A DNA stretch of 64,000 nt from a virus (Duplodnaviria; Caudoviricetes): the IMG/VR virus record IMGVR_UViG_3300021164_001175, positions 1 to 64,000 of that record. One strand, written 5' to 3'. Below are positions 1 through 64,000 of the stretch, piece by piece. The notes under the pieces were generated by a model. It did not search any database. It was given only the letters and a program-made list of their open reading frames with translations, and was not told the DNA's origin. Position 1 is the stretch's first letter, and every line of letters begins with the position of its first letter. The translations under genes were made by a program, and so were the position numbers.

Positions 1-3
1 AAT

Positions 4-2853
4 TTGTACCGAGCAATTTACAACAATGGCTCAAGAACAATTGTTATTGAGGACATGACATTCAAACAAGGTAAAAATGTTTCATGGGACGGTGGGCTTA
101 TTTACAACGCCTCTGGAACAATGACGTTCAATCGGATAAAGATTTCCAATCATTCATCGTGGGCTTTCTACCAAGGCGGCGGTGGCGTCACCACATTCAA
201 TAATTCTCAATTTACCAATAATGGTTATGCAATTACCTCTGACCATGGCAACACACCTGATGTCCTAAGCCTTACGGACACTGATTACTCAAATCGTATT
301 TATGTCAATGGCTCTACATTTACATCAAATACTTATGGTATTCGTACCGAGCGCTTTGTCAAAATAAATAACAGCCAGTTCACAGGAAACACACAGGTTG
401 GTGCATATTTAGGAGGGCTCAACCGTCAGCAAGTTCTAAATTCAACATTTGCCTCAAACGGTGTTGGTGTGTACTTCTCGTCATGGATTCCAACTTCTTG
501 GACCCCTGGCGCTGGCAACCAAACGGTTTCAGGTAATACATTCAACGGCAATACGACTGCTATTCAGTTTGCAAACAATTGGAATAATGGCTCTTCTGTG
601 TACAACGGAGTAAGTGCAAACTCGTTCTCCACAGCCAGTGGAAACACATTTGGCACTACTGCGCAAAACACAAACAATTTCTCGGGCTCTGGATATGTGG
701 AGTCCAATAACACAATCACTGCGGCGTACCTCAATGCGGTCACAAACCTGACTGCTGTTGCAAACTCAGATGGAAGTGTTGACCTTGATTGGGATGCATC
801 GGCAGCAAGCAATTGCGTTATCTACGGTTACTCGGTTAGTTTCTACGACCTCACCGTAATCGGTGGAGCACAATCAGGTGGTTGGGGAGTTTGGACTAAT
901 CAAGGAACCAACTACTCGTTAAGCACAGGAATGTTCTCCGGCAGTAATCCTGTCACGACTGGATACGGACCAGTTCGTTTTGGTATCAAAGCAATGACGG
1001 CTGGGTGTGCTGGGGTTGGAACTGGTAGTTGCACTTATGGTCCTGAAGTAACTGTTGATGCAACTGTTCTTGACCCGACTCCAGTAACTACAACTACTCC
1101 TACGACTACTATAACCAGTACGACCGTCGTTCCTGTCGTCGTGACTCCCCCAGACGGTACAACAGTGCCACTCCCGCAATACCCAGAGCCTGAAACAGAA
1201 TCCACAACGGTGACGCTTCCCGTAGGAACAGGAACTGGAATCGAATTGCCAACAGAGACAATTCCAGAATACTCAGAACCAATTGGAATAGACCCAACAG
1301 AAAACGAAACGGTAGTAATAATAATTCCATCAGATGAGGTTACCCTCCCAGAAGCAGGAGAAGCAATATCTACAGGAGAACTTGCGGGTATTTTAGATAC
1401 TGCATTCACTCCAGGTGCATCAACAGAGGAAATGACTGAAGTTCTTGATGGACTCCTTGACGCCGATTTGACTGGCAAGCAGTTTGACGCAGTAATTGAT
1501 GCCACTCTTGGCTCGCTTGACGAACCAGGTGCAGATGTTGGTGCCGTGATTGATTCATTCTTGGGGGCAGACCTAAGCGATAAGGAATTCACAAAGGTTC
1601 TTGACGCAGTGTTCTCCGAAGATGTATCTGACGAAGTTTTCGCTGAAGCACTAACAACAATGCTTGATGCTGACCTTAGCGATAAAGAGTTTGACAAAGT
1701 TCTTGATGCAGCATTCTCGGAAACAACATCTCCAGAAGCGATGGTTTCTGCACTCAGTTCAATCTTTGATGGTCCAGCAAGTGGTGGGGACATTTCAAAA
1801 GTAATGGGTGCAGTGTTTGACGAAGACATTTCTGCCGCCGACACCATGACAGTACTTGGCGACTTGCTTGAAACAAACTTGAGCGCGTCAGAAGCAGAAG
1901 CAGTGTTTGACAACGTGTTTGATGCTGACCTCTCTGATGCAGAAACCATTGACCTCATCGTTGATGTATTAGCTGACGAACTCACCTCAGAATTGTTGAA
2001 CGCTGTTCTTGGTTCGGTCTTTGACGAAGAAGTAAGCAACGAGGTTTTGATTGAAACCTTTACCGCTGTATTGGGTGGCGAACTGAATGCCGAGTCAGTC
2101 GGCGTCATCGTGGACGTGTTGGAGTCAGACACGATTACGAGCGAGCAGGTTGGACAAGTCGTTACGTTGGTAATTGAACAAGAGGGCGGCATTGAGTCAG
2201 GTCAAGCAACCGAACTTGCAACGAGTGCCAAGGTTCTTGAAAGCATTGACGGCGAACAAGCAACTGCAGTGTTTAACGCAATCGTTGTTTCTGAAGTTTC
2301 CGAAGAGGCTGGTGCTGCAATTTCCGAAGCACTTACCGAGGCATCGACCGATGTTAAAGAATCATTTGAAGAAGAGATAAATGTGTTTGCTGGAGTGTTT
2401 GACACGTATACCGCAGTCGGTTCTTCCATAGATGTTGGTACAAGACGAAGTGTTATTGCTGTAAACTTGGTGACCAGCACTGTGGCTCTTGCCTCTGCTG
2501 CTGGTGGAATACCAACCCCCGGACCTTCTACACCTTCTGCACCACGACAAGATGTCGCGGCTCGGAGAGAAGAAGAAGAGACAGAAGAGGGTGGAGCAAT
2601 CGAGGGCGAAGGTCCTGATTGGATTAAGAGAATATCTATTTACAAATATGAGGATGGAGTGAGAATCATGGACTGGAAGAACTTCGCAAGAAAGTTTGTT
2701 TATGGGGTTATGGCATCTGGTTTCACCCTTGCCGGTGCCACCGTTATGTATTTCACCCTCTCTGGATTGACGCAACAAATTGCCCTATGGGGAACCGTCC
2801 TTGCTTTCACTGCATCCATGTATCTCCATATGAAAGAGCCAGACAGCGACTAA
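4..2853 (+). CDS. Large membrane-anchored protein (5' end probably outside window): parallel beta-helix (pectate-lyase-like) repeats, FN3-like segment, Thr/Pro linker, acidic helical repeats, two C-terminal TM helices
   Basis: Repeated N-S-x-F-x-x-N turns; TTTTPTTTITSTT linker; repeated LDADLSDKEFxKVLDAxF units; hydrophobic C-terminal segments; ORF open to the window edge. Confidence 0.7.
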   Translation: MYRAIYNNGSRTIVIEDMTFKQGKNVSWDGGLIYNASGTMTFNRIKISNHSSWAFYQGGGGVTTFNNSQFTNNGYAITSDHGNTPDVLSLTDTDYSNRIYVNGSTFTSNTYGIRTERFVKINNSQFTGNTQVGAYLGGLNRQQVLNSTFASNGVGVYFSSWIPTSWTPGAGNQTVSGNTFNGNTTAIQFANNWNNGSSVYNGVSANSFSTASGNTFGTTAQNTNNFSGSGYVESNNTITAAYLNAVTNLTAVANSDGSVDLDWDASAASNCVIYGYSVSFYDLTVIGGAQSGGWGVWTNQGTNYSLSTGMFSGSNPVTTGYGPVRFGIKAMTAGCAGVGTGSCTYGPEVTVDATVLDPTPVTTTTPTTTITSTTVVPVVVTPPDGTTVPLPQYPEPETESTTVTLPVGTGTGIELPTETIPEYSEPIGIDPTENETVVIIIPSDEVTLPEAGEAISTGELAGILDTAFTPGASTEEMTEVLDGLLDADLTGKQFDAVIDATLGSLDEPGADVGAVIDSFLGADLSDKEFTKVLDAVFSEDVSDEVFAEALTTMLDADLSDKEFDKVLDAAFSETTSPEAMVSALSSIFDGPASGGDISKVMGAVFDEDISAADTMTVLGDLLETNLSASEAEAVFDNVFDADLSDAETIDLIVDVLADELTSELLNAVLGSVFDEEVSNEVLIETFTAVLGGELNAESVGVIVDVLESDTITSEQVGQVVTLVIEQEGGIESGQATELATSAKVLESIDGEQATAVFNAIVVSEVSEEAGAAISEALTEASTDVKESFEEEINVFAGVFDTYTAVGSSIDVGTRRSVIAVNLVTSTVALASAAGGIPTPGPSTPSAPRQDVAARREEEETEEGGAIEGEGPDWIKRISIYKYEDGVRIMDWKNFARKFVYGVMASGFTLAGATVMYFTLSGLTQQIALWGTVLAFTASMYLHMKEPDSD

Positions 2854-2947
2854 TTAAAATAGGTGTATTTTAAAACGCCCTATATATTGTAAGATTTTAC
2901 GGCGCTCGTGTTACGCGCATTTGTTCACATTTTGCAAAGGACCTGAC

Positions 2948-3697
2948 ATGAGTAAAGTTGCGTGGGATTACATCGTCCCAATGGTTATGCCTGCTGACCT
3001 AAAAGGGGTTACCCCTGGGAAACTGCCCGAAGCATTGCTTAGAGCAATCCCAACTGGAGGAAAACTCCATCACCGAGCTGCAGATGCTTGGAATGCAATG
3101 GTTGCAAAAGCCAAGGCAGATGGAGTCGAACTTAAACCCACGAGCTCCGGCGATTTATATCGCACATATGAGAGCCAACTGGCGGGATTCAAACAACGCT
3201 ACGTTCTAGAGCCAGTAGTCGGAACGAGTACCAAGACGTTTGAAGGCAAAACTTGGTACCTCAAAAAGGGTATGGCCATGCTGGCTACACCAGGTAAGTC
3301 AAACCATAATCTAGGTTTGGCTGTCGATATTGCCAGTGCTTCAGAACCAAAGAGATTGAACTGGCTTATTGCAAACGTCAAAGATTTTGGGTTCAGTTGG
3401 GAAGTTGTTCCAAGCGAGCCATGGCATTTACGACTAGTAACTGGTGACAAGCCAACACCAGCCGTTATGGCATTTATTGGTGGTGCTGCTCCAGTGGTGA
3501 ACCTAAACACAACACCGCCTATCCATGACCACAAAGCCCTACAAGAGGCTCTGAAGGCTAAGGGATTCTACAAGGGTGAAATCAATGGTCTAAAAGATGC
3601 TGCGACAGATGCGGCGGTAAAAGCATTCAAGGTTGCAAATAAACTCAATGCTGACTCCGTTGTCGGTCCAAAAGTAAAAGAATTGCTTGGTCTCTAA
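2948..3697 (+). CDS. Endolysin: M15 (VanY-like) peptidase plus C-terminal peptidoglycan-binding domain
   Basis: SNHNLGLAVD and EPWH zinc-peptidase motifs; C-terminal LQEALKAKGFY...AVKAFK...DSVVGPK (PG_binding_1-like). Confidence 0.85.
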   Translation: MSKVAWDYIVPMVMPADLKGVTPGKLPEALLRAIPTGGKLHHRAADAWNAMVAKAKADGVELKPTSSGDLYRTYESQLAGFKQRYVLEPVVGTSTKTFEGKTWYLKKGMAMLATPGKSNHNLGLAVDIASASEPKRLNWLIANVKDFGFSWEVVPSEPWHLRLVTGDKPTPAVMAFIGGAAPVVNLNTTPPIHDHKALQEALKAKGFYKGEINGLKDAATDAAVKAFKVANKLNADSVVGPKVKELLGL

Positions 3698-3963
3698 TGG
3701 AACTCATTTGGGCATCAGCCGTAACAGGCGCATTCAGCGTTCTCGCGCTCCTAATTGAAAAGGGTCGTCGTGAGAACACTCGTGACCACGGAGTCGTTAA
3801 AGAGCGTCTGGATGCCCTTAGAGAGGGGATTAGAGACATAGATGAGGATGTTGACTACATTGCTGGGAAACTTGACGGCCACATTGCAGACCACGATTTT
3901 GTTGACCTTTTTCAGCCAAACTTCTTGAAAGAAAAGTCTTCAAAGAAAAAGAGCAAAAAATGA
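3697..3963 (+). CDS. Small membrane protein, holin-like or lysis accessory
   Basis: N-terminal TM helix then coiled coil; overlaps endolysin stop (TAATG). Confidence 0.55.
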   Translation: MELIWASAVTGAFSVLALLIEKGRRENTRDHGVVKERLDALREGIRDIDEDVDYIAGKLDGHIADHDFVDLFQPNFLKEKSSKKKSKK

Positions 3964-4190
3964 GCAAGAAGCCTGCAAAAAAACTGTCCTCCCCAGTGGT
4001 CTCTGTCCCAAAGATTGACGAGGGAACCCAGGTTCTTTATGTTGGAGCCACCCCATCGGTGCGCCACGAGTGCCCAGAATGTGGCAAGATTACAGGTAGA
4101 GGAATGCTCCGAGATTTTAAGAGCGTTCTTTACTGCTCACGTAGTTGTGTGGCGGCGGTGCGAAGGGCTTCTGAAGTTCAGCCTGCCTGA
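3960..4190 (+). CDS. Small Cys4 zinc-finger-like protein
   Basis: CPEC...CSRSC; ATGA coupling to upstream gene. Confidence 0.5.
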   Translation: MSKKPAKKLSSPVVSVPKIDEGTQVLYVGATPSVRHECPECGKITGRGMLRDFKSVLYCSRSCVAAVRRASEVQPA

Positions 4191-4228
4191 AAACGACCTG
4201 TATTCCCTAAATCTAACCAGAGGAGCCA

Positions 4229-4576
4229 ATGGCAACTGGTCAAAGTGAAATGATGTGGCACAATGACGGCCATATCCTGCATCTTCAAATAAACAAGGCC
4301 GAACTAAAGATAGTTCAAGTCACTTGCCCGAATGCAGAAAAGGAAGACGGAGCCTGTCAAATCCCGCACATTGGTTGCGTCGTGTCTGAGTTTGCTTTCC
4401 GGTATGGGCTTGACTGCAATGCTGGTGTCTGTCCTGCTACAGAGAACATGGAAATCTGTTGGACGAGTGTAGGCAGTCAAACCGACATTGATTCAATGCA
4501 ACTTTGGTTCATGCCAGTCAATGATGATGTATTTGGAGCTTGGCTCAATACAAAAAACCCTGAACTATCTAGCTAG
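4229..4576 (+). CDS. Cys-rich hypothetical protein
   Basis: AGGAG RBS upstream; 115 aa with several Cys. Confidence 0.6.
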   Translation: MATGQSEMMWHNDGHILHLQINKAELKIVQVTCPNAEKEDGACQIPHIGCVVSEFAFRYGLDCNAGVCPATENMEICWTSVGSQTDIDSMQLWFMPVNDDVFGAWLNTKNPELSS

Positions 4577-5003
4577 ATAGCAGAGGTTTTTGGTCTTCCT
4601 CTTTTGGAAGGCTTGTAATCATGCCTAAAAGGTGACGTATATCAGCATGTTTTCCGACTTCAGAAACATTGAGCGAGTAGTGATTTTGTCGTCTTACTTT
4701 TGTCTTTGTAATTAGGTTGTTGTCAATCAAATCTTTGATGATATTTGTGACGACACCTTCACTTACATCAATGTAAACCGCCAATGCCCGCTGGGTTATT
4801 TCGGGATATTCCCCCAGTGTCACAAGTACTCGACCAGTAGTTGTTAATATTTTAACGCCAGGATTATTCCCTGACTCGTACTTGAGTGATTCCTTGGCGT
4901 TTATGTTGCTCAGGATTTCAGCCACTAAATGCTCAATCGCGCCTGGACCATTACCCCTTTTTAATAGGTCCTTTAATTCTTGCATGTATTTATCTGTATC
5001 CAT
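4569..5003 (-). CDS. MarR-like winged-helix DNA-binding protein
   Basis: ITQRALAVYIDVSEGVVTNIIKDLIDNNLITKTKVRRQNHYSL wHTH pattern. Confidence 0.7.
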   Translation of the reverse strand: MDTDKYMQELKDLLKRGNGPGAIEHLVAEILSNINAKESLKYESGNNPGVKILTTTGRVLVTLGEYPEITQRALAVYIDVSEGVVTNIIKDLIDNNLITKTKVRRQNHYSLNVSEVGKHADIRHLLGMITSLPKEEDQKPLLSS

Positions 5004-5102
5004 GTGTGCAACAATACACGACAACGGTGTGTTACTGTGTACCTAAGTTACACGGTTGTAGTACATTGTAATCTGGCGAAACCAAAACAAAGGATGTTAA
5101 CT

Positions 5103-5384
5103 ATGGGGGAATCAGTGTCTTCTAAGCTTTCGGAAAAGTTTAAAGTACTTGCCGAACAATCTTCTGCATACGATTGCAAAATTGCCAATATTTTTGCTTC
5201 GTTTGACGACGATGAGGGGAAAGAGTCTTTTGACCTAGTTCTGAGAAGTAATGCTTCTATGAGCGCAATTGCAAATGCCCTAAAGGAAGACGGGTTTGTT
5301 ATTACCCGTCAATATATTACCCAAAAACGTAGGTGCTACCTAACCAACGATTCTTGCAAATGCAGAGGAATGGCTCCAAAATGA
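5103..5384 (+). CDS. Hypothetical protein (HTH-like, C-terminal Cys cluster)
   Basis: Coupled to downstream phosphoesterase (ATGA). Confidence 0.5.
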   Translation: MGESVSSKLSEKFKVLAEQSSAYDCKIANIFASFDDDEGKESFDLVLRSNASMSAIANALKEDGFVITRQYITQKRRCYLTNDSCKCRGMAPK

Positions 5385-6580
5385 AATCGACCGGCTCAAA
5401 GATAAAGAACATGGCCACTCAAACTCGTTCCGATGAGCGAATCAAGTCAATGGCTGAATCAATCGCTAATCTCCTAGCAGAAAAGGGGATGGATGAGTCT
5501 GACCTAGATGCTTTTGGGGCACCGAAAGTAACCCATCGAGTTGTTACTGATGATGCAGGAAACTCAAAGTCAACAGTTACTACAGCAATTCAGCTTTCCC
5601 CCAAGTGGGAACAGGGTCCACAGTGGCCAATCGTCACGCCAGGACCGACAATACGGCTACAAAAGCCAAAGGCAAAACCTGCCAAGACAACTGGCTGGGA
5701 GAGCGCCCTGATTATTCCCGATATTCAGATTGGGTACTACCGAAAGTCAATGGATGCTTGGGACTTGGAACCAATCCATGATGAGAAGGCAATTGAGATT
5801 TCACTTGCTATAGCACGGAAGTATCAACCAGACCAAATAATCATGGTTGGTGACAACTTGGACTTTGCTGAGTTTGGTTCGTTTGACACTGAGCCTGCAT
5901 TCAAGCAAATGGTTCAGCCGACTATTGACCGAGGAACACTCCTATGTGCACAGTTCAGAGACGCTGCTCCTCATGCCAAGATAGTTTGGATTCAGGGCAA
6001 CCATGAACAAAGATTGCCACGCTATCAAGTTAGAAACTTTGAAGCAGCCCATGGAATAACGGTTGGAAGGCTTCCTGATGAAGCGCGAGCGAACTATCCA
6101 TTATTCTCGGTTCCTGTCGCTCTACGCATGGATGAATTTGATATCACTTATTTGAGTGGATACCCAGAGAATCGCTACTTCATCAACTCAAACCTAATGG
6201 TTGTTCACGGAGACAAGGTTGTTTCTAATAACTCAACCACCAAAAAGTACCTAGATAACGAACGTATATCTGTCATCTATGGACATATCCATCGTAACGA
6301 AGTTGCTTATAGAACAAGGGCTACAGAGGATGGACCGAGAACAATCATGGCTGCAAGCCCTGGATGTTTGTGCAGAATTGACGGAGCCGTACCATCTGCG
6401 AAATCTGGAAGAAACGATTTTGGTCTTCCGATATACAAGGGTGCAGAGAATTGGCAACAGGGTCTTGCAATGGTTCAGTATCAACCAAAGGGTGTTGGCG
6501 GGGAATACTTTAGTTACGAGCCAATGTGGATATTTGATGGTCGTGGAAACTTCCGTGGTGAGGAATATAAGGCAGACTAA
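5381..6580 (+). CDS. Calcineurin-like metallophosphoesterase
   Basis: DIQ, GDNLD, GNHE, HG, GHIH motifs. Confidence 0.85.
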   Translation: MKSTGSKIKNMATQTRSDERIKSMAESIANLLAEKGMDESDLDAFGAPKVTHRVVTDDAGNSKSTVTTAIQLSPKWEQGPQWPIVTPGPTIRLQKPKAKPAKTTGWESALIIPDIQIGYYRKSMDAWDLEPIHDEKAIEISLAIARKYQPDQIIMVGDNLDFAEFGSFDTEPAFKQMVQPTIDRGTLLCAQFRDAAPHAKIVWIQGNHEQRLPRYQVRNFEAAHGITVGRLPDEARANYPLFSVPVALRMDEFDITYLSGYPENRYFINSNLMVVHGDKVVSNNSTTKKYLDNERISVIYGHIHRNEVAYRTRATEDGPRTIMAASPGCLCRIDGAVPSAKSGRNDFGLPIYKGAENWQQGLAMVQYQPKGVGGEYFSYEPMWIFDGRGNFRGEEYKAD

Positions 6581-7203
6581 TGACAACAATCATCGGAATC
6601 CAAGGTGATGGCTTTGCTTTAGTTTGCACTGACTCACAGGTTTCCGATATTGACACTCAGGGTTATGCAACACAGATTGCAACCTTGCGTGAATCTGCTT
6701 CAAAAATAGCCAGCAATGGCAGGTACTTGCTAGGCGCGGCGGGCGATGTTCGAGCAATCAACATCCTGCATCATGCATTTACTCCCCCAACGGCACCAGC
6801 AAACCTTAAGGGGAAAAGGCTTGACCACTTCATGACGGTGAAATTCATACCGGCATTGCGGGAATGCTTTGAAACTCAGGGTTACGCAATCCCCCAGAGT
6901 GATTCCTCGGAGCATATTGCCGAGCAGGGTTCAAGCATTATCGTTGTAATCAATGGAATTATCTATGTGATTGACGGTACTTACTCGTGGTATTCAGATA
7001 CAGCCGGCTTCTATGCCATAGGGACGGGCGCGCAATATGCATTAGGAGCTATAGCTTCTATGGTTCCGAAGGGAAAACTTACAATTGCTTCTGCCAAAAA
7101 GATGGCGATAAAGGCGATTGCTATTGCTGCAAAGTTCGACCCATACACCGGGTTCCCGTACCATACCCAGATACAGGAAGCAGAAGTCAAACCAAGAGTT
7201 TAG
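6580..7203 (+). CDS. Proteasome beta-subunit / HslV-like Ntn-hydrolase protease
   Basis: N-terminal M-T-T-I-I-G, DSQ, GAAG, AIGTGAQYALGA, AKFDPYTG motifs. Confidence 0.85.
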   Translation: MTTIIGIQGDGFALVCTDSQVSDIDTQGYATQIATLRESASKIASNGRYLLGAAGDVRAINILHHAFTPPTAPANLKGKRLDHFMTVKFIPALRECFETQGYAIPQSDSSEHIAEQGSSIIVVINGIIYVIDGTYSWYSDTAGFYAIGTGAQYALGAIASMVPKGKLTIASAKKMAIKAIAIAAKFDPYTGFPYHTQIQEAEVKPRV

Positions 7204-7458
7204 TGAAACTGTTTAAGGCTTTAGTGAAATAACAGTTTCTGTATTCGGAGCAAGCTCCTCTTGGTCACGTTGATTACAAACGCACTCTTTGTTAGAGCAG
7301 TAGTAATAAGCGTCTTCATCAAAGCTGTGGATTCCTTCCATACACACACCATACACCAAGATGTTTTTGCTATGCCAAAACTTGATTAATAATGCTGCTT
7401 TAATATCTCTCGGTATCAAAAAGATACTTAAAACTGACGGAAATTGGTGATGTTTTAA

Positions 7459-7788
7459 ATGGCAAATAAAAAATACATATCCACGAAACCGGTTAGCATA
7501 CAATCAAAAGCGGATAAATCTGAATGGATGGAAGTCGCTTCTTGCAAGGGTTTGACTCATTTGATGTTCCCAAAAGAACATAAGGACATCACCTATATTG
7601 CAACCGCTAGAGGGATATGTAAAGAGTGTCCATCCAAGAAACCGTGTCTTGAGTATGCACTCGAATTCCCACCAGCAGACATGCATGGAGTGTGGGCAGG
7701 ACTTACTTCAAGGCAGTTAGCAGCCGAACAAAAGCGGCGCGGAGTAAAACCATGTAGGCCGACACTCGCTCAAATGTGGGGTGACTGA
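7459..7788 (+). CDS. whiB: WhiB-family Fe-S transcription factor
   Basis: W...ASCKG...FP...ARGICKECPSKKPCLEYAL...HGVWAGLT: four Cys plus GVWAG. Confidence 0.9.
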   Translation: MANKKYISTKPVSIQSKADKSEWMEVASCKGLTHLMFPKEHKDITYIATARGICKECPSKKPCLEYALEFPPADMHGVWAGLTSRQLAAEQKRRGVKPCRPTLAQMWGD

Positions 7789-7878
7789 TGGAAGCAAGAC
7801 TCTGCTCCTGTATCAAGAAAAAAGTAATCCCATCAATGCCAGTGTGTGGTGAAAAGCTTGATGATTTTGATGACTGAT

Positions 7879-7954
7879 TGGCTGGCGAGGTAGGGGTCGA
7901 ACCTACGACAAGCGGATTAACAGTCCGCTGCTCTGCCAACTGAGCTACTCGCCA
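7879..7954 (-). tRNA. tRNA-Asn (GTT), CCA encoded
   Basis: TGGCGAG/CTCGCCA acceptor stem, D-arm AGCTCAGTTGGCAGAGC, anticodon loop CTGTTAA, GGTTCGA T-loop, 3' GCCA. Confidence 0.95.
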
Positions 7955-7959
7955 ATACG

Positions 7960-8032
7960 CGCCTTGGGTAGGAATCGAACCTACGGCCAACAGATTAGAA
8001 GTCTGATGCTCTATCCCCTGAGCTACCAAGGC
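7960..8032 (-). tRNA. tRNA-Arg (TCT), CCA not encoded
   Basis: GCCTTGG/CCAAGGC acceptor stem, anticodon loop CTTCTAA, GGTTCGATTCC T-arm. Confidence 0.93.
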
Positions 8033-8064
8033 TTTACTGCTATTTAGAAGGTTCGCTAATCCTT

Positions 8065-8295
8065 CTAAACATTATGGTTGTCAAATGCACGCTGAGCGAT
8101 TTGGTTTATCTCGTCGCTTAGTTCGTCACCCACACTGCTTGGATTGTCCCAACCCAGTTCATCCATGAGCCATACGGTCAGCTCATAAACGGCACGCTCC
8201 AATAGGAATATCTGCTCTTTTTGCGACTTTGGGATAGGGCCTAGTTTGTACTGTCCGGATTCCCACTGTCTTGGTGATGTGTATGTAAATTGCAT
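8065..8295 (-). CDS. Hypothetical protein
   Basis: AAGGGGAAG RBS; fits minus-strand operon. Confidence 0.55.
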   Translation of the reverse strand: MQFTYTSPRQWESGQYKLGPIPKSQKEQIFLLERAVYELTVWLMDELGWDNPSSVGDELSDEINQIAQRAFDNHNV

Positions 8296-8362
8296 TTCTT
8301 CCCCTTATATCTACTTAGTAGTGATTGACTTAATGTTCTTAAATCCTACAAGGACTTTACAA

Positions 8363-8605
8363 TTATTGAAACTCGTCTGGCAATTTGCTATATGCCTTAT
8401 GCCAGCCATCCTCGTCAGGGCAGTACTCAAGGTGAGTGGCAGCACGACCTTCGCAGAACTCGCAGAACCCAGAGTTTGCTAGACCGATAGCGATGTCCTT
8501 CCAGTAGTCACGTTCGTCCTCGGTCTCCTTGAGTTGCCGGAATGCCATCATGTTCATGGAGATGACTTTGGTTTTGTCCATCGGCTCATTCATGGCGATG
8601 TCCAA
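8363..8605 (-). CDS. Hypothetical protein
   Basis: Fits minus-strand operon; CxxC...C. Confidence 0.5.
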   Translation of the reverse strand: MDIAMNEPMDKTKVISMNMMAFRQLKETEDERDYWKDIAIGLANSGFCEFCEGRAATHLEYCPDEDGWHKAYSKLPDEFQ

Positions 8606-8693
8606 TCAATAGAACGGCGGCGGGCATTAAAGCAAGGGTTAAGCGGTTCATGGTGATTCCCTTCAATGGAGTAGTGAGTAAGAGAGACATTAC

Positions 8694-9038
8694 CTAGAGG
8701 ACTCTAATATTACAGGTACGGCAGAACTCCATGCCATCAATATTCTCCAGAACCATATTGCACTTCCTCTTCCCACAGGGAGTACAGATAGGTTCCCCAT
8801 AGAGAAGGGCTTGAAGTCTTGTCTGGTCATCAGCAAGGGAGAACTGTCCGGGTCCTGGCTCAGGAATCCCACGTTCCTCGTCAATAAAGCGAAGTACGGC
8901 ATAGAGCACCAAACGATTCAGGCTCCAAGAACGGGCGGCGGCATATTCAAGAATCTTGTGCTTCTGAGTCCCAGTTAGTCGTAATAGGAGAGAGTAGTAC
9001 CTATCTGGTCTAGAAGGGATAGAAGGCTTACGACCCAT
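8694..9038 (-). CDS. Ribbon-helix-helix-like DNA-binding protein with C-terminal Cys4
   Basis: LLLRLTGTQKHKILEYAAARSWSLNRLV; CTPC...C...CRTC. Confidence 0.55.
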   Translation of the reverse strand: MGRKPSIPSRPDRYYSLLLRLTGTQKHKILEYAAARSWSLNRLVLYAVLRFIDEERGIPEPGPGQFSLADDQTRLQALLYGEPICTPCGKRKCNMVLENIDGMEFCRTCNIRVL

Positions 9039-9195
9039 CTCTAACCATGAGCATCATCAGGTACTCAGTAATAGACATATCGTAATTGTCAGATTTCTCT
9101 ATGAGCATTACCTTCTCGGCTCTCTTGATACGGAGAGTCAGGGTAGTTACTTCCTTGACGGGAACTACTGGCTTACGACCTGTACGTTTCTTCAT
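9028..9195 (-). CDS. Small ribbon-helix-helix-like protein
   Basis: TLTLRIKRAEKVMLIEKSDNYDMSITEYL; AAGGAG RBS. Confidence 0.55.
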   Translation of the reverse strand: MKKRTGRKPVVPVKEVTTLTLRIKRAEKVMLIEKSDNYDMSITEYLMMLMVRDGS

Positions 9196-9197
9196 GG

Positions 9198-9395
9198 TTA
9201 CTCCTTTGCCCAATACTCGCCACAATAGTCGTAACTAGAGGTAATCGGTTGTTCAAATGAAAGTTTATTTTCAATGACTATAGAGAAAGGGGGATAGCGC
9301 CTACAGATTCCAAGGTTGTCTAAGGGATTGGGAACCACTGAATCCCAGAACTTGCAGTTACCACACTCCCCGAATACGGCAGTAGCGATGTCCAT
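9198..9395 (-). CDS. Small Cys4 metal-binding protein
   Basis: CGNCKFW...GICRRYPP...DYCGE. Confidence 0.55.
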   Translation of the reverse strand: MDIATAVFGECGNCKFWDSVVPNPLDNLGICRRYPPFSIVIENKLSFEQPITSSYDYCGEYWAKE

Positions 9396-9542
9396 ATCAA
9401 ATACCCAGACGAAGTAGGTGAAAGAACACCCAGGGTGAGTAACCACGGAGAGTGATAGCAAAGGCACATATGACGAGGAGAATAAGAATGATGGTGAAAG
9501 TGACCCTTTGCGTCCGTCTTTTTCCAAATTCTCTGAGTCTTG

Positions 9543-9995
9543 TCATTGTAATTTGAGTCGTTCCCGTAGGTGGAGTTCACATACTCTCTCATACGTGGCA
9601 ATGAACAGCTCTCTGTCCCCGTTGGTGTGGAGCTCGTAAGCCTGATTGCCGATATCCGCCACCGTCAATCGGATTACTTCGTGTACGGGTATCTCCTCGT
9701 AGATGCCGGAGTGAGCATTCTTGGCTAACTGTTGGAGTGTTCCCCATGCTGCCAACCCTGAGGGAATCTTGTCTCCCTGCTTTTCGATGATGGCTCTACG
9801 GATATTCCCAGGTGTGGGCATGTAAACACTGTAAGTGGTTAACTCTAGGAAGGTGTCATACACCACCGTCGCATCAAACTCACCTAATAAGTCAAACCAG
9901 ACTCGTTGAACATCTTGGATGGTAGAGCGAAGCAGTGTTTGGTTATGAGCCGCATAGGCACGATTCACTATTTCTACCATCTCTAGCTTATCCAC
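9543..9995 (-). CDS. Replicative helicase loader/inhibitor (G39P-like) protein
   Basis: VWFDLLGEFD...MPTPGNIR pattern typical of phage loader/inhibitor proteins. Confidence 0.55.
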   Translation of the reverse strand: MDKLEMVEIVNRAYAAHNQTLLRSTIQDVQRVWFDLLGEFDATVVYDTFLELTTYSVYMPTPGNIRRAIIEKQGDKIPSGLAAWGTLQQLAKNAHSGIYEEIPVHEVIRLTVADIGNQAYELHTNGDRELFIATYERVCELHLRERLKLQ

Positions 9996-10353
9996 TATAC
10001 CTACTTCTGTCCAGTTCGTCCATGGCTAGGTTCAAGGACTCGGTATCATCCTCCACCGTCATACCAAGTGGCAATATACTCCACCAAGGTCTGTGTAGTT
10101 TATCCTTGTACAGCTCTCGAGCAGACAGAATCTCGTCAAAAGATTTACCTATCTTCCCATTGATGTTGTAACCCTGAGCCATTCGTAGGTGGTAGTCCAG
10201 TTCTGCTAGGCGTTGAAGCAGTTTCTCGTACTCATACATCCAGTGCTCAGCTCTCCAAGCATTGGTGTACTTCTTTGGATATCCGTCTACTCTGAATTCA
10301 TTGTTTCTTTTTGGCGCCGTCGTCTTCTTGGTAGCCAGCTTTGCTTTAGCCAT
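9988..10353 (-). CDS. Hypothetical protein, paralog of 10346..10654
   Basis: Shared W-x-AE-x-W-x-YEYE...LD-x-HL...IN..IGK...AR-x-LY...RP pattern. Confidence 0.65.
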   Translation of the reverse strand: MAKAKLATKKTTAPKRNNEFRVDGYPKKYTNAWRAEHWMYEYEKLLQRLAELDYHLRMAQGYNINGKIGKSFDEILSARELYKDKLHRPWWSILPLGMTVEDDTESLNLAMDELDRSRYSG

Positions 10354-10654
10354 TGTCTTCCACCACCGTCAATAAATCTGCAGTCGGTCTATAGATTTGT
10401 CTTCTGTATAGACCTCTTGCTTTGTCGACTGCTTCTTTAATTTTTCCAATATTTTCATTGATGCAATACATCTCAGCAGTCAGGAGGTGTTTGTCTAAGT
10501 CCTTCAGGCTACGTCTCAGCATCTCATACTCGTAGTTCCAGTACTCTGCCCACCAAGCATCTGACCATTTCCTGGGTGCTCCAGATTTAGTTAACTTTTT
10601 CTTCTTTTTCTGCGCCGCCGTCGTCCCTGCAGTAGCCATCCGTGGTTTACCCAT
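10346..10654 (-). CDS. Hypothetical protein, paralog of 9988..10353
   Basis: Same shared pattern; Lys-rich N-terminus. Confidence 0.65.
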   Translation of the reverse strand: MGKPRMATAGTTAAQKKKKKLTKSGAPRKWSDAWWAEYWNYEYEMLRRSLKDLDKHLLTAEMYCINENIGKIKEAVDKARGLYRRQIYRPTADLLTVVEDNG

Positions 10655-10806
10655 TATCTTCCGCCACCGGTTCAACATGCATCAAATTCTCATCTTTATT
10701 ATTAAACAGGCATTGCTCGGACTCCATCATTGCCCGAATCACATCCATAATCTGGAGGTTCCTTGTAGTGCCGGCCTTTCCGCCGCCGTCATTTAAAAAT
10801 ACATTA

Positions 10807-11160
10807 CTAATCATGGGCGGGCTCTCGGAGGGCGAGGGCATTGGCTCTTGATATTTGTCCATTTCTTGCGGCTGCGTGTTCCTGAATGTTTCTTCTTTTC
10901 GCGCCGAGGTCAACCAAAACTTGGACCCCATCGGCCGTGATGCGCCATCTGTCCCCAGTATCGGTAATCAGGTATCGATTTGATACCAGTCCTCCCGCGG
11001 AGCGGAGAAAATTCTTATACTTTTCTCTTCTATTCAGCTGAAAGCCGGCGTAGTCCTCTGCAGTAAACCAGCCCCTGCGCATCCTGGCATAGCAAAGCAC
11101 TACATATGAGATGCTTCCCTCCACGAGGGTTGTCTTGCCTGGTCTATTCTTTCCCGTCAT
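10807..11160 (-). CDS. Winged-helix-like hypothetical protein
   Basis: LVSNRYLITDTGDRWRITADG wing motif; coupled to upstream gene (TGATG). Confidence 0.55.
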   Translation of the reverse strand: MTGKNRPGKTTLVEGSISYVVLCYARMRRGWFTAEDYAGFQLNRREKYKNFLRSAGGLVSNRYLITDTGDRWRITADGVQVLVDLGAKRRNIQEHAAARNGQISRANALALREPAHD

Positions 11161-11588
11161 CAGAATGGGTCCTTTCCACCACCGTCATTAAATGAGCCGG
11201 CGATTTCTCGGAAGTTTTCAATTTTTCCTGGGCGGAGGATGAGTTCGATGTCGTTGTATTGGATGTTCTGTCTGTTATCTCCCATGTGGAAATCGGATAG
11301 GGAACATCCTCTGATTGCCTCCATACAAGCTGTAATCCCATACTCTTTAATCCCTTCCGCAATATAGGCTTGTCGTAGTTGACTGAGGACCACATTATCC
11401 CGTTTGCCAAGAGTAGTTTTCCAGTAGACAAAGACTTGTTCAATTGCCGCCGGCGATATTTCCTTAATAAGTGCCGGCTTTGCCCGTCGTCTCCAGCCAT
11501 TTGATTTAGGTTCCTGCTTACGTGAGTCTTCAGCTCCGCGCATATTAGGAAACAGTTCATTTTGTTCGCTTTCCACCACCGTCACCAT
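11160..11588 (-). CDS. Replication-initiator (replisome organizer) C-terminal-domain-like protein
   Basis: IEQVFVYW...AIRGC..SDFHMGDN....YNDIELILR..KIENF pattern; start uncertain. Confidence 0.5.
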   Translation of the reverse strand: MVTVVESEQNELFPNMRGAEDSRKQEPKSNGWRRRAKPALIKEISPAAIEQVFVYWKTTLGKRDNVVLSQLRQAYIAEGIKEYGITACMEAIRGCSLSDFHMGDNRQNIQYNDIELILRPGKIENFREIAGSFNDGGGKDPF

Positions 11589-12233
11589 CCAATACTACCT
11601 TCGTAGTTCTTCAATGTCAAACGAATCCATTGAATCAAAACCCATTGTTTAATACTTTGGAAGGGTTCCAGGGAAACCTTTGACTTCCAGAGCTTTTGTG
11701 TGGGTACGACTTTATGTAGGACCTGTGAAAACAGGCCGTGTTCTACTCGGTGGATGTGGCGCCACTCGTTTGTGCAGGGTACGGTAGCGCGTGGGTGTAG
11801 TACGAAACGCTGCGTTTGATAATATACTTCTGATATATCACGGACACCCTTTCCGCCACCGTCATTTAAATAAAATGCTTGAGACCCTAGACCGGATAGG
11901 GGTGCGAGATTCTCAAAAAAGTTATCTTTTTGTGAAATTCTGGGGGCCTTGAACAAAGCGCACCTGGGTGTCTTCAAAAAGTTGTACTTTTTAACAATTT
12001 TCTGGCGACCCGGTAAAATCCGATGGGGTTCTGAGCCGGCAATAGTTGCACGGAAACCTATATTTTTTATGGCATTATTTCTACTGCCAGGAAAACTTAG
12101 GGCTTTACCCCCTTTCTCCTTAGGTTCCCCTTGGTGAAGTAACAAACTCCCCCAGGGTTCAGAGAACGAGAAGCGGTTTTTTGGTGGCGCGACTAACGTC
12201 TCCCCTGGGGGGTTTTGCTTTCCGTCACCGTCA

Positions 12234-12596
12234 TTAAAAAACCCAGCTATTAGGAGGGGACGATTCGACTTTGTCCGCAATCCGCTGAACCATATCTTCG
12301 AGAAGATTGTTCCATCTGGCCTGTTGTTCGTCCCTATCATAGGATTCCGTTTCTTCTATTAGTTTTGAAATGGTCTCTACTGAGTAAGCAGCTATATATG
12401 TTCCGTCTTCAGCGCCGGCAAAAAGCACCGGTTCTTCTTCGTTTGCAATTGCCATCTGGGGGACATGGATAGCTTTGTATACATTCGTCCCATCAGATGC
12501 CACAAATAAAACATTGTGTTTTAATTCTTTATTAATCTCCTCGATTTCATTTAGCATACGGGGAAATACTCCGTCTTCAAACTCCATATCTTCCAT
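12234..12596 (-). CDS. Acidic hypothetical protein
   Basis: AAGGA RBS overlapping the polar repeat; start MEDMEF. Confidence 0.6.
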   Translation of the reverse strand: MEDMEFEDGVFPRMLNEIEEINKELKHNVLFVASDGTNVYKAIHVPQMAIANEEEPVLFAGAEDGTYIAAYSVETISKLIEETESYDRDEQQARWNNLLEDMVQRIADKVESSPPNSWVF

Positions 12597-12681
12597 TTTA
12601 TTTTCCTTTCCGCCACCGTCAATAAATCTGGCATCATCATAGTAGGATGAAGCCCACGAGCATTTCCTGGCAAACATACGT

Positions 12682-12993
12682 TTGGAGAAAATTTTGAACA
12701 ATTCATCATCATTCCGGAGACCGGGCAGCTTCAGCGCGAACGAACGTTTCGCTCGACCTGAAGAGAAGAGCGGTGGAACTTTAGTGGCTGTCGTATTGGG
12801 CTTCTCACTCACCGTGCTTGTGAATGCTGGAGTAGCTTGGTACTTCTTGCGCGTCCTGAAGAGCGTTGGGGCGATTGACTGGAGCCTCTCATGGAGGCAA
12901 CTGACAAGCCTGGCGGCTCTCATAACGATTCTCCGATTGTGGAATAGTGCGATTGATGCGACTCAGACACGAGGGAACTCTAAGAAGGCATAG
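12682..12993 (+). CDS. Small two-TM membrane protein
   Basis: Two hydrophobic segments. Confidence 0.5.
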   Translation: MEKILNNSSSFRRPGSFSANERFARPEEKSGGTLVAVVLGFSLTVLVNAGVAWYFLRVLKSVGAIDWSLSWRQLTSLAALITILRLWNSAIDATQTRGNSKKA

Positions 12994-13107
12994 AACGTTC
13001 CATCATTAGTTCTGTCAATCGTTCTAATAACCCATCCTCGCTTTAGTTCTTGGTCAATCATCTCCACGAATGTAGATGCATGAGTCCCAGTTAGGTAGTT
13101 GAGATTA

Positions 13108-13368
13108 TCAGCCATGACTGGTCATCTCGCCGCGTTCGATTGCTCCGCGCACTTCGCGCATCGCTTCTTGTAGCTCTTCTTGGAATACATTCCATATGTA
13201 ATCGTTCCCGAGGATGTAACCACCCAGCAGGGAGATGTCTGCATCGGAACGACCGAGCCACCATTTAGCTTGCTCGCTGTTTTCATAGAGAGCACTCTCT
13301 TCAAGTTCCACCCGGATATCGCGTGGCATGAATGAAATGATTAGTGAACTATCTACTTCTTCTTTCAT
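13108..13368 (-). CDS. Hypothetical protein
   Basis: AAGGA RBS; upstream TTGGCA-17bp-TATAGT promoter-like site. Confidence 0.6.
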   Translation of the reverse strand: MKEEVDSSLIISFMPRDIRVELEESALYENSEQAKWWLGRSDADISLLGGYILGNDYIWNVFQEELQEAMREVRGAIERGEMTSHG

Positions 13369-13430
13369 GTCTATTTCCTTTGTTCAATAATAATTGATAT
13401 GACTATATCCCCATGTTTTTTATTTGCCAA

Positions 13431-13503
13431 CTGGGATGTCGAGAATATTCCCGACACCCCAGCAGCCGGTGTTGAGCGAGAGGGGGTAACTTCTTCGCTC
13501 AAC
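13431..13503 (-). terminator. Two adjacent stem-loops downstream of the vWA gene
   Basis: CTGGGATGTCG...CGACACCCCAG and GTTGAGCGAGAG...CTTCGCTCAAC inverted repeats. Confidence 0.5.
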
Positions 13504-13508
13504 ACACA

Positions 13509-15008
13509 TCAGTTGGGTAGTTGCCTACCTTCCAAATTGTGATATGTCCGTTGGAACACGGATGGCCAACTTCGCTTTGGCTTGTGTCCGTTCTTCATCT
13601 TGCCCAATATCTCTACGGCTTCTTCAACATGAGGAAGAATAATGACATTGTGTTTGAGTGAAGTTTTTATGCACTGCATGGTGAGAGTGTCATTCATGTT
13701 GTCGTGCTGTCCAGTGACTCCACCGTCTGTCACCCATATCACTGGAGTTGACGAACGTTGCTTTTGTTTGATTGCCCATTCAAGTGCAGGGTGGTCAACA
13801 CCATTGCCACCACCTGCTCTTGGCAGAGAGTCGCACATCTTGCCTTTCTCTGCAAGAATCCACAAGTTCGTGGAGTCACTGCGACTCACCGTTGAATACA
13901 TCGCCACGGTGCAACCGGGACTTGCTTCAACAATTCTGCGAATTTGGTCGTGAGTGAATGACATTGAACCACTTGCATCAATCAATACGACTCCACCCAT
14001 TCCACGAATCGTTCTGTCAAACACTCGCTTCTGTGGGTCAGTGAGCAAGCGATGCATACGGCGAGGATTGCGACCAGTATCACTGGCAACCTTTCGCTTA
14101 CCGAGATTGCCTCGCGTTAGTTTTGGCATTGGTAGTCGCTCAACTTGAAGTTCAACCCAAGTTGGAACTCGAGACGATGCAGTTGTTGCAGACACATCAG
14201 ATATTTTTCGTGGAGTGCCAGTTCCCTCTTTGGCTTTTTCAGTGCCAGTGTGCTTTGGCTTTACCACTGCATCTTTCTTGGAATCTGCACCACCCTCTGC
14301 ACTGCCCTCTGCTTCGCCTGATTCAGACTTGCCTGATTCAGTTTCTTCTTCGGGCTCATCATCAGGATTGAATTGTGCAAGACGGTCAATCCATTCTGCA
14401 ACTCTTTCAGTGTGAATAAACCCAAGTGGATACAGGCCACTGGCTTTCTCAATTTCGGTTGAAGCAAGAGTGCCAGTCTTGAATGACTTATCCATTTCTT
14501 TTATTGCTTGCTTGCCGATTGTGAGAAGCATCTTGCCCCACTTGCGATTGCCACGGCGAACACCAGTGAGGAATGACTTATGCGATGCAGTGCCTGCAGT
14601 GGCGATGCACATATGCACTGCTGCCACCCAATCATCTGTTGCAGATACTCGCTCACCGTCTGCAGTTTCGCTTCCGTCTGTCAAGTGTGACTTCATATTG
14701 AAGCCTGCCTTGCCACATAGATAGTTGACTCGCAATTCTTCAGCAACGATAAGTGCTTTTTGGGAAGCGAGTCCTCTCGAAATCCACTGTGCAAAGTCGT
14801 GAGCTGGCGATACCTTCGCGTGCATCATCTCGTGAGCACGAATAGCACGAGCAACGTCAGTATCGTGAGACGGAGCAAGCATCTGCCTGTCCACGATATT
14901 GGTTGACGGAATGCCTCGCTTTGGCTCGCAAGAATCAACTTGCCAGTTCCCCACTCCCACATCTTTGCGAGAGAGAAGTTCGGGATGAGGTGTATGAGTC
15001 GGTGCCAT
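13509..15008 (-). CDS. HExxH + von Willebrand factor A domain protein (CobT/MoxR-partner-like)
   Basis: HEMMH; acidic linker; MIDAS motif VLIDASGSM; WVTDG. Confidence 0.85.
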   Translation of the reverse strand: MAPTHTPHPELLSRKDVGVGNWQVDSCEPKRGIPSTNIVDRQMLAPSHDTDVARAIRAHEMMHAKVSPAHDFAQWISRGLASQKALIVAEELRVNYLCGKAGFNMKSHLTDGSETADGERVSATDDWVAAVHMCIATAGTASHKSFLTGVRRGNRKWGKMLLTIGKQAIKEMDKSFKTGTLASTEIEKASGLYPLGFIHTERVAEWIDRLAQFNPDDEPEEETESGKSESGEAEGSAEGGADSKKDAVVKPKHTGTEKAKEGTGTPRKISDVSATTASSRVPTWVELQVERLPMPKLTRGNLGKRKVASDTGRNPRRMHRLLTDPQKRVFDRTIRGMGGVVLIDASGSMSFTHDQIRRIVEASPGCTVAMYSTVSRSDSTNLWILAEKGKMCDSLPRAGGGNGVDHPALEWAIKQKQRSSTPVIWVTDGGVTGQHDNMNDTLTMQCIKTSLKHNVIILPHVEEAVEILGKMKNGHKPKRSWPSVFQRTYHNLEGRQLPN

Positions 15009-15739
15009 TACTTCGCCACCGATTCAATCGCAATCGCATCAAGGATTGATTGTGCTCTGTCCTTGAATACCATTTGGGCTGCTCGCTCAATTCCGAGATT
15101 CATGCGAACCTTGTCAAAGTCGTAGAATGCTCTCAACGAAATTCGACGCTCGCCAGCATCAGCCGAACGAATCGCAAGTTCTCGCAAGTCAGGCGAGAGT
15201 CGCTTCAATGCATTCGGGTGAGGTTGATTGATACGGATTGAGACAGGGAATCTATCCGAGAGTGCAGTTGGCAGTTCTCGCATATCTTCAATGTTGGTAG
15301 TCATGACTGCACTGAATCCAGCGAGTGGTGAATATCGCTTGCCAGTTGACGGATGCTCCCACGATGCTGATTCAGGTGAATCAAGCATTGCAAGAAGTTG
15401 GGCAGCCACATCGCCACCAGCCTTGTCAATCTCGTCTACTACAAGTCGTCCACCTTTGACAGCATCACCATTCCATGCTTTCATCGCTGAACCGAATTGC
15501 CAGTTGTATCCACCGTTTGCATCTTGAATGAAGCAACCAGTTACATCTGCTGTTGTCATGTCCTCGGTGCATACCAATCGGTGAGCACCTGCTTCAACAT
15601 CGCCCATTGACAATCCTGCGAATGTCTTGCCAGTTCCCGGAGGCCCAAACAAGATGATTCGGTCAATGCCCGATGCCATTGCATCTTCTAAGTCTTGCCA
15701 GCACTGTGGCAAGGTTGTGAGTGTTTCTGTTGCAGTCAT
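15008..15739 (-). CDS. MoxR/CbbQ-like AAA+ ATPase (AAA_5)
   Basis: Walker A GPPGTGKT, Walker B LVVDEIDKA, TTN sensor, ALSDRF. Confidence 0.9.
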   Translation of the reverse strand: MTATETLTTLPQCWQDLEDAMASGIDRIILFGPPGTGKTFAGLSMGDVEAGAHRLVCTEDMTTADVTGCFIQDANGGYNWQFGSAMKAWNGDAVKGGRLVVDEIDKAGGDVAAQLLAMLDSPESASWEHPSTGKRYSPLAGFSAVMTTNIEDMRELPTALSDRFPVSIRINQPHPNALKRLSPDLRELAIRSADAGERRISLRAFYDFDKVRMNLGIERAAQMVFKDRAQSILDAIAIESVAK

Positions 15740-15783
15740 TTTTGTTACCCCTTTTGGTCTAGTTGATTATTCCTGCACCCCTG

Positions 15784-15817
15784 AATTTAGTAAATAGGGA
15801 TACCCTTTTTGGCGATT
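15784..15817 (-). promoter_or_regulatory. 34-bp phage promoter-like element, copy 1
   Basis: AATCGCCAAAAAGGGTATCCCTATTTAC-TAAATT upstream of AAA ATPase. Confidence 0.75.
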
Positions 15818-15853
15818 GTAAATACCCCAGCAAACACTGGGGTATCGACACAA

Positions 15854-16486
15854 CTACATCACCAATAACGCGTCACGTGCATTCTCCACTGCGAGATAGA
15901 AACTGTCGTAGTGGTCATCTTCTTTGTCGTCACTGTATGGAACGAAATCAAACTTTGCAGCACCGATTTCAATACTTCCACTAGTTGAATCAACATCAAG
16001 ACTGTATGAATTCAACAATTCGCCGTCTCGCATTTCTTGTAATCCCATGAAACCCATCCCGAGCTCTTCATAGACAATTCGGAATGTAAGTGTTGGATAC
16101 TTTGCAGATAGTTTTTCTATCAGTTCAATCGGTGGTCCCCATGCAGTGTCGAATGCATAGACAAGTTCTGTTGGTGCTTCATATACCAACTGTGTCTCAC
16201 AGTCACTCCACTTAGTTCCCCAGTTCGCAATAGACCAGTCGTACCAATCTTTGAAACCATATTTCTGACGATTGAGTTCGTACTGCTCTTCGCGCTTGGC
16301 CTGAACATCTGCGTCGCCGGCCCAACCCGATACAGTTTCTGCCAACTCTTTTGGGCATGGATAGTGATTGACGATTTTCAAACTCTCGCTTGCTGTTTCG
16401 TCTTGGACGATAACTATCTTCGCAAATTCTGCAATAAGTTTTTCGTCGCCGGTAATTTTGAGATTGTTGTTGCACCAGTTAGGCAT
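15854..16486 (-). CDS. YubB/DUF1281-like ferredoxin-fold protein
   Basis: MPNWCNN start; DWYDW...NWGTKW; FDTAWGPP; YEELG. Confidence 0.75.
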   Translation of the reverse strand: MPNWCNNNLKITGDEKLIAEFAKIVIVQDETASESLKIVNHYPCPKELAETVSGWAGDADVQAKREEQYELNRQKYGFKDWYDWSIANWGTKWSDCETQLVYEAPTELVYAFDTAWGPPIELIEKLSAKYPTLTFRIVYEELGMGFMGLQEMRDGELLNSYSLDVDSTSGSIEIGAAKFDFVPYSDDKEDDHYDSFYLAVENARDALLVM

Positions 16487-16898
16487 AAGTCACCACCCCA
16501 TGCTGCACAGTCATTGACTTGCCATCAAATACCCATCTCCACTTTTCGCCATCTTCGCCTTCCCAGTAGATGAACGACTTGTCCTCTACGAGATGACCGA
16601 TTGCGCGGAAGAACAATTCCTCTTGACCAATCTTGCTGTCATATTCGAGGTGGATGATATCCCCAGTGGGTTTATCAAACTCAGCATGAAACCCCAATGC
16701 ATCAAGTATCGCTATGAAGTCTGTGCAGGTCTCGGGATAGTTTGCATCCATCCAAGAGAACCATCTTTCGTTATTCCCCCCACCTCGCTTCTCGCTATCG
16801 GGAAGATTGTTGAGTTCGCACATAAGACGATAAGCCTCATCAAAGTTCTTCTTCTTCATTCTGAATGGCAGACATTCTGCCCTGACGTAGTAACCCAT
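16479..16898 (-). CDS. Hypothetical protein
   Basis: GGAG RBS; start MGYYVRAE; WEGEDGEKWRW. Confidence 0.65.
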   Translation of the reverse strand: MGYYVRAECLPFRMKKKNFDEAYRLMCELNNLPDSEKRGGGNNERWFSWMDANYPETCTDFIAILDALGFHAEFDKPTGDIIHLEYDSKIGQEELFFRAIGHLVEDKSFIYWEGEDGEKWRWVFDGKSMTVQHGVVTYA

Positions 16899-17018
16899 TA
16901 TGTTTCTCCGATTTCTAGTAGTTGGTACTTCGGTTCGGTTGAGCAAGTTTCTTCTATGTTGGTGGCTTGTAATTTCTCCCCAACTCTCCGAAACTCTGCC
17001 CAACCAAACCTTGATTGG

Positions 17019-17052
17019 ATATTAGTAAATAGGGATAGTTATTTTGGCGATT
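17019..17052 (-). promoter_or_regulatory. 34-bp element, copy 2, directly abutting a polar repeat
   Basis: AATCGCCAAAATAACTATCCCTATTTAC-TAATAT. Confidence 0.7.
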
Positions 17053-17254
17053 GCTTTCCGCCACCGTCAATAATAAATTGACCAGCTCGTTCAGTGCCGG
17101 CCACCGCCCTGGCGAACGTGTGTTCGCTTTCCGGACCGAACGTCTGTTCGCCCATCAGCTTGTGCGCTAGTTCATGCCGGTCGCCAAATACGGGGTGAGA
17201 CAATATGTCTTCCCCGTACTTGGCAATCAGCAATTCTCGAGTTGATTTATCCAT
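17039..17254 (-). CDS. Hypothetical protein
   Basis: Operon context. Confidence 0.5.
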   Translation of the reverse strand: MDKSTRELLIAKYGEDILSHPVFGDRHELAHKLMGEQTFGPESEHTFARAVAGTERAGQFIIDGGGKQSPK

Positions 17255-17474
17255 TGACGAATACCTGTGTCGCCATTGGTGTCATCTCGTAGACCATGTA
17301 ACCCGTCTCGTCTTGTGCGATACCAGTAACCCACATAGAGCGAGTGCCGTTACTTGCCCATGAGAAATCGCCAACTTTTACTTTGACGCTTTCTATGGCT
17401 TGTGACACTGCCTGGTTTTCATCATGAGCATTTACATCTTGTGTAACCATTGTCGTGATGCGATAGGTCTTCAT
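17247..17474 (-). CDS. Hypothetical protein
   Basis: Coupled (TAATG) to XRE gene. Confidence 0.55.
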   Translation of the reverse strand: MKTYRITTMVTQDVNAHDENQAVSQAIESVKVKVGDFSWASNGTRSMWVTGIAQDETGYMVYEMTPMATQVFVNG

Positions 17475-17707
17475 TACTTTCCTTTTTTCATCTTGATAAC
17501 AACATCTGCATTGAGCACGTCAAGAATTCGAGTGAGTGTCTCAAACGATGGCGAGAAGCGATTGTTCTCAATGCGATTTACTGTCTTTCGGTCTACGCCG
17601 GCGCGTTGTGCCAGTGCATCTTGAGATAGTTCACGGTGTACCCGTGCTTCTTTGATGATTGCTGCTAATTGCTTTTTGCCTTTTTTTACCAATGTCTTTG
17701 ATGGCAT
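17474..17707 (-). CDS. XRE-family helix-turn-helix regulator
   Basis: IKEARVHRELSQDALAQRAGVDRKTVNRIENNRFSPS. Confidence 0.9.
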   Translation of the reverse strand: MPSKTLVKKGKKQLAAIIKEARVHRELSQDALAQRAGVDRKTVNRIENNRFSPSFETLTRILDVLNADVVIKMKKGK

Positions 17708-17785
17708 GATTGCCCCTTTTCTGTTAGTTGCTTTTATGGTATTCAGGTGAGCAGGTATATTCCAACCTGCCCACTCGAAATATGT

Positions 17786-18085
17786 TTAGTCTCTGTTTTT
17801 CAGTGTCGCTTGACAGGCTTTTACAAAGTCAATGGACAGTAGATGTTCCCTGCCCTCGTAATGTTTTGGCGACAAGGCCCACTTGAGCCATCGGTCAAAA
17901 TCACGAAGCATTGGGTTATCTGTTTCGCTTGGGTCAAGGTAGCTCTTTACAAAATGTGGAAGAGTTGTCAATCCAAGTTGTTCCATGAGTCCGACAATCG
18001 TAATCATTCGGTAACCCATCATTATTGCCAATTCGTCATAGGTCATGTCCGATGGGACCGGCTCGCCCATTCTCTCGCTTGTCAC
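17786..18085 (-). CDS. Hypothetical protein
   Basis: GTGA coupling to upstream gene. Confidence 0.5.
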   Translation of the reverse strand: MTSERMGEPVPSDMTYDELAIMMGYRMITIVGLMEQLGLTTLPHFVKSYLDPSETDNPMLRDFDRWLKWALSPKHYEGREHLLSIDFVKACQATLKNRD

Positions 18086-18564
18086 GAGTTCACCTCAACT
18101 TCCTTGTGAACCAATGACACAATCTCCGAATTAGGGATTGCCTCTGCAAATACGGTCTCGTAGAGATTTACTCCGAGAATCCAATTATCTAGGAAGCCGT
18201 CACTGGCGAGTCGTACTGCATCTCCGTAGTGATACTTTGCTCGTAGCAATACTGCCGTGACTAATTGGTCGTATGGCTTGTGAGCCGTCTTGCAAAAATC
18301 AAACGTTTCACCTTCATACTGCCTGTCGATTGTTGGTATCGCTTGCCAAATAAATGATTCGTGAGACTCTGCCCGATAACCATTGAAAGCAAATCTGCCT
18401 TCATTGAATTCGTAGCCGTCAAGAGTTTCTCCACTCCAATCAGCTACAAGCAAGCCGCGAGACTTCGCTTCGTCCAGTAGTAACTTCGCATCTAGTGCCA
18501 GCCGTCCGTACTGCTCTGCAGTATTTAGTTCAGGCTTGCGATACCAGTAATGTGTATAACCCAT
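18082..18564 (-). CDS. Conserved phage hypothetical protein (MGYTHYW...FCKTAHKPYD)
   Basis: AAGGAG RBS; upstream TTGACA-17bp-TAAGTT promoter. Confidence 0.7.
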   Translation of the reverse strand: MGYTHYWYRKPELNTAEQYGRLALDAKLLLDEAKSRGLLVADWSGETLDGYEFNEGRFAFNGYRAESHESFIWQAIPTIDRQYEGETFDFCKTAHKPYDQLVTAVLLRAKYHYGDAVRLASDGFLDNWILGVNLYETVFAEAIPNSEIVSLVHKEVEVNS

Positions 18565-18624
18565 AATCTTTCTCCTTGTCTAGTAAGTGGTACAAACTTA
18601 GTTCAGTGAAATCCATTTGTCAAA

Positions 18625-19140
18625 TCAGCAGATAGAGAACCCACCACTGTCTTTGAGGAATGAAGCGAACTCCATCACGTTCTCTGTCGTGAATGGATAA
18701 CTAGCCTCAAACGATTCGTTCCTGCCGAGTCCACGACATGCATTGCAAGTGCCGTGAGTGCGGCCAACCACGACAGCGATAGTGGAATCCAATTCTTTAG
18801 TTGGCATTCCCATCTCAACACCAACTTCGTCAGTGCGAACTCCGGTGCCGTCACAATAATTGCAATCGTTTAGAGGTAGCGAGGCAATGTATTCGTTGTA
18901 TTTTTTCTCGTATGCAGATACGACTCCGTTATCGACATCGCGTTGTAGCAATGTTCCCAATTCGTAACTGTCTTCTTCGTCAAGACCAAAGCCACTATTG
19001 CTGTGCCAGTCTTCGCAATTCGCAGCAACGTCGTAAGTGTCCTCAATGAATGAGGCCAGTGGTCGCCACCACCAAACATTGTTACGGAAGTATTCGCCTT
19101 TTTCCGTTTTTGCATTCTTCCCATAAACGTCCATACCCAT
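18625..19140 (-). CDS. Hypothetical protein with DnaJ-like CxxCxGxG zinc motifs
   Basis: MGMDVY...FRNNVWWWRPL; CNYCDGTG, CNACRGLG; AAGGAG RBS. Confidence 0.7.
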   Translation of the reverse strand: MGMDVYGKNAKTEKGEYFRNNVWWWRPLASFIEDTYDVAANCEDWHSNSGFGLDEEDSYELGTLLQRDVDNGVVSAYEKKYNEYIASLPLNDCNYCDGTGVRTDEVGVEMGMPTKELDSTIAVVVGRTHGTCNACRGLGRNESFEASYPFTTENVMEFASFLKDSGGFSIC

Positions 19141-19169
19141 AATTTTTCTCCTTAGTAGTAGGTAATTTG

Positions 19170-19203
19170 ATAGTAACAAATAGGGATTTACTTTTTGGCG
19201 ATT
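19170..19203 (-). promoter_or_regulatory. 34-bp element, copy 3
   Basis: AATCGCCAAAAAGTAAATCCCTATTTGT-TACTAT then ACCTACTA leader and AAGGAG. Confidence 0.75.
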
Positions 19204-19348
19204 ACTCGCAATCGTGTCCGTACCAGTAATCGTTGGCTTCATCTTCATCTCGCATGTCGAATACTCGCCCACACTCAACACATTTTTGTTCCCTCACAGG
19301 AAGTTTGCCGAGATATAAATCGGTCATTGTCTTTGCTGTAATTTTCAT
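19202..19348 (-). CDS. 48-aa zinc-binding-like protein (below ORF-track cutoff)
   Basis: MKITAK...CVECGRVF...YGHDCE; TAA overlaps element copy 3. Confidence 0.55.
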   Translation of the reverse strand: MKITAKTMTDLYLGKLPVREQKCVECGRVFDMRDEDEANDYWYGHDCE

Positions 19349-19506
19349 GCCAATCCCCTTTTTACTAGTAGTGCATCAACTTTTTTTTCTACTCGCGCAA
19401 TTCCAACTTCGTCACCTTTTGATACATATAACAAGTAGAGGTCTACCAATTCCTGTATCTCATCAAGACGTGCTTTTGACTCTGCATATTCCGTTTTGTT
19501 TGTCAT
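19345..19506 (-). CDS. Small leaderless hypothetical protein
   Basis: ATG 6 nt after the -10 box of element copy 4. Confidence 0.6.
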   Translation of the reverse strand: MTNKTEYAESKARLDEIQELVDLYLLYVSKGDEVGIARVEKKVDALLVKRGLA

Positions 19507-19512
19507 ACCAGT

Positions 19513-19587
19513 AATGTAGCAAGTCGGGATAGGCTTTTTGGCGATGCCGGCCCAATCGCCAAAAAGGGTATATCTATTTGCTAGTAT
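19513..19587. promoter_or_regulatory. Divergent pair of 34-bp elements (copy 4 minus 19513-19546; copy 5 plus 19554-19587)
   Basis: -10 boxes TACATT and TAGTAT; marks a strand switch. Confidence 0.8.
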
Positions 19588-19617
19588 CAATTCACCTACT
19601 AGAACGAGGAGAGCGAA

Positions 19618-19968
19618 ATGAACGCAACGATTGAAGAGATGTTTGAGGATGTAAAGGAAGCGATGAATTCGGCAAAGCTTGTCGCATTCGATGGCTGCCA
19701 CAAAATCTATCTTGCGATGGATGACGAGCAAGCCGAGTGGTTCAAGAAGCACTACAACGGTGCAGATTGCACTGACCGAAACTTCACATCTTCACCCGAA
19801 GAAATGTTGAAGATGGTTCGTGAGTGGTGGGATGAGTCTTGTGGACTCCGATTCATAAATGCAGTGGAGACAAATGAAGAAGACCCAAATGCTGGGTTCA
19901 CTACACTGATTCCACAAGGTGCAGGTGAAGACGAAGTTGAAGAAGACGAAGAAGAAGACGAGGAATAG
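19618..19968 (+). CDS. Hypothetical protein with acidic tail
   Basis: AFDGCHKIYL motif; GAGGAG RBS. Confidence 0.7.
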   Translation: MNATIEEMFEDVKEAMNSAKLVAFDGCHKIYLAMDDEQAEWFKKHYNGADCTDRNFTSSPEEMLKMVREWWDESCGLRFINAVETNEEDPNAGFTTLIPQGAGEDEVEEDEEEDEE

Positions 19969-19976
19969 GAGACAAC

Positions 19977-20351
19977 ATGGAATACACAGAAGAAGAGTTT
20001 GAGCAACTCCGATTGTCGGTGGCAATTATGAATTGGACACTTGACGAGATTGAAGGCTGCCAAATCAGACCCCAACTATTCATCAATGCATCGCGTTACA
20101 TAGACGAGAAGCTCCGTAGGTCAGTTGAAAATGACGAGAGCTTTGATGTTGAGACATGCCTCGAAGAAATGCAATTCCAAGATGAAGAGGTAACACTCTC
20201 TATTGGTTGGCTTGTATCTCTAATCGGAAGCATGATTGAGAAGGACAGAAACCTGGCAGACATGAGCCAAGAGCAAATTGACCAAGACGACCAGTTTTGG
20301 GCAACTTGGAAGACTGTTTGCGAAGAGAACCGTAAGAAGAGGGGCAATTAG
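19977..20351 (+). CDS. Acidic hypothetical protein
   Basis: AGGAG RBS. Confidence 0.6.
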   Translation: MEYTEEEFEQLRLSVAIMNWTLDEIEGCQIRPQLFINASRYIDEKLRRSVENDESFDVETCLEEMQFQDEEVTLSIGWLVSLIGSMIEKDRNLADMSQEQIDQDDQFWATWKTVCEENRKKRGN

Positions 20352-20415
20352 CATCCACCACTTTTGTTGTTGGTTGCGCTAATTTGGTTAGTACCTACTA
20401 AACAAGGAGAACGAG

Positions 20416-20751
20416 ATGAGAACAGAAAAGTATTACCAAACACGTCGGATTGTGCGATTTATTTTTTGGGCCGCACTCTTGGGTATTTGCACTTGGGTCA
20501 TTACCTACTCGCTTACAGAGATGAATAGGTACTCATGCAATACAGAAGTGGTTGTCGTTGGTGACAATGGACAGAACACTCTTTGGGAAATTGGTACACA
20601 GAATTGTGTCGGCAATGTCGCAAGAGCAGTAGATGCACTTGTCGATACTTACGGAGTGACAATTCATGTCGGGCAGAGAATATTCTTGCCACAAAATAAT
20701 GATTGCCAACTTCGCATAGATGATGGTGGCCAAGTATGGGAAGATTGCTAA
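20416..20751 (+). CDS. Membrane protein with LysM-like domain
   Basis: N-terminal TM; TLWEIG...IHVGQRIFLP. Confidence 0.6.
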   Translation: MRTEKYYQTRRIVRFIFWAALLGICTWVITYSLTEMNRYSCNTEVVVVGDNGQNTLWEIGTQNCVGNVARAVDALVDTYGVTIHVGQRIFLPQNNDCQLRIDDGGQVWEDC

Positions 20752-20966
20752 TGATAAAAACAAAACTCATGGCAGGTTCAATCGTCCGTATTCCGGTGTC
20801 GTTCGGGTATCACCACCCGAGAGGCAAGATTGCTCGCTTGACAACTCACCATGTTGAGGCAGTGTTCAATAAGTTCACTGACGAAACGGAAGAGTATGTA
20901 GAAGTTGAATACAACAAGTTCACCTTTGTTGTTAGTCGTGGCCAACTAGATGCAGATTACGAGTAG
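20751..20966 (+). CDS. Hypothetical protein
   Basis: TAATG coupling. Confidence 0.5.
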   Translation: MIKTKLMAGSIVRIPVSFGYHHPRGKIARLTTHHVEAVFNKFTDETEEYVEVEYNKFTFVVSRGQLDADYE

Positions 20967-20968
20967 TT

Positions 20969-21340
20969 ATGACTGAACTGAAGTTGCTGAAGAAGATAAT
21001 TGAATGCGATGCTTGTGGCGAGTATTACGAAGCCGGCAGCCAGGAATTTATCTTTGACAATGGTTGGGTGATGAAGTCAAAACAGTTCGGATACTACGGT
21101 GGCTTTGATGATGAGATGTTCGCCGATGAAGATGAAGAACGAGATGATTGGTTCATGTGCCACGATTGCATTGTTGTTCTTCTAGAGACGTTCCCAAAGC
21201 TCGGCGCGACTGTCGGCAAAGGTTCTCACCCATGTGAAGACGAGACACCATGCTGTCAGTGGGCATGGAGAAGTTCCGGAGACACTCTCCAATTAGCAAA
21301 CATGGAATTGGAGTGGGTCGATGTTGGCCCACCTGTATAA
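20969..21340 (+). CDS. Cys-rich hypothetical protein
   Basis: CDAC...CHDC; TAA overlaps element copy 6. Confidence 0.6.
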   Translation: MTELKLLKKIIECDACGEYYEAGSQEFIFDNGWVMKSKQFGYYGGFDDEMFADEDEERDDWFMCHDCIVVLLETFPKLGATVGKGSHPCEDETPCCQWAWRSSGDTLQLANMELEWVDVGPPV

Positions 21341-21373
21341 ATCGCCAAAAAGCCTATCCCTATTTAGTAATCT
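21340..21373 (+). promoter_or_regulatory. 34-bp element, copy 6
   Basis: AATCGCCAAAAAGCCTATCCCTATTTAG-TAATCT. Confidence 0.75.
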
Positions 21374-21405
21374 TCCAAGTACCTACTATAACAAAGGAAA
21401 ACATC

Positions 21406-21861
21406 ATGGGTTTAGACCAGTACCTTTATGCCAAGAAATACACTTCCCAAACTTATGCACGACCTGACCAGTTCGCTGTTCTTGCAGGTGCAATCGGTGA
21501 GGACATGAAGTTCATCACTAAAGAAAGTCCAAGCATCTCCGTTGAGATGAAAGTCGGTCAATGGCGAAAAGCCAATGCAATTCACTCATACTTCGTGGAC
21601 AACTGTCAGGGTGGCGAAGATGATTGCCGCGAAAGTTATGTGGACAGAGAAAAACTTGTAGAACTACTTGACTTGTGCAAGCAAGTTCTCGCTGACCACT
21701 CAAAAGCAGATGAGTTGCTATCAACTCAATCAGGTTTCTTTTTTGGCTCAACGGAATACGGCGAGTGGTACTTCCAAGACTTAGAGGACACCGTAAGCAT
21801 CATTGAGAATTGTCTCTCAATGGGAGATGACTGGTCGTTCTACTACCAATCGTCTTGGTAG
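21406..21861 (+). CDS. Conserved phage hypothetical protein (MGLDQYLY...WRKANAIH...GFFFGSTEY)
   Basis: AAGGA RBS; recognisable phage family motifs. Confidence 0.75.
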   Translation: MGLDQYLYAKKYTSQTYARPDQFAVLAGAIGEDMKFITKESPSISVEMKVGQWRKANAIHSYFVDNCQGGEDDCRESYVDREKLVELLDLCKQVLADHSKADELLSTQSGFFFGSTEYGEWYFQDLEDTVSIIENCLSMGDDWSFYYQSSW

Positions 21862-21902
21862 AGAGTTCCAACAATTCGACCCACAACAACAAGGAGAGAA
21901 AT

Positions 21903-22175
21903 ATGATTACCATGAAAGACCAAACATTACGAGTTGGCAGCACGTTGCTCAATGGCGCGACAGTAGTTGCTTGCACGAAATCCGGCGAGCGAGTAGAGAA
22001 CGAAACTCTTGCGAACTGGATTGCAATTTGTGTGAGAGGTGGAGACAACCATGACGATTATGTTGTATGGCGAATTGCCGCGACAGAAAAGGGTTTCTCT
22101 GCCGAGAGTGGCGACTACTCAAACACTCTCACGGAAGCCATTGAGAACTATGAACGTCGTGGGGGCAAGCTCTAA
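21903..22175 (+). CDS. Hypothetical protein
   Basis: AAGGAG RBS; TAA overlaps element copy 7. Confidence 0.6.
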   Translation: MITMKDQTLRVGSTLLNGATVVACTKSGERVENETLANWIAICVRGGDNHDDYVVWRIAATEKGFSAESGDYSNTLTEAIENYERRGGKL

Positions 22176-22208
22176 ATCGCCAAGAAGGGTATCCCTATTT
22201 TCTATACT
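22175..22208 (+). promoter_or_regulatory. 34-bp element, copy 7
   Basis: AATCGCCAAGAAGGGTATCCCTATTTTC-TATACT. Confidence 0.75.
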
Positions 22209-22239
22209 TGAATTACCTACTAGAACAAGGAGAAAGCAA

Positions 22240-22524
22240 ATGAAAAGTTCATACGGTCGAAGTGTCGGAGTTGTCTCCGTCAATTCCAATGTGATTGAGA
22301 AAGTTATCTACATGGGCGAAGCCTCTCACAAGGAAGCAAAATTGGAGATTGAGTTTTGCAACGGCAAGACTTACGAAATCACTGGTTCGGCTGCCTCTGA
22401 TGTTTGGGCAACGTTCAACCTTGCTGTCTCAAACAACGAAAGCATTGGTCAATGGTTCAACCGTGAGGTGAAGAACCAGCACGAATTGGTGCTCACCCAA
22501 CTCACGAAGTTCGTGACGGTATAA
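22240..22524 (+). CDS. KTSC-like domain protein
   Basis: SNVIEKVIY...LEIEFCNGKTY...SIGQWFNREVK. Confidence 0.55.
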   Translation: MKSSYGRSVGVVSVNSNVIEKVIYMGEASHKEAKLEIEFCNGKTYEITGSAASDVWATFNLAVSNNESIGQWFNREVKNQHELVLTQLTKFVTV

Positions 22525-22553
22525 CACCTACCGAAATCGTTGGGTTCAAGTCA

Positions 22554-22588
22554 GGAGTGCCGGCATTGCATGGTCATGTCGGCACTCC
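22554..22588 (+). terminator. Strong intergenic stem-loop
   Basis: GGAGTGCCGGCAT...ATGTCGGCACTCC; no U-tract, so function uncertain. Confidence 0.5.
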
Positions 22589-22628
22589 CATCTTGATTAC
22601 AATTTGATTATCACCTCTAAGGAGAAAC

Positions 22629-22853
22629 ATGGACACCAACATAAACGACTACCTCAATAACAACCTCAATGAGGTTCTGCAAGTTCCATTCGCATTGAGT
22701 GGCGCAACGTGGTCAGTGATTATTGAGACACTCGAATCTTCTATTGACTTCATCATCAAAAGCAAAAATCCAGGCTTGGCAGCAGAGCTTGGCGACTTCA
22801 GAGACTTGGTAATGAAATCCATAGACCTCTCCATCGGAAAGGAGACAGCGTAA
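22629..22853 (+). CDS. Hypothetical protein
   Basis: AAGGAG RBS. Confidence 0.6.
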   Translation: MDTNINDYLNNNLNEVLQVPFALSGATWSVIIETLESSIDFIIKSKNPGLAAELGDFRDLVMKSIDLSIGKETA

Positions 22854-22984
22854 TGGCCACAGTAATCGTTACCGAAGACGGAAAGCTTCTTGATAAAAAG
22901 GGCAGAGAAATCGTAGACAGCGACAAGTTGGACGAACTCACAAAAGCATTTTTGGAAGCATGGAACTCCGGCAAAGAAGAGTAA
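22853..22984 (+). CDS. 43-aa hypothetical protein (below cutoff)
   Basis: AAGGAG RBS, TAATG coupling; TAA overlaps element copy 8. Confidence 0.55.
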   Translation: MATVIVTEDGKLLDKKGREIVDSDKLDELTKAFLEAWNSGKEE

Positions 22985-23016
22985 TCGCCAAAAAGGGTAT
23001 CCCGAATTATTAGTCT
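22983..23016 (+). promoter_or_regulatory. 34-bp element, copy 8
   Basis: AATCGCCAAAAAGGGTATCCCGAATTAT-TAGTCT. Confidence 0.75.
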
Positions 23017-23047
23017 CTAAGTACCTACTAAAACAAGGAGCAAGCAA

Positions 23048-23362
23048 ATGGAAAGCACCGTTAGAACGTGGACACTCATGAAGCAGAGCGATGGTGTTCG
23101 TGGAATGCAGGGCAGCGAAAAGCAGTACCTAGTCTGCATCATCGAGTCAAGGCACTTCAGTGCATATGTAAAGCGATTCAAGGTTGTCTCGTACTGGGGC
23201 AAAGCAGAATTGGACAAGAGCGAACTGCAGTCAAAATCTGCAAAGATTTATCACATGTCGCTCACCGAAGCGATGATGGTGGCCAACAATTTGGTTGACA
23301 AGAAAATCAACACTGGCTACACTGTTACTGATGTAAACATTCAAGATTCCCAATACGCCTAA
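23048..23362 (+). CDS. WGR-like domain protein
   Basis: VVSYWGKA...EAMMVANNLVDKKINTGY. Confidence 0.55.
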   Translation: MESTVRTWTLMKQSDGVRGMQGSEKQYLVCIIESRHFSAYVKRFKVVSYWGKAELDKSELQSKSAKIYHMSLTEAMMVANNLVDKKINTGYTVTDVNIQDSQYA

Positions 23363-23380
23363 TAGAAAACGGAGAAAAAA

Positions 23381-23806
23381 ATGTCTATTCAAAAGAAAGA
23401 TGTTCAATCGTTTCGTGATGAAATGATGAAAGCACTAGAGCCAGTGCTGCAAAAGTTCGGATACGAACTCACCAAGAGCAATGCAACTTATTCAGACACA
23501 TTCATCAAGTATGCACTCACTGTCTCATTGAGCGACAAGAGTGACAACGGAGTGAACATGTCGGGCGAGTATGCAGATGCATACAAGCAGATGGGACATA
23601 TGTACGGACTAGTTCCGAACTTGTTGGGCAAGGAGTTCATCACGAATGGTCGCTCAATGGCATTCGCCGGCATCGCAAGCAAGAGGTCAAAGTACCCATT
23701 CGCCGTAGTTGAAGTGTCTACTGGCAAGCATTACTTCATTCAGGACACAGATATTGTCAAGGAGAAGTTGAATGGGAGACCACTGATAGATGTTACAAAG
23801 AAGTGA
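23381..23806 (+). CDS. Hypothetical protein
   Basis: GGAG RBS; RSKYPF motif. Confidence 0.6.
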   Translation: MSIQKKDVQSFRDEMMKALEPVLQKFGYELTKSNATYSDTFIKYALTVSLSDKSDNGVNMSGEYADAYKQMGHMYGLVPNLLGKEFITNGRSMAFAGIASKRSKYPFAVVEVSTGKHYFIQDTDIVKEKLNGRPLIDVTKK

Positions 23807-24048
23807 GAGAGCCAAGTTTTGATTGCATGGATTGTGGAGTAGACACTGTTGAAGGTGACTACTTCATGATTCATGATTGGCTATGGCACCAGGTGGCCGG
23901 CGATAGGCATGAGGAGATGCTCTGCATTGAATGTACCTCAATACGTCTAGGTCGAAGCTTGAGAGAAGAAGACTTCACTGATTGCAGTCTCAATTACTCA
24001 ATGGGGTTCAAATCGCCAAGAAGTGTATCCCGAATGGCTAATATCTAA
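23803..24048 (+). CDS. Cys4 zinc-binding hypothetical protein
   Basis: CMDC...LCIEC...RLGR. Confidence 0.6.
   Translation: MREPSFDCMDCGVDTVEGDYFMIHDWLWHQVAGDRHEEMLCIECTSIRLGRSLREEDFTDCSLNYSMGFKSPRSVSRMANI
24011..24044 (+). promoter_or_regulatory. 34-bp element, copy 9 (leaderless ATG at 24051)
   Basis: AATCGCCAAGAAGTGTATCCCGAATGGC-TAATAT. Confidence 0.75.
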
Positions 24049-24050
24049 TT

Positions 24051-24590
24051 ATGACAACTTTACTAGAAACTGAAATCAAGCAAGTCATGAGCAACTTCAT
24101 AGACCTCAAGATAAAGACTTGCGCGAATAACAATGGCCCACAAGACCTAGCACCCATGTATCATGTCGTGCTCGAGAATGATGACATCCTTGCTGCGATT
24201 GCACCATTGGACAAACATCCTGTTGAAGCATTGCGAGACACATTGCCACTCGTATTGTTCAACAACAATCCGAAGTTCACAATGTTCATGACCGAGGGTT
24301 ATATGCGAAGCATTGCCTCATTGGGAGAAACAAGAAATCATGTTCGTGGACAACTTGAACAAGAGTTCAAGGAAAATCCTGCTGCGGATGTCAAAGAGAC
24401 AATCAATGTTCACGGCATGGATAGGTCGGGCACTCAAGTAATGGGAGTAGTTACATTTACCTACGATGACCAAGGTCGCCCAGTATTTGATGAGCCAATG
24501 TTCGCCGAGGTGGTCGAGGAGATGTTGGAAGCAAATGTTCCACAAATATTCGCTCTTTCGTACCAGTACGTGAAAGCAATGACGAACTAG
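24051..24590 (+). CDS. Hypothetical protein (possible distant paralog of 54128..54778)
   Basis: FMTEGY...VKETINVH vs MVAEGF...IGECITITH. Confidence 0.6.
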   Translation: MTTLLETEIKQVMSNFIDLKIKTCANNNGPQDLAPMYHVVLENDDILAAIAPLDKHPVEALRDTLPLVLFNNNPKFTMFMTEGYMRSIASLGETRNHVRGQLEQEFKENPAADVKETINVHGMDRSGTQVMGVVTFTYDDQGRPVFDEPMFAEVVEEMLEANVPQIFALSYQYVKAMTN

Positions 24591-24603
24591 ATAGAGTTGG
24601 GGT

Positions 24604-24807
24604 ATGTCAAATACCCCACTCTTTCGGTGTCGCGTGTGTCAGCACGACATTGACCCCAAAGCCGGAACTACGGTGCGAAAGGTGACAGCCTGGGTGCGAG
24701 GTGCTGGAAAATCGGTGTATCTCATTGCTGATGAACACCACGAATTCGTCCATGACTTCTGCGTGGAATACAACAAGGAAGCCCAACAAGAGTCATTGTT
24801 TGACTAG
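24604..24807 (+). CDS. Small zinc-binding protein
   Basis: CRVC...HDFC; TAGAGT-6nt-ATG leaderless start. Confidence 0.55.
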   Translation: MSNTPLFRCRVCQHDIDPKAGTTVRKVTAWVRGAGKSVYLIADEHHEFVHDFCVEYNKEAQQESLFD

Positions 24808-24845
24808 TGCCACATTGAAGCTCTTACATGGGCTAATGTAGCCCC

Positions 24846-26810
24846 ATGAACGTTCTCAGTCTTTTTTCCGGCGTGGGTGGCTTTGACATGGGCCTTGAGG
24901 CGGCGGGTTACAAAACAATATTTCAATGCGAATGGGACAAAAACTGTCAAAAGGTATTGAACAAGCATTGGCCTGATGTCCCAAAATGGGGAGATGTCTC
25001 AACACTCACTGGAGAGCACATTATTCGCGCATCAGGTCCACCGGATGTCGTTGCATGGGGAAGCCCGTGTCAAGACATGTCCGTTGCCGGCAAGCGTGCT
25101 GGTCTCGAGGGTGCCAAGTCGGGACTGTTCCACGAAGGAATCAGAATCATCAAGGAAATAAGGGAGCTAACAAACAATGAATATCCAAGAATCTCTATAT
25201 GGGAGAACGTCCCAGGAGCACTCTCTTCCAACAGAGGTGCTGACTTCGGGGTCGTCCTTGACGAAATGGCAAAAGCAGGGGCGTTGGTCGTCGAATGGGC
25301 CGTCCTGGATGCTCAATTTTTCGGAGTGCCCCAGCGCCGACGCCGCATTTTTCTCACAGCTCTCTTCAATCCTAGAGATGCCGAGCAATGTGGATTCAAA
25401 ATTTTTCCTGTCTCCGAAAGCTTGCCAGGGGATTTTGCGTCGCGCGCAAAGAAGAGGAAAGGAACTGCCGCCGGTTCTCCTCGAAGCACTGAATCGAGTA
25501 GCCAACCGAGCGCCTTTGGAAACTCCGGAATGGAAAAATGGGGAGACACCGAAGTAGCAATCACGTTGTCTGCGCGTGACTTCAAGGGCGGCAATACTGT
25601 CGTAATCGAAGGAACTCCATTAGCGCAAGAGGCTTTCACGAAGTCCCGACATGCGAAGGACTCAGAGGATTTTGAAACGTGGGTGCCAGGGGAAGTGTCG
25701 CCCACGTTGAATACTTTTGAGAATCACCAAGACACCCGTGCGACAGTTGCCATCGTGCAGCCGGAAGCTCTCGTTATTGACGGGACTAGGAACGATGATG
25801 TGCGCGTTTACGATGACGGAATCTCTCCAACGTTGACGCATCGAATGGGAACCGGAGGAAATAACACTCCGATGATTTTTGATGAAAGAAAGCCTAATTC
25901 TCCAATCGTCCTGGACAGAGCGGCGTTCAATCAAGGCCCAAATGCGCAGTGGGAGCCGCTGATGGAAGAAGCTGAATCCGTTCCGGCACTCGTTGCGCGT
26001 GGACCACATGCCGTGCTTGATACGTCGGGACTGTCTGATGAGATTGTGTTTGAACCTGGCGCGATGTCTCGAATGAAGTCCGATTATTACTCAGACAAGC
26101 TTGCACCAACGTTGCGTGCGAACATGGGAGATAATCAGCCGGCTGTAACTCAGCGTCTTGAAGCTACACCAATCCAAGATGGCCGTGAGATGGAAAAGAG
26201 TCAAAATGGGTTGGGAATTGGCAGCCCAGGTGACCCGGCGTACACGCTCGATACAACCGGGGCTCAAGCTGTTGCATTCTCGATACGTGAAGATGCAAAA
26301 GCTAACAACTTCAGCGCAAATGAGATTGAAATAGCTAATGCACTCCAGGCTCTTCAGCCGGCAACAACTTCGCATCATGCGCAGACACTCATTGCTCAGG
26401 ATGGAGTCCCGATTCACTCGTTTGACACTCAGTTTGGCTCGAATGCCGCAGTGTTTGAGAATCAGTCCCCAACTCTGAAGGCTTCACAACAATCGCCATC
26501 CGTTGCATACGTTTATGATGGATACAACCAAAGTGTTGATGATTCCGGAATCCATCGTTCGCTTCGCGTTGGTCGAGACTCAGGTGACTTCGTTTCAGAC
26601 TCAACGATGGTAGTGAGACGTTTGACGCCCCTGGAATGCGAGAGACTTATGGGATGGCCTGAGAATCACACCAAGTATGGGGCCGGCGATGAACTTATTG
26701 CCGATACTCAGAGATACAAGATGTGTGGCAATGGAGTTGCAAGTCCAGTAGCTAAATGGGTAGGCGAAGTATTGCTCACTACCTTAGGGGACAGCAAGGT
26801 CGAGGCTTAG
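24846..26810 (+). CDS. C5-cytosine DNA methyltransferase with a long repeated variable region
   Basis: Motif I LFSGVGG, IV GSPCQD, VI ENVPG, VIII QRRRRIF, IX RRLTPLECERL, X GNGVA. Confidence 0.92.
   Translation: MNVLSLFSGVGGFDMGLEAAGYKTIFQCEWDKNCQKVLNKHWPDVPKWGDVSTLTGEHIIRASGPPDVVAWGSPCQDMSVAGKRAGLEGAKSGLFHEGIRIIKEIRELTNNEYPRISIWENVPGALSSNRGADFGVVLDEMAKAGALVVEWAVLDAQFFGVPQRRRRIFLTALFNPRDAEQCGFKIFPVSESLPGDFASRAKKRKGTAAGSPRSTESSSQPSAFGNSGMEKWGDTEVAITLSARDFKGGNTVVIEGTPLAQEAFTKSRHAKDSEDFETWVPGEVSPTLNTFENHQDTRATVAIVQPEALVIDGTRNDDVRVYDDGISPTLTHRMGTGGNNTPMIFDERKPNSPIVLDRAAFNQGPNAQWEPLMEEAESVPALVARGPHAVLDTSGLSDEIVFEPGAMSRMKSDYYSDKLAPTLRANMGDNQPAVTQRLEATPIQDGREMEKSQNGLGIGSPGDPAYTLDTTGAQAVAFSIREDAKANNFSANEIEIANALQALQPATTSHHAQTLIAQDGVPIHSFDTQFGSNAAVFENQSPTLKASQQSPSVAYVYDGYNQSVDDSGIHRSLRVGRDSGDFVSDSTMVVRRLTPLECERLMGWPENHTKYGAGDELIADTQRYKMCGNGVASPVAKWVGEVLLTTLGDSKVEA
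25177..25557 (+). CDS. Nested +1-frame ORF inside the methyltransferase (putative second MTase polypeptide)
   Basis: GGGAG RBS; LSSILE...KFFLSPKACQGILRRAQRRGKELP resembles an MTase-associated segment. Confidence 0.55.
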   Translation: MNIQESLYGRTSQEHSLPTEVLTSGSSLTKWQKQGRWSSNGPSWMLNFSECPSADAAFFSQLSSILEMPSNVDSKFFLSPKACQGILRRAQRRGKELPPVLLEALNRVANRAPLETPEWKNGETPK

Positions 26811-26862
26811 GTTTTAGGAATGCCGGTCGCGGCTTCTTCTTAGCTTCTTCTTCGCTCATCTA

Positions 26863-27300
26863 CTAATTATACAACTCATTCTCGTAGTCAAGTGAGTCAA
26901 TCGGGGTAACTGTGTATGACCTGCCCATTGGTACGTCATGGTGAGACAGCACACAATGCAACTCTCCATTCTCGTAGGCATATCGCAGTCTCCATTCAGA
27001 GTCAACGGTAATTGCACGGAGCAATTCATTGGAGTCTCGGACTTCGACAACTCCACTGAGACTTCTATTCCACAATGGAAGTCCGTCTACTCGGAATGGG
27101 AACTTGTCGCCGTATGAGTCGCGCTCAAACAGCTGCATTGTTGCAATGGAAAAGGTCTCCACTGCAAACTCCCAGCAATCGCCGTAGCAATCCGTGAACT
27201 CAGAGTCCTCAGACTCACAAGTGCAAGTGTTGGTAATCTCTAGGTAGTCAAGTTTAGTAGTCATCGTCCTCGTCCTCGTCCTCGTCAATGCTATCGTCAA
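26863..27300 (-). CDS. Hypothetical protein
   Basis: CTC...CYGDCW; HHDVPMG; start probably MTTK. Confidence 0.6.
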   Translation of the reverse strand: MTIALTRTRTRTMTTKLDYLEITNTCTCESEDSEFTDCYGDCWEFAVETFSIATMQLFERDSYGDKFPFRVDGLPLWNRSLSGVVEVRDSNELLRAITVDSEWRLRYAYENGELHCVLSHHDVPMGRSYTVTPIDSLDYENELYN

Positions 27301-27634
27301 TGAAAATTACTTCCAATTTATGGACTCGTACTCCCCAACCTGCAGACTCGCCGATGGTTGCCCAAACTTCATAGCAACCGTCGCCGTAGCCAGTCGAACT
27401 AACTACTCCGGAAATTGCTCCAAGTTGGCCGCCCATTGCTTCGCTCAGAGTTGCCCCACAACTTCCATTGTATGAATATGGATAATTGCCCGACTCATCT
27501 GCTCGTGCAGGCTCGAACTTCTCATTGTCTATAAATCCCTTGACATAGCAAGGGTCGCTAATCATTATTTGACCTGAGTCAACTCCAACGTTGCCCAGTA
27601 GTACTCGCTTGATTACTTCGTTTTTTGCTTTCAT
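27254..27634 (-). CDS. DUF4241-like hypothetical protein
   Basis: VGVDSGQIMISDPCY...STGYGDGCY. Confidence 0.65.
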   Translation of the reverse strand: MKAKNEVIKRVLLGNVGVDSGQIMISDPCYVKGFIDNEKFEPARADESGNYPYSYNGSCGATLSEAMGGQLGAISGVVSSTGYGDGCYEVWATIGESAGWGVRVHKLEVIFIDDSIDEDEDEDDDY

Positions 27635-27771
27635 CGCGCTACTCCCTCGTGTTCGGTAACTTCGTGGTAACAAGCCTTGCAACACTCCACCCAACCGTCG
27701 AGACCATCGTCCATATAAGTTGAGTAAGCATCGCAACAAGTTGTTTTGTTTTCTGAATTGAGTTTGCTCAT
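27631..27771 (-). CDS. 46-aa Cys-rich leaderless protein (below cutoff)
   Basis: MSKLNSENKTTCCDAYSTY...ECCKACYHEV; ATG 6 nt after the -10 of element copy 10. Confidence 0.6.
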   Translation of the reverse strand: MSKLNSENKTTCCDAYSTYMDDGLDGWVECCKACYHEVTEHEGVAR

Positions 27772-27777
27772 AACCTG

Positions 27778-27811
27778 ACCTTAGTAATTAGAGACACCCT
27801 TATTGGCGATT
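27778..27811 (-). promoter_or_regulatory. 34-bp element, copy 10
   Basis: AATCGCCAATAAGGGTGTCTCTAATTAC-TAAGGT. Confidence 0.75.
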
Positions 27812-28040
27812 ACTCGCAATCCTGATACTCGTATTCCTCAGCACCATTGAACATCTCGTCCCAACATTCAGGATGAGTGCCAGTGATGAGTTGCTCGCGC
27901 AATGGTGCAGACAACTCCGGAAATGCATCCTGAATATATGCACCCGCAGCTCGCAATGACAATCCGTCACTGCTCACCTGAAGTTCGCCAAGTTCGCCAC
28001 AATGCATACAACGTTTGGTTTCGACAGTCACAATATTCAT
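27810..28040 (-). CDS. Conserved small phage protein (CxxC...IQDAFPELS...REQLITGTHPECW)
   Basis: AAGGAG RBS; TAA overlaps element copy 10. Confidence 0.7.
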   Translation of the reverse strand: MNIVTVETKRCMHCGELGELQVSSDGLSLRAAGAYIQDAFPELSAPLREQLITGTHPECWDEMFNGAEEYEYQDCE

Positions 28041-28069
28041 CTCGTACTCCTTGTTTAGTAGGTGAAGTA

Positions 28070-28148
28070 ATCATAGTAAATAGGGACATACTTATTGGCG
28101 ATTAGCTCCGGCCCAATCGCCAAAAAGGGTATCTCTAATTTGTACAGT
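28070..28148. promoter_or_regulatory. Divergent pair of 34-bp elements (copy 11 minus 28070-28103; copy 12 plus 28115-28148)
   Basis: -10 boxes TATGAT and TACAGT; shares the CCGGCCC spacer with the 19.5 kb pair. Confidence 0.8.
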
Positions 28149-28155
28149 AATGGGT

Positions 28156-28386
28156 ATGAACACACCAACACTTACATTCACATTGGCAGGCGAGTCCACT
28201 TCAGTTCGTGAACTCTCGTACAACAATCAGTTGTTGTTCGTGACATTCACTTCGGGAGTGACTTACTGTTACTACGATGTGCCGCTAGAAGCCGTCAAGG
28301 CAGTTATCGGTGCAGACTCAATCGGTTCTGCACTTCATCACAACATCATCAGCCAGCCATTCGCGTTCCAAAGACTGGAACGATAA
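28156..28386 (+). CDS. KTSC domain protein
   Basis: STSVRELSY...LFVTFTSGVTYCYYDVP...ADSIG. Confidence 0.75.
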   Translation: MNTPTLTFTLAGESTSVRELSYNNQLLFVTFTSGVTYCYYDVPLEAVKAVIGADSIGSALHHNIISQPFAFQRLER

Positions 28387-28634
28387 TGGCTACTGGTGTT
28401 GATTTCATCACCCGTAGGGAGTTGTTGCGAGAACATCTCTCTACGGGTCACTACCCACCACTCTCTGAACGTTTCATCGAAGTTGCCGAGACTGCATTAG
28501 ACCATCTCGCGGCAACCGATAATGAAGGTGCAGAAATCATTCTCCCAAATGGAATTACTTTCTACGGTTCAGACACGGCTATCGTGGAACATGTAATAGA
28601 GTCACTCCACTTGTGGGACTTCATAAGCAACTAG
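28386..28634 (+). CDS. Hypothetical protein
   Basis: HL..GHYPP...IESLHL; TAATG coupling. Confidence 0.6.
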   Translation: MATGVDFITRRELLREHLSTGHYPPLSERFIEVAETALDHLAATDNEGAEIILPNGITFYGSDTAIVEHVIESLHLWDFISN

Positions 28635-28648
28635 ACCAAGGAGAAATC

Positions 28649-29113
28649 ATGTACACATTGTTAGAAAAAGCGAAAGTATCAGAAGCGTTCATTTACCAAG
28701 AGCTTGGTGAAGAACGATTCGGAAAGCAAGCGAAGTTGTATTCACTTGCCGAGACAGAATCCGGTGATATTGACATAAAGATGGAAAAATCAGGTGTCGA
28801 TATCTACGAAGTTGTGGAATCTTCTCATGCCCGTAAAATTGCAAAGAAATCAAAGTACATCATCATCGTTACTACTGGTTGGGCCGCACCTTTGCCACAA
28901 GACCCCGATGACAAAGATGACATAAACAATCATGTAACACCATCTCAACACCCTGAACGTCGCCGTTGCCTTGTAACGGTCATCGCAGGTGAAGAAGGTG
29001 TCGCGTCTTGTGTCAGGTTCTCTGATTCAGATGAAGTTGTAGTCGATGAGGGCAAAGCCCGTGGTTCATTGGCAGAGTCAATCCATAAACTATGGGAAGG
29101 CTCTAGGGCGTAA
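28649..29113 (+). CDS. Hypothetical protein
   Basis: TGWAAP...PSQHPERRR; AAGGAG RBS; TAA overlaps element copy 13. Confidence 0.65.
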   Translation: MYTLLEKAKVSEAFIYQELGEERFGKQAKLYSLAETESGDIDIKMEKSGVDIYEVVESSHARKIAKKSKYIIIVTTGWAAPLPQDPDDKDDINNHVTPSQHPERRRCLVTVIAGEEGVASCVRFSDSDEVVVDEGKARGSLAESIHKLWEGSRA

Positions 29114-29145
29114 TCGCCAAAAAGGGAATCCCGATTCTGTACACT
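29112..29145 (+). promoter_or_regulatory. 34-bp element, copy 13 (leaderless ATG at 29152)
   Basis: AATCGCCAAAAAGGGAATCCCGATTCTG-TACACT. Confidence 0.75.
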
Positions 29146-29151
29146 TTACTT

Positions 29152-29391
29152 ATGGAACTACTAAACAAAGTCAAAGAAAAAGCAAAGCAACACCCGTTGA
29201 TTGCTAGTGCAGTATTCATCGCATTAGCACCAAACATCATATTTGGTGCATTGTTCTCTGTACTCGGGTTCATCGGTGCAGGCAGGATATTCCTGCTCGT
29301 ACTGATTGGACTCGGGTACGGTGGCTACAAGCTCGTAAAGAGCAATGTCATAATGGAACTTATTCCATTTAGCGAAAAAGAGGATTTCTAA
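29152..29391 (+). CDS. Small membrane protein
   Basis: Long hydrophobic stretch. Confidence 0.6.
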   Translation: MELLNKVKEKAKQHPLIASAVFIALAPNIIFGALFSVLGFIGAGRIFLLVLIGLGYGGYKLVKSNVIMELIPFSEKEDF

Positions 29392-29551
29392 TGAACGAAG
29401 TACTCACATACATTGACGGACTTATCTCGTCAATCTCGGGCCGCTCGCTTGTGTCTTCGAGTGAGATGGTGGATGCATTACTTGACATCCGTCTGCTCAC
29501 GGAACTACACTCTGTTAGCGAAGGCGAATCACCCGTACTGGAGAACATACA

Positions 29552-29812
29552 GTGACAACTACTAAACTTGACTACAAGAAGTACATTGAGGACTTGCGAG
29601 ACATCATCAGCAATGTAGAAGGTGCTGGTCTCGTTTCTGAAATTGACGAGGTTCTCACTGGTTTCTTCGCCAATGTCGGGGAGACACCCGTACCCGATTA
29701 TGCAGCATATTTTCTTGATAACATTATTGATATTCTCAATAATGTAGAAGGTGCTGGTCTTGAGAGCGAACTAAAGCACCTGTTAGATGTCCTACCAAAA
29801 ACACTTTACTAA
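29552..29812 (+). CDS. Hypothetical protein with internal duplication
   Basis: NVEGAGL occurs twice (AATGTAGAAGGTGCTGGTCT twice). Confidence 0.6.
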   Translation: MTTTKLDYKKYIEDLRDIISNVEGAGLVSEIDEVLTGFFANVGETPVPDYAAYFLDNIIDILNNVEGAGLESELKHLLDVLPKTLY

Positions 29813-29827
29813 ACTGGAGAAAATCTA

Positions 29828-30109
29828 ATGACAGAAGAGTGGATGAGATGTGTTGATAGAAAGCTGATAGACGGAGCCGCTAAGAAGGTTGTTGGCGATG
29901 ACATCGTGGACAGCATATTTGGCAACTATCTTGTCTGCCATAAGGGGACTGGAACGTTCATGAACCTGGAAGATTGTGTTCTCATCAATGCAGATGAACT
30001 AAATGAAGAAGAAAATCAGATGATTGATGAGGCTGGAGAACTTCCCGAAAGTGCCTATGAGCACGGTGTTGATATGACCGTAATCGTTGATAGTTTCTTC
30101 AACAACTAA
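29828..30109 (+). CDS. Acidic hypothetical protein
   Basis: GGAG RBS. Confidence 0.55.
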   Translation: MTEEWMRCVDRKLIDGAAKKVVGDDIVDSIFGNYLVCHKGTGTFMNLEDCVLINADELNEEENQMIDEAGELPESAYEHGVDMTVIVDSFFNN

Positions 30110-30264
30110 TGAGGACTTACGTTTTCATATTCACTCTTATCTACCTGTACATACTGCTATGGGGGAAGCGCCGATGATGCGTGGCTCGTTCTACTCAGTG
30201 GCTCGAGAAGGCAATGACGTTGTACTAAAGATAAGAGGCATGGATGATTACAGAATCAAGTGCA

Positions 30265-30546
30265 CTACTCTTGAGGAAGCTCTTGACCTATTCGACTATT
30301 GGCACCACCTGATGACTGCATCTCACCAAGCGTTGGTTTACGGCTGGCAATAGTGCCGGCAATGCTGCCGAGAGACTTCTCGTTCAGTACCCACATATGA
30401 GAGTTGCGCGCGGCTTCTGCTTGCTTGTCAAATAGCTCTTGCATACGTTTCTCAATGTCAGCAATCGAGTTACTCACCTTTAGGTATCGAGACTCCAAGG
30501 GGGCAATGTTCGGGACTACAATGTCATCATCATTAGTGTCGCTCAT
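30265..30546 (-). CDS. Hypothetical coiled-coil protein
   Basis: TATCAT-6nt-ATG leaderless start divergent from the SNF2 gene. Confidence 0.45.
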   Translation of the reverse strand: MSDTNDDDIVVPNIAPLESRYLKVSNSIADIEKRMQELFDKQAEAARNSHMWVLNEKSLGSIAGTIASRKPTLGEMQSSGGANSRIGQELPQE

Positions 30547-30570
30547 ACTTCCATGATATAGCATCTACGT

Positions 30571-32430
30571 ATGGATGCGGCTACCTATGTCCTGATGCTC
30601 CAGGATGACCATTTAGTACTCGATTTTGCTTACGACGCAGCCCAGGTGGCCGAGATAAAGCTCATTCCAGGCTCAAAGTGGGACAAAGTAGCTAAAGTTT
30701 GGCGCGTACCGGCAACGAGTATCCGGTTAGCTCGAGAGTTCTGTCAAAAACACGGCCATTCGATTGCCGGCGACGTGCTGCGTTTGACGGTCCCGGACCA
30801 AGGTGGTAGCACGGGACTATCGCTAAATGGTGAATTTATCTTCTTAACGTTTGCGTATGACCCGGTAAAAGTGCGCAGCGTTAAACAAATACCTGGAATC
30901 ACCTGGCACGCAAAATCGAAAGCCTGGAGAGCGCCGCTAACGTCGATTAAAACTGCAATAAAGTGGGCCGAAACATTCAAGCAGCACATTCCGGCTGACC
31001 TGGTCGAAGCGGCTGAAAACGTCGAAAATAGCTTAAATAATCTTCGAGAAGCCTCCCGGTCGACAGACGCGGCGTTGAAGCTGGATGGTTTTACGGGACT
31101 AATGGCGTATCAACGTGCCGGAGTCGAGTACGCAGCGCGCGCACGTAAGTGTTTCATAGCTGACGAGATGGGGCTGGGAAAGACGCTGCAAGGCATTGCC
31201 ACGCTCGAGTTAGTAGCGCAGAAATTCGATTGTTTTCCGGCAGTAGTTATGTGTCCGGCTAACCTGGTACTGAACTGGGAAAAAGAGTACGCAAAGTGGG
31301 CTCCCGGTCGACGTGTAAAAATAGTGAAAAATCGAAAGGAATTCCCGGCACCAGGCAGCTACGACGTGGTTGTTGTTGGTTATAGCAATATAACTACCTG
31401 GGAGAAGCAGCTTACCGGGGCAAATGCGTACATTTTTGACGAATCTCACTATCTGAAGAGCTTTACAGCGCAGCGCACAAAGAGCGCATTGAAGATGACT
31501 AAGAATCTTCGCCGCGAAGTCCCGATATTATGCCTTACCGGAACACCCGTAACGTCAAAGCCGGCTGAATATGCGGCTCAACTCGAGATTCTCGGCCAGC
31601 TGAATAAGTTTGGTGGAAAGTGGGGCTTTTATCGAAGATATTGCGCTGCGTTCCAGGACAAATACGGCCAGTGGCACCTGGACGGTAACTCAAATCTTGA
31701 TGAATTAAACGACTTGCTGCGCTCGACGTGTTATATCCGGCGTACAAAAGCGCAAGTTCTTACAGATTTACCCCCGGTTCTACACTCGATTGTTACGTTC
31801 GAGGGGGCTGCTGCAGCCGTTAAGGAATATCGAGCGGCTGAAGATGACGTTACGCAGTTTCTACGGGACAACAGCGGCGCTGATATGCCCACGCAGCTAG
31901 CCAGGATAAGTATTCTTCGCCGATTAGCCGCTCAGGCGAAGATGCCGGCTGTAATCGAATGGGTCCAGGAACGTGTCGACGCTGGTAAGAAGGTTGTAAT
32001 TGCGGCCCACCATCGGGACATTGTTGATGCATTGGCGCAACGTTTCGGCGGCCTGAAGATACAAGGCAGCATGACTGTCGAGCAAATCGAAGAGAATAAG
32101 AAGATATTCCAGGAATCGAGCGTTATCGAAGCTCCGGTAATCGTTCTTTCGATACAAGCGGCGAAGACCGGGCACACATTGACTGCAGCTCAAGACATTT
32201 TGTTTGTCGAGCTCCCCTGGACACCGGCTGATGTGCAGCAGACATTTAGCCGGCTACACCGTATCGGCCAGTTAGGGAGCGTTACAGCCACGTATGCGCT
32301 GCTTGAGAACTCCATTGACGAGGATATCCACCGACTCCTAGAGCGAAAGCTAACAGTTGTTACTGAAGCAATCGATGGAGCCAGTGGTCAGGAGGTTATC
32401 CTCTCGCTACTTGGCAGGAGAAGCCAGTAG
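30571..32430 (+). CDS. SNF2-family (SMARCAL1/HARP-like) helicase
   Basis: Two N-terminal HARP-like repeats (IPG.KW....KxW), ADEMGLGKT, DESH, LTGTP, IRRTK, QTFSRLHRIGQ. Confidence 0.9.
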   Translation: MDAATYVLMLQDDHLVLDFAYDAAQVAEIKLIPGSKWDKVAKVWRVPATSIRLAREFCQKHGHSIAGDVLRLTVPDQGGSTGLSLNGEFIFLTFAYDPVKVRSVKQIPGITWHAKSKAWRAPLTSIKTAIKWAETFKQHIPADLVEAAENVENSLNNLREASRSTDAALKLDGFTGLMAYQRAGVEYAARARKCFIADEMGLGKTLQGIATLELVAQKFDCFPAVVMCPANLVLNWEKEYAKWAPGRRVKIVKNRKEFPAPGSYDVVVVGYSNITTWEKQLTGANAYIFDESHYLKSFTAQRTKSALKMTKNLRREVPILCLTGTPVTSKPAEYAAQLEILGQLNKFGGKWGFYRRYCAAFQDKYGQWHLDGNSNLDELNDLLRSTCYIRRTKAQVLTDLPPVLHSIVTFEGAAAAVKEYRAAEDDVTQFLRDNSGADMPTQLARISILRRLAAQAKMPAVIEWVQERVDAGKKVVIAAHHRDIVDALAQRFGGLKIQGSMTVEQIEENKKIFQESSVIEAPVIVLSIQAAKTGHTLTAAQDILFVELPWTPADVQQTFSRLHRIGQLGSVTATYALLENSIDEDIHRLLERKLTVVTEAIDGASGQEVILSLLGRRSQ

Positions 32431-32437
32431 TCAGAAC

Positions 32438-32665
32438 CTAATGAATATCGGTTGTGATGTCAATCGTTTCTTCGTCTATCTCGTTGTCGGCATCAATGTC
32501 CTCAAACTCATCTCTAACGAAGATGGCATTGTTGTTTAGCCAAGTGCCCTTGTCGTCAATGCCCCACTCGTCCCACTCGTGTGGAAGTGGTTCTTTCAGG
32601 TCATAAGTGATGTAGCGATTTTGTGTTGATATTCGCCGCTCGACATTGGTGACATAGTAAATCAT
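32438..32665 (-). CDS. Hypothetical protein
   Basis: Operon context, AAGGGA RBS. Confidence 0.5.
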   Translation of the reverse strand: MIYYVTNVERRISTQNRYITYDLKEPLPHEWDEWGIDDKGTWLNNNAIFVRDEFEDIDADNEIDEETIDITTDIH

Positions 32666-32667
32666 GA

Positions 32668-32865
32668 TTAGTCCCTTGGTGGTAGGTCACGTTTGATTAC
32701 ATATTGTAACCAAGCCAATGGGGCAATTCCAATTACACCAACGACCATAATCACTGGTGCTACTTCCGGTGCTTGGTACATAAAGAACCAAGACGACAAG
32801 ATGGTTGAGAGTATGCCAAGACGAACGACATTTAGCATGGTGTTATATAACTGCCTGTCGGTCAT
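32668..32865 (-). CDS. Small two-TM membrane protein
   Basis: Two hydrophobic segments. Confidence 0.55.
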   Translation of the reverse strand: MTDRQLYNTMLNVVRLGILSTILSSWFFMYQAPEVAPVIMVVGVIGIAPLAWLQYVIKRDLPPRD

Positions 32866-33089
32866 AATGCGATACTCTCGCCCTCAGTGTCAATTCCAAA
32901 CCAAACCCCACCACCGTTGCCTTCGTAGTCCTGTGATGGGTACAACTTTACCCCATTGGACAGAACCATAACGATAGGTGTGCCGTTTCCGTACCCAACT
33001 TCCCAACCTTCTGCCTCAATTTCCGCAGCAGTCATGTCACGAAGTTCGGTAATTGTCATGCCCTCAATTGCTATCTCTTTAGTAGTCAT
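32862..33089 (-). CDS. Hypothetical protein (YPSQDYEGNGGG)
   Basis: Leaderless ATG 6 nt after the -10 of element copy 14. Confidence 0.65.
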   Translation of the reverse strand: MTTKEIAIEGMTITELRDMTAAEIEAEGWEVGYGNGTPIVMVLSNGVKLYPSQDYEGNGGGVWFGIDTEGESIAL

Positions 33090-33095
33090 AACCAA

Positions 33096-33160
33096 AGTAT
33101 AGAGAATAGGGATACCCTTTTTGGCGATTCGCCAAGAAGCCTGTCCCTACTTACTACTAT
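33096..33160. promoter_or_regulatory. Overlapping divergent pair of 34-bp elements (copy 14 minus 33096-33129; copy 15 plus 33127-33160)
   Basis: Central TTGGCGATTCGCCAA; -10 boxes TATACT and TACTAT, both followed by leaderless ATG. Confidence 0.8.
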
Positions 33161-33166
33161 CTACTC

Positions 33167-33373
33167 ATGGACACATTACCTACATACATCAACGTCACCC
33201 GTGTAATCACTTACAATGTAAAGGATATGCAGGATTTGATTTACGAACTAGAGAACGAAGAAGTCGGCCTTGAAGAAGTCATTGAACGAATTGAAGGTGA
33301 AGTATCTGAATACTTTACTGGCAGCCTCAAGGACTTGATTTGGACAGATGAGAACGGAGATGAACTTGAGTGA
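33167..33373 (+). CDS. Acidic hypothetical protein
   Basis: Leaderless start after element copy 15. Confidence 0.6.
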   Translation: MDTLPTYINVTRVITYNVKDMQDLIYELENEEVGLEEVIERIEGEVSEYFTGSLKDLIWTDENGDELE

Positions 33374-33812
33374 CTTCGTAGCAACAACTGTTTCAACCGA
33401 TGGGTTCACGGTGAATTACCTTGACCCAATCCGATTGGACCGACAAGACCCGGCATGGTATGTATGGGACATCAACTGTCATCAGCTTGTCGCCTCTGTA
33501 TTCAAGCAGGACAAGACTGTCTACATCTATTGTGATGGAGAGATGCGAATCCATGCTTGGGAGGACGGTTCAATGAAGCACAAAGACTCTCAATACTCGG
33601 TTATTCGTTACTGTGACCAACTCGAAGAGAACGGAATCAAAAACGACCTAGATTTGATTGCAGCTGAACCACGAATTGAAGTTCAGAACAATGCATGGTT
33701 TGATTTGTACGGCGACTTCGTTGATGGTGAGTGGTTTGATTGCGTAAACCACAGCCTTGGTGATGCGATTGACCAAGCAAAGGTACTAATCAATGAGGAA
33801 TTAGCCAAATAG
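33348..33812 (+). CDS. Hypothetical protein
   Basis: Long ORF in operon; start uncertain. Confidence 0.6.
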   Translation: MRTEMNLSDFVATTVSTDGFTVNYLDPIRLDRQDPAWYVWDINCHQLVASVFKQDKTVYIYCDGEMRIHAWEDGSMKHKDSQYSVIRYCDQLEENGIKNDLDLIAAEPRIEVQNNAWFDLYGDFVDGEWFDCVNHSLGDAIDQAKVLINEELAK

Positions 33813-33849
33813 TTATATAAATCTGTATAGTGATACCCAGGGAGGGCAT

Positions 33850-34347
33850 ATGCCACTAAAAAGAAGCATCAAAGAAGCAGACGTGAACGAGAAGCACCAC
33901 GAATTGTGGGCAGAGGCAGAAGAACAGTACGGAAGTAAGTACCGTGTTCCCTCTGAGAAGCAGTTTGAGATGAGTGCATACACCCGTGGTATGTATTGTT
34001 TGATGAATTGGGACGGGAAAGGCTCGCCGGCCCGACACCTGGCATCGTATTCCATTGACGAAAAGACGATTATTCAACTCGTGGCCGACTATTGCGGCGA
34101 GGAAATCAGCGAAGAAGAACTGTTTGTTCACAAGGAGAAGCGTGCAGACAAGTACGAAGCACTAGTTTCCTATGCGAAGGAGAATATCTTCCGTCAATGC
34201 ACTACGGAAGAACTCGTAGAAGTAGGAAGTTTCTCGTATCAGACGACTCTGAAGTACCTACAGGAGTCCCCGTGGTACAAGAAAGTCAAGAAAGGCTTGT
34301 GGGAGTGCCGTGATGCGAAGGCAGATAGAGAGTCAGATAAGTCTTAG
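33850..34347 (+). CDS. Hypothetical protein
   Basis: GGAGG RBS. Confidence 0.6.
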   Translation: MPLKRSIKEADVNEKHHELWAEAEEQYGSKYRVPSEKQFEMSAYTRGMYCLMNWDGKGSPARHLASYSIDEKTIIQLVADYCGEEISEEELFVHKEKRADKYEALVSYAKENIFRQCTTEELVEVGSFSYQTTLKYLQESPWYKKVKKGLWECRDAKADRESDKS

Positions 34348-34544
34348 GCTTGCCACTTATCCAATGGGCACTCTGAATCAACGAGCTTCACCTTCATTGG
34401 CATAAAGCAACCACACTCCATGCAGCCTCGAGTCTCTTTATCAAGCGAGGGACATCGTAAGCACGTCTGAAAACGCGCCATAGATACATCAATGGATACT
34501 GTTTCTTCCAAGTTATTCATAAACCTTCTGAATAGGCGTGACAC
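34344..34544 (-). CDS. Small Cys-rich protein (DUF6171-like)
   Basis: CLRC...CMECGCFM..K......CPLDKW. Confidence 0.65.
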   Translation of the reverse strand: MSRLFRRFMNNLEETVSIDVSMARFQTCLRCPSLDKETRGCMECGCFMPMKVKLVDSECPLDKWQA

Positions 34545-34553
34545 AAAGAGAGT

Positions 34554-35123
34554 TTAGTTGCCGGCTTTGCAACGAGAAGCATACTCCGGACCCCATTGGC
34601 AAGGGTCCCATGGTCCCCAGCCGGAAGCTTTGAACAAAACGAAGCCTGCTTTGAGGTTTGTGAGTGGGTCTAGGAGTGGTTCTTGCGTGCAGATTTGCAT
34701 CTCACGACAGATGAGCGCCCATTTATTGCGAGCAGGGTTGTAGTTCACTCCATTTATCTGTAACAAACCTGTGTCAGAGCGATGGGAGTAGGTAGAAACA
34801 CCCGTGATGTTGCAATTCTTATCAACAATGTCGCCACCACGTCGGTTTGGGCAACCACCTGATTCCCTCAGAATGATTTGTGTGAGTCGAGGGATTGCTT
34901 TCTTGGGCCAACCTGCTGCTAGAGCGAGTTCCGGAAGCCAAGAGACATCGCCGTGTGCAAAAAATACCTTCTTGGTAGCGATTCTTGGTTCGGCTCGGTC
35001 AGCGACTACCGAAGGATTGAATGATTTCAGCGAGATTTGGTCACCCCCTTGTGGCGTTCCAGGTGCAAATGCACCGAAGGCAAAAAAGACTACAGAGGTA
35101 ACCCAACCAGCGATGATTCTCAA
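34554..35123 (-). CDS. Secreted lytic transglycosylase (SLT/lysozyme-like)
   Basis: Signal peptide; IILRESGG catalytic Glu; DTGLLQIN; LLDPLTNLKA; GWGPW. Confidence 0.8.
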   Translation of the reverse strand: MRIIAGWVTSVVFFAFGAFAPGTPQGGDQISLKSFNPSVVADRAEPRIATKKVFFAHGDVSWLPELALAAGWPKKAIPRLTQIILRESGGCPNRRGGDIVDKNCNITGVSTYSHRSDTGLLQINGVNYNPARNKWALICREMQICTQEPLLDPLTNLKAGFVLFKASGWGPWDPCQWGPEYASRCKAGN

Positions 35124-35252
35124 ACTGTTCTCCTGAAATAGGTGGATAAGGAACAGGTATCAGTAGGACCTGCTTATGTAATTCAGTAACTCAGTACTTC
35201 TATGTTATCAGATTGTAACAATAAAAGACACTATTACGTTACCCGTAGGTAA

Positions 35253-35525
35253 TCAGTCCTTCACAATCGGCTCAGATGCAAGCCTATCAAGGAAATCATT
35301 AGGGTCCTCAAGCTTCAGGGAAACCATATAAGTCCCGTTATTCTCGGAAACTGGCATCAGCCCCATTGAATCAATGATGTATCCAGCCAGGGTGAGGCTT
35401 TCGTTCTCAATCTCAATAATGTCTTTATCTGACATCTTGTCCACGTTCTCGTCGGTGATTTGCAGGTCACTCAAAAGCTCCTGAATGTGTTCAAGGATTG
35501 CCATTCTAATTTCTACTGCGTCCAT
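35253..35525 (-). CDS. Acidic hypothetical protein
   Basis: AAGGGGAAG RBS. Confidence 0.55.
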   Translation of the reverse strand: MDAVEIRMAILEHIQELLSDLQITDENVDKMSDKDIIEIENESLTLAGYIIDSMGLMPVSENNGTYMVSLKLEDPNDFLDRLASEPIVKD

Positions 35526-35602
35526 GTTTGCTTCCCCTTTTCGTAGGTGTTAGTATTACACCCTAGCAAGAAACCAACCCGATATCTAAATAAGGAGAAG
35601 AA

Positions 35603-36034
35603 ATGAATCTTTCACCAATTACTGTGATTGGAAATATCACAGCAGACCCGGAACTCGCGTTCCTTACAAGTGGAACACCGAAGCTGACATTCTCAGTTGC
35701 AGTGAATCACGTCTGGTACGACGACAAGAACGAGAAGCAAGAGAAAGTTTCTTTTGTGAACGTAACTGCTTGGCGTTATTTGGCAGAAAACATTGCACGT
35801 TCAGCAAGCAAAGGTGTAGGCGTGATTGTTCATGGCCGACTTGAGCAGAGAACGTATGAAAAAGATGGCGAGAAGAAGTCAATCACTGAGATTGTCGCCG
35901 AAGAAGTAGGAATCTTGGTTCGTTCGATTGAGTCAATCGAGCGTCGCAAGAGTGCAGAGAACGGAACGAAGCCTGCTGCAAAGCCAGCGCAACGTCCACT
36001 TGCACGAGTTGGCTCTGAAGAAGAGCCTTTCTAA
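35603..36034 (+). CDS. ssb: Single-stranded DNA-binding protein
   Basis: GNITADPEL...VTAWRYLAEN...KGVGVIVHGRLEQR; acidic C-terminus EEEPF. Confidence 0.95.
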   Translation: MNLSPITVIGNITADPELAFLTSGTPKLTFSVAVNHVWYDDKNEKQEKVSFVNVTAWRYLAENIARSASKGVGVIVHGRLEQRTYEKDGEKKSITEIVAEEVGILVRSIESIERRKSAENGTKPAAKPAQRPLARVGSEEEPF

Positions 36035-36115
36035 CAAAAACGCCTCCTTGGCGTAGGTAAGTGTGTCCCATCAGTTGTTTCCGGAACGTGCAACTGGTGG
36101 GATTACACTTTATAA

Positions 36116-36520
36116 ATGACAACAGAACACCGAAAGTCGCCTCGACGCAAAATAAAGTCGATTGAGCGCATCGGAACTTGGGGAAATCTCAAATATCACC
36201 ACTTATTAGAGTGTGGTCACACTGAAGTACGAGCAAGAGCATCGTCAGCTCCCAAATTAGCTTGCGCCTGGTGTTTGCGTGTAGAAGATAAAAAAGATGA
36301 ACTTTTATCGCTTACCCCTAGCCTTTCTCAAAGCGATGAAAACTTTGATGAGATGTTTATAAAGCAACTTGATAACGAATCACGTGTTCGAGCAGAGATT
36401 GCAAAACGGTTACAAGTCCCGATTGACGCGATTGATGTAACAATTGATGATATATCTGGAATAAGAGCTGCGCGCGTTTTCTTTTCTCCCTCTGACGTGT
36501 CTAGAATGACGGGACTATAA
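36116..36520 (+). CDS. Hypothetical zinc-ribbon protein
   Basis: LECGH...CAWC. Confidence 0.55.
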   Translation: MTTEHRKSPRRKIKSIERIGTWGNLKYHHLLECGHTEVRARASSAPKLACAWCLRVEDKKDELLSLTPSLSQSDENFDEMFIKQLDNESRVRAEIAKRLQVPIDAIDVTIDDISGIRAARVFFSPSDVSRMTGL

Positions 36521-36543
36521 GTTCCGACACGAGGGGGAAGTAA

Positions 36544-36939
36544 GTGGCTAATCTTTATGGCATTCCTGTTGAAGATAAGTTTTTTCCAGAAGGACGTGCA
36601 GCGTGTACCGGGCACAATACCGAAATGTGGTTTCCGGACTACACGGTAAATAAAGAAGCTAAGACAAAACGTGAACTTGTTGCAAAGCGCAACGCAAATA
36701 TTGCTGCAGCAAAAGCAATTTGCGATACGTGCGGCATAAAAGAAGAATGTTTGATGTGGTCACTGAAGTACGAACCGTTCGGTATTTGGGGCGGCCGTGA
36801 TGAACGTGAGCGTTTCTGGGACAGACGGGACTACAAGGTTGAATGCGTAGTTGCTGAAAGAATATTTATCCCTGGAATAGGAAGAGCCTCTACAGCTAAC
36901 AAGAAAATGCCCACGCGCGTCATTGGGCGTATGAAGTGA
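36544..36939 (+). CDS. whiB: WhiB-family transcription factor (second copy)
   Basis: AACTG...WFP...AKAICDTCGIKEECLMWSL...FGIWGG. Confidence 0.88.
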   Translation: MANLYGIPVEDKFFPEGRAACTGHNTEMWFPDYTVNKEAKTKRELVAKRNANIAAAKAICDTCGIKEECLMWSLKYEPFGIWGGRDERERFWDRRDYKVECVVAERIFIPGIGRASTANKKMPTRVIGRMK

Positions 36940-38660
36940 TAGGTATTGATGACTTTCTTGGCCGCTTTGAGGGCGTAAAAGGCGGCAACAATCAGTGGCA
37001 AGCGCAGTGCCCTTGTCGAAATGATGACCAAAACCCGTCGTTAGCCATTGCGTACAAAGATAATCGAATCCTGGTGAACTGTTTTCGCGGCGCTAACGCG
37101 TGCAGCGCGCAAGAAATATGTGAAGAAGTTGGTATATCTATATCTGAGCTAATGCCGGATAAGCCAAAAGAGCAAAAACTGTCAAAAGTTGCTGAATATG
37201 ACTACTACGACGAAGCCGGGGAGCTGTTATTTCAGAAAGTTCGTTACGTTGACCAAGACGGAAGGAAGACATTTCGCCAACGCCGTCCCGTTGAGGGTGG
37301 ACAATGGGTCTATTCACTCGGTGATACGCCTAAAGTTCTCTACAATCTCCCCGCAGTGCGTGCGGCCATAGCAAGCAACACGCCTATCTATGTTGTTGAG
37401 GGTGAAAAGGACGCAGACATACTCATTTCACGTGGATTAGTGGCTACGACGATGCCTGGAGGCGCTGGGAAGTGGTTAGAAATCCACACAATGGCTCTTG
37501 TGGGCGGGACTATAGACATTGTTGCAGATAACGATGAAGTTGGTCATCAACACGCCGCTGATGTATTCAGAAAGTTGAAAGAAGTTGGCTGCGACGTAGC
37601 TTTATGGCGCTGTCCATCAAAAAAAGACGTTTATGACCACCTGGCTGCCGGCCTAAAGCTAGAAGAATTGATTCCTTTAGACCCGGAAGGTCTGATTACG
37701 TCAGAAACACCCGTAGATGCGGCTGAAACCGAAGAAGTCCCGACAGAAGTGAACCTCTTGACGCAGGCTATTGAGAAAATAGCTATCACATTGATGAACT
37801 CGGAGCTTTCACCGCAACAAAAGTTGCTAAAAGCAGCACTTATTTCGACTAGCGCAGCCACAGCGCAGCCGCTCGACACCGGGAGATTAGTAAATTGGCA
37901 AGATTTTGTCAATGAGGAGATGTCATCGAAGCCAAATTGGATTATCGAAGGCGTATTAGAAGCGCAAGAACGTGTAATTGTTGTTGCGGCTGAAGGCGTT
38001 GGCAAGACAATGCTCGCTCGACAGGTCGCAATCCTTACCGGGGCTGGTATTCACCCATTTACGTTCCAACCAATGGAGCAACGCCGCGTGTTATTCGTTG
38101 ACCTGGAGAACCCGGAACGCATTATTCACAAAATGTCAAAGCAAATCTTTGATGACGTAGCAAAAGTTGGTTGGGTAAAGAATGTAACAGCTGAACTCTG
38201 GATGAATCCATCGGGACTGAACCTGTTACACGCGCCTGATAGGCAAATACTTGAGGAAAAGATAGAACAAACACGTCCGGAACTCATTTGCTTGGGGCCG
38301 CTGTACAAGAGCTTCGTTGACCCAGGCGGCAGAACGTCTGAATCAATCGTTGTAGAGATTGCTAAGTACTTTGATTACATTAGAACGGTATATAACACTG
38401 CATTGTGGTTTGAACACCACGCACCACTCGGTTCGACCATGGCTACCCGTGACCTCAGGCCGTTTGGTTCAGCAGTATGGTCGCGTTGGCCAGAGTTTGG
38501 TCTTGCAATGACGCCAGTCCCGACAGGAGAGCCATACGTTTACGAGATACGGCACTTCAGAGGTGCTCGAGATGAGCGCGCTTGGCCATCATTGATAAAG
38601 CGCAGCCCACGTCCTGGGGGCCGCTTCCCATTTACAGTGTTAGAATATCTAAAGGTATGA
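36936..38660 (+). CDS. DNA primase-helicase (zinc finger + Toprim + AAA_25/RecA-like)
   Basis: CPC..D.NPSL...CF...C; VVEGEKDA; DNDEVG; AAEGVGKT; DLEN; PFGS. Confidence 0.88.
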   Translation: MIGIDDFLGRFEGVKGGNNQWQAQCPCRNDDQNPSLAIAYKDNRILVNCFRGANACSAQEICEEVGISISELMPDKPKEQKLSKVAEYDYYDEAGELLFQKVRYVDQDGRKTFRQRRPVEGGQWVYSLGDTPKVLYNLPAVRAAIASNTPIYVVEGEKDADILISRGLVATTMPGGAGKWLEIHTMALVGGTIDIVADNDEVGHQHAADVFRKLKEVGCDVALWRCPSKKDVYDHLAAGLKLEELIPLDPEGLITSETPVDAAETEEVPTEVNLLTQAIEKIAITLMNSELSPQQKLLKAALISTSAATAQPLDTGRLVNWQDFVNEEMSSKPNWIIEGVLEAQERVIVVAAEGVGKTMLARQVAILTGAGIHPFTFQPMEQRRVLFVDLENPERIIHKMSKQIFDDVAKVGWVKNVTAELWMNPSGLNLLHAPDRQILEEKIEQTRPELICLGPLYKSFVDPGGRTSESIVVEIAKYFDYIRTVYNTALWFEHHAPLGSTMATRDLRPFGSAVWSRWPEFGLAMTPVPTGEPYVYEIRHFRGARDERAWPSLIKRSPRPGGRFPFTVLEYLKV

Positions 38661-39298
38661 ACGACAAGAACAAAGTGATGAACCGAGAGTTCCTGGCTGA
38701 ACGGGACTACCGTATATTCGCCATGAAGAAGGCTGGACTCGGCGTTCGAGAGATTGCCCGACGTTTTGACATGACTACGGCGGCTGTAAACAAGGCAATT
38801 CAGCGGCAACTGGCCAAGATGAACCAGGAAGCGCAGCTAAATTACTCAGAAGTTCTACGTTTAGAGCTTGAGCGGCTTGATGCGCTGCAGTCAGCTATCT
38901 GGCCAATGACACAAAATCGAAAAGTAACGTCAGATGATGGCAAAGAAGTGCAAATCGAACCGGAAATCAAAGCAATTCAGCAAGTTTTGTCGATTATGGA
39001 CCGGAGAACGAAGCTGCTTGGTATGGATAATGTCAATATCAACGTACAAATGGACGTCCAGGAGAAGCAAGGGAACATTATCAAAGCAACTCTTGCCAAT
39101 CAGCAGGGTATGGCGGCTGGAGCTAACCAATTTAGTCCCGAAGAAGACGCACGTAAGCTGCTTGCCCTCATGGCCGCTTCTGGAGTGCTACCTGAAAGCA
39201 TACTCAATCAACTACTGTCAGGTAGTGAAGCAATCCAGGACGCAGAACTTGTGGAGAGTGATGAAACAATCGAAATCTATCCAAGAAGCAATGGCTGA
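38657..39298 (+). CDS. HTH protein, terminase-small-subunit-like
   Basis: GLGVREIARRFDMT HTH; ELERLDALQSAIW...IMDRRTKLLGMD. Confidence 0.55.
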   Translation: MNDKNKVMNREFLAERDYRIFAMKKAGLGVREIARRFDMTTAAVNKAIQRQLAKMNQEAQLNYSEVLRLELERLDALQSAIWPMTQNRKVTSDDGKEVQIEPEIKAIQQVLSIMDRRTKLLGMDNVNINVQMDVQEKQGNIIKATLANQQGMAAGANQFSPEEDARKLLALMAASGVLPESILNQLLSGSEAIQDAELVESDETIEIYPRSNG

Positions 39299-39584
39299 AG
39301 TGGTCGAAGACATGACACCACAGGATATGAACGTAAAACCAGTGGCCGTCACAGAAGATGGCGATAGTCCCGCTGATAAACAAGTCATTGTGCGGCTAAC
39401 TCTCGAAGAACGTGAGAACTGGAAGGCGGCTGCAGAGAAGAACGGCCAAACATTGTCTTCTTTTATCCGGGATTTATGTAACGCGCGTGCAGAAGACCTA
39501 CTTGTTTGTTCGCACCCGGTAAATCAACGTAGATTTTACCCTTGGGCCGAGTTCTGCATCAAGTGCAGCTCAAGGTTGAGGTAA
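39261..39584 (+). CDS. Ribbon-helix-helix (CopG-like) protein with C-terminal zinc motif
   Basis: VIVRLTLEERENWKAAAEKNGQTLSSFIR; TAA overlaps element copy 16. Confidence 0.65.
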   Translation: MKQSKSIQEAMAEVVEDMTPQDMNVKPVAVTEDGDSPADKQVIVRLTLEERENWKAAAEKNGQTLSSFIRDLCNARAEDLLVCSHPVNQRRFYPWAEFCIKCSSRLR

Positions 39585-39616
39585 TCGCCAAAAAGGTTGT
39601 CCCTAATTTGTAAGAT
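39583..39616 (+). promoter_or_regulatory. 34-bp element, copy 16 (leaderless ATG at 39623)
   Basis: AATCGCCAAAAAGGTTGTCCCTAATTTG-TAAGAT. Confidence 0.75.
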
Positions 39617-39622
39617 TGGGGT

Positions 39623-39766
39623 ATGAAAAACCACACAGAACCCGTATTTAGCGACAACCTCGTTGGCTGGGAAGCCGCAGAGGCTTACTACCACGCACAG
39701 GAGTTGGCCGATGAGGCTGAACGCAATGCACTAGGCATTGTGCGCGAAATGGCAGAGGAAATCTAA
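39623..39766 (+). CDS. 47-aa leaderless protein (below cutoff)
   Basis: MKNHTEPVFSDNLVGWEAAEAYY... Confidence 0.55.
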   Translation: MKNHTEPVFSDNLVGWEAAEAYYHAQELADEAERNALGIVREMAEEI

Positions 39767-39767
39767 T

Positions 39768-39953
39768 ATGAAAACCTACGAGGTTTCCCTTACTACTTCT
39801 ACTTCGGTCATTGTCCGTATTCAGGCAGAGAACGAAGAGGAAATGGCTGAAAAGATTTCTGATTTAGATGTGATGAACGCTTTACAAGAGCAGATTACTC
39901 AGGGTCAGACTTATCTTGACTGGGTCATTGACGACTGGGAAGAAATAGCTTAG
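39768..39953 (+). CDS. Small acidic protein
   Basis: GAGG RBS; MKTYEVSL. Confidence 0.55.
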   Translation: MKTYEVSLTTSTSVIVRIQAENEEEMAEKISDLDVMNALQEQITQGQTYLDWVIDDWEEIA

Positions 39954-40481
39954 TTACTTCTTCTTTTTAGTGTTTTCGTAGCGCTTCAGTAAGTTCCGGC
40001 CCTTAGCGGCGAGACGTGCTGCATCTTGTGCGTTCTTCGGGACTGGCTCACCCCAAGCTGCGGCACTCAACGCAAGTCGAGAAGGCTCTCCGTTTGGTTT
40101 AGTCAATGGACCGGAAGGATTTGTGAAGAAACGTGTAAGAAATGAACCTTTTCGACGCATCTTCTGGGGCGTATCAGCTGCACCCTTGACACCCGGACGT
40201 AAGTTGCCGCCACTTTGACGATTGAAGTGAGCTCGACCAGCCGCAGTGAGGCCGCCTTTAGGGTCTTTGAGCGGCTTTGCTGACTTGGTACTGATTGGAA
40301 CGCAGTTAGGGACCATCTTCCCGGACTTTCCACGCTTCATACCAACTTGTTCGTAGCCGGCCCAACAAGGACCTGCTGCTTTACGGGACTTAGGCCGCAT
40401 ATCTTGCGCACGTACGGCTTCTTCTATCGAGTTTTGGTCGCGCTTACGTCGAGGAACGCCGCGTTTCTTGCGGCCATTCAT
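39954..40481 (-). CDS. Basic phage protein with CWxGY...VPNCVP module and DUF6321-like module
   Basis: CWAGYEQVGMK...KMVPNCVP; KDPKGGLTAAGR...SFLTRF...AAAWG. Confidence 0.7.
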   Translation of the reverse strand: MNGRKKRGVPRRKRDQNSIEEAVRAQDMRPKSRKAAGPCWAGYEQVGMKRGKSGKMVPNCVPISTKSAKPLKDPKGGLTAAGRAHFNRQSGGNLRPGVKGAADTPQKMRRKGSFLTRFFTNPSGPLTKPNGEPSRLALSAAAWGEPVPKNAQDAARLAAKGRNLLKRYENTKKKK

Positions 40482-40528
40482 ATCTACTCCGTTGGCAGTT
40501 GTGCCGCGGAGAATACCGAAGTCAGACT

Positions 40529-41050
40529 TTACTTCTTGCCTTTTCCCTGGCTCGGGTTTGGTGCTTTTGGGGAGTTGCCGCCGGTCTTTGCAGCGTCGTT
40601 CTTCTTGCCAAACAACTTCTCCATCAATTCGTCCCGTGTAAGTGGCTTCACTGGGCTCATTTCTGCGCCGGCCATTGGCTTCTTCTTCATCATTGGACCT
40701 TTTGGCATTGGTCGAGCGGCACGTGGCATCATTGGACCTTTTGGCATTGGCTTGTTCATACCTTTTTTACGCATTGGCATTGGACGCTTCTTCGCTGAGA
40801 GTTCTTCTTCAGTTGGCTCAAGAACTTCTTCGTCCTCCTCCTCACCAAGCTCTTCAGCTGTTGGCTCGACGACTTCTTCGTCCTCTTCGCCTTCCTCACC
40901 CATCAAGCTCATGCCCTGCTTCTTCATCTTGCGCATGCCGTAGCCCATCTTGGCTTCCATATCGAGTAGTTCCTGGAGTTGCTTTTCTGCAAGCTCTGCG
41001 TACCACTCTGCTGTCATTTCTGATTCTTCTGGGTTATTGCTCTGAGTCAT
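40529..41050 (-). CDS. Low-complexity protein (acidic repeats, Met/Pro/Lys repeats)
   Basis: EEVxEPTxEEL twice; PMPKGPMM twice; AAGGA RBS. Confidence 0.65.
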   Translation of the reverse strand: MTQSNNPEESEMTAEWYAELAEKQLQELLDMEAKMGYGMRKMKKQGMSLMGEEGEEDEEVVEPTAEELGEEEDEEVLEPTEEELSAKKRPMPMRKKGMNKPMPKGPMMPRAARPMPKGPMMKKKPMAGAEMSPVKPLTRDELMEKLFGKKNDAAKTGGNSPKAPNPSQGKGKK

Positions 41051-41348
41051 TGTTCTTTTCCTTGCTGGAGTCCCGTTCAGTAGGGGCTTCTGGTTCGTTC
41101 CCGAATACGGATTGTTTTAGGATTTTGGAATAGGCACGTGCTAATGCGAATACTTTGTTTGGGTCATCAAAATTCTTCGGAGTCACCATGTTTTTGGTTT
41201 TTCTTCTTTCGGTTTGTACGTTTAATTAATCGATTATCGATTACCCAATCATCATACTCGTCTGGCACTCCTGTTTGGGAGAGACAATACGCTTGATACT
41301 CGCCCCATAATGATATATCATCATCTTCTCTTGGGTTGTAAGCCATAA

Positions 41349-44300
41349 CTATCCTTTTCTTGCCTGTCTGCCGGCCTTAGCGGCGTTACGTGTGTTGGAT
41401 ACGAACTGTTGTCCCGACCTGGAGCCTTCGATTTTCTTTCGATTTGTGGCTTTACGCTGTTCCGGGGTGAGCTTTTCCCAGGCTGCGTCCGGGAGGTAGC
41501 GGCGTGTGCCACCTGGCCGTTCTGCCGGGGCTCCGTCGGACGTTCTCCATCGTTCTTTTGTCCACTTTTTGAGTGAACGCTGCGTCTTTGATGGTTTTCC
41601 TTGATACCCGCCGCCTGCAGCTCGATATTTCTGGGCAACAAGTTGTGCTTTTCGAGCAGACCACTGTCCCGGCTTGCCGCCATCACTGCCGGCCATGACC
41701 TGGTTCTTGATACGTTCCCGAAGTGCCGGTTTTGTGTAATTCATCGACTTTGTGAGCTGCTCTGGCGCGTGTCTGGTGAAGTCCCGTACTGCAAGCTCGG
41801 CCCACTGCGGCGCTGCATTGAGGGACTTTGTTGCAATATCGACTAAGCGGCCAGTATCAGACAACGTAATGCCGCCGAAGTCCGGGTCAAGTTCGTCGAG
41901 TGGGATAAAACCCTTTGGACGCTTCTTGAAACGAGAAGATATTGCTTCCCACGAGGTAGCCATACGCCCAATCATTTCACGACCGAGTTTGGTAATGGCT
42001 TCAGTACGTTCTGCGAGTGCTTCCTTCACATTGTCATAGATTTCTTTAGCACGTTCTCTATCAATGATTGAGTTAGCTACCAAGTCTTTGAGTAGAAGCC
42101 CCATCATCTCGATGCCGCCCAATCGAAGGGCATCTTCTAGTCCCGAGTCTACGAACCCTTCTAGTGCGTTGACCTGTGTTGTACTTACGCTTGACAATGG
42201 GATATTAAGCTTCTGACTAATTTGGAGTTTTGCTGCCATCTGTGCAGTCATGACGCCGGCTTTTACCAAGTTGCGTACATCGTCGTTACCCTTAAAATTA
42301 TTCCAATGGTCATCAAACTTTTGGACTATCTCGTCGTACTTCTCACGTAAGTCACCTGTAAGCCTGGAACGAACATCATTTATGGCATCAAGAACTGCTT
42401 GTTTTCTATTTGCTTCAGTGATTGGAGCGGCCTTTGACGCACGTGCAAGTAAGTCCCGACCGTCAAGCGGCTTATCAACTGTTCCGCGGCTGGCAAAACC
42501 TGGCTTCTTATCTTTTTCTGCTTCAGCTGTCAATCGAGCAATGTCTATCATTGTCGATGTCCACTCGCCGTGTTCTGATTGCCACGTAGCGTGGTTGTTG
42601 TCATGTAGTCCCGACGTCTTGCCAGTATCGAGCAACGTGCGCTTCACCGGAGCTCCGGTTCGACTGTCCTCACGGTCTGCGGCTCGACGGATAGCCGCTT
42701 CGATGATAGCCCAAGAGGCTTCAGCATCAGCGTCGGCGCTATGCCAGTTAGTAAGTTCTACTCCATAGTGGTCTGCGAGTGCGCCAAGACGATTGGACTT
42801 AGGTGAGTCAGGGTCACCCTTCTCGTACAAGTGGTCAATCACTCCCTTTGAGTCAATGAACCCAGCTGGCTTCCATCTACCTTCTAGTCCCGTTCCTTTG
42901 AGTGCTTCTTCCATGACACGTTGGTCAAAGATTTGGTATTGACCACCCAATATTTTGTTCTCACCAATGAAGTCGAGTGCTTCTGCCATAGATTGTGCAA
43001 CTGTCGGCTGCTGTTGTAGCCACTCATCTGTCAACGGGACTTCTACGCCGTTCTCATCGAAACGTTTGAGGTTATCTTTCGACCAGCCGCCAAGCGCTTG
43101 CCCTGGGTTCATATACATATTCTTACGTTCGACGACTTTCCCATCGACTATCCGAATAATTCCCATTTGTACTGGCTTGCCGCCGTTAGTCATAATCCCA
43201 TTTGCGTCGTTCTCGATGCCGGTGGTCTCAAAATCAAAGAAAATTAGCTCACCTTTTGTAAGCCGCTCGAGTACCTGGCGATACGTCGTAGCTCCTTCGA
43301 ATAATCGAGCTGCTTCCCCGGTGTATGGCGATACCGGCTCACGCGGCTCACGCGGCGGCTCTGCCATCTTCGCGTCGGGACCAGTCCCGATAATCTTGGG
43401 CTTTTGCACCTTGTCGAGTCGGAACGTGCGGCCTTCTCCGAGTACACGGTCGAAGCCATCGACGTATGAAACGCCATCTTTTTCATAAACGTTCTTTACG
43501 TCGACACGTCGAAGCTGTCCGTTATACATAAAAGTAGCTATTTTTTTGTCGTCCAGGCTGCGTTGCAGCTGCGTCTTGAGTGATTCGATGCTGGCAGGTG
43601 TTATTTCGTCGTCTATTTCCATCGGGACTTCGTTGTCTCCACGTGAGGCGAAGCCAGGTACGTTCACTTTCTTGGCCACTCGAGACTTTCCTTCCGGTGG
43701 TCGAGCGTTGGGGAAGTATTCTTTGACGTATTTTGTTAGCTCTGATTCGATTTGTGCCGCGTCGTATCCAGGCTGTATGTTCATAACCGTAAGCTTTGGA
43801 AGTCCATTGCTATCCTCGATAACGGATACTCGTGCTACTCCGCGGCCGCTTTGTCGAACCATAAAAGTGTTTGTTGTCGAGTCAGTGTGATACAACTCGA
43901 GTTTTTCGCCATCTTCTGTCTCGAAGTAACGTGGTTTTAGCTTCTTGTAGCCGCGTCGCTTCTTGGTGCCGGCCACAGTCTGTGCCGGGATAGTCGTGTC
44001 AGTCCCGCCGCGTGAGGCGAAACCACGAGGAACGAGCGGCTCAGGGGTAAAGTTCTCAATCCAGGGCATACGTCGCTGCTTCTTGCCGCCTGGCGCATCG
44101 AACTCCGGGATATCGAGTAAGTCATAAATAGCTTCTTTTAGCGGCGTATTCATTACGTCAAGAGCTTGTGGGTTACCTGAGAGTATCGCACTCATTGCTT
44201 CTGCAACAAGCTCATTGGTGTTTGTTAGACCGTACTTAGTATCGGTTATTGGGAACTTATCAGTCGACCACAACGGGTTCTCACGTTTGGACTTGATTGC

Positions 44301-47300
44301 AACATTTGTGTCGTCTGAGTGCAGCAGCTTCCAGGCTTTAGCAGCGCGTGATTCCGGGTCAATCGAGCCGCGTTCGATAGCCAGGTTCATTTTGTAATCG
44401 AGATAGTGGCCGTACTCGTGTAGGAACGTTGCTTCGGGACTACTATCGAGAATCATGTGGTCACCGGCCTGTGGGATATGGCCGAAGTTCATACGTTTAC
44501 CCTCGACTAGGTTCTGATGCACCTTTGAGCCAGGAAAGAACTGCATCTGGCCGATACCAGGAAAGTAAGCTGCCGAAATTGGGAAGTCACCAGAAGCTAT
44601 CATTTTTCCGAGAACTTTTTCGAGACGTACCGGGTCGTCGAGTGTCGCCTCAATGTCTTTGCTAATAAATGAATTGTTTAGTTGGCTAAGTATGTCATTG
44701 CCACTATCACGTGTGAGTGCGTGCATTAGTAACATACGGTTACGTGAACGTTCACTACCCATGACCAGTGGTGGCAAGCCATACTTTTCTGCATAATGTC
44801 GCAAAGCTGGGGAAGTATCCAAAGCGTCTCGTAAGATTGTTTGAGCTTGCTTGACACCTTCTGGGGATAAGTCTGGTGGGTGCTGCTGTATCTGCTTCTG
44901 TACGTGGACGGCTAACGGGACTAACCAGGTGCGCTTGGCACGTGGATTGTCAATGTCACTCAGGTCAATGAGCTTGCGTATGTCACCTGGCTTTAGACCT
45001 TCTTTTAGGAACATTTCCTCAATGCCGGCGTCTTCGATAGCTTGGTCAAAGGCCATCATCACGTATTCCTCTTTTGAGGTAGGTACGGCATAGGCAATCT
45101 TTTGTTCGGTACTCGTGTTAGCGAATATCTCTGAACGTTTCCTTGTGGTTGTTGAGGTGAATATACCCCAACCAGTTTTTGTTACTCGTCCCTCTAAGAA
45201 CGGAGTTACTTCTTGTTCTACCTCTGGAGTCCCGCCGCGTGAGGCAAATCCAACATTGAGTTGTTCCACACTGTCTTGTGCGACATCATTGCCAAACACA
45301 ATATCCATTGCGTTCTTCATACCTGGAGATAACAATGCTTGTTCGTCCTCGTATGGAGAAGTGTATGCAGAGTATGCCTCTGCGAACATCTCAACTGGAG
45401 AAGTCCACCCATACATTGAATTTGCTTCAGGAAAATCTGGATTACGAAGTTTTTTTGTTCTATTTTTGTACTGTTCTTCCCAATCAGGCATATTTACAGC
45501 TTGGAAGAATTCTTCCCAAGTTTCAGACATAAATGCATCAACTACGTTGTATGCCTCACTGTTGCCTAGTCCCGCATTCCACATATCTCTCATAAGTTTG
45601 GTGTGGATAAAGTGACCGTATTCGTGACGAACCGTTCCATCGCCATCGCCATCAACGTGTGTGTATTCAACTCCTTTTGGTGCTTTTGTCTTCCATCTTA
45701 GGAAGTTGCTAAGAAGTCGTTGAGCTCTTGACGGAGGTGCATTCTCAATCAGACCCTCTCGTTGGTGCTGCCGGATTTCGGTGAGATAATTTGGTGGATA
45801 AATGATTATTCCGTTATTTAGCTCTTTGAAGCCGAGATAAGCACCATTGAAGTCCTCTAGGCCACGTTCCTCAAGTCGCTTTAGTCCCGCATCTGACAGC
45901 ATCACTGTTTGTGGAGTTCCATACATTTGGTGGTGACGGAAAAATGCTGGATTATTGTCAAGTATTTCTTTTTGTCCAATTCGTAACTGTGCAACTTCTT
46001 GGAAGTCAAAGAAACTCGCTAATTCATCAGGGTCGGTAGTACCGAACTTCGCACCAAAGAATTCCATGAGTTTTTCTGGTGTTATTAGACCTTCATTTAC
46101 CTTGTCATCTTGGTTGTCCGATACAAGCTTCATTATCATCTCATCAAAATTGGTTGGAATGCTTTCCTCAACCATTTCGGCTGTATCCATTGTCTTATAG
46201 ATAGGATGCCATTTATCCTTGTTTCCTGCTGGGGTAAGTACGTCATTACCTCTGGAGGCAAAGCCTTGTATCTCAACTCTTGCTTGTGGTGTGTATGACT
46301 GTTTCTCTTGGAGTTGTTCTACTAGTCCCCTACTTGAGTCAAGTTCTAGTAGTTCAGTGATAATGCCTTTGAGGCCACCACTTACTAAGTCATCATCACT
46401 TTGTTCAGGTGAGAGTAAGGCACTCATTGCCTCTGCGAACTGTTCTGCTGGGGAAGTCTCACCATATACGGTACGAACAAATGGCATCTCATCAGGTAGG
46501 TCACTTCTATCATGGAAGGCAGTGTCCCAATCAGGGTTGTCTAAGAGTGCACTGTATATATCGCCTACTGTGCCGAACCTCTTGAAGCCATCTGCTGACC
46601 ACTCCCCTGAGTTGATATATCGTGCAAGGTTCTTTAGTCTCTTATCACCACTATCCTTGTGCATATCACCAAGTGTTCTACCTACATGGTGACCGAACTC
46701 ATGAAGCATGGTGTGTCGTAAGCCTTCTTGTACGACCCACCTTCTGGACTTCTTGTTACCACCTGACATATGCTGTGGTGCAAGGCGAGCCATTATCTTA
46801 GCAAAGGTGACATTGCTAATCTTCTTTACAACGGTGTTCTGTTTCATACCTTCTTGTGAGTAGCCAATGCCAAAGTCACTAGAGTAGATACCACTGAACT
46901 CTGCTGCCACATCATCACTGAATACGAACATAGGTGGCATACCAAAGTCATCTACTAACTGTCTGAACTGTGGTGACTCATCTAGGTTCTTAGCAAGTGT
47001 TTCTCTCAATGCTCTTATCTTGGTAGGTGAGAAGTCAAAGGGTATATCGTTACCCATATCCCTACCCGTGAGCTCTTTTATTTGTTCTTGTATATAGTCA
47101 ATGACTGCTTGTCTATCTACTGTGCCTCGTTTGTTACGGTATGGATTAGTAGTGAGGTACACAACTGCTTGCTCTGCGAACTGTGCCATCAATCCTTCTA
47201 GTGTGTCAGGCACTACTGTCTCTACTATCTCTGCATTAGACATACCTTTGTGTCTCTTGCGATGGTTTTGTTTCTTATCGTTACCAATTGCATTGCCTAT

Positions 47301-47498
47301 TGCTGCCATTGCTTTCTTTGTTTTCTCAATGGCATCATCAATCGCACCAATGATTGCAGGTCGTTCAAATGGTGTGTTGTCTTGCACCATACCATCACCA
47401 TCACCATCGATTGCATCTGCATCAAATGATTGGTTTAGTGCTTTGCGATTGTAACGATTGAGTTCAGTTACATCTGCGACATACGACATGTTATTCAT
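41349..47498 (-). CDS. ~2050-aa polyvalent protein: three HExxH zincin peptidase modules, GNAT-like remnant, WYL domain, DEDDh 3'-5' exonuclease, C-terminal DUF5872-like module
   Basis: HEFGH (46689-46703), HEYGH (45612-45626, 44406-44420), each with downstream ExxAEA; RTFRLDKV WYL signature; FFDFETTG...WHSADAD; NYTKPALRERIK...PGQWSARKAQ. Confidence 0.85.
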   Translation of the reverse strand: MNNMSYVADVTELNRYNRKALNQSFDADAIDGDGDGMVQDNTPFERPAIIGAIDDAIEKTKKAMAAIGNAIGNDKKQNHRKRHKGMSNAEIVETVVPDTLEGLMAQFAEQAVVYLTTNPYRNKRGTVDRQAVIDYIQEQIKELTGRDMGNDIPFDFSPTKIRALRETLAKNLDESPQFRQLVDDFGMPPMFVFSDDVAAEFSGIYSSDFGIGYSQEGMKQNTVVKKISNVTFAKIMARLAPQHMSGGNKKSRRWVVQEGLRHTMLHEFGHHVGRTLGDMHKDSGDKRLKNLARYINSGEWSADGFKRFGTVGDIYSALLDNPDWDTAFHDRSDLPDEMPFVRTVYGETSPAEQFAEAMSALLSPEQSDDDLVSGGLKGIITELLELDSSRGLVEQLQEKQSYTPQARVEIQGFASRGNDVLTPAGNKDKWHPIYKTMDTAEMVEESIPTNFDEMIMKLVSDNQDDKVNEGLITPEKLMEFFGAKFGTTDPDELASFFDFQEVAQLRIGQKEILDNNPAFFRHHQMYGTPQTVMLSDAGLKRLEERGLEDFNGAYLGFKELNNGIIIYPPNYLTEIRQHQREGLIENAPPSRAQRLLSNFLRWKTKAPKGVEYTHVDGDGDGTVRHEYGHFIHTKLMRDMWNAGLGNSEAYNVVDAFMSETWEEFFQAVNMPDWEEQYKNRTKKLRNPDFPEANSMYGWTSPVEMFAEAYSAYTSPYEDEQALLSPGMKNAMDIVFGNDVAQDSVEQLNVGFASRGGTPEVEQEVTPFLEGRVTKTGWGIFTSTTTRKRSEIFANTSTEQKIAYAVPTSKEEYVMMAFDQAIEDAGIEEMFLKEGLKPGDIRKLIDLSDIDNPRAKRTWLVPLAVHVQKQIQQHPPDLSPEGVKQAQTILRDALDTSPALRHYAEKYGLPPLVMGSERSRNRMLLMHALTRDSGNDILSQLNNSFISKDIEATLDDPVRLEKVLGKMIASGDFPISAAYFPGIGQMQFFPGSKVHQNLVEGKRMNFGHIPQAGDHMILDSSPEATFLHEYGHYLDYKMNLAIERGSIDPESRAAKAWKLLHSDDTNVAIKSKRENPLWSTDKFPITDTKYGLTNTNELVAEAMSAILSGNPQALDVMNTPLKEAIYDLLDIPEFDAPGGKKQRRMPWIENFTPEPLVPRGFASRGGTDTTIPAQTVAGTKKRRGYKKLKPRYFETEDGEKLELYHTDSTTNTFMVRQSGRGVARVSVIEDSNGLPKLTVMNIQPGYDAAQIESELTKYVKEYFPNARPPEGKSRVAKKVNVPGFASRGDNEVPMEIDDEITPASIESLKTQLQRSLDDKKIATFMYNGQLRRVDVKNVYEKDGVSYVDGFDRVLGEGRTFRLDKVQKPKIIGTGPDAKMAEPPREPREPVSPYTGEAARLFEGATTYRQVLERLTKGELIFFDFETTGIENDANGIMTNGGKPVQMGIIRIVDGKVVERKNMYMNPGQALGGWSKDNLKRFDENGVEVPLTDEWLQQQPTVAQSMAEALDFIGENKILGGQYQIFDQRVMEEALKGTGLEGRWKPAGFIDSKGVIDHLYEKGDPDSPKSNRLGALADHYGVELTNWHSADADAEASWAIIEAAIRRAADREDSRTGAPVKRTLLDTGKTSGLHDNNHATWQSEHGEWTSTMIDIARLTAEAEKDKKPGFASRGTVDKPLDGRDLLARASKAAPITEANRKQAVLDAINDVRSRLTGDLREKYDEIVQKFDDHWNNFKGNDDVRNLVKAGVMTAQMAAKLQISQKLNIPLSSVSTTQVNALEGFVDSGLEDALRLGGIEMMGLLLKDLVANSIIDRERAKEIYDNVKEALAERTEAITKLGREMIGRMATSWEAISSRFKKRPKGFIPLDELDPDFGGITLSDTGRLVDIATKSLNAAPQWAELAVRDFTRHAPEQLTKSMNYTKPALRERIKNQVMAGSDGGKPGQWSARKAQLVAQKYRAAGGGYQGKPSKTQRSLKKWTKERWRTSDGAPAERPGGTRRYLPDAAWEKLTPEQRKATNRKKIEGSRSGQQFVSNTRNAAKAGRQARKG

Positions 47499-47582
47499 TG
47501 TGTGTCTATTGTAAAGTAAGGGTGCAATAGGGTATAGCAACTAAGTCTGATTGCATTGTCTATTGGATTACCTAGTTTGAGT

Positions 47583-47706
47583 GTTACCTAATTAGGTAAC
47601 GTCAAATGACTGGATAACTGTATCCAATTGGATACATATGGACTAGTGGTAATGGGGGCAACCTATGGGTATGCTGTGCCATTGCACATCTATTCCGATA
47701 TCGGAA
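47583..47706. repeat. Cluster of short palindromes in non-coding DNA
   Basis: GTTACCTAATTAGGTAAC (47583-47600), TGTATCCAATTGGATACA (47619-47636), TTCCGATATCGGAA (47693-47706), plus GTCAAATGAC and TGTGCCATTGCACA. Confidence 0.85.
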
Positions 47707-47843
47707 CGGTTGTGTAGGAGCTAAGGGTGTACCGGCAATCTAGAGAGAGGGTGTCGGGACTTTTTTTATCACCCCTCCCCATGCGCGCCCCACATGCGCC
47801 AAAAAATATGGGTTCCAGAAACCTGATTAGATTTATCCGTTTC

Positions 47844-48635
47844 CTACAGGCTGGTGGTGATTACATTCCCAGTTCTCTGGTCAAGTGGTGGTAGTTCCTT
47901 TACCACTAAGGCTCTCTGTAGCCATCTATCGGTTCCGTCGTATCTCGGCTGGAATGGTGCTCTTCCGTGTACACAGGCATGGTTGTTGATAACCAAGATA
48001 TCCCCTGTCATGAGGGCAATCTTTCGTGTAGCGAGTGAGATTGCTTTGTCTAGGTGCTCTAGAGCAAGTCTTGCTTGTGGAGTTGTGCCTTGCATGAGGG
48101 TCTTGTCGTAAATGAGCGAACTTCCATTGAGGATAGAAGTAGTTATTGTCCTATCCGGTTGTCCATCATTTTGGAAGGAAATGTCTAGGGAGGTAGTGAA
48201 GAGCTTCTCTCTCAGGATTTCTTTGATTCCGCCGCTGAGATTCCTCAGAATATTGGAAAGCGTTGCAATCGTAGTGAAGGCTTCTGGGTCACCTCGTAAA
48301 CACATCAGCAAAACATAGTCAGGTCGATAAGGATGGAAGGCTGTCTCTGTATGAAGCTCTAGTTGCACCTTTGATGACGTGGAAATCTGTTGATACTCGG
48401 TCTTGTGGTTAGGTACAAGATTCTGAATCATCATTCCATTATGTTCTTGCCTATAGCCAATCAAATGACCAAATAGCGCCGCTTTTTCTCTGAGGATATT
48501 TGTTTCCGGCAGCACGACATTGTCTGGAGTCATCGGAGTTGGTGGAACATCTTTACCCGTGAACTGGTTGGGGTACAACTCATATTCAAGAACATTGAAT
48601 TGATTTAGATTTAAATGAGTGGGGTTGAATATCAT
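47844..48635 (-). CDS. Fe(II)/2OG dioxygenase, clavaminate synthase / AsnO-like (TauD superfamily)
   Basis: LELHTETAFHPYRPDYVLLMCLR; INNHACVHGR; RYDGTDRWLQR. Confidence 0.88.
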   Translation of the reverse strand: MIFNPTHLNLNQFNVLEYELYPNQFTGKDVPPTPMTPDNVVLPETNILREKAALFGHLIGYRQEHNGMMIQNLVPNHKTEYQQISTSSKVQLELHTETAFHPYRPDYVLLMCLRGDPEAFTTIATLSNILRNLSGGIKEILREKLFTTSLDISFQNDGQPDRTITTSILNGSSLIYDKTLMQGTTPQARLALEHLDKAISLATRKIALMTGDILVINNHACVHGRAPFQPRYDGTDRWLQRALVVKELPPLDQRTGNVITTSL

Positions 48636-48794
48636 AAAATCGCTTCTATTTCTGTTTAGATTTATCCATTTTCGTAGATACTAGTACAGGTCAACCTTTG
48701 TCCCAGGAGGAAGTTACAGAAATACCGTACAGGGTCACTGCCCGTGTTTAACGGAGTTACTGCACTCTTGGCGAGTTGGTTGTATCGTAGCAGT

Positions 48795-49040
48795 ATGGGC
48801 GCAAACTTCAATTCGAGAGAACTCTACCCACTAGTGATACGTCAGTCTCGCTATTCAGGTGTGTACGAAGGCGGCGAGTGGATTGCAATCCCAAATTACG
48901 ATGAGTCAGACATTGCATTGAATGACTACCTACACGGAGACGACGACGACTTTTTTACGTGGGCAGAAAAGACGACATTTGGTGCTGGCTCAACTCCAGA
49001 ATCAGCCATTGCCGACCTGTACGAGAAACTGAACTACTAA
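48795..49040 (+). CDS. Hypothetical protein
   Basis: YPLVIRQSRYSGVYEGGEW; leaderless start. Confidence 0.55.
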   Translation: MGANFNSRELYPLVIRQSRYSGVYEGGEWIAIPNYDESDIALNDYLHGDDDDFFTWAEKTTFGAGSTPESAIADLYEKLNY

Positions 49041-49422
49041 TCACTATCTACGATTAGGTATATCTATTTTAGAGATACAAGTAATACTTGAATCATGTTT
49101 AGCGATAATGGCGGCATAATAATCGCATCATGTTTATATTTATCATCATCTCAGCAGTTTTAGCAATTTCGGGGTTTCATGCCCTGCTCATGAAGTCCGT
49201 AGAGGACTTTAATTACGGTGGCGAATCACCATCTACCGAATGGCGTGAGTTTGAGCGCCTGAAGAACGGCGTTCGCTTCTAGTTATTCCCACATATCCTT
49301 GTTTGGGAGTCCAATATCTTTGCGTATTTTGATAAGACGCGATATTCCAGATGCAGTAATCAATGGAAGCAGTAGAAAAAACGTGATTAATTTAACCGTT
49401 TCTTCTGTACGTGATTTTTCAC

Positions 49423-49668
49423 TCATTGTTCAATGAAAATGCACTCACCAGGGCATTCCTCTGCTGACTCAATGACATCTTCAAGCCTGTCGTCTGAAAA
49501 GGATGCTAATCCAGCTGCGCCTTCTGGGTTCCCCACAGCGGCCGCATAAATCTTGTCCCCTTCTCTTACATATGCAAGACCGTCCGGCATCATGTGAAAA
49601 ACATCTGGGGCTATTTCTGCGCATAGTCCGTCTCCAGTGCATAGGTCTTGGTCAATCCAGACTCTCAT
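49423..49668 (-). CDS. fdx: Monocluster ferredoxin (CxxDxxC...CP)
   Basis: MRVWIDQDLCTGDGLCAEIAPDVF...AEECPGECI. Confidence 0.9.
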   Translation of the reverse strand: MRVWIDQDLCTGDGLCAEIAPDVFHMMPDGLAYVREGDKIYAAAVGNPEGAAGLASFSDDRLEDVIESAEECPGECIFIEQ

Positions 49669-50123
49669 TATTTTTCCTTTGTAATTGGTCCACCAGCAAC
49701 CCATGCTCGGCATGTTCTCTTTGAAGCACATTTGAAGTCAAATGCCTCACAGTATCCAAGTTGGCCAGCAGCATCAATTGCTTCCCATTCATCTTGTCTT
49801 TCGCCACCAGTAACGCCATCATTAATGCACGATTTCATTTTTGGGGTCTGAATGAATACCGAACAATTTCCACAACGTTGTTTTTTGGCACTCGCTACAT
49901 CAACATCCCACTCATCTGCGAGTTTCTGCCAATAGTCGGCATTTGGTTCTGCTGGATTTAACGGACCATACATTGCCGTCTTGATTGCTTTGCCGCGATT
50001 GCGAAGATTGACTGCAATATCCTGGGTCGCCTTAGGACATGCATTGCCTTCTTCGTCGGCCTTTGTCTCAAAACGAAATCCAAGAATCTTGCCTTGGTAG
50101 GTACCCCATGTTTCAGAGCTCAC
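49668..50123 (-). CDS. Cys-rich phage protein (HiPIP-like Cys pattern)
   Basis: CPKATQDIAVNLRNR; RCGNCSVF; GYCEAFDFKCASKRTCRAW. Confidence 0.65.
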   Translation of the reverse strand: MSSETWGTYQGKILGFRFETKADEEGNACPKATQDIAVNLRNRGKAIKTAMYGPLNPAEPNADYWQKLADEWDVDVASAKKQRCGNCSVFIQTPKMKSCINDGVTGGERQDEWEAIDAAGQLGYCEAFDFKCASKRTCRAWVAGGPITKEK

Positions 50124-50124
50124 A

Positions 50125-50406
50125 TTACTCCTCGTTGTCTGGAATGCCGTTGCCGTTTTTGTCTTCAGTATTTCTGCCAGTTGAAATCATCAATCCAGCC
50201 AGCGTACCAGTAATAAAGGTTGCAACAGATGAGAGAACACCAAAGAACATCTTGTCATTCTCTGCTTGAGCCCCAATTGGCTGTGTTACGAACACGAGTG
50301 CCCATAGAACACCCACAGTTGTAATAAGTAGCACGAATCCAAGCATGCATCCGATAACAAATTTTAGTCGAGCATCAAGCTCTGCTGGTGTTAAACGTGG
50401 TCTCAT
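50125..50406 (-). CDS. Two-TM membrane protein
   Basis: Two hydrophobic helices; C-terminal DKNGNGIPD. Confidence 0.65.
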   Translation of the reverse strand: MRPRLTPAELDARLKFVIGCMLGFVLLITTVGVLWALVFVTQPIGAQAENDKMFFGVLSSVATFITGTLAGLMISTGRNTEDKNGNGIPDNEE

Positions 50407-50621
50407 GGAGCGATTGTCTCCTCTGTTGTTGTTTCTGTTACTTCGTTCGGGTCCCATCCAAGTAGCGTTTCTGTGCACGCGCCATCTACCTTGCATGCTG
50501 GTGGCTCACATTCTGTGTTGCCCCAATTTTCAGGGTCTTGGCATGAGTAGCGATACTTTCCGTCATAACCACAAGAAGCAAGAGCAAGTATGGAAATGAG
50601 GACAAGACTAAACCGCTTCAT
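50403..50621 (-). CDS. Small lipoprotein
   Basis: MKRF + hydrophobic core + LASC lipobox; YRYSCQDPENW. Confidence 0.65.
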   Translation of the reverse strand: MKRFSLVLISILALASCGYDGKYRYSCQDPENWGNTECEPPACKVDGACTETLLGWDPNEVTETTTEETIAP

Positions 50622-50880
50622 TCGCCTTTGCTTTCGCTGGGGCCTTCTTGTCAACCTTATTGAAGACATCGTTAATTTCAGAACTTGAAAGTTTCCCGTC
50701 TTCTAAAAATGCTCTAGACAACCCCTCAACTACGACTGCAACCCCTGCAATTCCAGCCATGAAGACAGCCTTGAGTACCGGAACACCAGCGATAGTTCCT
50801 GCACCGATAACACCCAAGCCAGATGCGGCAAAAGTAGCGAGAATTCGGAGAAGTACATTAATAAACAAGTCTTTTTTCAT
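50608..50880 (-). CDS. Holin-like membrane protein
   Basis: Two TM segments; DGKLSSSEIN. Confidence 0.55.
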   Translation of the reverse strand: MKKDLFINVLLRILATFAASGLGVIGAGTIAGVPVLKAVFMAGIAGVAVVVEGLSRAFLEDGKLSSSEINDVFNKVDKKAPAKAKANEAV

Positions 50881-50902
50881 TCATTTATTATCTCACAAAA
50901 TT

Positions 50903-50938
50903 AAAAGCCGCCAGCGAACTTAATCACTGGCGGCTTTT
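50903..50938. terminator. Bidirectional intrinsic terminator
   Basis: AAAAGCCGCCAG...CTGGCGGCTTTT. Confidence 0.8.
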
Positions 50939-50959
50939 ATAACCCGAAAAGGGAATTAA

Positions 50960-51388
50960 TTAGGCTTGAACGCCACCTGGGTGGGTGCCACGGAGGGTTG
51001 CAACGTCATAAACGTTGTCACCCGAGTCGGCAGGAACCATGTCGTAGCTTACGAGAACTGAAAGGTTTGCACCAGCAACAGATGAGCCAACTACGTCAAC
51101 ATCGACCGAGATGACATCGCCAGCTGCGAATGTTCCTGCTTCAACATCGCCGCTATTGTCCGAGAAACCGCTGATTGCGATTGAGGGACGATTTGCCTGA
51201 GTTGTGAACACTGTGGTTCCAGCGACATTGACGTCACAAACAAGGGCTGCACCAGTTGGAGCAGTCGTTACTGCGGTCGTGACTGAGCGGATGGTTCCAG
51301 CATGTGGCATACGAACTGCCGCCTTGCTGCTTGTTGCTAATACTCCGGTTACGGAGAGAACGATTGAGGCTGGTGCCGATGCTGACAT
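50960..51388 (-). CDS. Probable virion structural/decoration protein
   Basis: Beta-rich, Ala/Val/Thr-rich; TAPTGA...GDVISVDVDVVGS; AAGGAG RBS and its own terminator. Confidence 0.55.
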   Translation of the reverse strand: MSASAPASIVLSVTGVLATSSKAAVRMPHAGTIRSVTTAVTTAPTGAALVCDVNVAGTTVFTTQANRPSIAISGFSDNSGDVEAGTFAAGDVISVDVDVVGSSVAGANLSVLVSYDMVPADSGDNVYDVATLRGTHPGGVQA

Positions 51389-51456
51389 TTATTGCTCCTT
51401 GTTAAAATTTGTGGATAGCCAATAATAGCAGAAGGTTATTTACCCTCAGTGGACTT

Positions 51457-51906
51457 TTATGCCTTCTTTTCCTCTGACTCCATCTTGTAGATTTCATCGG
51501 CAATTTTCTTTGAATAACGTTTTCTGAGACCCCAAATCTTTTGGTTCATCTCAAACATGGCTTCTGTTTGGCGGGCTTTTTTCATTACATCATTGGAAAA
51601 TATTCCATATTTATTGAAAAGGTGATTATCAATATCCGAAGCTTCAATAAGGATGTCCGACACCCAGTTGGCACGGTTATCAATGGCGACCAGCATCTCG
51701 CACATGCCCTCGTAGCCGAAATCGTTATAGGCTCGGCTGACACTCATGTGGCAGTAGTTCTTCCGGTAGGTGGTGTCTGCATCTGAGGCGGTTGCAATAA
51801 ATTCAGCAATGAAATTTGTTAAACCTTCACGGGTCACTTCATTGAATTCCGCCGCACCGCTTTCCCAGTCCTCTTCCATCTCGCCATCCTGATTAAAATC
51901 ACTCAT
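51457..51906 (-). CDS. Hypothetical protein
   Basis: GGAG RBS. Confidence 0.6.
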   Translation of the reverse strand: MSDFNQDGEMEEDWESGAAEFNEVTREGLTNFIAEFIATASDADTTYRKNYCHMSVSRAYNDFGYEGMCEMLVAIDNRANWVSDILIEASDIDNHLFNKYGIFSNDVMKKARQTEAMFEMNQKIWGLRKRYSKKIADEIYKMESEEKKA

Positions 51907-51957
51907 GGGAGTCTCCGTTCAATTTCGGTCACTTGTTAATCATCTCACGATTTGTGT

Positions 51958-52980
51958 TTAAGCCATTGAAAGGATGAGTTCTTGGGCTGCTGTTTTCTTC
52001 TTATTGACCCATGAGTATGTATTCATGGAAGAAACAGCCCGTTCCTCTTTTGTCGCTTCTCTGTAGTGGTCTAGGTACTCGGTAATGGTGTTGTACATTG
52101 CCCAGCCGTTTTGACCCACTCCACCAGCATTCGTTTTCTTTGGGTACAAGACCTTCATGGCCTCAAGAATCAGTTCTCGATTCTTTTGCTGAGTCTTGCT
52201 CTCGTTTTTTGTCTGGGTGAACAATGTGTTGACAATATAGTCAAACTTTGCTGACGATTTATCAATTGGAATCTGCAACATCTTTTCTGCTGATTGAGCA
52301 AAGATGTGCGCCCATGATTTTGACAATCTCAACACTTCTTGTGCATCATTCACGATGAAGTCAGCATTTTTTGTATGCCTTGCAGTTACTTTCATTGATG
52401 CATCTTGAATAGCGGTAAAAACTGTGTTCTTACATACTGCACGAATTGGTGTGTTGGCAAATGTGATTGGTGTTTTTCCATCATGTCCATTACGAACAAC
52501 GATGTATCTATCAATTCTGTCGTTGATTCCATTTGGGTCAATATGAACAGCACCTAGGTCAAGTGTTGCAAAAAACTCACGACCGCCATCAAGGACACCG
52601 CATGTATCAATAAGTGCATCTCCCTTTGATGCCCCAACAACGGCTAATGCCCTTTCAAGTACTTCCCTATTTTGTTGTACTACGTATCGTGTCCCAACGG
52701 TTGATAGAGCATTAAATGTCCCATCACCATTAACACGAATTGTGGCTCTTGAATCTTTTACGATTATCGCAGAGCCATCTGGATTCAATAAAAAATTACC
52801 TTCAGCATCAACCACTGCAACACCGGCTGTAACAACATCAAAGTCAGCATTTGCTGCACGGAGCATGTCGGGGATTGTCTGGAGCCCCTTAACTGGGGTT
52901 CCCAGTTTGTGCCAAGGGACAGAATGGTCGGCATAAGCCATCCGTGCCTGCATATTCGTGATTTCAATTCCGTGTGCCAT
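51958..52980 (-). CDS. DUF932 / TIGR03299-family protein
   Basis: MAH...VPWHKLG; YVVQQN; NGHDG; TPIRAVCKNT; RHT; WAMYNTITEYLDH. Confidence 0.85.
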   Translation of the reverse strand: MAHGIEITNMQARMAYADHSVPWHKLGTPVKGLQTIPDMLRAANADFDVVTAGVAVVDAEGNFLLNPDGSAIIVKDSRATIRVNGDGTFNALSTVGTRYVVQQNREVLERALAVVGASKGDALIDTCGVLDGGREFFATLDLGAVHIDPNGINDRIDRYIVVRNGHDGKTPITFANTPIRAVCKNTVFTAIQDASMKVTARHTKNADFIVNDAQEVLRLSKSWAHIFAQSAEKMLQIPIDKSSAKFDYIVNTLFTQTKNESKTQQKNRELILEAMKVLYPKKTNAGGVGQNGWAMYNTITEYLDHYREATKEERAVSSMNTYSWVNKKKTAAQELILSMA

Positions 52981-52998
52981 CCCTATAGGATAGTGCAT

Positions 52999-53463
52999 AT
53001 GGGACGTCTATCTGATTTTGACATTGAATCTTTGGGAAAAACATTTGACTTCGAGAAGGATTTAGCTTTCGGTCAAAATGGTGAAAAATCAATTATTGAA
53101 TTTGCTAAAGCAATTGGCTCTGGTGCCGTTGAGGTAAAAACGGACAGATACAAGAACGGCAAAATGGTTGTTGAAACTCATCAGAGTCCAGGGAATAGAA
53201 AAGATATTGACGGGAAAAACATTTGGGTTCCATCTGGGTTGAATGTGACCAAGGCTGAATGGTGGGTTTACATCTATTCAGTTGACCAATCATTTGTAAT
53301 GTTCAAAGTGGACAGACTCAAGCGATACTTGCGAGCTCATCCAGAGATGTACAACAACAGCACGAAGCGAACAATGGCTCCAAATTCGGATAACCCAGCA
53401 CTTGCTTGGATTGTTGAAAAAAATGACGTCATCAACATGATTAGTTCAGCGCAGTACGACTAA
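52999..53463 (+). CDS. PD-(D/E)XK-like hypothetical protein
   Basis: DLAFGQNGE; VEVKTDR; PSGLNVTKAEWW. Confidence 0.6.
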   Translation: MGRLSDFDIESLGKTFDFEKDLAFGQNGEKSIIEFAKAIGSGAVEVKTDRYKNGKMVVETHQSPGNRKDIDGKNIWVPSGLNVTKAEWWVYIYSVDQSFVMFKVDRLKRYLRAHPEMYNNSTKRTMAPNSDNPALAWIVEKNDVINMISSAQYD

Positions 53464-53582
53464 ACCCTTTACCCATAAGGGTTTAATTGGATATTTTTTT
53501 TATTAAAAAAGGTTGTTGTTATGCTTTTTTACTGCGTATAGTAAATGTTATTAGAAATCACTACTAAGAAAGGCAGTTAATC

Positions 53583-53798
53583 ATGTCCGATTACACCAAA
53601 CTCAAAAAAGAAGGCTTGAAGCGTGGTCGTCCACGTCTTCCAGAAAATGAAAGACAAGAACGCAAACAACTTGTTCTAATGCGCGCAGAAGCACGTCGTC
53701 GAGCAATGCTTGTCATTTGCGACAGGCACACCGAAGAACTAAAAAATCAAGTTGAAGTTGAATTGAAAGAATTGCTCAAGCAGAGCAAGAAAAAGTAA
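53583..53798 (+). CDS. Small basic protein (AT-hook-like KRGRPR)
   Basis: Upstream AT-rich promoter (TATAGT) and hairpin 53461-53485. Confidence 0.55.
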   Translation: MSDYTKLKKEGLKRGRPRLPENERQERKQLVLMRAEARRRAMLVICDRHTEELKNQVEVELKELLKQSKKK

Positions 53799-54050
53799 TT
53801 ACTTCTTCTTCTTTTTGCCAAAGATTCGTTTCCATAACGAACTCTTCTTTGCAACAGCGATATTGATATTCACAGTCTCGGTAAGTTCTGATACGAACTT
53901 CTGAGCATCAACGAAGTGTCTGTCAATCGCGGCACCGTCAATGAAGTCGTCCTTTTTTTCAGCTTTTGGAGCTGTCTTTTTAGGGGCGACTTTTTTGGCT
54001 ACTGCCTTTTTTGCTGGAGCTTTCTTTACTGGTTTCTTGTTTGTTGTCAT
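53799..54050 (-). CDS. Lys/Ala-rich histone-H1-like small protein
   Basis: KKAPAKKAVAKKVAPKK; leaderless start. Confidence 0.6.
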   Translation of the reverse strand: MTTNKKPVKKAPAKKAVAKKVAPKKTAPKAEKKDDFIDGAAIDRHFVDAQKFVSELTETVNINIAVAKKSSLWKRIFGKKKKK

Positions 54051-54127
54051 AGGTGAAATACTAGCCACAGGCGAAAGCCTCGTAGTGGAACTACATCCCC
54101 TAGGAAAATTCAATATCATTTAGGCTG

Positions 54128-54778
54128 ATGGTCGTGGAAGACGACTATGTAGACGATGTTCAGAAAATGGCGCTAATCACTACGTCGTCCCAGTTGGCAA
54201 AAGAAGCCTCTGTTGCAGTTGAAGGGATTGGCGAAGACCTTGGCTTCAACTTTTTTGGCTGGGTTGGCGGTTCTCTGAGGATAATCTGCCAGATGAGTAA
54301 GCAAGCCATGAGGCAGACGCACCCAGATAGGTTTACTGCATCAATGAGCCTCTGTGTGGCTCTGAGGCGCTACTGGGGGGTCACAGACATCACAATGGTT
54401 GCAGAAGGCTTTATATCCCTAGACCCCCTCACAACGCGCGGGAAAGACCTTAGAAGGCTGTTCGCCAATACGGATGACATTGGGGAATGCATAACAATCA
54501 CCCATGCATATAGTGATTTGCGAACCGACCCACCAAAGCAGGCCGTGAGCCTTGTCGCCGTTCCGTACTCGTATGGATTGGGTCGAAAGATTGAGTGGAA
54601 GCAAATGCTGGCAGCCCCAGACGATGGAGTGAAAATCCTGAGGGAAAGTATGTACCCGCAAATGTTGATGCGAGTCCTCACCGAGAGGGTAGAGAAAGAA
54701 GTTCCCAGTGATGCACTTTATTCAATCATTGAGCAGATGATGGAAAATGGATTTGAAGTTTTTGAGTTTGAGATTTAA
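54128..54778 (+). CDS. Hypothetical protein
   Basis: 216-aa ORF. Confidence 0.6.
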   Translation: MVVEDDYVDDVQKMALITTSSQLAKEASVAVEGIGEDLGFNFFGWVGGSLRIICQMSKQAMRQTHPDRFTASMSLCVALRRYWGVTDITMVAEGFISLDPLTTRGKDLRRLFANTDDIGECITITHAYSDLRTDPPKQAVSLVAVPYSYGLGRKIEWKQMLAAPDDGVKILRESMYPQMLMRVLTERVEKEVPSDALYSIIEQMMENGFEVFEFEI

Positions 54779-54792
54779 TGTAAACTTTAAAT

Positions 54793-55125
54793 ATGGATTA
54801 TCCACAGCACCCGTTTCATAATTCAACTATTAATCTTGCAAATGGCATATTCAGTATCGGGAGCATAAAGATATCCACAGCCGATAGACAAAAGTGCCCA
54901 GTCTGTGGACATGCCACCGGAGATTGCACTGGAGAAACTGGACCGCCAAAAAGTATTGCTGGATTCAACCAAATTGAGTCGTTGAAAAAAACACAATCAC
55001 TTCTTGTTGAAGAAGATATTTCTGAAGAAAGACAAATCACACCTTTTAACAAGATTCGAGTAGTTATTCATCGCAAGGGGAGTTATATTTCCTTGGACGA
55101 GGCCAAGAAATTTGGTCTTCTCTAG
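54793..55125 (+). CDS. Hypothetical protein
   Basis: CPVCGHATGDC; leaderless start. Confidence 0.6.
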   Translation: MDYPQHPFHNSTINLANGIFSIGSIKISTADRQKCPVCGHATGDCTGETGPPKSIAGFNQIESLKKTQSLLVEEDISEERQITPFNKIRVVIHRKGSYISLDEAKKFGLL

Positions 55126-55197
55126 GATATTTCACTATTTGTTTGTGGAGTACAATAGATTCCTCTAATCGTGACTACTTAATCTAAAAGGGGCTTT

Positions 55198-57123
55198 ATG
55201 TCTTACATTGACGACTCTCTCGTTGCTTCCTACTCAACACAAACACCTCCCTGGGGATTTAGCGGTCTTGGTGAAATTGTTTATTTGAGGACCTATTCAC
55301 GCAAGAAGGACAACGGTGATTTGGAGAGCTGGCCAGAAACTCTCCAGCGAGTAATCAATGGAGCAATTGAAGTTGGCGCAAAACTTTCACAAGAAGAAGC
55401 AGAGAAACTCTTTGACCACTGCTTCAATCTTCGCGCATCTTTTTCGGGTCGCTCACTCTGGCAACTTGGTACGCCGCTTGTTAAGAAGCTCAATGCAACA
55501 TCGCTAAATAATTGCTATTTCACCAACATTGAGAAGATTGAAGACTTTGAGATGTTGTTTGAGTATTTGATGCTCGGTGGAGGTGTTGGATTTTCTGTAG
55601 AGCGAGCAAAGATTCACGACTTACCAAAAGTTCAAGAAGGTGTAGTCATTACCCAAGAGCGAAGTAACGATGCGGACATTATTGTCCCGGACTCCCGTCA
55701 GGGTTGGAAGCGTTTACTTCATGCTGTGCTTAAGTCGTATTTTGAGACCGGAAAATCTTTCAGTTACTCAACGATTTTGATTCGTGAGTTCGGTGCTCCA
55801 TTGAATACATTTGGCGGAACAGCATCTGGACCCGGTGCCCTGATTGAAGGTGTTAAAGATATTTGTGGAGTGCTTGAAAACCGAGTAGGAAAGAAGCTTC
55901 GCTCAATTGATGTTCTTGACATCTGCAACATCATTGGTCGAATTGTTGTTTCTGGTTCATCACGTCGCTCAGCACAGATTGCGATGGGTGACCCAGACGA
56001 CGTTCTGTTCCTTCGTGCAAAGAACTGGGGTTCAGGGAATGTTCCAGCATGGAGAGCCAATTCAAACAACAGCATCTATGCCGATTATTACGAAGAAATT
56101 CAACCAGAACTCTGGAAGGGTTATGACGGAACTGGAGAGCCTTACGGTTTGCTGAATCGTCGCCTTGCTCGACGCTTTGGTCGTACTGGAGAAGTGAAGG
56201 TTGATAATTCAATTGAGGGTTTTAACCCATGTGCGGAAATCGCACTTGCGGATGGCGAATCCTGCAACCTTGCAACATTGTTTTTACCGAACATTGATTC
56301 CTATGAACAATTTGTAGAGATTTCAACTCTTCTGTATAAGGTACAAAAGCAAATCACTCAGATGTCCTACCCATACGAAAAGACAACGAACATTGTTCGC
56401 AAGAATGCTCGCTTGGGACAATCCATAACTGGAATCCTGCAGTGTGAAAGCGAAAAAATGACATGGCTTTCGGATGGCTATCAGGCTCTTGTTGACTACG
56501 ATGCAAAATTCTCAAAAGAGAATGGATTGCCAACATCGGTAAGACTCACCACCGTTCAGCCTTCGGGAACATTGTCCCTTCTCCCAGGTGTGACTCCAGG
56601 AATCCATCCTGCATATGCCAAGTACTACATTAGGCGTGTTCGTTTCGGTTCCTCTGACCCACTTGTTGAAGCATGTCGCAAGCGTGGATACAAAGTTCAG
56701 TGGGACATGGGCCTAGATGGAAGAGAAGACCACACACGTTATGTTGTGGACTTTCCGTGCGAATCCCCAGAGGGTTCCATCCTTGCCAAAGACATGACAG
56801 CCGTAGAACAGTTGGAATGGGTAAAGAAAATGCAGACGGAGTGGGCAGACAACGCAGTATCCGTAACTGTCTATTACCGCAAGGAAGAACTTCCACTTAT
56901 CCAAGAATGGTTGTCAAAGAATTACGATAAGAGTGTAAAGTCCGTTTCATTCTTGCTACATACTGACCACAACTTCGTTCTTCCTCCATACGAAGAAATC
57001 ACAGAAGCTGAATACATAAAGTTTGCATCAAAAATTGACTTAACAATTCCGATGGTTCAGCGTTCGTTTGACGGAGAGTTGGATTTGGATAACTGCTCCA
57101 CTGGCGCGTGCCCGATTAAGTAA
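55198..57123 (+). CDS. nrdJ: Class II (adenosylcobalamin-dependent) ribonucleotide reductase, monomeric type
   Basis: RTYSR, SLNNC, GGGVGFS, RRSAQI, NPCAE, CNLA, TTVQPSGTLS, AVSVTV, C-terminal CSTGACP. Confidence 0.92.
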   Translation: MSYIDDSLVASYSTQTPPWGFSGLGEIVYLRTYSRKKDNGDLESWPETLQRVINGAIEVGAKLSQEEAEKLFDHCFNLRASFSGRSLWQLGTPLVKKLNATSLNNCYFTNIEKIEDFEMLFEYLMLGGGVGFSVERAKIHDLPKVQEGVVITQERSNDADIIVPDSRQGWKRLLHAVLKSYFETGKSFSYSTILIREFGAPLNTFGGTASGPGALIEGVKDICGVLENRVGKKLRSIDVLDICNIIGRIVVSGSSRRSAQIAMGDPDDVLFLRAKNWGSGNVPAWRANSNNSIYADYYEEIQPELWKGYDGTGEPYGLLNRRLARRFGRTGEVKVDNSIEGFNPCAEIALADGESCNLATLFLPNIDSYEQFVEISTLLYKVQKQITQMSYPYEKTTNIVRKNARLGQSITGILQCESEKMTWLSDGYQALVDYDAKFSKENGLPTSVRLTTVQPSGTLSLLPGVTPGIHPAYAKYYIRRVRFGSSDPLVEACRKRGYKVQWDMGLDGREDHTRYVVDFPCESPEGSILAKDMTAVEQLEWVKKMQTEWADNAVSVTVYYRKEELPLIQEWLSKNYDKSVKSVSFLLHTDHNFVLPPYEEITEAEYIKFASKIDLTIPMVQRSFDGELDLDNCSTGACPIK

Positions 57124-57519
57124 TTACTTAAATTCAGTCCAAGTCTTATCGCCAACACCAAAATACTCTCTGGCATATCCAGATTGGATGATGTCCTTAT
57201 TTAGACATGCCGTGGTTGGGTCGTCAACTTTGTCTGAACTGTAAATTCGTGCAAGAACACGTCCATACTTATCGTTTTTATCTGGAATGGTATTAACAAA
57301 AACCCACTGATGATTTGTTAGCCAGTCTTTAGTAAAAGATTTGGCTTTAAGACCCATCTCTTTTTCAGCGAGGTCTTTTGTTCTTGACTCTGGGGTGTTG
57401 ACACCATATAGTCGCACACGAATTTTGTGATGGATACTGAACCCGAGGTCAATCATAAGGTCGACCGTGTCACCATCAACGACATTTAGAACAGTTGCTC
57501 CGTACCAGAATCTTTGCAT
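57124..57519 (-). CDS. Thermonuclease (SNase-like)
   Basis: VVDGDTVD; RVRLYGVNTPE; DKYGRVLA. Confidence 0.9.
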   Translation of the reverse strand: MQRFWYGATVLNVVDGDTVDLMIDLGFSIHHKIRVRLYGVNTPESRTKDLAEKEMGLKAKSFTKDWLTNHQWVFVNTIPDKNDKYGRVLARIYSSDKVDDPTTACLNKDIIQSGYAREYFGVGDKTWTEFK

Positions 57520-57568
57520 ATAGTAATTATCTCATATCCTTGGGTATCTATGATTATGTATAGGTGGA

Positions 57569-58117
57569 TTAAATTGCATCAATAATTAGATGTATCCGAT
57601 GGTTGTCCCCAAGGTTTTTCACACTATGGTGCCTTCCTACATTATCCACAATCCATATTTGACCAGGCTTTAAGTTTTTTGATTCACCACCAACGGTGAA
57701 TATGCAATTTTCGTTGGTTATTACCGGAACATGTATTCTATGAGTTGCACTATGGATTTCGGCGGTTAGCGGATTCCCGACATCCTTGTGTTTGGGGATT
57801 TCGCCGTTTGCCCTAAGTCTTGCCAGAACCGCTTGTTGGATTTTTACATTACCAATTTTCCCTACTGTGGCCAGAACGATTTCGTCTAGATACTTGCTAA
57901 ATTTTCCATAATTTTTGTGAAAGATATCTGACTGTAGTTTTTGCTTTACGTCGTAAACCAAAGGGATGGTGTCAGTGTTCCCTCCAGCAGCACCGCCAAT
58001 TTTTTTGCGTTCTTGATATTCAAACCAGTCTTCTGGGGTTAAGGATATGACTTCACCAAGAAGGTCGTCAAATGACGGCATGTCGCCAATAAATTGAAAT
58101 GCTTCATTTTCTTTCAT
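57569..58117 (-). CDS. Aspartyl/asparaginyl beta-hydroxylase-family 2OG oxygenase
   Basis: IPKHKD; HRIHVPVITN; HSVKN; RIHLIID. Confidence 0.82.
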   Translation of the reverse strand: MKENEAFQFIGDMPSFDDLLGEVISLTPEDWFEYQERKKIGGAAGGNTDTIPLVYDVKQKLQSDIFHKNYGKFSKYLDEIVLATVGKIGNVKIQQAVLARLRANGEIPKHKDVGNPLTAEIHSATHRIHVPVITNENCIFTVGGESKNLKPGQIWIVDNVGRHHSVKNLGDNHRIHLIIDAI

Positions 58118-58140
58118 ATGTAAATGTTCCCATATATAGC

Positions 58141-58180
58141 AAAAACCCCGCCCACCCCCTAAGGAGCGAGCGGGGTTTGT
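58141..58180 (-). terminator. Intrinsic terminator after the major capsid gene
   Basis: Minus strand: AAACCCCGCTCGCTCC-TTA-GGGGGTGGGCGGGGTTTTT. Confidence 0.85.
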
Positions 58181-58189
58181 GCTTAATAC

Positions 58190-59503
58190 TTATTCGCCGT
58201 TTGGTGCTGCGTCGAAGGTTACTTCAACGAACGACTCCGGACGCTTGACAGCAAGGGCGAGACGTTGCTCGGCCAAGATGACAATTGCGTTGCGGATGAA
58301 GAAGTCTGCATGCTGTTCCGAGATACGGATGCTTGCTTGTTCACGGTCATAGAGCTGTGCGCCCTGACCAAATGAACCAACAAGTGCCTTACCCTCGGTC
58401 ATTGCAGGAGTTTCAACGATTGGCAAACGCCATACCTTTGGCTCGCCACCCATTGCAACCGAAACTGCGATGAGGTACTGGCCATTGCCATCCTTGGTCA
58501 ACTCAATGTCTTCCCAATCGTTTGGATGCATTACAACACCCGATGGCTCGTAGTAAGCCAAGAACGAAAGAGTTGCTGCACGACGGATTGCATCAGCCTT
58601 GGTGTCAATCATACCTGGGTTTGTTGCCGAGTATGCACCATCAGACCAATCGTAGGTCTGAATGCCTGATGTCTGAAGAATACCGGTGAGGTTTTCGCCA
58701 GAGCCATCGCCATTGAGGATTTGAGCATCTTCCTGAAGACGGAGACCGTACATCAGTTCGTTATCAATGATTGAGCGTAGTTGTGGCTCATCAGCAAGAA
58801 CGTTTCTGTGTGCTGCCTCCCAGTGTGCAAGGGTCTTGACCGAAGTCTGTACACCCTCAAACGACATGCTTGACTGTGGCTTAACACCAAAGGTTGCCGA
58901 AGCTCCACGCTCTGCAACTGCTGCGGCGTTGTTCGTGAAACCAGTCATGCGGAAGTATTCAATGATTGCTGCAGTCGTGGTACGAACTGGGAACAAGTCA
59001 CGAACTCTCTTCGTGCGCTTTGGCTGAATGACGATTGGGTCACGCTGAACAGTGCCGAACTGGTCTGGGAAGCCGCTTGGCATTGAGGTGTAAACATCCT
59101 TAACGCTGTAGCTGCCCGAGAGGCTTGAGCCGTATTGGAAAGGTGCTGGCATGTTTGCGCCATTCTTTCCACCATTAAGGGACTTGAATTCCGTTGAAGC
59201 AAGGAATGCTTCGCCGATTGACTCGAGTCGACGGGTTGGGATTGCGTAGCCAGCGGCAGCTGCAGCAGCAACTGATTGACCACTTGCCTCGGAGCCCCAC
59301 TCTTTAACAGTGTTCATGGCTTCCATGCCGTCAATCAAGGACTTGATTTCCTTGATGTCTGTCATGTTCTTGTCAAATGCAGACTTTTGCTTTGCATCAA
59401 CGATTACGGTGCCATTTTCAACTTTGAAAGAGTCGGCGATTGCTTTGTTTTCCGACATTTTAGTGCGGAGAGCTCCTTGGAGCTCCTTTAGATTTTCTGA
59501 CAT
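58190..59503 (-). CDS. HK97-family major capsid protein with N-terminal delta domain
   Basis: VKTLAHW, LADEPQLRSII, QILNGDGSG, VMHPNDW, FIRNAIVILAEQRLALAVKRPESF. Confidence 0.93.
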   Translation of the reverse strand: MSENLKELQGALRTKMSENKAIADSFKVENGTVIVDAKQKSAFDKNMTDIKEIKSLIDGMEAMNTVKEWGSEASGQSVAAAAAAGYAIPTRRLESIGEAFLASTEFKSLNGGKNGANMPAPFQYGSSLSGSYSVKDVYTSMPSGFPDQFGTVQRDPIVIQPKRTKRVRDLFPVRTTTAAIIEYFRMTGFTNNAAAVAERGASATFGVKPQSSMSFEGVQTSVKTLAHWEAAHRNVLADEPQLRSIIDNELMYGLRLQEDAQILNGDGSGENLTGILQTSGIQTYDWSDGAYSATNPGMIDTKADAIRRAATLSFLAYYEPSGVVMHPNDWEDIELTKDGNGQYLIAVSVAMGGEPKVWRLPIVETPAMTEGKALVGSFGQGAQLYDREQASIRISEQHADFFIRNAIVILAEQRLALAVKRPESFVEVTFDAAPNGE

Positions 59504-59623
59504 GATATTCCTTTTTGTTGTGGAAGGTGAATTATTGAGGTCAGCTCAGGTAAGCACCCAACCGATACCTATCAAAAATAGCAGAGATATTCTATTAGTT
59601 AGGGGAACTACTAATAAATACGG

Positions 59624-60247
59624 TTATTTTAGTTTGCGCTTTTTTAACTCTTGATTAATAATGGTTCGGATGCCTTGGCGCATATCTTCCCGTTGGCCAC
59701 GACGACCAAGTGCTGTTGTGCCTGCCAAACGGGCATAATCACTCATGTTTGTGCACGGAGTCCAGACAGTTCTGCCGTTTTTTGATGTTCTTCTTGAGAT
59801 TCCGACGCAACCCAACCGCCTAGACCTGATTCTTGCGGATTCTGGCTCCATGAATACATCTGGGTCATTGTCCCTTGGTGCAGAAATAGGAACCGCCTTC
59901 CCTCTCACTCCGTACAACCCACCACCAGGCAGGGTTCCAATTCCAGATAGGGGTTTTTCGTTTAGCTTCTCATTTTTCTTTCTCTTAGGTTTTCTTTCCT
60001 CACCGCGCTTTGATGCTTCAATCAATGCAGACTTACCACGGGCGCGAACATCTCTTTTTCGGAGTGATGAAAGGCTATTTGACCCGTACCAAGAATCGCT
60101 TTCGGCAGCATCTGACAGACGCTCCATTTCATCCATGCTTTTACATGGGTGCCATTTGCCGTTCTCATCCTGGTGTGCGCCAGAGCAACCAATGATGATT
60201 GCCATTCTCAGGGCATATGCCTGTTCCTGTTTGTCCTTACTTACCAT
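59624..60247 (-). CDS. Head-cluster protein with duplicated GCxG...WxPC module
   Basis: IGCSGAH...WHPC and LGCVG...WTPC. Confidence 0.65.
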   Translation of the reverse strand: MVSKDKQEQAYALRMAIIIGCSGAHQDENGKWHPCKSMDEMERLSDAAESDSWYGSNSLSSLRKRDVRARGKSALIEASKRGEERKPKRKKNEKLNEKPLSGIGTLPGGGLYGVRGKAVPISAPRDNDPDVFMEPESARIRSRRLGCVGISRRTSKNGRTVWTPCTNMSDYARLAGTTALGRRGQREDMRQGIRTIINQELKKRKLK

Positions 60248-60737
60248 TGCTTTGCTCCATTATCAATGAATCAAGGTAGAGACCTTGGAAGAGTCTTTTT
60301 TGCTTTACTGCCAAAACTGGATAAACCATCGTTTCGGACTTAAACCCTCGGCGACGTCGCCTTTTTCTGCGAAGCCTATTTCTTACAACCCCGAATATGA
60401 ATTCACCGGGATATTTGACTTCAATATCGTTTTCCAAAAGAGACTTCGCTCTTCTTTCTAGTCTTCTGTTGCTGGAACCGACAATTGAATTCTGGTCATT
60501 AATTTCAAATGCCTCAAGAAATTTGTTTAGCACTTCAGAATCTGCGCTTTTCTTCTCTGTAATCATCATCCCGGACGGAGCGGTGGTTTTGGTTGCCGTT
60601 AGGTTCGCTGAGGCAGCCCACTTTTTTGAATGTTTATTGATGCCATATACCTTTTCGCTTTTTCCATCGCTGAATACGATTGCATATGGCTCGTTTCTTG
60701 CAACATCAATAACCAGTGAATAAAACATTTTATCCAC
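60237..60737 (-). CDS. Head-cluster hypothetical protein
   Basis: Overlapping operon context. Confidence 0.6.
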   Translation of the reverse strand: MDKMFYSLVIDVARNEPYAIVFSDGKSEKVYGINKHSKKWAASANLTATKTTAPSGMMITEKKSADSEVLNKFLEAFEINDQNSIVGSSNRRLERRAKSLLENDIEVKYPGEFIFGVVRNRLRRKRRRRRGFKSETMVYPVLAVKQKRLFQGLYLDSLIMEQSNGK

Positions 60738-62712
60738 TTAATCCATCACGAATTAATTGACCAGAATTTGATAGCTGTTCAACCCTCTGTTTAAACAGTT
60801 TTCCGAGCATGTCAATGTGTATCTTTTCACCTTCTGAAAGTTTTCCATCAGTTGAAAGTCTGCTCTTATATTGAGAGACGCTGAATTTTCTTGCTCGTGA
60901 AAGAAGCTGGGCAATAAATCTCCGCATTTGTGCCTGTTGGTCGGCACGTAGTTCTCGGTAGTATTTTGAATACTCAGACATCAATGCTGAACCGAGTAGT
61001 TCATTAATCTTCATCTTCTGTCGCTTCGCAATGGCAATTTTGTCAAGAGCCATCAACCCTCCAGAAACATTGGTTACAGCCATCGGAACGACCCTGTCAC
61101 CCCTTCTGAGTGCAACAACTGAGTCGCTCGTTCTGATTCTTTGGTCTGTTACGAGGTCTGAAACAAGGAGTTTTGCAACATCTTCTGGAGAGAAATCTTT
61201 CCACGTCGCATTTCTGTCAAGCGAAGAACCAAGAATTGCACTTTGCGCATCTTCTCTTAGGTACTTCCTATTGTCACCACTTCCAACCAATAGAACATCT
61301 GGTGACTCAAGTCCGAGAAACTGCTGAACATCTTCGGAGAATCTCTCTGAAAGTGCTTCGTACTTTGATGGTCGTTTGTTGTAGATGTATTTCCGTGAAC
61401 CAAGTTCAATCATTGATGAATTGGTGGAAAGTTTTGTTTCTCTTGTGACACCGTTTGTTGCAAGAACCTTTGCCAAAATAGATGGATTTACATCAGACAG
61501 ACTTCCACCATTGCTGATGTGTGCAATCGCCTCATCAACGGAGTTAATCTTCCCAGTGATTCCAGAAAAGGTTTCGGTTTCTCTGGTTGAGAGATTTGAT
61601 GTTCCGATTGGCTTCATGCGATTCCGCTTGCCGCCAAATGTTTCCTCAACCCACTTCTCTCTATTTTTTCCACCCCTAAAAATCATCTGGTGTGGGTTCT
61701 TGATTTTTGGGAAGTTTTCTGAATACCTAATTCCATCACCAGTTTCGTTGGCAACATACTTGAGTCGTGCAGTTGGGTCGGTTGAGATATCAATGGAATT
61801 AGCAGTATTTACTGTTCGTCCAAGCTTTCTTCTTTCCCCAACTGTGAGTTCTCTGACCTTTTGTAGAGAGAATGTGTTTCCACCAGGTGTTACATAAAGC
61901 AATTGATTGACACCGGTATTTGAAAGCAAACCGAGTTCATCTCTGCCGAACTCTGTCTGGCCTAGTGCGGATTGAATGTATGTTGCGCCTTCCATGTCCC
62001 TGTTGTCTGGGATTGCTCGGAGAACTGATGCAGGAACAACTGGCTGCAATACAAAACCATCACGTCTTACGAGTCTAAAATTCCTAGTGTCAACACCACC
62101 CAATTGTCTAACCATTTCTGCAACACCGTTTGCGCGAGATGCATTGTTCGCAGTTGAAACTTTTGGAATCTGCACATTTGGAGCACGACTGATTACTGGG
62201 CTGTCAATGTATTCCCCGGCACCCAAAATTCTTCCAGAAGCAGGTTTTCCCTTCGGTCCTTTGCCAGCCTTCTTTAGTGCACCTATAGTGAGACCAAGAG
62301 GACTGGGTATATCAAATAATTTTGCGCCGCATGTTGAGAGAAGTGAGTCAGTAAATCGACCACCATATTGGTAACCCTCAGGGCATCTGTATCCACGATT
62401 CTCCCCAGGTCTTGAACCACCAACACCAGGCTTACCTGGGGTGAGTGTTCTATAAACAGCGGAGCGAACAGGCGAGCGGATTGGGTCAGAGTCGCCAGGG
62501 ATAGCAAGACTCAAAAGAGTGCGCCCAAGACGTTTGACTTGAATATCTTTTGATTTCCTACTAAAACCAGTTACGACCGAGATTGCTTTGAATTCCCTAA
62601 TCTCTGATTTGTTTTGTGTTTTGGTGCGAAGAATGTTGTTAGTTGCCGAACTAGTGTCCTGCTTGAGGATTACACGAGTTCTTCTAACTTCTCCACTAGA
62701 ACGATTCGTCAT
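60730..62712 (-). CDS. Large basic head-cluster protein; C-terminal half possibly a degenerate HipA/PI3K-like kinase fold
   Basis: RCPEGYQYGGRFTD..LSTCG; FLGLESPDV; SDLVTDQRIR (catalytic residues not canonical). Confidence 0.6.
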   Translation of the reverse strand: MTNRSSGEVRRTRVILKQDTSSATNNILRTKTQNKSEIREFKAISVVTGFSRKSKDIQVKRLGRTLLSLAIPGDSDPIRSPVRSAVYRTLTPGKPGVGGSRPGENRGYRCPEGYQYGGRFTDSLLSTCGAKLFDIPSPLGLTIGALKKAGKGPKGKPASGRILGAGEYIDSPVISRAPNVQIPKVSTANNASRANGVAEMVRQLGGVDTRNFRLVRRDGFVLQPVVPASVLRAIPDNRDMEGATYIQSALGQTEFGRDELGLLSNTGVNQLLYVTPGGNTFSLQKVRELTVGERRKLGRTVNTANSIDISTDPTARLKYVANETGDGIRYSENFPKIKNPHQMIFRGGKNREKWVEETFGGKRNRMKPIGTSNLSTRETETFSGITGKINSVDEAIAHISNGGSLSDVNPSILAKVLATNGVTRETKLSTNSSMIELGSRKYIYNKRPSKYEALSERFSEDVQQFLGLESPDVLLVGSGDNRKYLREDAQSAILGSSLDRNATWKDFSPEDVAKLLVSDLVTDQRIRTSDSVVALRRGDRVVPMAVTNVSGGLMALDKIAIAKRQKMKINELLGSALMSEYSKYYRELRADQQAQMRRFIAQLLSRARKFSVSQYKSRLSTDGKLSEGEKIHIDMLGKLFKQRVEQLSNSGQLIRDGLSG

Positions 62713-63331
62713 CTTTGTCAAGCAACCCATCTAGACCGCCGCAGCAGTCATTATCATAAGAAGTAGAAAATGGAATTGATTTTTCTCCAACTCCAGAAAT
62801 TGAATCACCAACGATTTCCCAGTTATCGTGGTTTCTCACATAGTCGCTGAACTCTGGTTCTGAATCCACAAAATCTTTAAGTGCTTTCGCAGCCATTCTG
62901 TAGTCGTCGCCCGTGACGATGCTGTCCTCTGCTTCTGGCATGCCCTTGAACTCGGCAAAGAAGATGTCGTCTGACTTTCGCTTGGAGAGACGTCTTGAAA
63001 AGTCTGCATCACTCCAGTTCTTTAACTTCTTGAGTTTCCCCTTGCAGTTCTTCATTCCTGGATGGTGACAACCTTCGTTCGGCCAAAGCCCAGTTGTCTC
63101 ATGGTGTAGCCAAGCACAAATTCTTTCAAGTGGATAAAGTTCGGGATGGTTGGCAAGGATTACTCGGCAACGGCGAAATCCACCTTCTTTGCGCATAATC
63201 GGTCGCCAGTAACGCAAGAGGCGCTCAAGATTCCCCCGTCGTGGACCATATCCACGAGTACGAGCAGTAACGATTTCTTGTGGAACGAGACCACCAAGAG
63301 GGCCGCCAGCCTTGCTCTCAAGATTAGACAT
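62696..63331 (-). CDS. Head-cluster protein with GFRRC...CAWLHHETTGLWP module
   Basis: Module resembles ones I recall from actinophage head-maturation genes. Confidence 0.6.
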   Translation of the reverse strand: MSNLESKAGGPLGGLVPQEIVTARTRGYGPRRGNLERLLRYWRPIMRKEGGFRRCRVILANHPELYPLERICAWLHHETTGLWPNEGCHHPGMKNCKGKLKKLKNWSDADFSRRLSKRKSDDIFFAEFKGMPEAEDSIVTGDDYRMAAKALKDFVDSEPEFSDYVRNHDNWEIVGDSISGVGEKSIPFSTSYDNDCCGGLDGLLDKDDESF

Positions 63332-63730
63332 TCACAGCCTCTCGTTCATTTGCATCATTAATATTGCCACCTTTGTTTGCATTTCCATTGCACCACTTGA
63401 ATTCTTTGGCTTGGCGGCACCAACTTGGATTACTTGGATTGGTGTGGTGTCAAGGATTTCTTTATCAAAGGGAACTTTTCTATTAACAAAAACATCAGTC
63501 CATACCCTTAGGTCTTCACCTTGTGGCTCGCTCCATAGGGTCTGCTGAAATTCGTTTTCCTGCATTTCCTCAAGGTCGTTCCTAGAGCCAACCCAAGCCC
63601 AGAATGGGACTAAGAACTTTTTCCCATCTTTCTTGACGACGATTCCTGTTTTTTCCGAACTGGTTCCCTCTTCAACAACGAAGTAGACCTTGTCCCCAAG
63701 CGATGTTCTTGCCACAAGTACGGAGTTCAT
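63332..63730 (-). CDS. Hypothetical protein
   Basis: Operon context. Confidence 0.6.
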   Translation of the reverse strand: MNSVLVARTSLGDKVYFVVEEGTSSEKTGIVVKKDGKKFLVPFWAWVGSRNDLEEMQENEFQQTLWSEPQGEDLRVWTDVFVNRKVPFDKEILDTTPIQVIQVGAAKPKNSSGAMEMQTKVAILMMQMNERL

Positions 63731-64000
63731 ATCTTTATCTCTGCAAGTTCGTTTCTTGTCTTCTGAATCTTCTTCAATGCAGCCTTTAGTTCATCATCAA
63801 TCTCGGTTTGGATACGTGTCCGAAGAATATCCTCAACATCGCCTTCGTCTTGATTTGATAATGAATACGCCCTCGGGGAGAGCATGTCCATTCCGTGCTT
63901 GTGGGAGAACTGGACCTCAGGGATGCCCATTTTTTTGTATCTGTCGCTAATTTCTTGGCTCTTTCTGTATGCACGTAGTTGCTGCATTGCAGATGTGTTA
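63727..64000 (-). CDS. 3' end of a gene truncated by the window edge
   Basis: Reading frame continues to the window end; ATGA coupling to the downstream gene. Confidence 0.55.
   Translation of the reverse strand, partial: NTSAMQQLRAYRKSQEISDRYKKMGIPEVQFSHKHGMDMLSPRAYSLSNQDEGDVEDILRTRIQTEIDDELKAALKKIQKTRNELAEIKI

Follow-up and report, generated by a model that had tools for sequence, protein, structure and literature searches.

In T4 middle promoters, the MotA box replaces the −35 hexamer and is read by MotA together with AsiA-remodelled sigma-70, a strategy known as sigma appropriation. Phages of the T7 group (T7, T3, SP6) carry many near-identical promoters per genome, with specificity differing among relatives; these T7-type promoters extend from −17 to +6 and lack a sigma-type −10. 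The attC recombination site of integrons is a palindrome; it sits at the 3′ end of cassettes that lack a promoter and operates with an integrase. T4-type phages also contain promoter-early stem-loop (PeSL) cassettes (Arbiol et al., 2010, PMC2839356; Comeau et al., 2014, PMC4122927). The stoperators of Cluster A phages are asymmetric sites of ~13 bp; a genome contains tens of oriented copies, whose consensus shifts coordinately between related phages together with the cognate protein (Mavrich and Hatfull, 2019, PMC6550527; PMC9283540). Mapped promoters of Mycobacterium tuberculosis have TANNNT centred 7–12 bp upstream of the start and no conserved −35, 26% of the genes are leaderless, and actinobacterial promoters often function with the −10 alone (Cortes et al., 2013, PMC3898074).

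The 34-bp element and its start-codon geometry

The DNA analysed here, hereafter the window, comprises the first 64,000 nt of a 93,135-bp virus record (IMGVR_UViG_3300021164_001175; G000 in genome comparisons) from an uncultured, roughly 150-kb and apparently lytic freshwater (lake) actinophage. A preliminary description had located 16 copies of a 34-bp element in it. A weight matrix built from these copies and run over the whole record recovered all 16 as full copies of 40–50 bits, each at the position and on the strand described (Table 1). No matches scored between 12 and 27 bits anywhere in the record, and shuffled sequence (n=20) gave 0–1 matches above 12 bits per shuffle. A box-only half copy (27 bits, n=1) was present beyond the window at record position 81483(+), directly 5′ of the late polyprotein gene. 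The motif AATCGCCAA with at most one mismatch occurred 40 times, compared with 17.4 ± 4.2 in shuffles; one exact 9-mer, at 17366(+), does not form an element.

Across the copies, positions 1–13, 17–23, 29, 30 and 34 are near invariant (20 of the 28 positions in the upstream part), and positions 14–16 and 31–33 vary freely. The hexamer TAnnnT occupies positions 29–34 in all 16, as originally noted. The reported lack of a TTGACA-type −35 was also borne out: nothing TTGACA-like occurs in the elements at 16–19 nt spacing, and a generic sigma-70 scan (20 matches against 26.8 expected by chance) missed every element. The full element matched one of 185,579 species genomes and was otherwise found only in near-identical relatives of the phage, in agreement with its initial designation as phage-specific.

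All 16 copies are aimed at a gene start, at a distance of 7–47 nt. The ATG lies exactly 6 nt past the hexamer in seven copies and 7 nt past it in one; in six others a leader ACCTACTAnAACAAGGAG begins 6–7 nt past the hexamer, conserved as ACCTACTA..AAGGAG, and the leaders of the remaining two copies are different. The predicted start (A of the ATG or A of ACCTACTA) is located 7 nt beyond the last base of the hexamer, or 8 nt in two copies, a geometry that agrees with the placing of TANNNT 7–12 bp before the start in actinobacterial sigma-A promoters (PMC3898074).

Judged by this arrangement, the element is very probably a promoter whose −10 is of the actinobacterial type and which lacks a canonical −35. 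Its TAnnnT would most likely be read by the host RNA polymerase with the primary sigma factor, and transcription would start 6–7 nt past the hexamer. The predicted start is the A of the ATG in eight copies, which predicts leaderless mRNA for these, and the A of the conserved ACCUACUA..AAGGAG leader in six. The −35 hexamer would be replaced by the upstream 23 bp, in which AATCGCCAAaAAG spans roughly −40 to −28 and TATCCCTA roughly −25 to −18. Such a multi-copy promoter would divide the presumed early/replication region into 16 short transcription units.

Table 1 Copies of the 34-bp element in the window, with weight matrix scores and predicted start type
Element	Strand	Bits	Predicted leader	ATG	Upstream TAA	Remarks
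15784–15817	−	49.9	44 nt	15739		AAA ATPase gene 15008–15739 (Pfam AAA_5); promoter also present at G005 ortholog, box different
17019–17052	−	40.9	short			gene 16479–17003; overlaps 3′ end of gene 17039–17254; family-wide TGACGGTGGCGGAA motif directly 5′
19170–19203	−	43.2	ACCTACTA	19140	on position 1–2	
19513–19546	−	40.3	leaderless type	19506		ATG 6 nt past hexamer; divergent from 19554
19554–19587	+	44.6	ACCTACTA from 19594	19618		
21340–21373	+	47.9	ACCTACTA	21406	of 20969–21340, ends on position 1	
22175–22208	+	47.9	ACCTACTA from 22215	22240	of 21855–22175, ends on position 1	
22983–23016	+	46.6	ACCTACTA from 23023	23048	of 22853–22984, overlapping	
24011–24044	+	43.5	leaderless type	24051		within 3′ end of ORF 23803–24048; first in unit whose last gene is a C5 methylase (24846–26810)
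27778–27811	−	43.4	leaderless type	27771	of 27810–28040, overlapping	
28070–28103	−	42.7	ACCTACTA from 28063	28040		divergent from 28115
28115–28148	+	45.7	leaderless type	28156		ATG 7 nt past hexamer; in-frame ATG also at 28150
29112–29145	+	42.9	leaderless type	29152	of 28613–29113, overlapping	first in unit whose last gene is an SNF2 helicase (30571–32430); G005 ortholog also leaderless, behind G005's own box
33096–33129	−	47.2	leaderless type	33089		3-bp overlap with divergent partner; different box in L036
33127–33160	+	41.2	leaderless type	33167		ATTCGCCAA variant; different box in L036
39583–39616	+	45.1	leaderless type	39623	of RHH gene 39291–39584, overlapping	different box in L035/L036; followed by 47-aa gene

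Box dialects in related phages

Relatives of the phage (freshwater actinophages of ~130–170 kb) share its −10, register and leader but have an upstream box of their own, in 10–30 copies. G005 carries about 20 copies of GCGCCGAAGGAT-N10-nAnnnT-N6-ATG over 104.7–133.2 kb, two related boxes are present in 29 copies in G007 and 27 in G008, and L162, L171, L148, L138, L159, L168, L151 and L150 each have a box of their own at a constant distance from the hexamer. Inside every lineage the box–hexamer spacing is invariant. L162, L138 and G007 keep a TTGnnn −35-like hexamer, the lineage-specific part being mostly the spacer there.

Changes of the box are coordinated over the sites of a genome. In 16 orthologous promoter pairs of G007 and G008, box differences were confined to three positions (in 16/16, 12/16 and 15/16 pairs), with 0/16 differences at all other box positions and at the T, A and T of the hexamer; flanking and inter-block positions vary freely and independently at each site. 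Hybrid boxes, for instance TTGGAAATCTGATATCT, occur in both genomes. L035 and L036, which have 87–93% identity to the window, carry a different box at three of three orthologous sites (AATWTTC..AAGGTTAYAYCG vs AATCGCC..TCCCTA in the window), and the hexamer and ATG register are unchanged.

The new result is that the element, on comparison of these genomes, is one 'dialect' of a family-wide promoter architecture. That each related phage has its own upstream half suggests a factor setting promoter specificity, and since the relatives switch the box coordinately, a lineage-specific factor, whether activating or repressing, is likely to read the box. The reader, probably a protein specified by the phage, would recruit or redirect the polymerase in a geometry fixed with the −10, each lineage of the family having its own box/reader dialect. 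That the factor acts positively is a proposition of nearly even standing, and we give an even chance to the explanation as a whole, namely a host-sigma −10 promoter with a lineage-specific positive box reader.

Proposed reader, operator and recombination-joint roles

The preliminary description had also proposed that the promoter depends on an activator, naming WhiB (36544), XRE (17474) and HTH proteins of the phage as candidates. The coordinated switching makes a lineage-specific reader likely, but none of the named regulators co-varies with the box across relatives. The XRE protein was rejected as its HTH does not co-vary with the box, nor does the RHH protein; the window and L036 types have different WhiB C-tails, but G007 and G008 share an identical one, and the DNA-binding part of the sigma-r4/Mor-like HTH is identical across dialects. 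A phage-encoded sigma factor was also rejected, as no match to Sigma70_r2 (PF04542) was obtained at E≤1 in G000 (63% complete) or the complete G005; the only sigma-like protein found was a sub-threshold region-4-like HTH at 38696–38821. Because actinobacterial promoters often need the −10 only, an activator need not be invoked on account of the missing −35 alone. A remodelled reading of the −35 region is plausible in this phylum because phage WhiB-like proteins bind sigma-A region 4 (PMC13013590).

It had further been suggested that the elements, besides being promoters, are PeSL-like recombination joints for gain, loss and shuffling of small genes, a role that we now consider unlikely. As described earlier, the TAA of the upstream ORF overlaps element position 1–2 in 7 of the 10 non-divergent copies, genes thus ending flush on the element; the single-gene unit 27810–28103 is flanked by two direct copies, L036 has two genes inserted exactly between promoter 33127+ and the ATG, the gene after 39583+ is absent from L035/L037, and T4-type phages offer the PeSL precedent (PMC2839356, PMC4122927). 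Promoter and gene units have stayed intact while their order was reshuffled between G000 and G005 (15817−/133167+, 17052−/131987+, 29112+/118758− and 22983+/120478+), but adjacency is broken at nearly every boundary, element or not. In L015, L035, L036, L037 and L109, 2–3 of ~8 indels adjoin an element, on its downstream (ATG) side; both element-adjacent indels break at the start codon, outside the element, one with ATGAAAAcC microhomology between two gene starts, and other indels of the same relatives fall at ordinary gene boundaries (32457–32664, 33781–33849, 40271–40377). Nine close relatives (96–99.6%) are fully collinear. Of the 18 gaps between G007 and G008, 8 begin or end ≤25 nt from a promoter, about the null expectation, promoters being located at ~40–60% of the gene boundaries of these genomes by our own arithmetic. 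A joint role beyond this gene-boundary null is not supported. Terminator-like sites occur with chance-level frequency, a clean upstream hairpin being present only at 15784−, and the 50 nt upstream of the elements had a mean fold energy of −10.4 against a background of −8.5 ± 3.7 kcal/mol. The Phage_integrase and Resolvase profiles had no match in G000, G005, G007 and G008, so that the absence of a dedicated integrase noted at the outset extends to the complete relatives; a joint would lack both stem-loop and recombinase.

Two further explanations concern the box itself. The elements could be strong constitutive promoters used by the host polymerase alone, their uniformity arising from duplication and gene conversion (concerted evolution); this would agree with the outcome of the candidate search, which gave no reader, with the hybrid boxes of G007 and G008, and with flanking similarity of up to ~125 bp between copies (e.g. 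19503–19622 vs 28036–28159), which makes exchange conceivable. However, conversion tracts would homogenise adjacent non-box positions too, whereas G007 and G008 switch three box positions only; conservation is position-specific, with 14–16 and 31–33 varying beside invariant neighbours; and sigma-A region 4, highly conserved in the phylum (PMC13013590), cannot explain a box change at 87–93% identity. We regard such promoters without a reader as improbable. A rather unlikely possibility is that the box is an operator, the −10-only promoters, a normal type in actinobacteria, firing with host polymerase straight after infection until a phage repressor, bound to the box at every copy, shuts early genes off or excludes superinfecting relatives. 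Box and repressor would then co-evolve like the stoperators and immunity repressors of Cluster A mycobacteriophages (PMC6550527, PMC9283540), which the asymmetric 13–17 bp boxes resemble in their 16–29 oriented copies per genome and coordinated switching between close relatives, and competition among co-infecting relatives could be the natural driver of dialect divergence. The box at −40 to −18 lies within the polymerase footprint, where repressors bind too, and the lineage-specific spacers of the TTGnnn relatives and the box-only copy just before the late polyprotein gene are consistent with an operator. Against it, all full copies are in a strict −10 register that an occluding repressor does not require, and the invariant box–hexamer spacing favours composite recognition; the lack of integrase and resolvase matches in G000 and the three complete relatives makes a temperate-phage immunity repressor unlikely, the single XRE protein has no co-varying HTH, and no co-varying repressor was found among the XRE, RHH, HTH and WhiB proteins.

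Comparison with known promoter and cassette systems

A promoter with a host-type −10 and a lineage-specific reader shares features with several of the systems above. The element has in common with actinobacterial leaderless sigma-A promoters (Cortes et al., 2013, PMC3898074) the TAnnnT 6–7 nt before the predicted start, the lack of a TTGACA −35 and, in half of its copies, a predicted start at the ATG. Host promoters of actinobacteria have no conserved upstream sequence, whereas the upstream half of the element is lineage-specific and near invariant. As with PeSL cassettes, a hyperplastic region of small unknown genes, the content of which differs among relatives, is dotted with a single early-type promoter in many copies. 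PeSL cassettes are further characterised by mini-circles that arise through exchange between adjacent elements, and by elements that bound the indels and replacements seen among close relatives. The PeSL analogy drawn in the preliminary description fails on its defining feature, the stem-loop terminator, which the element lacks; in addition, PeSLs have a strong sigma-70-like early promoter with −35 and −10, whereas the −35 region of the element is not sigma-70-like, breakpoints are not enriched at the element, and both host phylum and phage lineage are different. An integron attC/gene cassette was rejected as a model, since the element is asymmetric, located 5′ of genes and carries the putative promoter, and no integrase was found.

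Like stoperators, the boxes are asymmetric, oriented, present in many copies and switched in a coordinated manner. Stoperators are mostly not at promoters and have no −10 register, whereas each full copy of the element is a probable promoter, and Cluster A phages are temperate with integrases, whereas no integrase was found in the phage described here or its complete relatives, and no repressor was found. The element resembles T7-group promoters in being near-identical, multi-copy and relative-specific, and differs from them in its sigma-type −10; no single-subunit polymerase was seen among the proteins that were scanned. With T4 middle promoters it shares a host-type −10 combined, at fixed spacing, with a phage-specific box in the place of the −35. 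Its box is longer than a MotA box (~23 bp, −40 to −18), and MotA boxes, unlike it, are not known to change dialect between close relatives. Phage WhiB-like proteins, as binders of sigma-A region 4 (PMC13013590), could play an AsiA-like part, and the logic of the reader would be comparable to sigma appropriation at T4 middle promoters.

The repeated element and the genes behind it

All 16 copies of the 34-bp promoter-like element reported in the preliminary description were recovered with the same coordinates and strands in the window, which comprises positions 1–64,000 of a 93,135-bp source record (CheckV completeness estimate 63%). Using a weight matrix built from these copies, each scored 40–50 bits; no score fell between 12 and 27 bits anywhere in the record, and shuffled sequence gave 0–1 matches above 12 bits. 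Positions 1–13 and 17–23 and the T, A and T of the hexamer (TAnnnT, positions 29–34) were nearly invariant, with positions 14–16 and 31–33 freely variable. Since the variable positions are not homogenised, plain recent duplication or gene conversion is not the explanation, indicating selection on the conserved positions. A gene start lay ahead of every copy (16/16), and the TAA of the upstream ORF overlapped element position 1–2 in 7 of the 10 non-divergent copies, as had been claimed. The absence of a canonical -35 at 16–19 nt spacing was likewise confirmed, a generic sigma-70 scan detecting 0/16 elements. The three divergent pairs were spaced 7, 11 and -3 bp, indicating no fixed dimeric architecture. 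A hairpin (AGGG-TAT-CCCT, N4-like) was rejected, as only 8/16 copies are able to pair and compensatory changes are absent; MITE and integron readings were rejected on the grounds that the element is asymmetric, without terminal repeats, and that there is no integrase.

In all but two copies, the 23-bp upstream part (positions 1–23, the box) and the hexamer are followed at 6–7 nt by either an ATG or, beginning at that same position, the conserved leader ACCTACTAnAACAAGGAG, which was found nowhere else in the record. Unlike the boxes, this leader is kept in distant relatives (G005, L125, L126, L133, L146, L150 and L160), suggesting that its reader is itself conserved and is the ribosome or else the polymerase through its initial transcribed region. 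The geometry agrees with mapped actinobacterial promoters, in which TANNNT is centred 7–12 bp upstream of the start, no -35 is conserved and a quarter of genes are leaderless (PMC3898074). As an in silico reading with predicted starts, the identification of the element as a promoter is strongly supported; from it we infer where transcription begins, when it occurs and whether regulation is positive or negative.

Genes behind elements encode a C5 methylase, an SNF2 helicase, an AAA ATPase and numerous small ORFs without known function, and the neighbouring unit, which carries no element, encodes SSB, WhiB, primase/helicase, an HTH protein and a ribbon-helix-helix (RHH) protein. Together these suggest an early/replication region. 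The divergent intergenic region 5' of the SSB-WhiB-primase-HTH-RHH unit also lacks the element, so expression of this regulator-rich unit might not depend on the 16 element promoters. For this uncultured lake phage, the elements would map 16 transcription units and the exact start codons of about 60 small genes that lack annotation.

Several further features were observed (see table). The two bidirectional promoter modules, 8.5 kb apart, repeat one another in inverted orientation (about 125 bp, about 74% identity), each with one leaderless arm and one ACCTACTA-leader arm. The box-only half copy, followed by unrelated sequence, occupies a short gap that separates a 670-aa gene from the beginning of a giant 3,975-aa polyprotein gene, upstream of the latter and on the opposite strand; any factor binding the box could use it as a regulatory site. 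The polar motif TGACGGTGGCGGAA(AG) is typically found between TT(T)A(T/A) and a start codon, and resembles a TGA stop combined with an SD-like GGTGG/GGAAAGG. This motif is kept across the whole phage family (5–11 copies per 20-kb locus), in relatives often 5–8 nt upstream of a lineage-specific promoter box; window copy 17069 adjoins element 17019–17052. Two tRNA genes were also found.

Coordinates of elements, associated features and boxes of relatives (plus-strand elements by start, minus-strand elements by upper coordinate)
Feature	Location	Position (strand)	Detail
Element, ATG exactly 6 nt past hexamer	Window	19546 (-), 24011 (+), 27811 (-), 29112 (+), 33129 (-), 33127 (+), 39583 (+)	7 copies
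Element, ATG 7 nt past hexamer	Window	28115 (+)	1 copy
Element with leader ACCTACTAnAACAAGGAG	Window	19554, 21340, 22175, 22983 (+); 19203, 28103 (-)	6 copies
Leader ACCTACTAnAACAAGGAG start, predicted +1	Window	19594, 21381, 22215, 23023 (+); 19163, 28063 (-)	ATG 6–8 nt past leader
Element with other leader	Window	15817, 17052 (-)	2 copies
Half copy AATCGCCAAAAAG	Source record	81483–81516 (+)	27 bits; 17.5 kb past window end
Bidirectional modules	Window	19503–19622; 28036–28159	
Divergent intergenic region	Window	35526–35602	TAGTAT hexamer, AAGGAG SD
HTH gene	Window	38657–39298	PHROG 645
RHH gene	Window	39291–39584	RHH domain, then Cys/His-rich tail
Strong hairpin ATACCCCAGTGTTTGCTGGGGTAT	Window	15822–15845 (-)	In 36-nt gap just upstream of element 15784–15817
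Motif TGACGGTGGCGGAA(AG)	Window	17069, 12621, 12233, 11864, 11584, 11187, 10791, 10371, 10061, 9667 (-)	10 copies
tRNA genes	Window	7879–8032 (-)	Asn-GTT, Arg-TCT
Box GCGCCGAAGGAT-N10	G005, complete, 150.9 kb, terminal repeats	104.7–133.2 kb	About 20 copies in all
Box TTGTAAATCTGATATCG	G007, complete, 172.5 kb		29 copies
Box TTGGAAATTTGGTATCG	G008, complete, 160.4 kb, terminal repeats		27 copies
Box ATTATTGCCTGTAAGGT	L162, relative		16 copies, behind GGTTGnc -35-like hexamer
Repeated promoter unit	L155 (IMGVR_UViG_3300027848_000009)	256–7387	About 75 bp

Distribution of the element and box dialects in relatives

The full element occurred once among 185,579 species genomes, and in the IMG/VR and JGI metagenomes it was confined to nine freshwater contigs, near-identical to this phage (96–99.6% identity), all collinear and with the elements conserved. 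Of the 26 loci retrieved from IMG/VR by the motif scan, only L015 was a true relative, the others being single chance matches. Megablast of 15.5–40 kb against 50,697 GenBank phages gave no nucleotide match, and protein searches matched only primases of Arthrobacter, Gordonia and Microbacterium phages at about 30% identity. These protein matches and the presence of two WhiB genes identify the phage as an actinophage. A methylase-neighbour search yielded 63 loci without the element, explained by promiscuity of the methylase gene; the complete relative G005 was obtained from the same search.

Three contigs (L035, L036 and L037) share 87–93% nucleotide identity with the window and cover its part from 31 to 43 kb. 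The promoter sequences of L035 and L036 (AATATTCAGAAAGGTTATACCGAGTTACTACTAT; AATATTCAAGAAGGTTATACCGACACCCTATGAT; AATTTTCTARAAGGTTACATCGGGTTGYTACYAT), a dialect represented by three orthologous promoter sites only, were rewritten alike at positions 4–6 and 19–23 at 3/3 sites, with length, hexamer and ATG register unchanged. A scan with this box found only L035, L036 and one unrelated contig, and no complete genome of the dialect.

A search with the AAA ATPase retrieved 53 loci of a phage family of about 130–170 kb, including the complete genomes G005, G007 and G008. Nearly every lineage has its own box in 10–30 copies, placed a constant distance ahead of TAnnnT-N6-ATG or of the shared ACCTACTA leader, with another box in each of L171, L148, L138, L159, L168, L151, L150, L133 and L172. 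For G005, 12 copies were found at ≤1 mismatch, compared with about 0.7 expected by chance according to our calculation. This phage and G005 both hold promoters before the orthologous AAA ATPase, 16479, 29152 and 23048 genes, and their boxes differ. Between G007 and G008, 16 orthologous promoter pairs differ at exactly three box positions (16/16, 12/16 and 15/16), with 0/16 differences at all other box positions and at the hexamer T, A and T, whereas in the flanks and in the 7 nt that separate box from hexamer each site shows its own independent differences. Such coordinated switches suggest a sequence-specific reader that differs between lineages. In L155, the repeated unit has a conserved CCTGTGGATAAnT..TTCTTTGC block upstream of AGGTTGTGATTG..CTAATAAC..CAnACT; CTGTGGATAA recurs in L160, L161 and L165.

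Cassettes, recombination and the PeSL comparison

The preliminary description proposed that the element organises gene cassettes and may also serve as a recombination joint. The elements do split the region into units of 1–6 genes, with genes ending flush against them, and the joint role was unsupported. Of the two element-adjacent indels, one consists of two extra genes (about 680 bp) that in L036 separate promoter 33127 (+) from the ATG of gene 33167, and the other removes the 47-aa gene behind promoter 39583 (+) in L035 and L037, with ATGAAAAcC microhomology between two gene starts; both have their breakpoint at the start codon, outside the element. Other indels of these contigs fall at ordinary gene boundaries (32457–32664, 33781–33849 and 40271–40377). 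In G007 versus G008, 8/18 gaps have an edge ≤25 nt from a promoter, which by our arithmetic is the gene-boundary null expectation, as promoters occupy about 40–60% of gene boundaries in these genomes; L125 versus L126 gave the same picture. Between this phage and G005, gene order is scrambled at nearly every boundary of the region, element or no element. Once dense promoters at gene boundaries are counted, a recombination joint appears improbable.

The suggested likeness to PeSL cassettes of T4-type phages was not borne out in promoter type or stem-loop. PeSLs are defined by a sigma-70-like promoter with a stem-loop terminator, indels bounded by elements, and mini-circles (PMC2839356, PMC4122927). 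Here, a terminator scan found terminator-like sites at chance level only, and a terminator-like stem-loop accompanies element 15784–15817 alone.

Candidate readers of the box

The regulators named earlier (WhiB 36544, XRE 17474 and HTH) did not co-vary consistently with the box across dialect pairs. G007 and G008 share an identical XRE HTH. At 38582–39584, a pair of long overlapping ORFs was resolved into two genes, both kept family-wide directly after the primase/helicase. The first gives weak, sub-threshold Sigma70_r4_2/Mor/HTH_38 matches and was rejected as specificity reader because its N-terminal domain is identical between the window and L036-type contigs and its 198 aa are identical between G007 and G008; the RHH protein was rejected because its substitutions are common to a same-dialect relative. 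The C-terminal tail of WhiB 36544 differs between window/L106 and L035/L036 and is identical in G007 and G008, co-varying with the box in one dialect pair and not the other, which makes it a weak lead. When 30 small proteins, divergent or core, were scanned against Pfam and PHROG, no DNA-binding family emerged, and Sigma70_r2 had no match in this phage or G005. No sigma factor (searched in these two genomes), phage polymerase (among the proteins scanned) or co-varying regulator was seen alongside the switching boxes.

Sigma-A region 4 is highly conserved within the phylum (PMC13013590), so that host sigma cannot be the lineage-specific reader, and a phage-specific factor is the likely candidate. 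The strict box-to-hexamer spacing in every lineage suggests composite recognition with -10-bound polymerase, and leads us tentatively to favour a positive, sigma-appropriation-like reader that would act at the box over an occluding repressor. A repressor binding the box is a less probable but plausible alternative, given that actinobacterial promoters are able to run on the -10 alone (PMC3898074) and that the box lies inside the polymerase footprint. Weighing against a repressor of lysogenic immunity, this phage has neither an integrase, as the preliminary description had noted, nor a resolvase, and the same holds for the three complete relatives.

Returning to the positive reader, a speculative proposal, less likely than not, is that of a family of large lake actinophages whose early genes would use private, fast-switching promoter dialects, an unrecognised phage protein taking over -35/spacer recognition on host RNA polymerase. 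That protein, possibly virion-delivered with the DNA among cargo modules, would co-evolve with its 15–30 promoters, so that phages 87–93% identical would already be transcriptionally orthogonal. Such a reader would bear no recognisable signature of sigma factors or of known HTH families. If this proposal is true, the family would provide Actinobacteria with a natural collection of orthogonal promoter/factor pairs, and its mechanism would be a new form of sigma appropriation. More generally, a specific reader would represent a new route by which actinobacterial phages capture host RNA polymerase, and would yield orthogonal promoter sets, both leaderless and leadered, in a phylum that matters to industry and medicine.

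Phage promoters present in many copies are familiar. The unusual feature in this case, and the one worth pursuing, is the family-wide dialect switching, in which close relatives share an architecture of fixed geometry and yet differ, in concert at all copies, in its upstream half.

Follow-up and report, generated by a model that had tools for sequence, protein, structure and literature searches.

The window analysed here (64,000 nucleotides) encodes a giant protein, P0001, which is interrupted by repeated copies of the hexapeptide GFASRG. The locus raises the question of whether this repeat is a processing code and, if so, which enzyme reads it. In the first-pass annotation, five copies were claimed, each at a domain boundary of a candidate polyprotein, and were proposed to be tags that release injected effectors, cut either by the HExxH modules of the protein itself or by a head protease.

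The open reading frame of P0001 extends to position 47540 (41349..47540, minus strand; 2063 aa from an upstream TTG), while the public gene call (entry P0003, an identical protein) begins at M15 (position 47498) and comprises 2049 aa. Amino acid positions of the motif copies, the HExxH sequences and the tag are given below in the 2063-aa numbering. The gene and its modules are as follows:

41349..47498, minus strand: P0001, gene of a giant tagged polyprotein, 2049 aa from M15, six cassettes
46689..46703, minus strand: HExxH-1 of zincin cassette 1 (aa 280-284), with a weak Zincin_1 match
45612..45626, minus strand: HExxH-2 of zincin cassette 2 (aa 639-643), with a weak ATLF-like match
44406..44420, minus strand: HExxH-3 of zincin cassette 3 (aa 1041-1045)
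43656..44006, minus strand: cassette 4, small and basic (117 aa), GNAT-like as a weak lead only
42705..43571, minus strand: cassette 5, a weak WYL match (aa 1324-1382) and an RNase_T/DEDDh exonuclease (aa 1433-1612)
41355..41753, minus strand: C-terminal part of cassette 6 (phrog_17747 and phrog_14910, weakly DUF5872-like)

The module order originally proposed was retained in part. The three HExxH sequences and the RNase_T module were found and the WYL and DUF5872 assignments were weak, while the GNAT label of the ~120-aa cassette 4 drew only weak leads (Foldseek E 0.62; Atlas score 0.86-0.87). The zincin matches were likewise weak, under the Pfam cut-offs, and cassette 2 is a paralog of cassettes 1 and 3. 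Foldseek comparison of the model of aa 400-1310 with the PDB returned nothing at E<=0.001, the best rows being weak anthrax-LF-like zincins (E ~1e-2) and the GNAT match (E 0.62). Cassette 5 had a confident fold in AlphaFold2 prediction, and the homologs of the C-terminal part of cassette 6 in cultured aquatic phages are small stand-alone genes, often two adjacent. No match to the gene was detected by megablast against 50,697 phage records, tblastn matches of the protein in phage records were confined to its last ~130 aa, and an IMG/VR related-locus search returned a single close relative, which was incomplete. About 10 kb separate the gene from the head module, and its neighbours have metabolic and replication functions; contigs from an RNA library (X12) overlap parts of it, which does not amount to a demonstration of transcription. 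Judged by its predicted domains, P0001 would be classified as a polyvalent protein, in which several unrelated effector or enzyme domains occur in one polypeptide.

All five copies of GFASRG were confirmed, with exactly five in the reading frame and none in any other frame of the window:

46248..46265, minus strand: copy 1 (aa 426-431), in pLDDT<50 coil, model residues 1-40
45234..45251, minus strand: copy 2 (aa 764-769), in pLDDT<50 coil, model residues 353-377
44007..44024, minus strand: copy 3 (aa 1173-1178), in pLDDT<50 coil, model residues 760-787
43638..43655, minus strand: copy 4 (aa 1296-1301), pLDDT<50 in both models
42483..42500, minus strand: copy 5 (aa 1681-1686), in coil segment 398-441, after the exonuclease module

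The placement at domain boundaries was borne out by AlphaFold2, in which all five copies fell in pLDDT<50 coil between confidently folded domains; the boundary at copy 5 is less certain, since the module downstream is itself poorly predicted. The core pattern G[FLM][ASGR]S occurs five times in P0001, versus a mean of 0.4 after shuffling. The earlier view that the constraint acts on the peptide rather than on the DNA also held, since synonymous codons occur at all six positions, including TCN versus AGC for serine and CGN versus AGA for arginine. In nine orthologs of P0001 (69-85% identical), GF[AS]S was invariant at every aligned site and positions 5-6 varied, as in the forms GFASTS and GFASAS at copy 4; a natural variant of copy 2, GFASRD, was present in run X2. 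Such a pattern, with the first four residues fixed and the last two free, is what constraint on the non-prime residues of a cleavage site typically produces. At this level of identity the orthologs are too similar for a contrast of flank and motif that would bear on linker placement, and the population variants of P0001, of which one out of 26 fell inside a motif (at position 6), are too few for a selection test. A text search of 8.4 million papers for the literal string GFASRG gave no match.

The motif recurs in a second giant protein of the same 93-kb virus record, P0002 (3975 aa; G000:69532-81459, minus strand), which is encoded outside the window, directly after the portal gene. Twenty G-[FL]-x-S-R motifs were detected in this protein, comprising six exact copies of GFASRG and 14 near-copies. 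Matches to G[FL][AGSR]SR numbered five in P0001 and 20 in P0002, and exact GFASRG was present at no other place, in any frame. The core G[FLM][ASGR]S occurs 21 times in P0002 (shuffle mean, 1.0) versus five times in the remaining 23,387 aa of the proteome, which is the chance level; the other head proteins are also at chance level. The 11 exact copies in the genome share a mean nucleotide identity of 77% and a mean exact run of 7 nt. P0002 includes four KTSC domains and an ArdC cassette (aa 3045-3369), in which ArdC-N (PF08401, E 8.7e-26) and MPTase-PolyVal (PF18818, E 6.7e-38) are enclosed exactly between two motifs, one at aa 3041 and one at aa 3366. A homologous ArdC cassette in P0145, a protein of a different lineage, is bracketed by the motif of that lineage, LSSG (aa 1740 and 2061), and in both lineages the bracketed ArdC is complete and of natural size (~320 aa). 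By sequence match, MPTase-PolyVal and ArdC-N would place P0002, too, in the polyvalent class, of which they are signature domains.

A Peptidase_S78 domain (PF04586) was identified near the N-terminus of P0002 (aa 37-186), with a score of 37.8 bits against a family cut-off of 21. Proteins of Gordonia and Brevibacterium phages that are annotated as capsid maturation proteases share 37-42% identity with it; phmmer of the domain against PDB sequences gave no match. In a clade-spanning alignment of 22 sequences, H74, S138 and H170 were invariant, and by analogy to the family they may be the catalytic residues. When the first 650 aa of P0002 were compared with phage records by tblastn, the protease domain alone was matched, so that the fused giant is found in no cultured phage. 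The portal gene (G000:81526-83538), the P0002 gene and the capsid gene are all on the minus strand, and P0002 lies between portal and major capsid protein, the position of a prohead-protease gene. Identical synteny of portal, protease and capsid genes was observed in a contig of the LSSG clade. The capsid gene is in the window:

58190..59503, minus strand: major capsid protein, HK97 fold (phrog_10, E 5e-69)

The head module, for which this gene provides the context, is on the same strand as P0001. No GFASRG-like site was present in the capsid protein. Its delta/N-arm junction reads FLAS-T in this phage, and the LSSG clade has FLDS-A at that place, which fits hydrophobic-x-Ser without the lineage-specific prime side; a shared site in the capsid protein could therefore not be established. 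Complex prediction with the S78 region (aa 1-200, 22-row alignment) and a 42-aa linker containing motif 1 scored 0.00, which is evidence in neither direction.

Apart from the linkers, the sole similarity between P0001 and P0002 is a short tag:

47358..47408, minus strand: tag DGDGDG-x-VQD-x-TPFERP (aa 45-61), a DxDxDG-type loop and candidate capsid-targeting signal

The form common to both giants is DGDxDG...F-x-RP, located at about aa 425-440 in the giants that bear S78. Every P0001-like relative retains the tag, even at 21% identity, and as a shared element it is a candidate for the signal that would direct both proteins to the capsid. Among proteins retrieved by the tag alone, giants with 3-4 HExxH sequences contain 6-12 motifs, versus fewer than 0.8 after shuffling; smaller proteins that combine tag and zincin have no punctuation motif.

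At least 239 metagenomic proteins of 2.2-5.7 kaa, with variable cargo, matched the protease-bearing N-terminal region. In each giant the most frequent 5-mer is the motif in a lineage-specific form, and these variants (GFASR, GLASR, GMRSR, GLAS[ST], GFSSS and [KR]LSSG) cluster on the protease tree. They share the core G-hydrophobic-x-Ser; one further clade carries SSSRS, without the hydrophobic position. All 121 giants examined have S78 at the N-terminus, a universality that follows from the retrieval of the set through the protease region. In 67 of the 121 there is no HExxH at all, yet 7-20 motifs are kept (e.g., 13 copies of MRSR in P0132). Indels of >=100 aa among close relatives coincided with the motifs more often than by chance: in nine of the 24 distinct cases both ends were <=12 columns from one, versus 0.5 cases on average, and never more than 6, in 2000 trials with motifs placed at random. 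A recurrent boundary peptide persists in homologs despite module shuffling, as lineage-specific forms that flank homologous cassettes in hundreds of relatives. The protease domain varies very little between clades, with an identity of 70-99% and 105 of 167 positions that are at least 95% identical, whereas the prime side of the motif differs (RG, G[KR], RS or S/T), which implies either that only G-hydrophobic-x-Ser is read or that a few residues retune the specificity. Candidates for the latter, from the alignment, are residues 145 and 147 near S138, together with 54, 24 and 102.

The best explanation of the setting is an uncultured freshwater tailed phage with two giant head-associated polyproteins composed of independently folding cassettes. 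GFASRG would then be the local form of a processing signal, cut by the prohead protease to release packaged cargo cassettes, a reading to which we assign a probability of roughly 0.55. Of the possible readers of the motif, the HK97-type prohead serine protease (Peptidase_S78) that forms the N-terminus of P0002 is the most likely. Both giants would enter the procapsid by means of the tag. As the head matures, the protease would cut at each motif, probably on the C-terminal side of the invariant serine (GFAS|RG); the cut is placed there by analogy with related head proteases, whose sites combine a P3 residue and a fixed P1 with any P2. Some 6 + 21 separate proteins (about 27 from two genes) would result, including three zincin peptidases, the WYL-exonuclease, a complete ArdC, KTSC modules and many small acidic proteins. 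These products would stay in the head and be ejected with the DNA as an anti-defence and take-over kit. Delivery into the recipient with the DNA, as for polyvalent proteins, is suggested by the position of P0002 in the head module and by the shared tag. With respect to the processing code as first proposed, punctuation between effector modules is strongly supported by the comparative data and structure predictions; cleavage, packaging and injection are proposed steps. The fuller concept of a protein-level operon, in which a protease fused to its substrates, a tag that recruits a second polyprotein and a motif code for plug-in cassettes would together lead to release inside the capsid, is plausible, with the odds slightly against it.

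The zincins of the polyproteins themselves, namely the MPTase-PolyVal of the ArdC cassette and the three zincin cassettes of P0001, might instead cut the motif, in cis or in trans and at a stage that either precedes packaging or follows injection. A preference for a hydrophobic P1' is common among zincins, and the F/L/M of the motif would fit this position (G|FASRG). Autoprocessing of polyvalent proteins by MPTase domains was proposed by Iyer et al. (PMC5512222), and the P0001-like tagged giants consistently combine HExxH sequences with motifs. Between the two enzymes originally suggested, however, the head protease is favoured, S78 being fused to the sister protein, over the protein's own HExxH modules: the 67 protease-fused giants without HExxH keep up to 20 motifs (a P0001-like partner acting in trans is conceivable), the smaller tag-plus-zincin proteins lack the motif, and no motif was docked into a zincin cleft in the AlphaFold2 models, all five being low-confidence coil. 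Cleavage by zincins is accordingly considered quite unlikely. Alternatively, the motif could remain uncleaved, as a recognition or handling element in flexible linkers of proteins that act intact, like beads on a string; it might dock to the capsid interior, the portal, DNA or a chaperone, or give a grip by which the unfolded giant is threaded through the tail. Giants of the N4 vRNAP type and ArdC are transferred at full length, according to PMC5512222, and six invariant residues are stricter than many protease sites. The exchange of whole motif-bounded cassettes, the precise bracketing of a complete ArdC in two lineages, the subsite-like pattern of GF[AS]S versus free positions 5-6, and the protease fusion as the one constant of the family all argue against this alternative, which is judged unlikely.

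Cleavage by a host protease after ejection would free the effectors only in the infected cell. Fragments that start with arginine, as after a cut behind the serine, would be N-degron substrates and thus short-lived effectors, which would favour such a scheme; release after injection is also considered for polyvalent proteins in PMC5512222. Nevertheless, the variants track the clade of the phage protease and no known host enzyme, the very different prime sides would need different host enzymes, and a protease of the phage is present in the same polypeptide, so that a host enzyme appears very unlikely. A further idea, that cassettes are shuffled by recombination at the repeat as a DNA sequence and that the peptide is incidental, accords with cassette indels that end at motifs. 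It is largely refuted by the codon differences among the 11 copies at all six positions, including both serine and arginine codon families, and by orthologs in which the peptide is kept while codons drift, and is hardly tenable.

Among known systems, the polyvalent proteins of Iyer, Burroughs, Anand, de Souza and Aravind (2017; PMC5512222) are one of the close counterparts to processing by the prohead protease as proposed here. That paper describes giant multi-effector chains with ArdC-N, MPTase-PolyVal zincins, nucleases and DNA-binding domains, predicted to travel with DNA and to be processed, mainly by the MPTase domains; assemblin-like peptidases are noted in some, at C-termini only, and term searches of the paper found no recurrent inter-domain motif. 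In contrast, the protease described here is N-terminal, in the canonical prohead-protease gene position, and an explicit lineage-specific peptide delimits every cassette. The ArdC of the IncW plasmids R388/pSa resembles the P0002 cassette in its ArdC-N and MPTase-PolyVal domains and its size, but the phage copy is embedded in a polyprotein, bracketed by motifs, and is absent from P0001.

The head protease of T4 recognizes the consensus L/I-x-E. T4 gp21 (which acts on the IPs and Alt), phiKZ gp175 and SPN3US gp245 likewise pair a head protease of the assemblin/HK97 superfamily and a short consensus with capsid-targeted cargo that is ejected. For the SPN3US enzyme, whose substrates are packaged ejection proteins, the cut follows A-x-E and serine is preferred at P1' (PMC10052503). 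In those phages, the cargo is encoded by separate genes with N-terminal propeptides and the protease is free-standing, whereas in the present phage one chain unites the protease with its presumed substrates, there are 5-20 or more sites per chain, and G-hydrophobic-x-Ser takes the place of x-x-Glu as the consensus. The concentration of 25 sites in two proteins, with chance level elsewhere, is nonetheless what a consensus of the internal-protein type would be expected to show. Picornavirus 3C and potyvirus NIa provide an analogy without homology: there, too, one translation product with its own protease is separated into mature proteins at a conserved short site, but the viruses are eukaryotic RNA viruses and the polyprotein contains core replication and structural proteins, while here a dsDNA tailed phage would process accessory cargo inside its capsid. 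The arrangement is a novel form of two known kinds of protein, the polyvalent proteins and the internal head proteins that a protease processes.

To our knowledge, the processing of polyvalent proteins has been assumed since 2017 and no enzyme-site pair has been defined, which has made the idea hard to test. The sites can now be read from sequence (25 in one genome and thousands across the family), and the candidate enzyme is in the same chain. If the proposed processing is correct, it would constitute direct, motif-defined evidence for polyvalent-protein processing and the first case among tailed dsDNA phages of a polyprotein with its cognate protease, with cargo of up to 5.7 kaa per chain in the relatives. 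It would also show how giant phage proteins now labelled "hypothetical", of which there are hundreds, can be divided into their functional units, a large share of which are small, acidic and potentially inhibitors of defence, and it would supply a compact protease-site pair for engineered multi-protein cargo delivery in phage capsids. The anti-defence arsenals of these phages would, in that case, evolve in a plug-and-play manner.

The window protein is encoded by a stop-free ORF at 41349-47540 on the minus strand, comprising 2063 aa if translation is taken to start at an upstream TTG. In the public gene call for this DNA the start is M15 (47498) and the protein has 2049 aa, in agreement with the gene coordinates of the first-pass annotation. 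Exactly five copies of GFASRG, each where that annotation had placed it, are contained in this ORF, and none occurs in the other frames of the window. The proposed modules were largely recovered, including three HExxH motifs and an exonuclease domain of the RNase_T type; WYL and DUF5872 are represented by weak matches, and the designation of the 117-aa cassette 4 as GNAT-like draws on weak leads only. Cassettes 1-3 are old paralogs, mutually 22-25% identical (E 1e-14 to 5e-5). Two PHROG families cover the final 130 aa.

Modules of the window protein
aa 45-61 (window 47358-47408, minus strand): shared tag, a DxDxDG-type loop
aa 280, 639 and 1041: HExxH motifs
aa 1433-1612: RNase_T exonuclease (E 8e-7)
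last ~130 aa (window 41355-41753, minus strand): phrog_17747 and phrog_14910

A pattern search of the whole IMG/VR record (93,135 bp, estimated to be 63% complete, the window being its bases 1-64000) revealed six further exact copies of GFASRG, all within a single ORF of 3975 aa on the minus strand. The original motif observation was confirmed and considerably extended, to this second protein and to relatives beyond the window. In the relaxed form G-[FL]-[AGSR]-S-R, the motif is found five times in the window protein and 20 times in the second one. Outside the two giants (23,387 aa) the looser core G[FLM][ASGR]S is present five times, a chance-level count; shuffling gave means of 0.4 and 1.0 for this core in the window and second proteins, respectively. 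Among the 11 exact copies genome-wide, synonymous variation was observed at all six codons, including TCN/AGC and CGN/AGA, and mean nucleotide identity is 77%, so that the argument from codon usage for constraint at the peptide level holds.

Second giant protein (G000, the whole record; L009, its locus)
G000:C1:69532-81459 (= L009:5532-17459), minus strand: gene, outside the window, directly after the portal gene
aa 37-186: Peptidase_S78, HK97-type prohead protease (37.8 bits, cut-off 21)
about aa 437-453: shared tag
aa 3059-3171: ArdC-N
aa 3198-3319: MPTase-PolyVal

The gene of the second protein adjoins the portal gene, with the large terminase gene upstream and divergent and, ~10 kb downstream and likewise on the minus strand, an HK97-fold capsid protein gene; by this arrangement it fills the canonical protease slot. 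The protein also carries four KTSC domains. Its ArdC-N and MPTase pair, which makes up a complete ArdC of natural size, is exactly enclosed between the motifs at aa 3041 and aa 3366. If every motif were cut, the window protein would yield 6 pieces and the second protein 21, many being of 50-250 aa with a pI of 4.0-4.6.

The boundary peptide recurs in homologs of both proteins. Relatives of the window protein at 69-85% identity keep a motif at all five borders; in nine such orthologs GF[AS]S is invariant at each aligned site and positions 5-6 vary (RG, RS, RA, TS, AS). More distant relatives (21-25% identity, about 3400 aa) have three copies of GFASR[TA]. At window 45235, a natural C>T variant present in one freshwater metagenome (run X2) converts motif 2 from GFASRG to GFASRD, consistent with position 6 being tolerant of change.

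A search for relatives of the second protein, with its first 700 aa as query, gave matches to that region in at least 239 proteins, which are 2.2-5.7 kaa long. Their cargo is variable and includes ArdC, UvrD-type helicases, sigma-70 region 4 and HTH domains, and pentapeptide repeats; some carry the RNase_T and WYL pair, as in the window protein. In nearly all of these giants the commonest 5-mer is a lineage variant of the motif (GFASR, GLASR, GFGSR, GMRSR, GMASR, GLAS[ST], GFSSS, [KR]LSSG or GLASG), the common form across lineages being G-hydrophobic-x-Ser-x. One small HTH-rich clade of S78-fused giants (P0101, P0105, P0107, P0109, P0116) has SSSRS in its place; P0116 also contains LSFFE six times near the C-terminus. 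The variants group into clades on the protease-domain tree. In P0145, a member of the LSSG clade, a homologous ArdC cassette is flanked by LSSG at aa 1740 and 2061, and its 165-kb contig has the same synteny, with terminase, portal, S78 giant and, further downstream, capsid protein. The LSSG-clade contig L015 also encodes, two genes downstream of the S78 giant, a 2544-aa protein (L015:2364-9998, plus strand) with four [LF]SSG motifs; its counterpart by position here (1440 aa, G000:C1:63727-68049, minus strand, no family match) has no motif except a single GLAS.

When ten close relatives of the second protein were compared, 24 distinct indels of 100 aa or more were counted; in 9 of them each end lies no more than 12 alignment columns from a motif. 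Placing the motifs at random 2000 times gave 0.5 such indels on average and never more than 6. Cassettes are thus gained and lost as motif-delimited units.

The linker position of the motif was examined in two AlphaFold2 models of the window protein, both built from homolog alignments: model 1 (aa 400-1310, mean pLDDT 72.8) and model 2 (aa 1280-2063, mean pLDDT 59.7). All five copies of GFASRG were predicted as coil with pLDDT below 50, flanked by confidently folded domains, and the few further disordered loops within domains are motif-free. Since the last cassette is poorly predicted overall, the C-terminal side of the motif 5 boundary is less certain.

Low-confidence segments containing the motifs (model numbering)
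Motif 1: model 1, 1-40
Motif 2: model 1, 353-377
Motif 3: model 1, 760-787
Motif 4: model 1, 889-911; model 2, 3-23
Motif 5: model 2, 398-441

The first-pass annotation read GFASRG as a processing tag, cut either by the protein's own HExxH modules or by a head protease. For polyvalent proteins in general, PMC5512222 predicts processing mainly via MPTase domains and mentions assemblin-like peptidases at C-termini only. Zincin self-processing can be ruled out as a general mechanism, because 67 of the 121 protease-fused giants examined lack any HExxH yet contain 7-20 motifs each. The sole peptidase common to the S78 giants is the S78 domain itself, which is partly built in, as the sample was retrieved via that domain; no further peptidase was detected among the larger ORFs scanned in the record. 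The processing reading stands in part, narrowed to the head protease. That the S78 protease processes both giants at the motif is given a probability of about 0.55, with cleavage, the scissile bond, packaging and injection all being predictions.

The motif has a hydrophobic residue, a free position, an invariant Ser and then less constrained residues, a layout that mirrors P3-P2-P1 of related head proteases. T4 gp21 cleaves after L/I-x-E, and herpesvirus assemblin cleaves V/L-x-A-S between Ala and Ser. SPN3US gp245 cleaves after A-x-E, with Ser favoured at P1' (PMC10052503). On this parallel a cut adjoining the invariant Ser is favoured, most likely between Ser and Arg of GFASRG, with a cut between Ala and Ser as the alternative. 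It counts against the head protease that its domain is highly conserved between clades (identity of at least 95% at 105 of its 167 positions), although the prime side of the motif differs; protease positions 145 and 147 (near S138), 54, 24 and 102 correlate with motif class, a correlation confounded by shared ancestry.

A further point against is that the capsid protein offers an ambiguous candidate site only, FLAS-T here and FLDS-A in an LSSG-clade relative, which may possibly represent a maturation cut of the hydrophobic-x-Ser type. Its N-terminal ~100 aa are helical and delta-domain-like and are followed by FLAS-T (aa 100-104; window 59192-59206, minus strand); the LSSG-clade protein is 70% identical overall.

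What the two giants share besides the linkers is a single stretch of 33 aa (51% identity) around DGDxDG-x3-D-x-T-x-F-x-RP. This tag is conserved at the N-terminus in all relatives of the window protein and is nearly invariant at about aa 425-440 in the S78 giants. A search with the tag region among 1.84 billion representative proteins returned 91 clusters. Tagged giants with 3-4 HExxH motifs carry 6-12 punctuation motifs, and smaller proteins with one tag and one HExxH are motif-free; the clusters include proteins of 500-1300 aa with one or two tags, a single HExxH and no punctuation motif. The tag-plus-zincin proteins look like a broader, unnamed phage protein family. To act, the protease must get into the procapsid, and it has no other element than the tag in common with the unlinked giant, which makes the tag the leading candidate for a signal of capsid targeting or docking.

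The window-protein gene shares its strand with the head module. To one side of it lie genes for a TauD-family dioxygenase, ribonucleotide reductase and DUF932, and to the other side primase/helicase genes.

Other genes of the window
24846-26810, plus strand: C5 cytosine DNA methylase
30571-32430, plus strand: SNF2-family helicase
47844-48635, minus strand: TauD-family dioxygenase, directly upstream of the window-protein gene
51958-52998, minus strand: DUF932
55198-57123, plus strand: ribonucleotide reductase

Near-identical DNA was detected in 20 runs from 14 studies, mainly labelled as freshwater or lake-water metagenomes; in the three DNA runs examined, contigs from three studies span the whole window-protein gene or nearly so. 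Neither giant was found in cultured phages. The window protein has relatives there only for its last ~130 aa (30-66% identity), as small stand-alone genes, often two adjacent, of phages infecting Pelagibacter, Roseobacter, Methylophilales, Synechococcus and Puniceispirillum. The polyprotein cassettes thus draw on genes that are free-standing in phages.

Searches of the literature for the GFASRG motif and for protease-ArdC fusions gave no hits, and term searches of PMC5512222 revealed no peptide recurring at junctions. That a prohead protease processes packaged proteins is established in T4, phiKZ and SPN3US (PMC10052503), in which, unlike here, each substrate has its own gene and an N-terminal propeptide. 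The parent category of the giants is that of polyvalent proteins (PMC5512222), and they would combine features of these with features of protease-processed internal head proteins.
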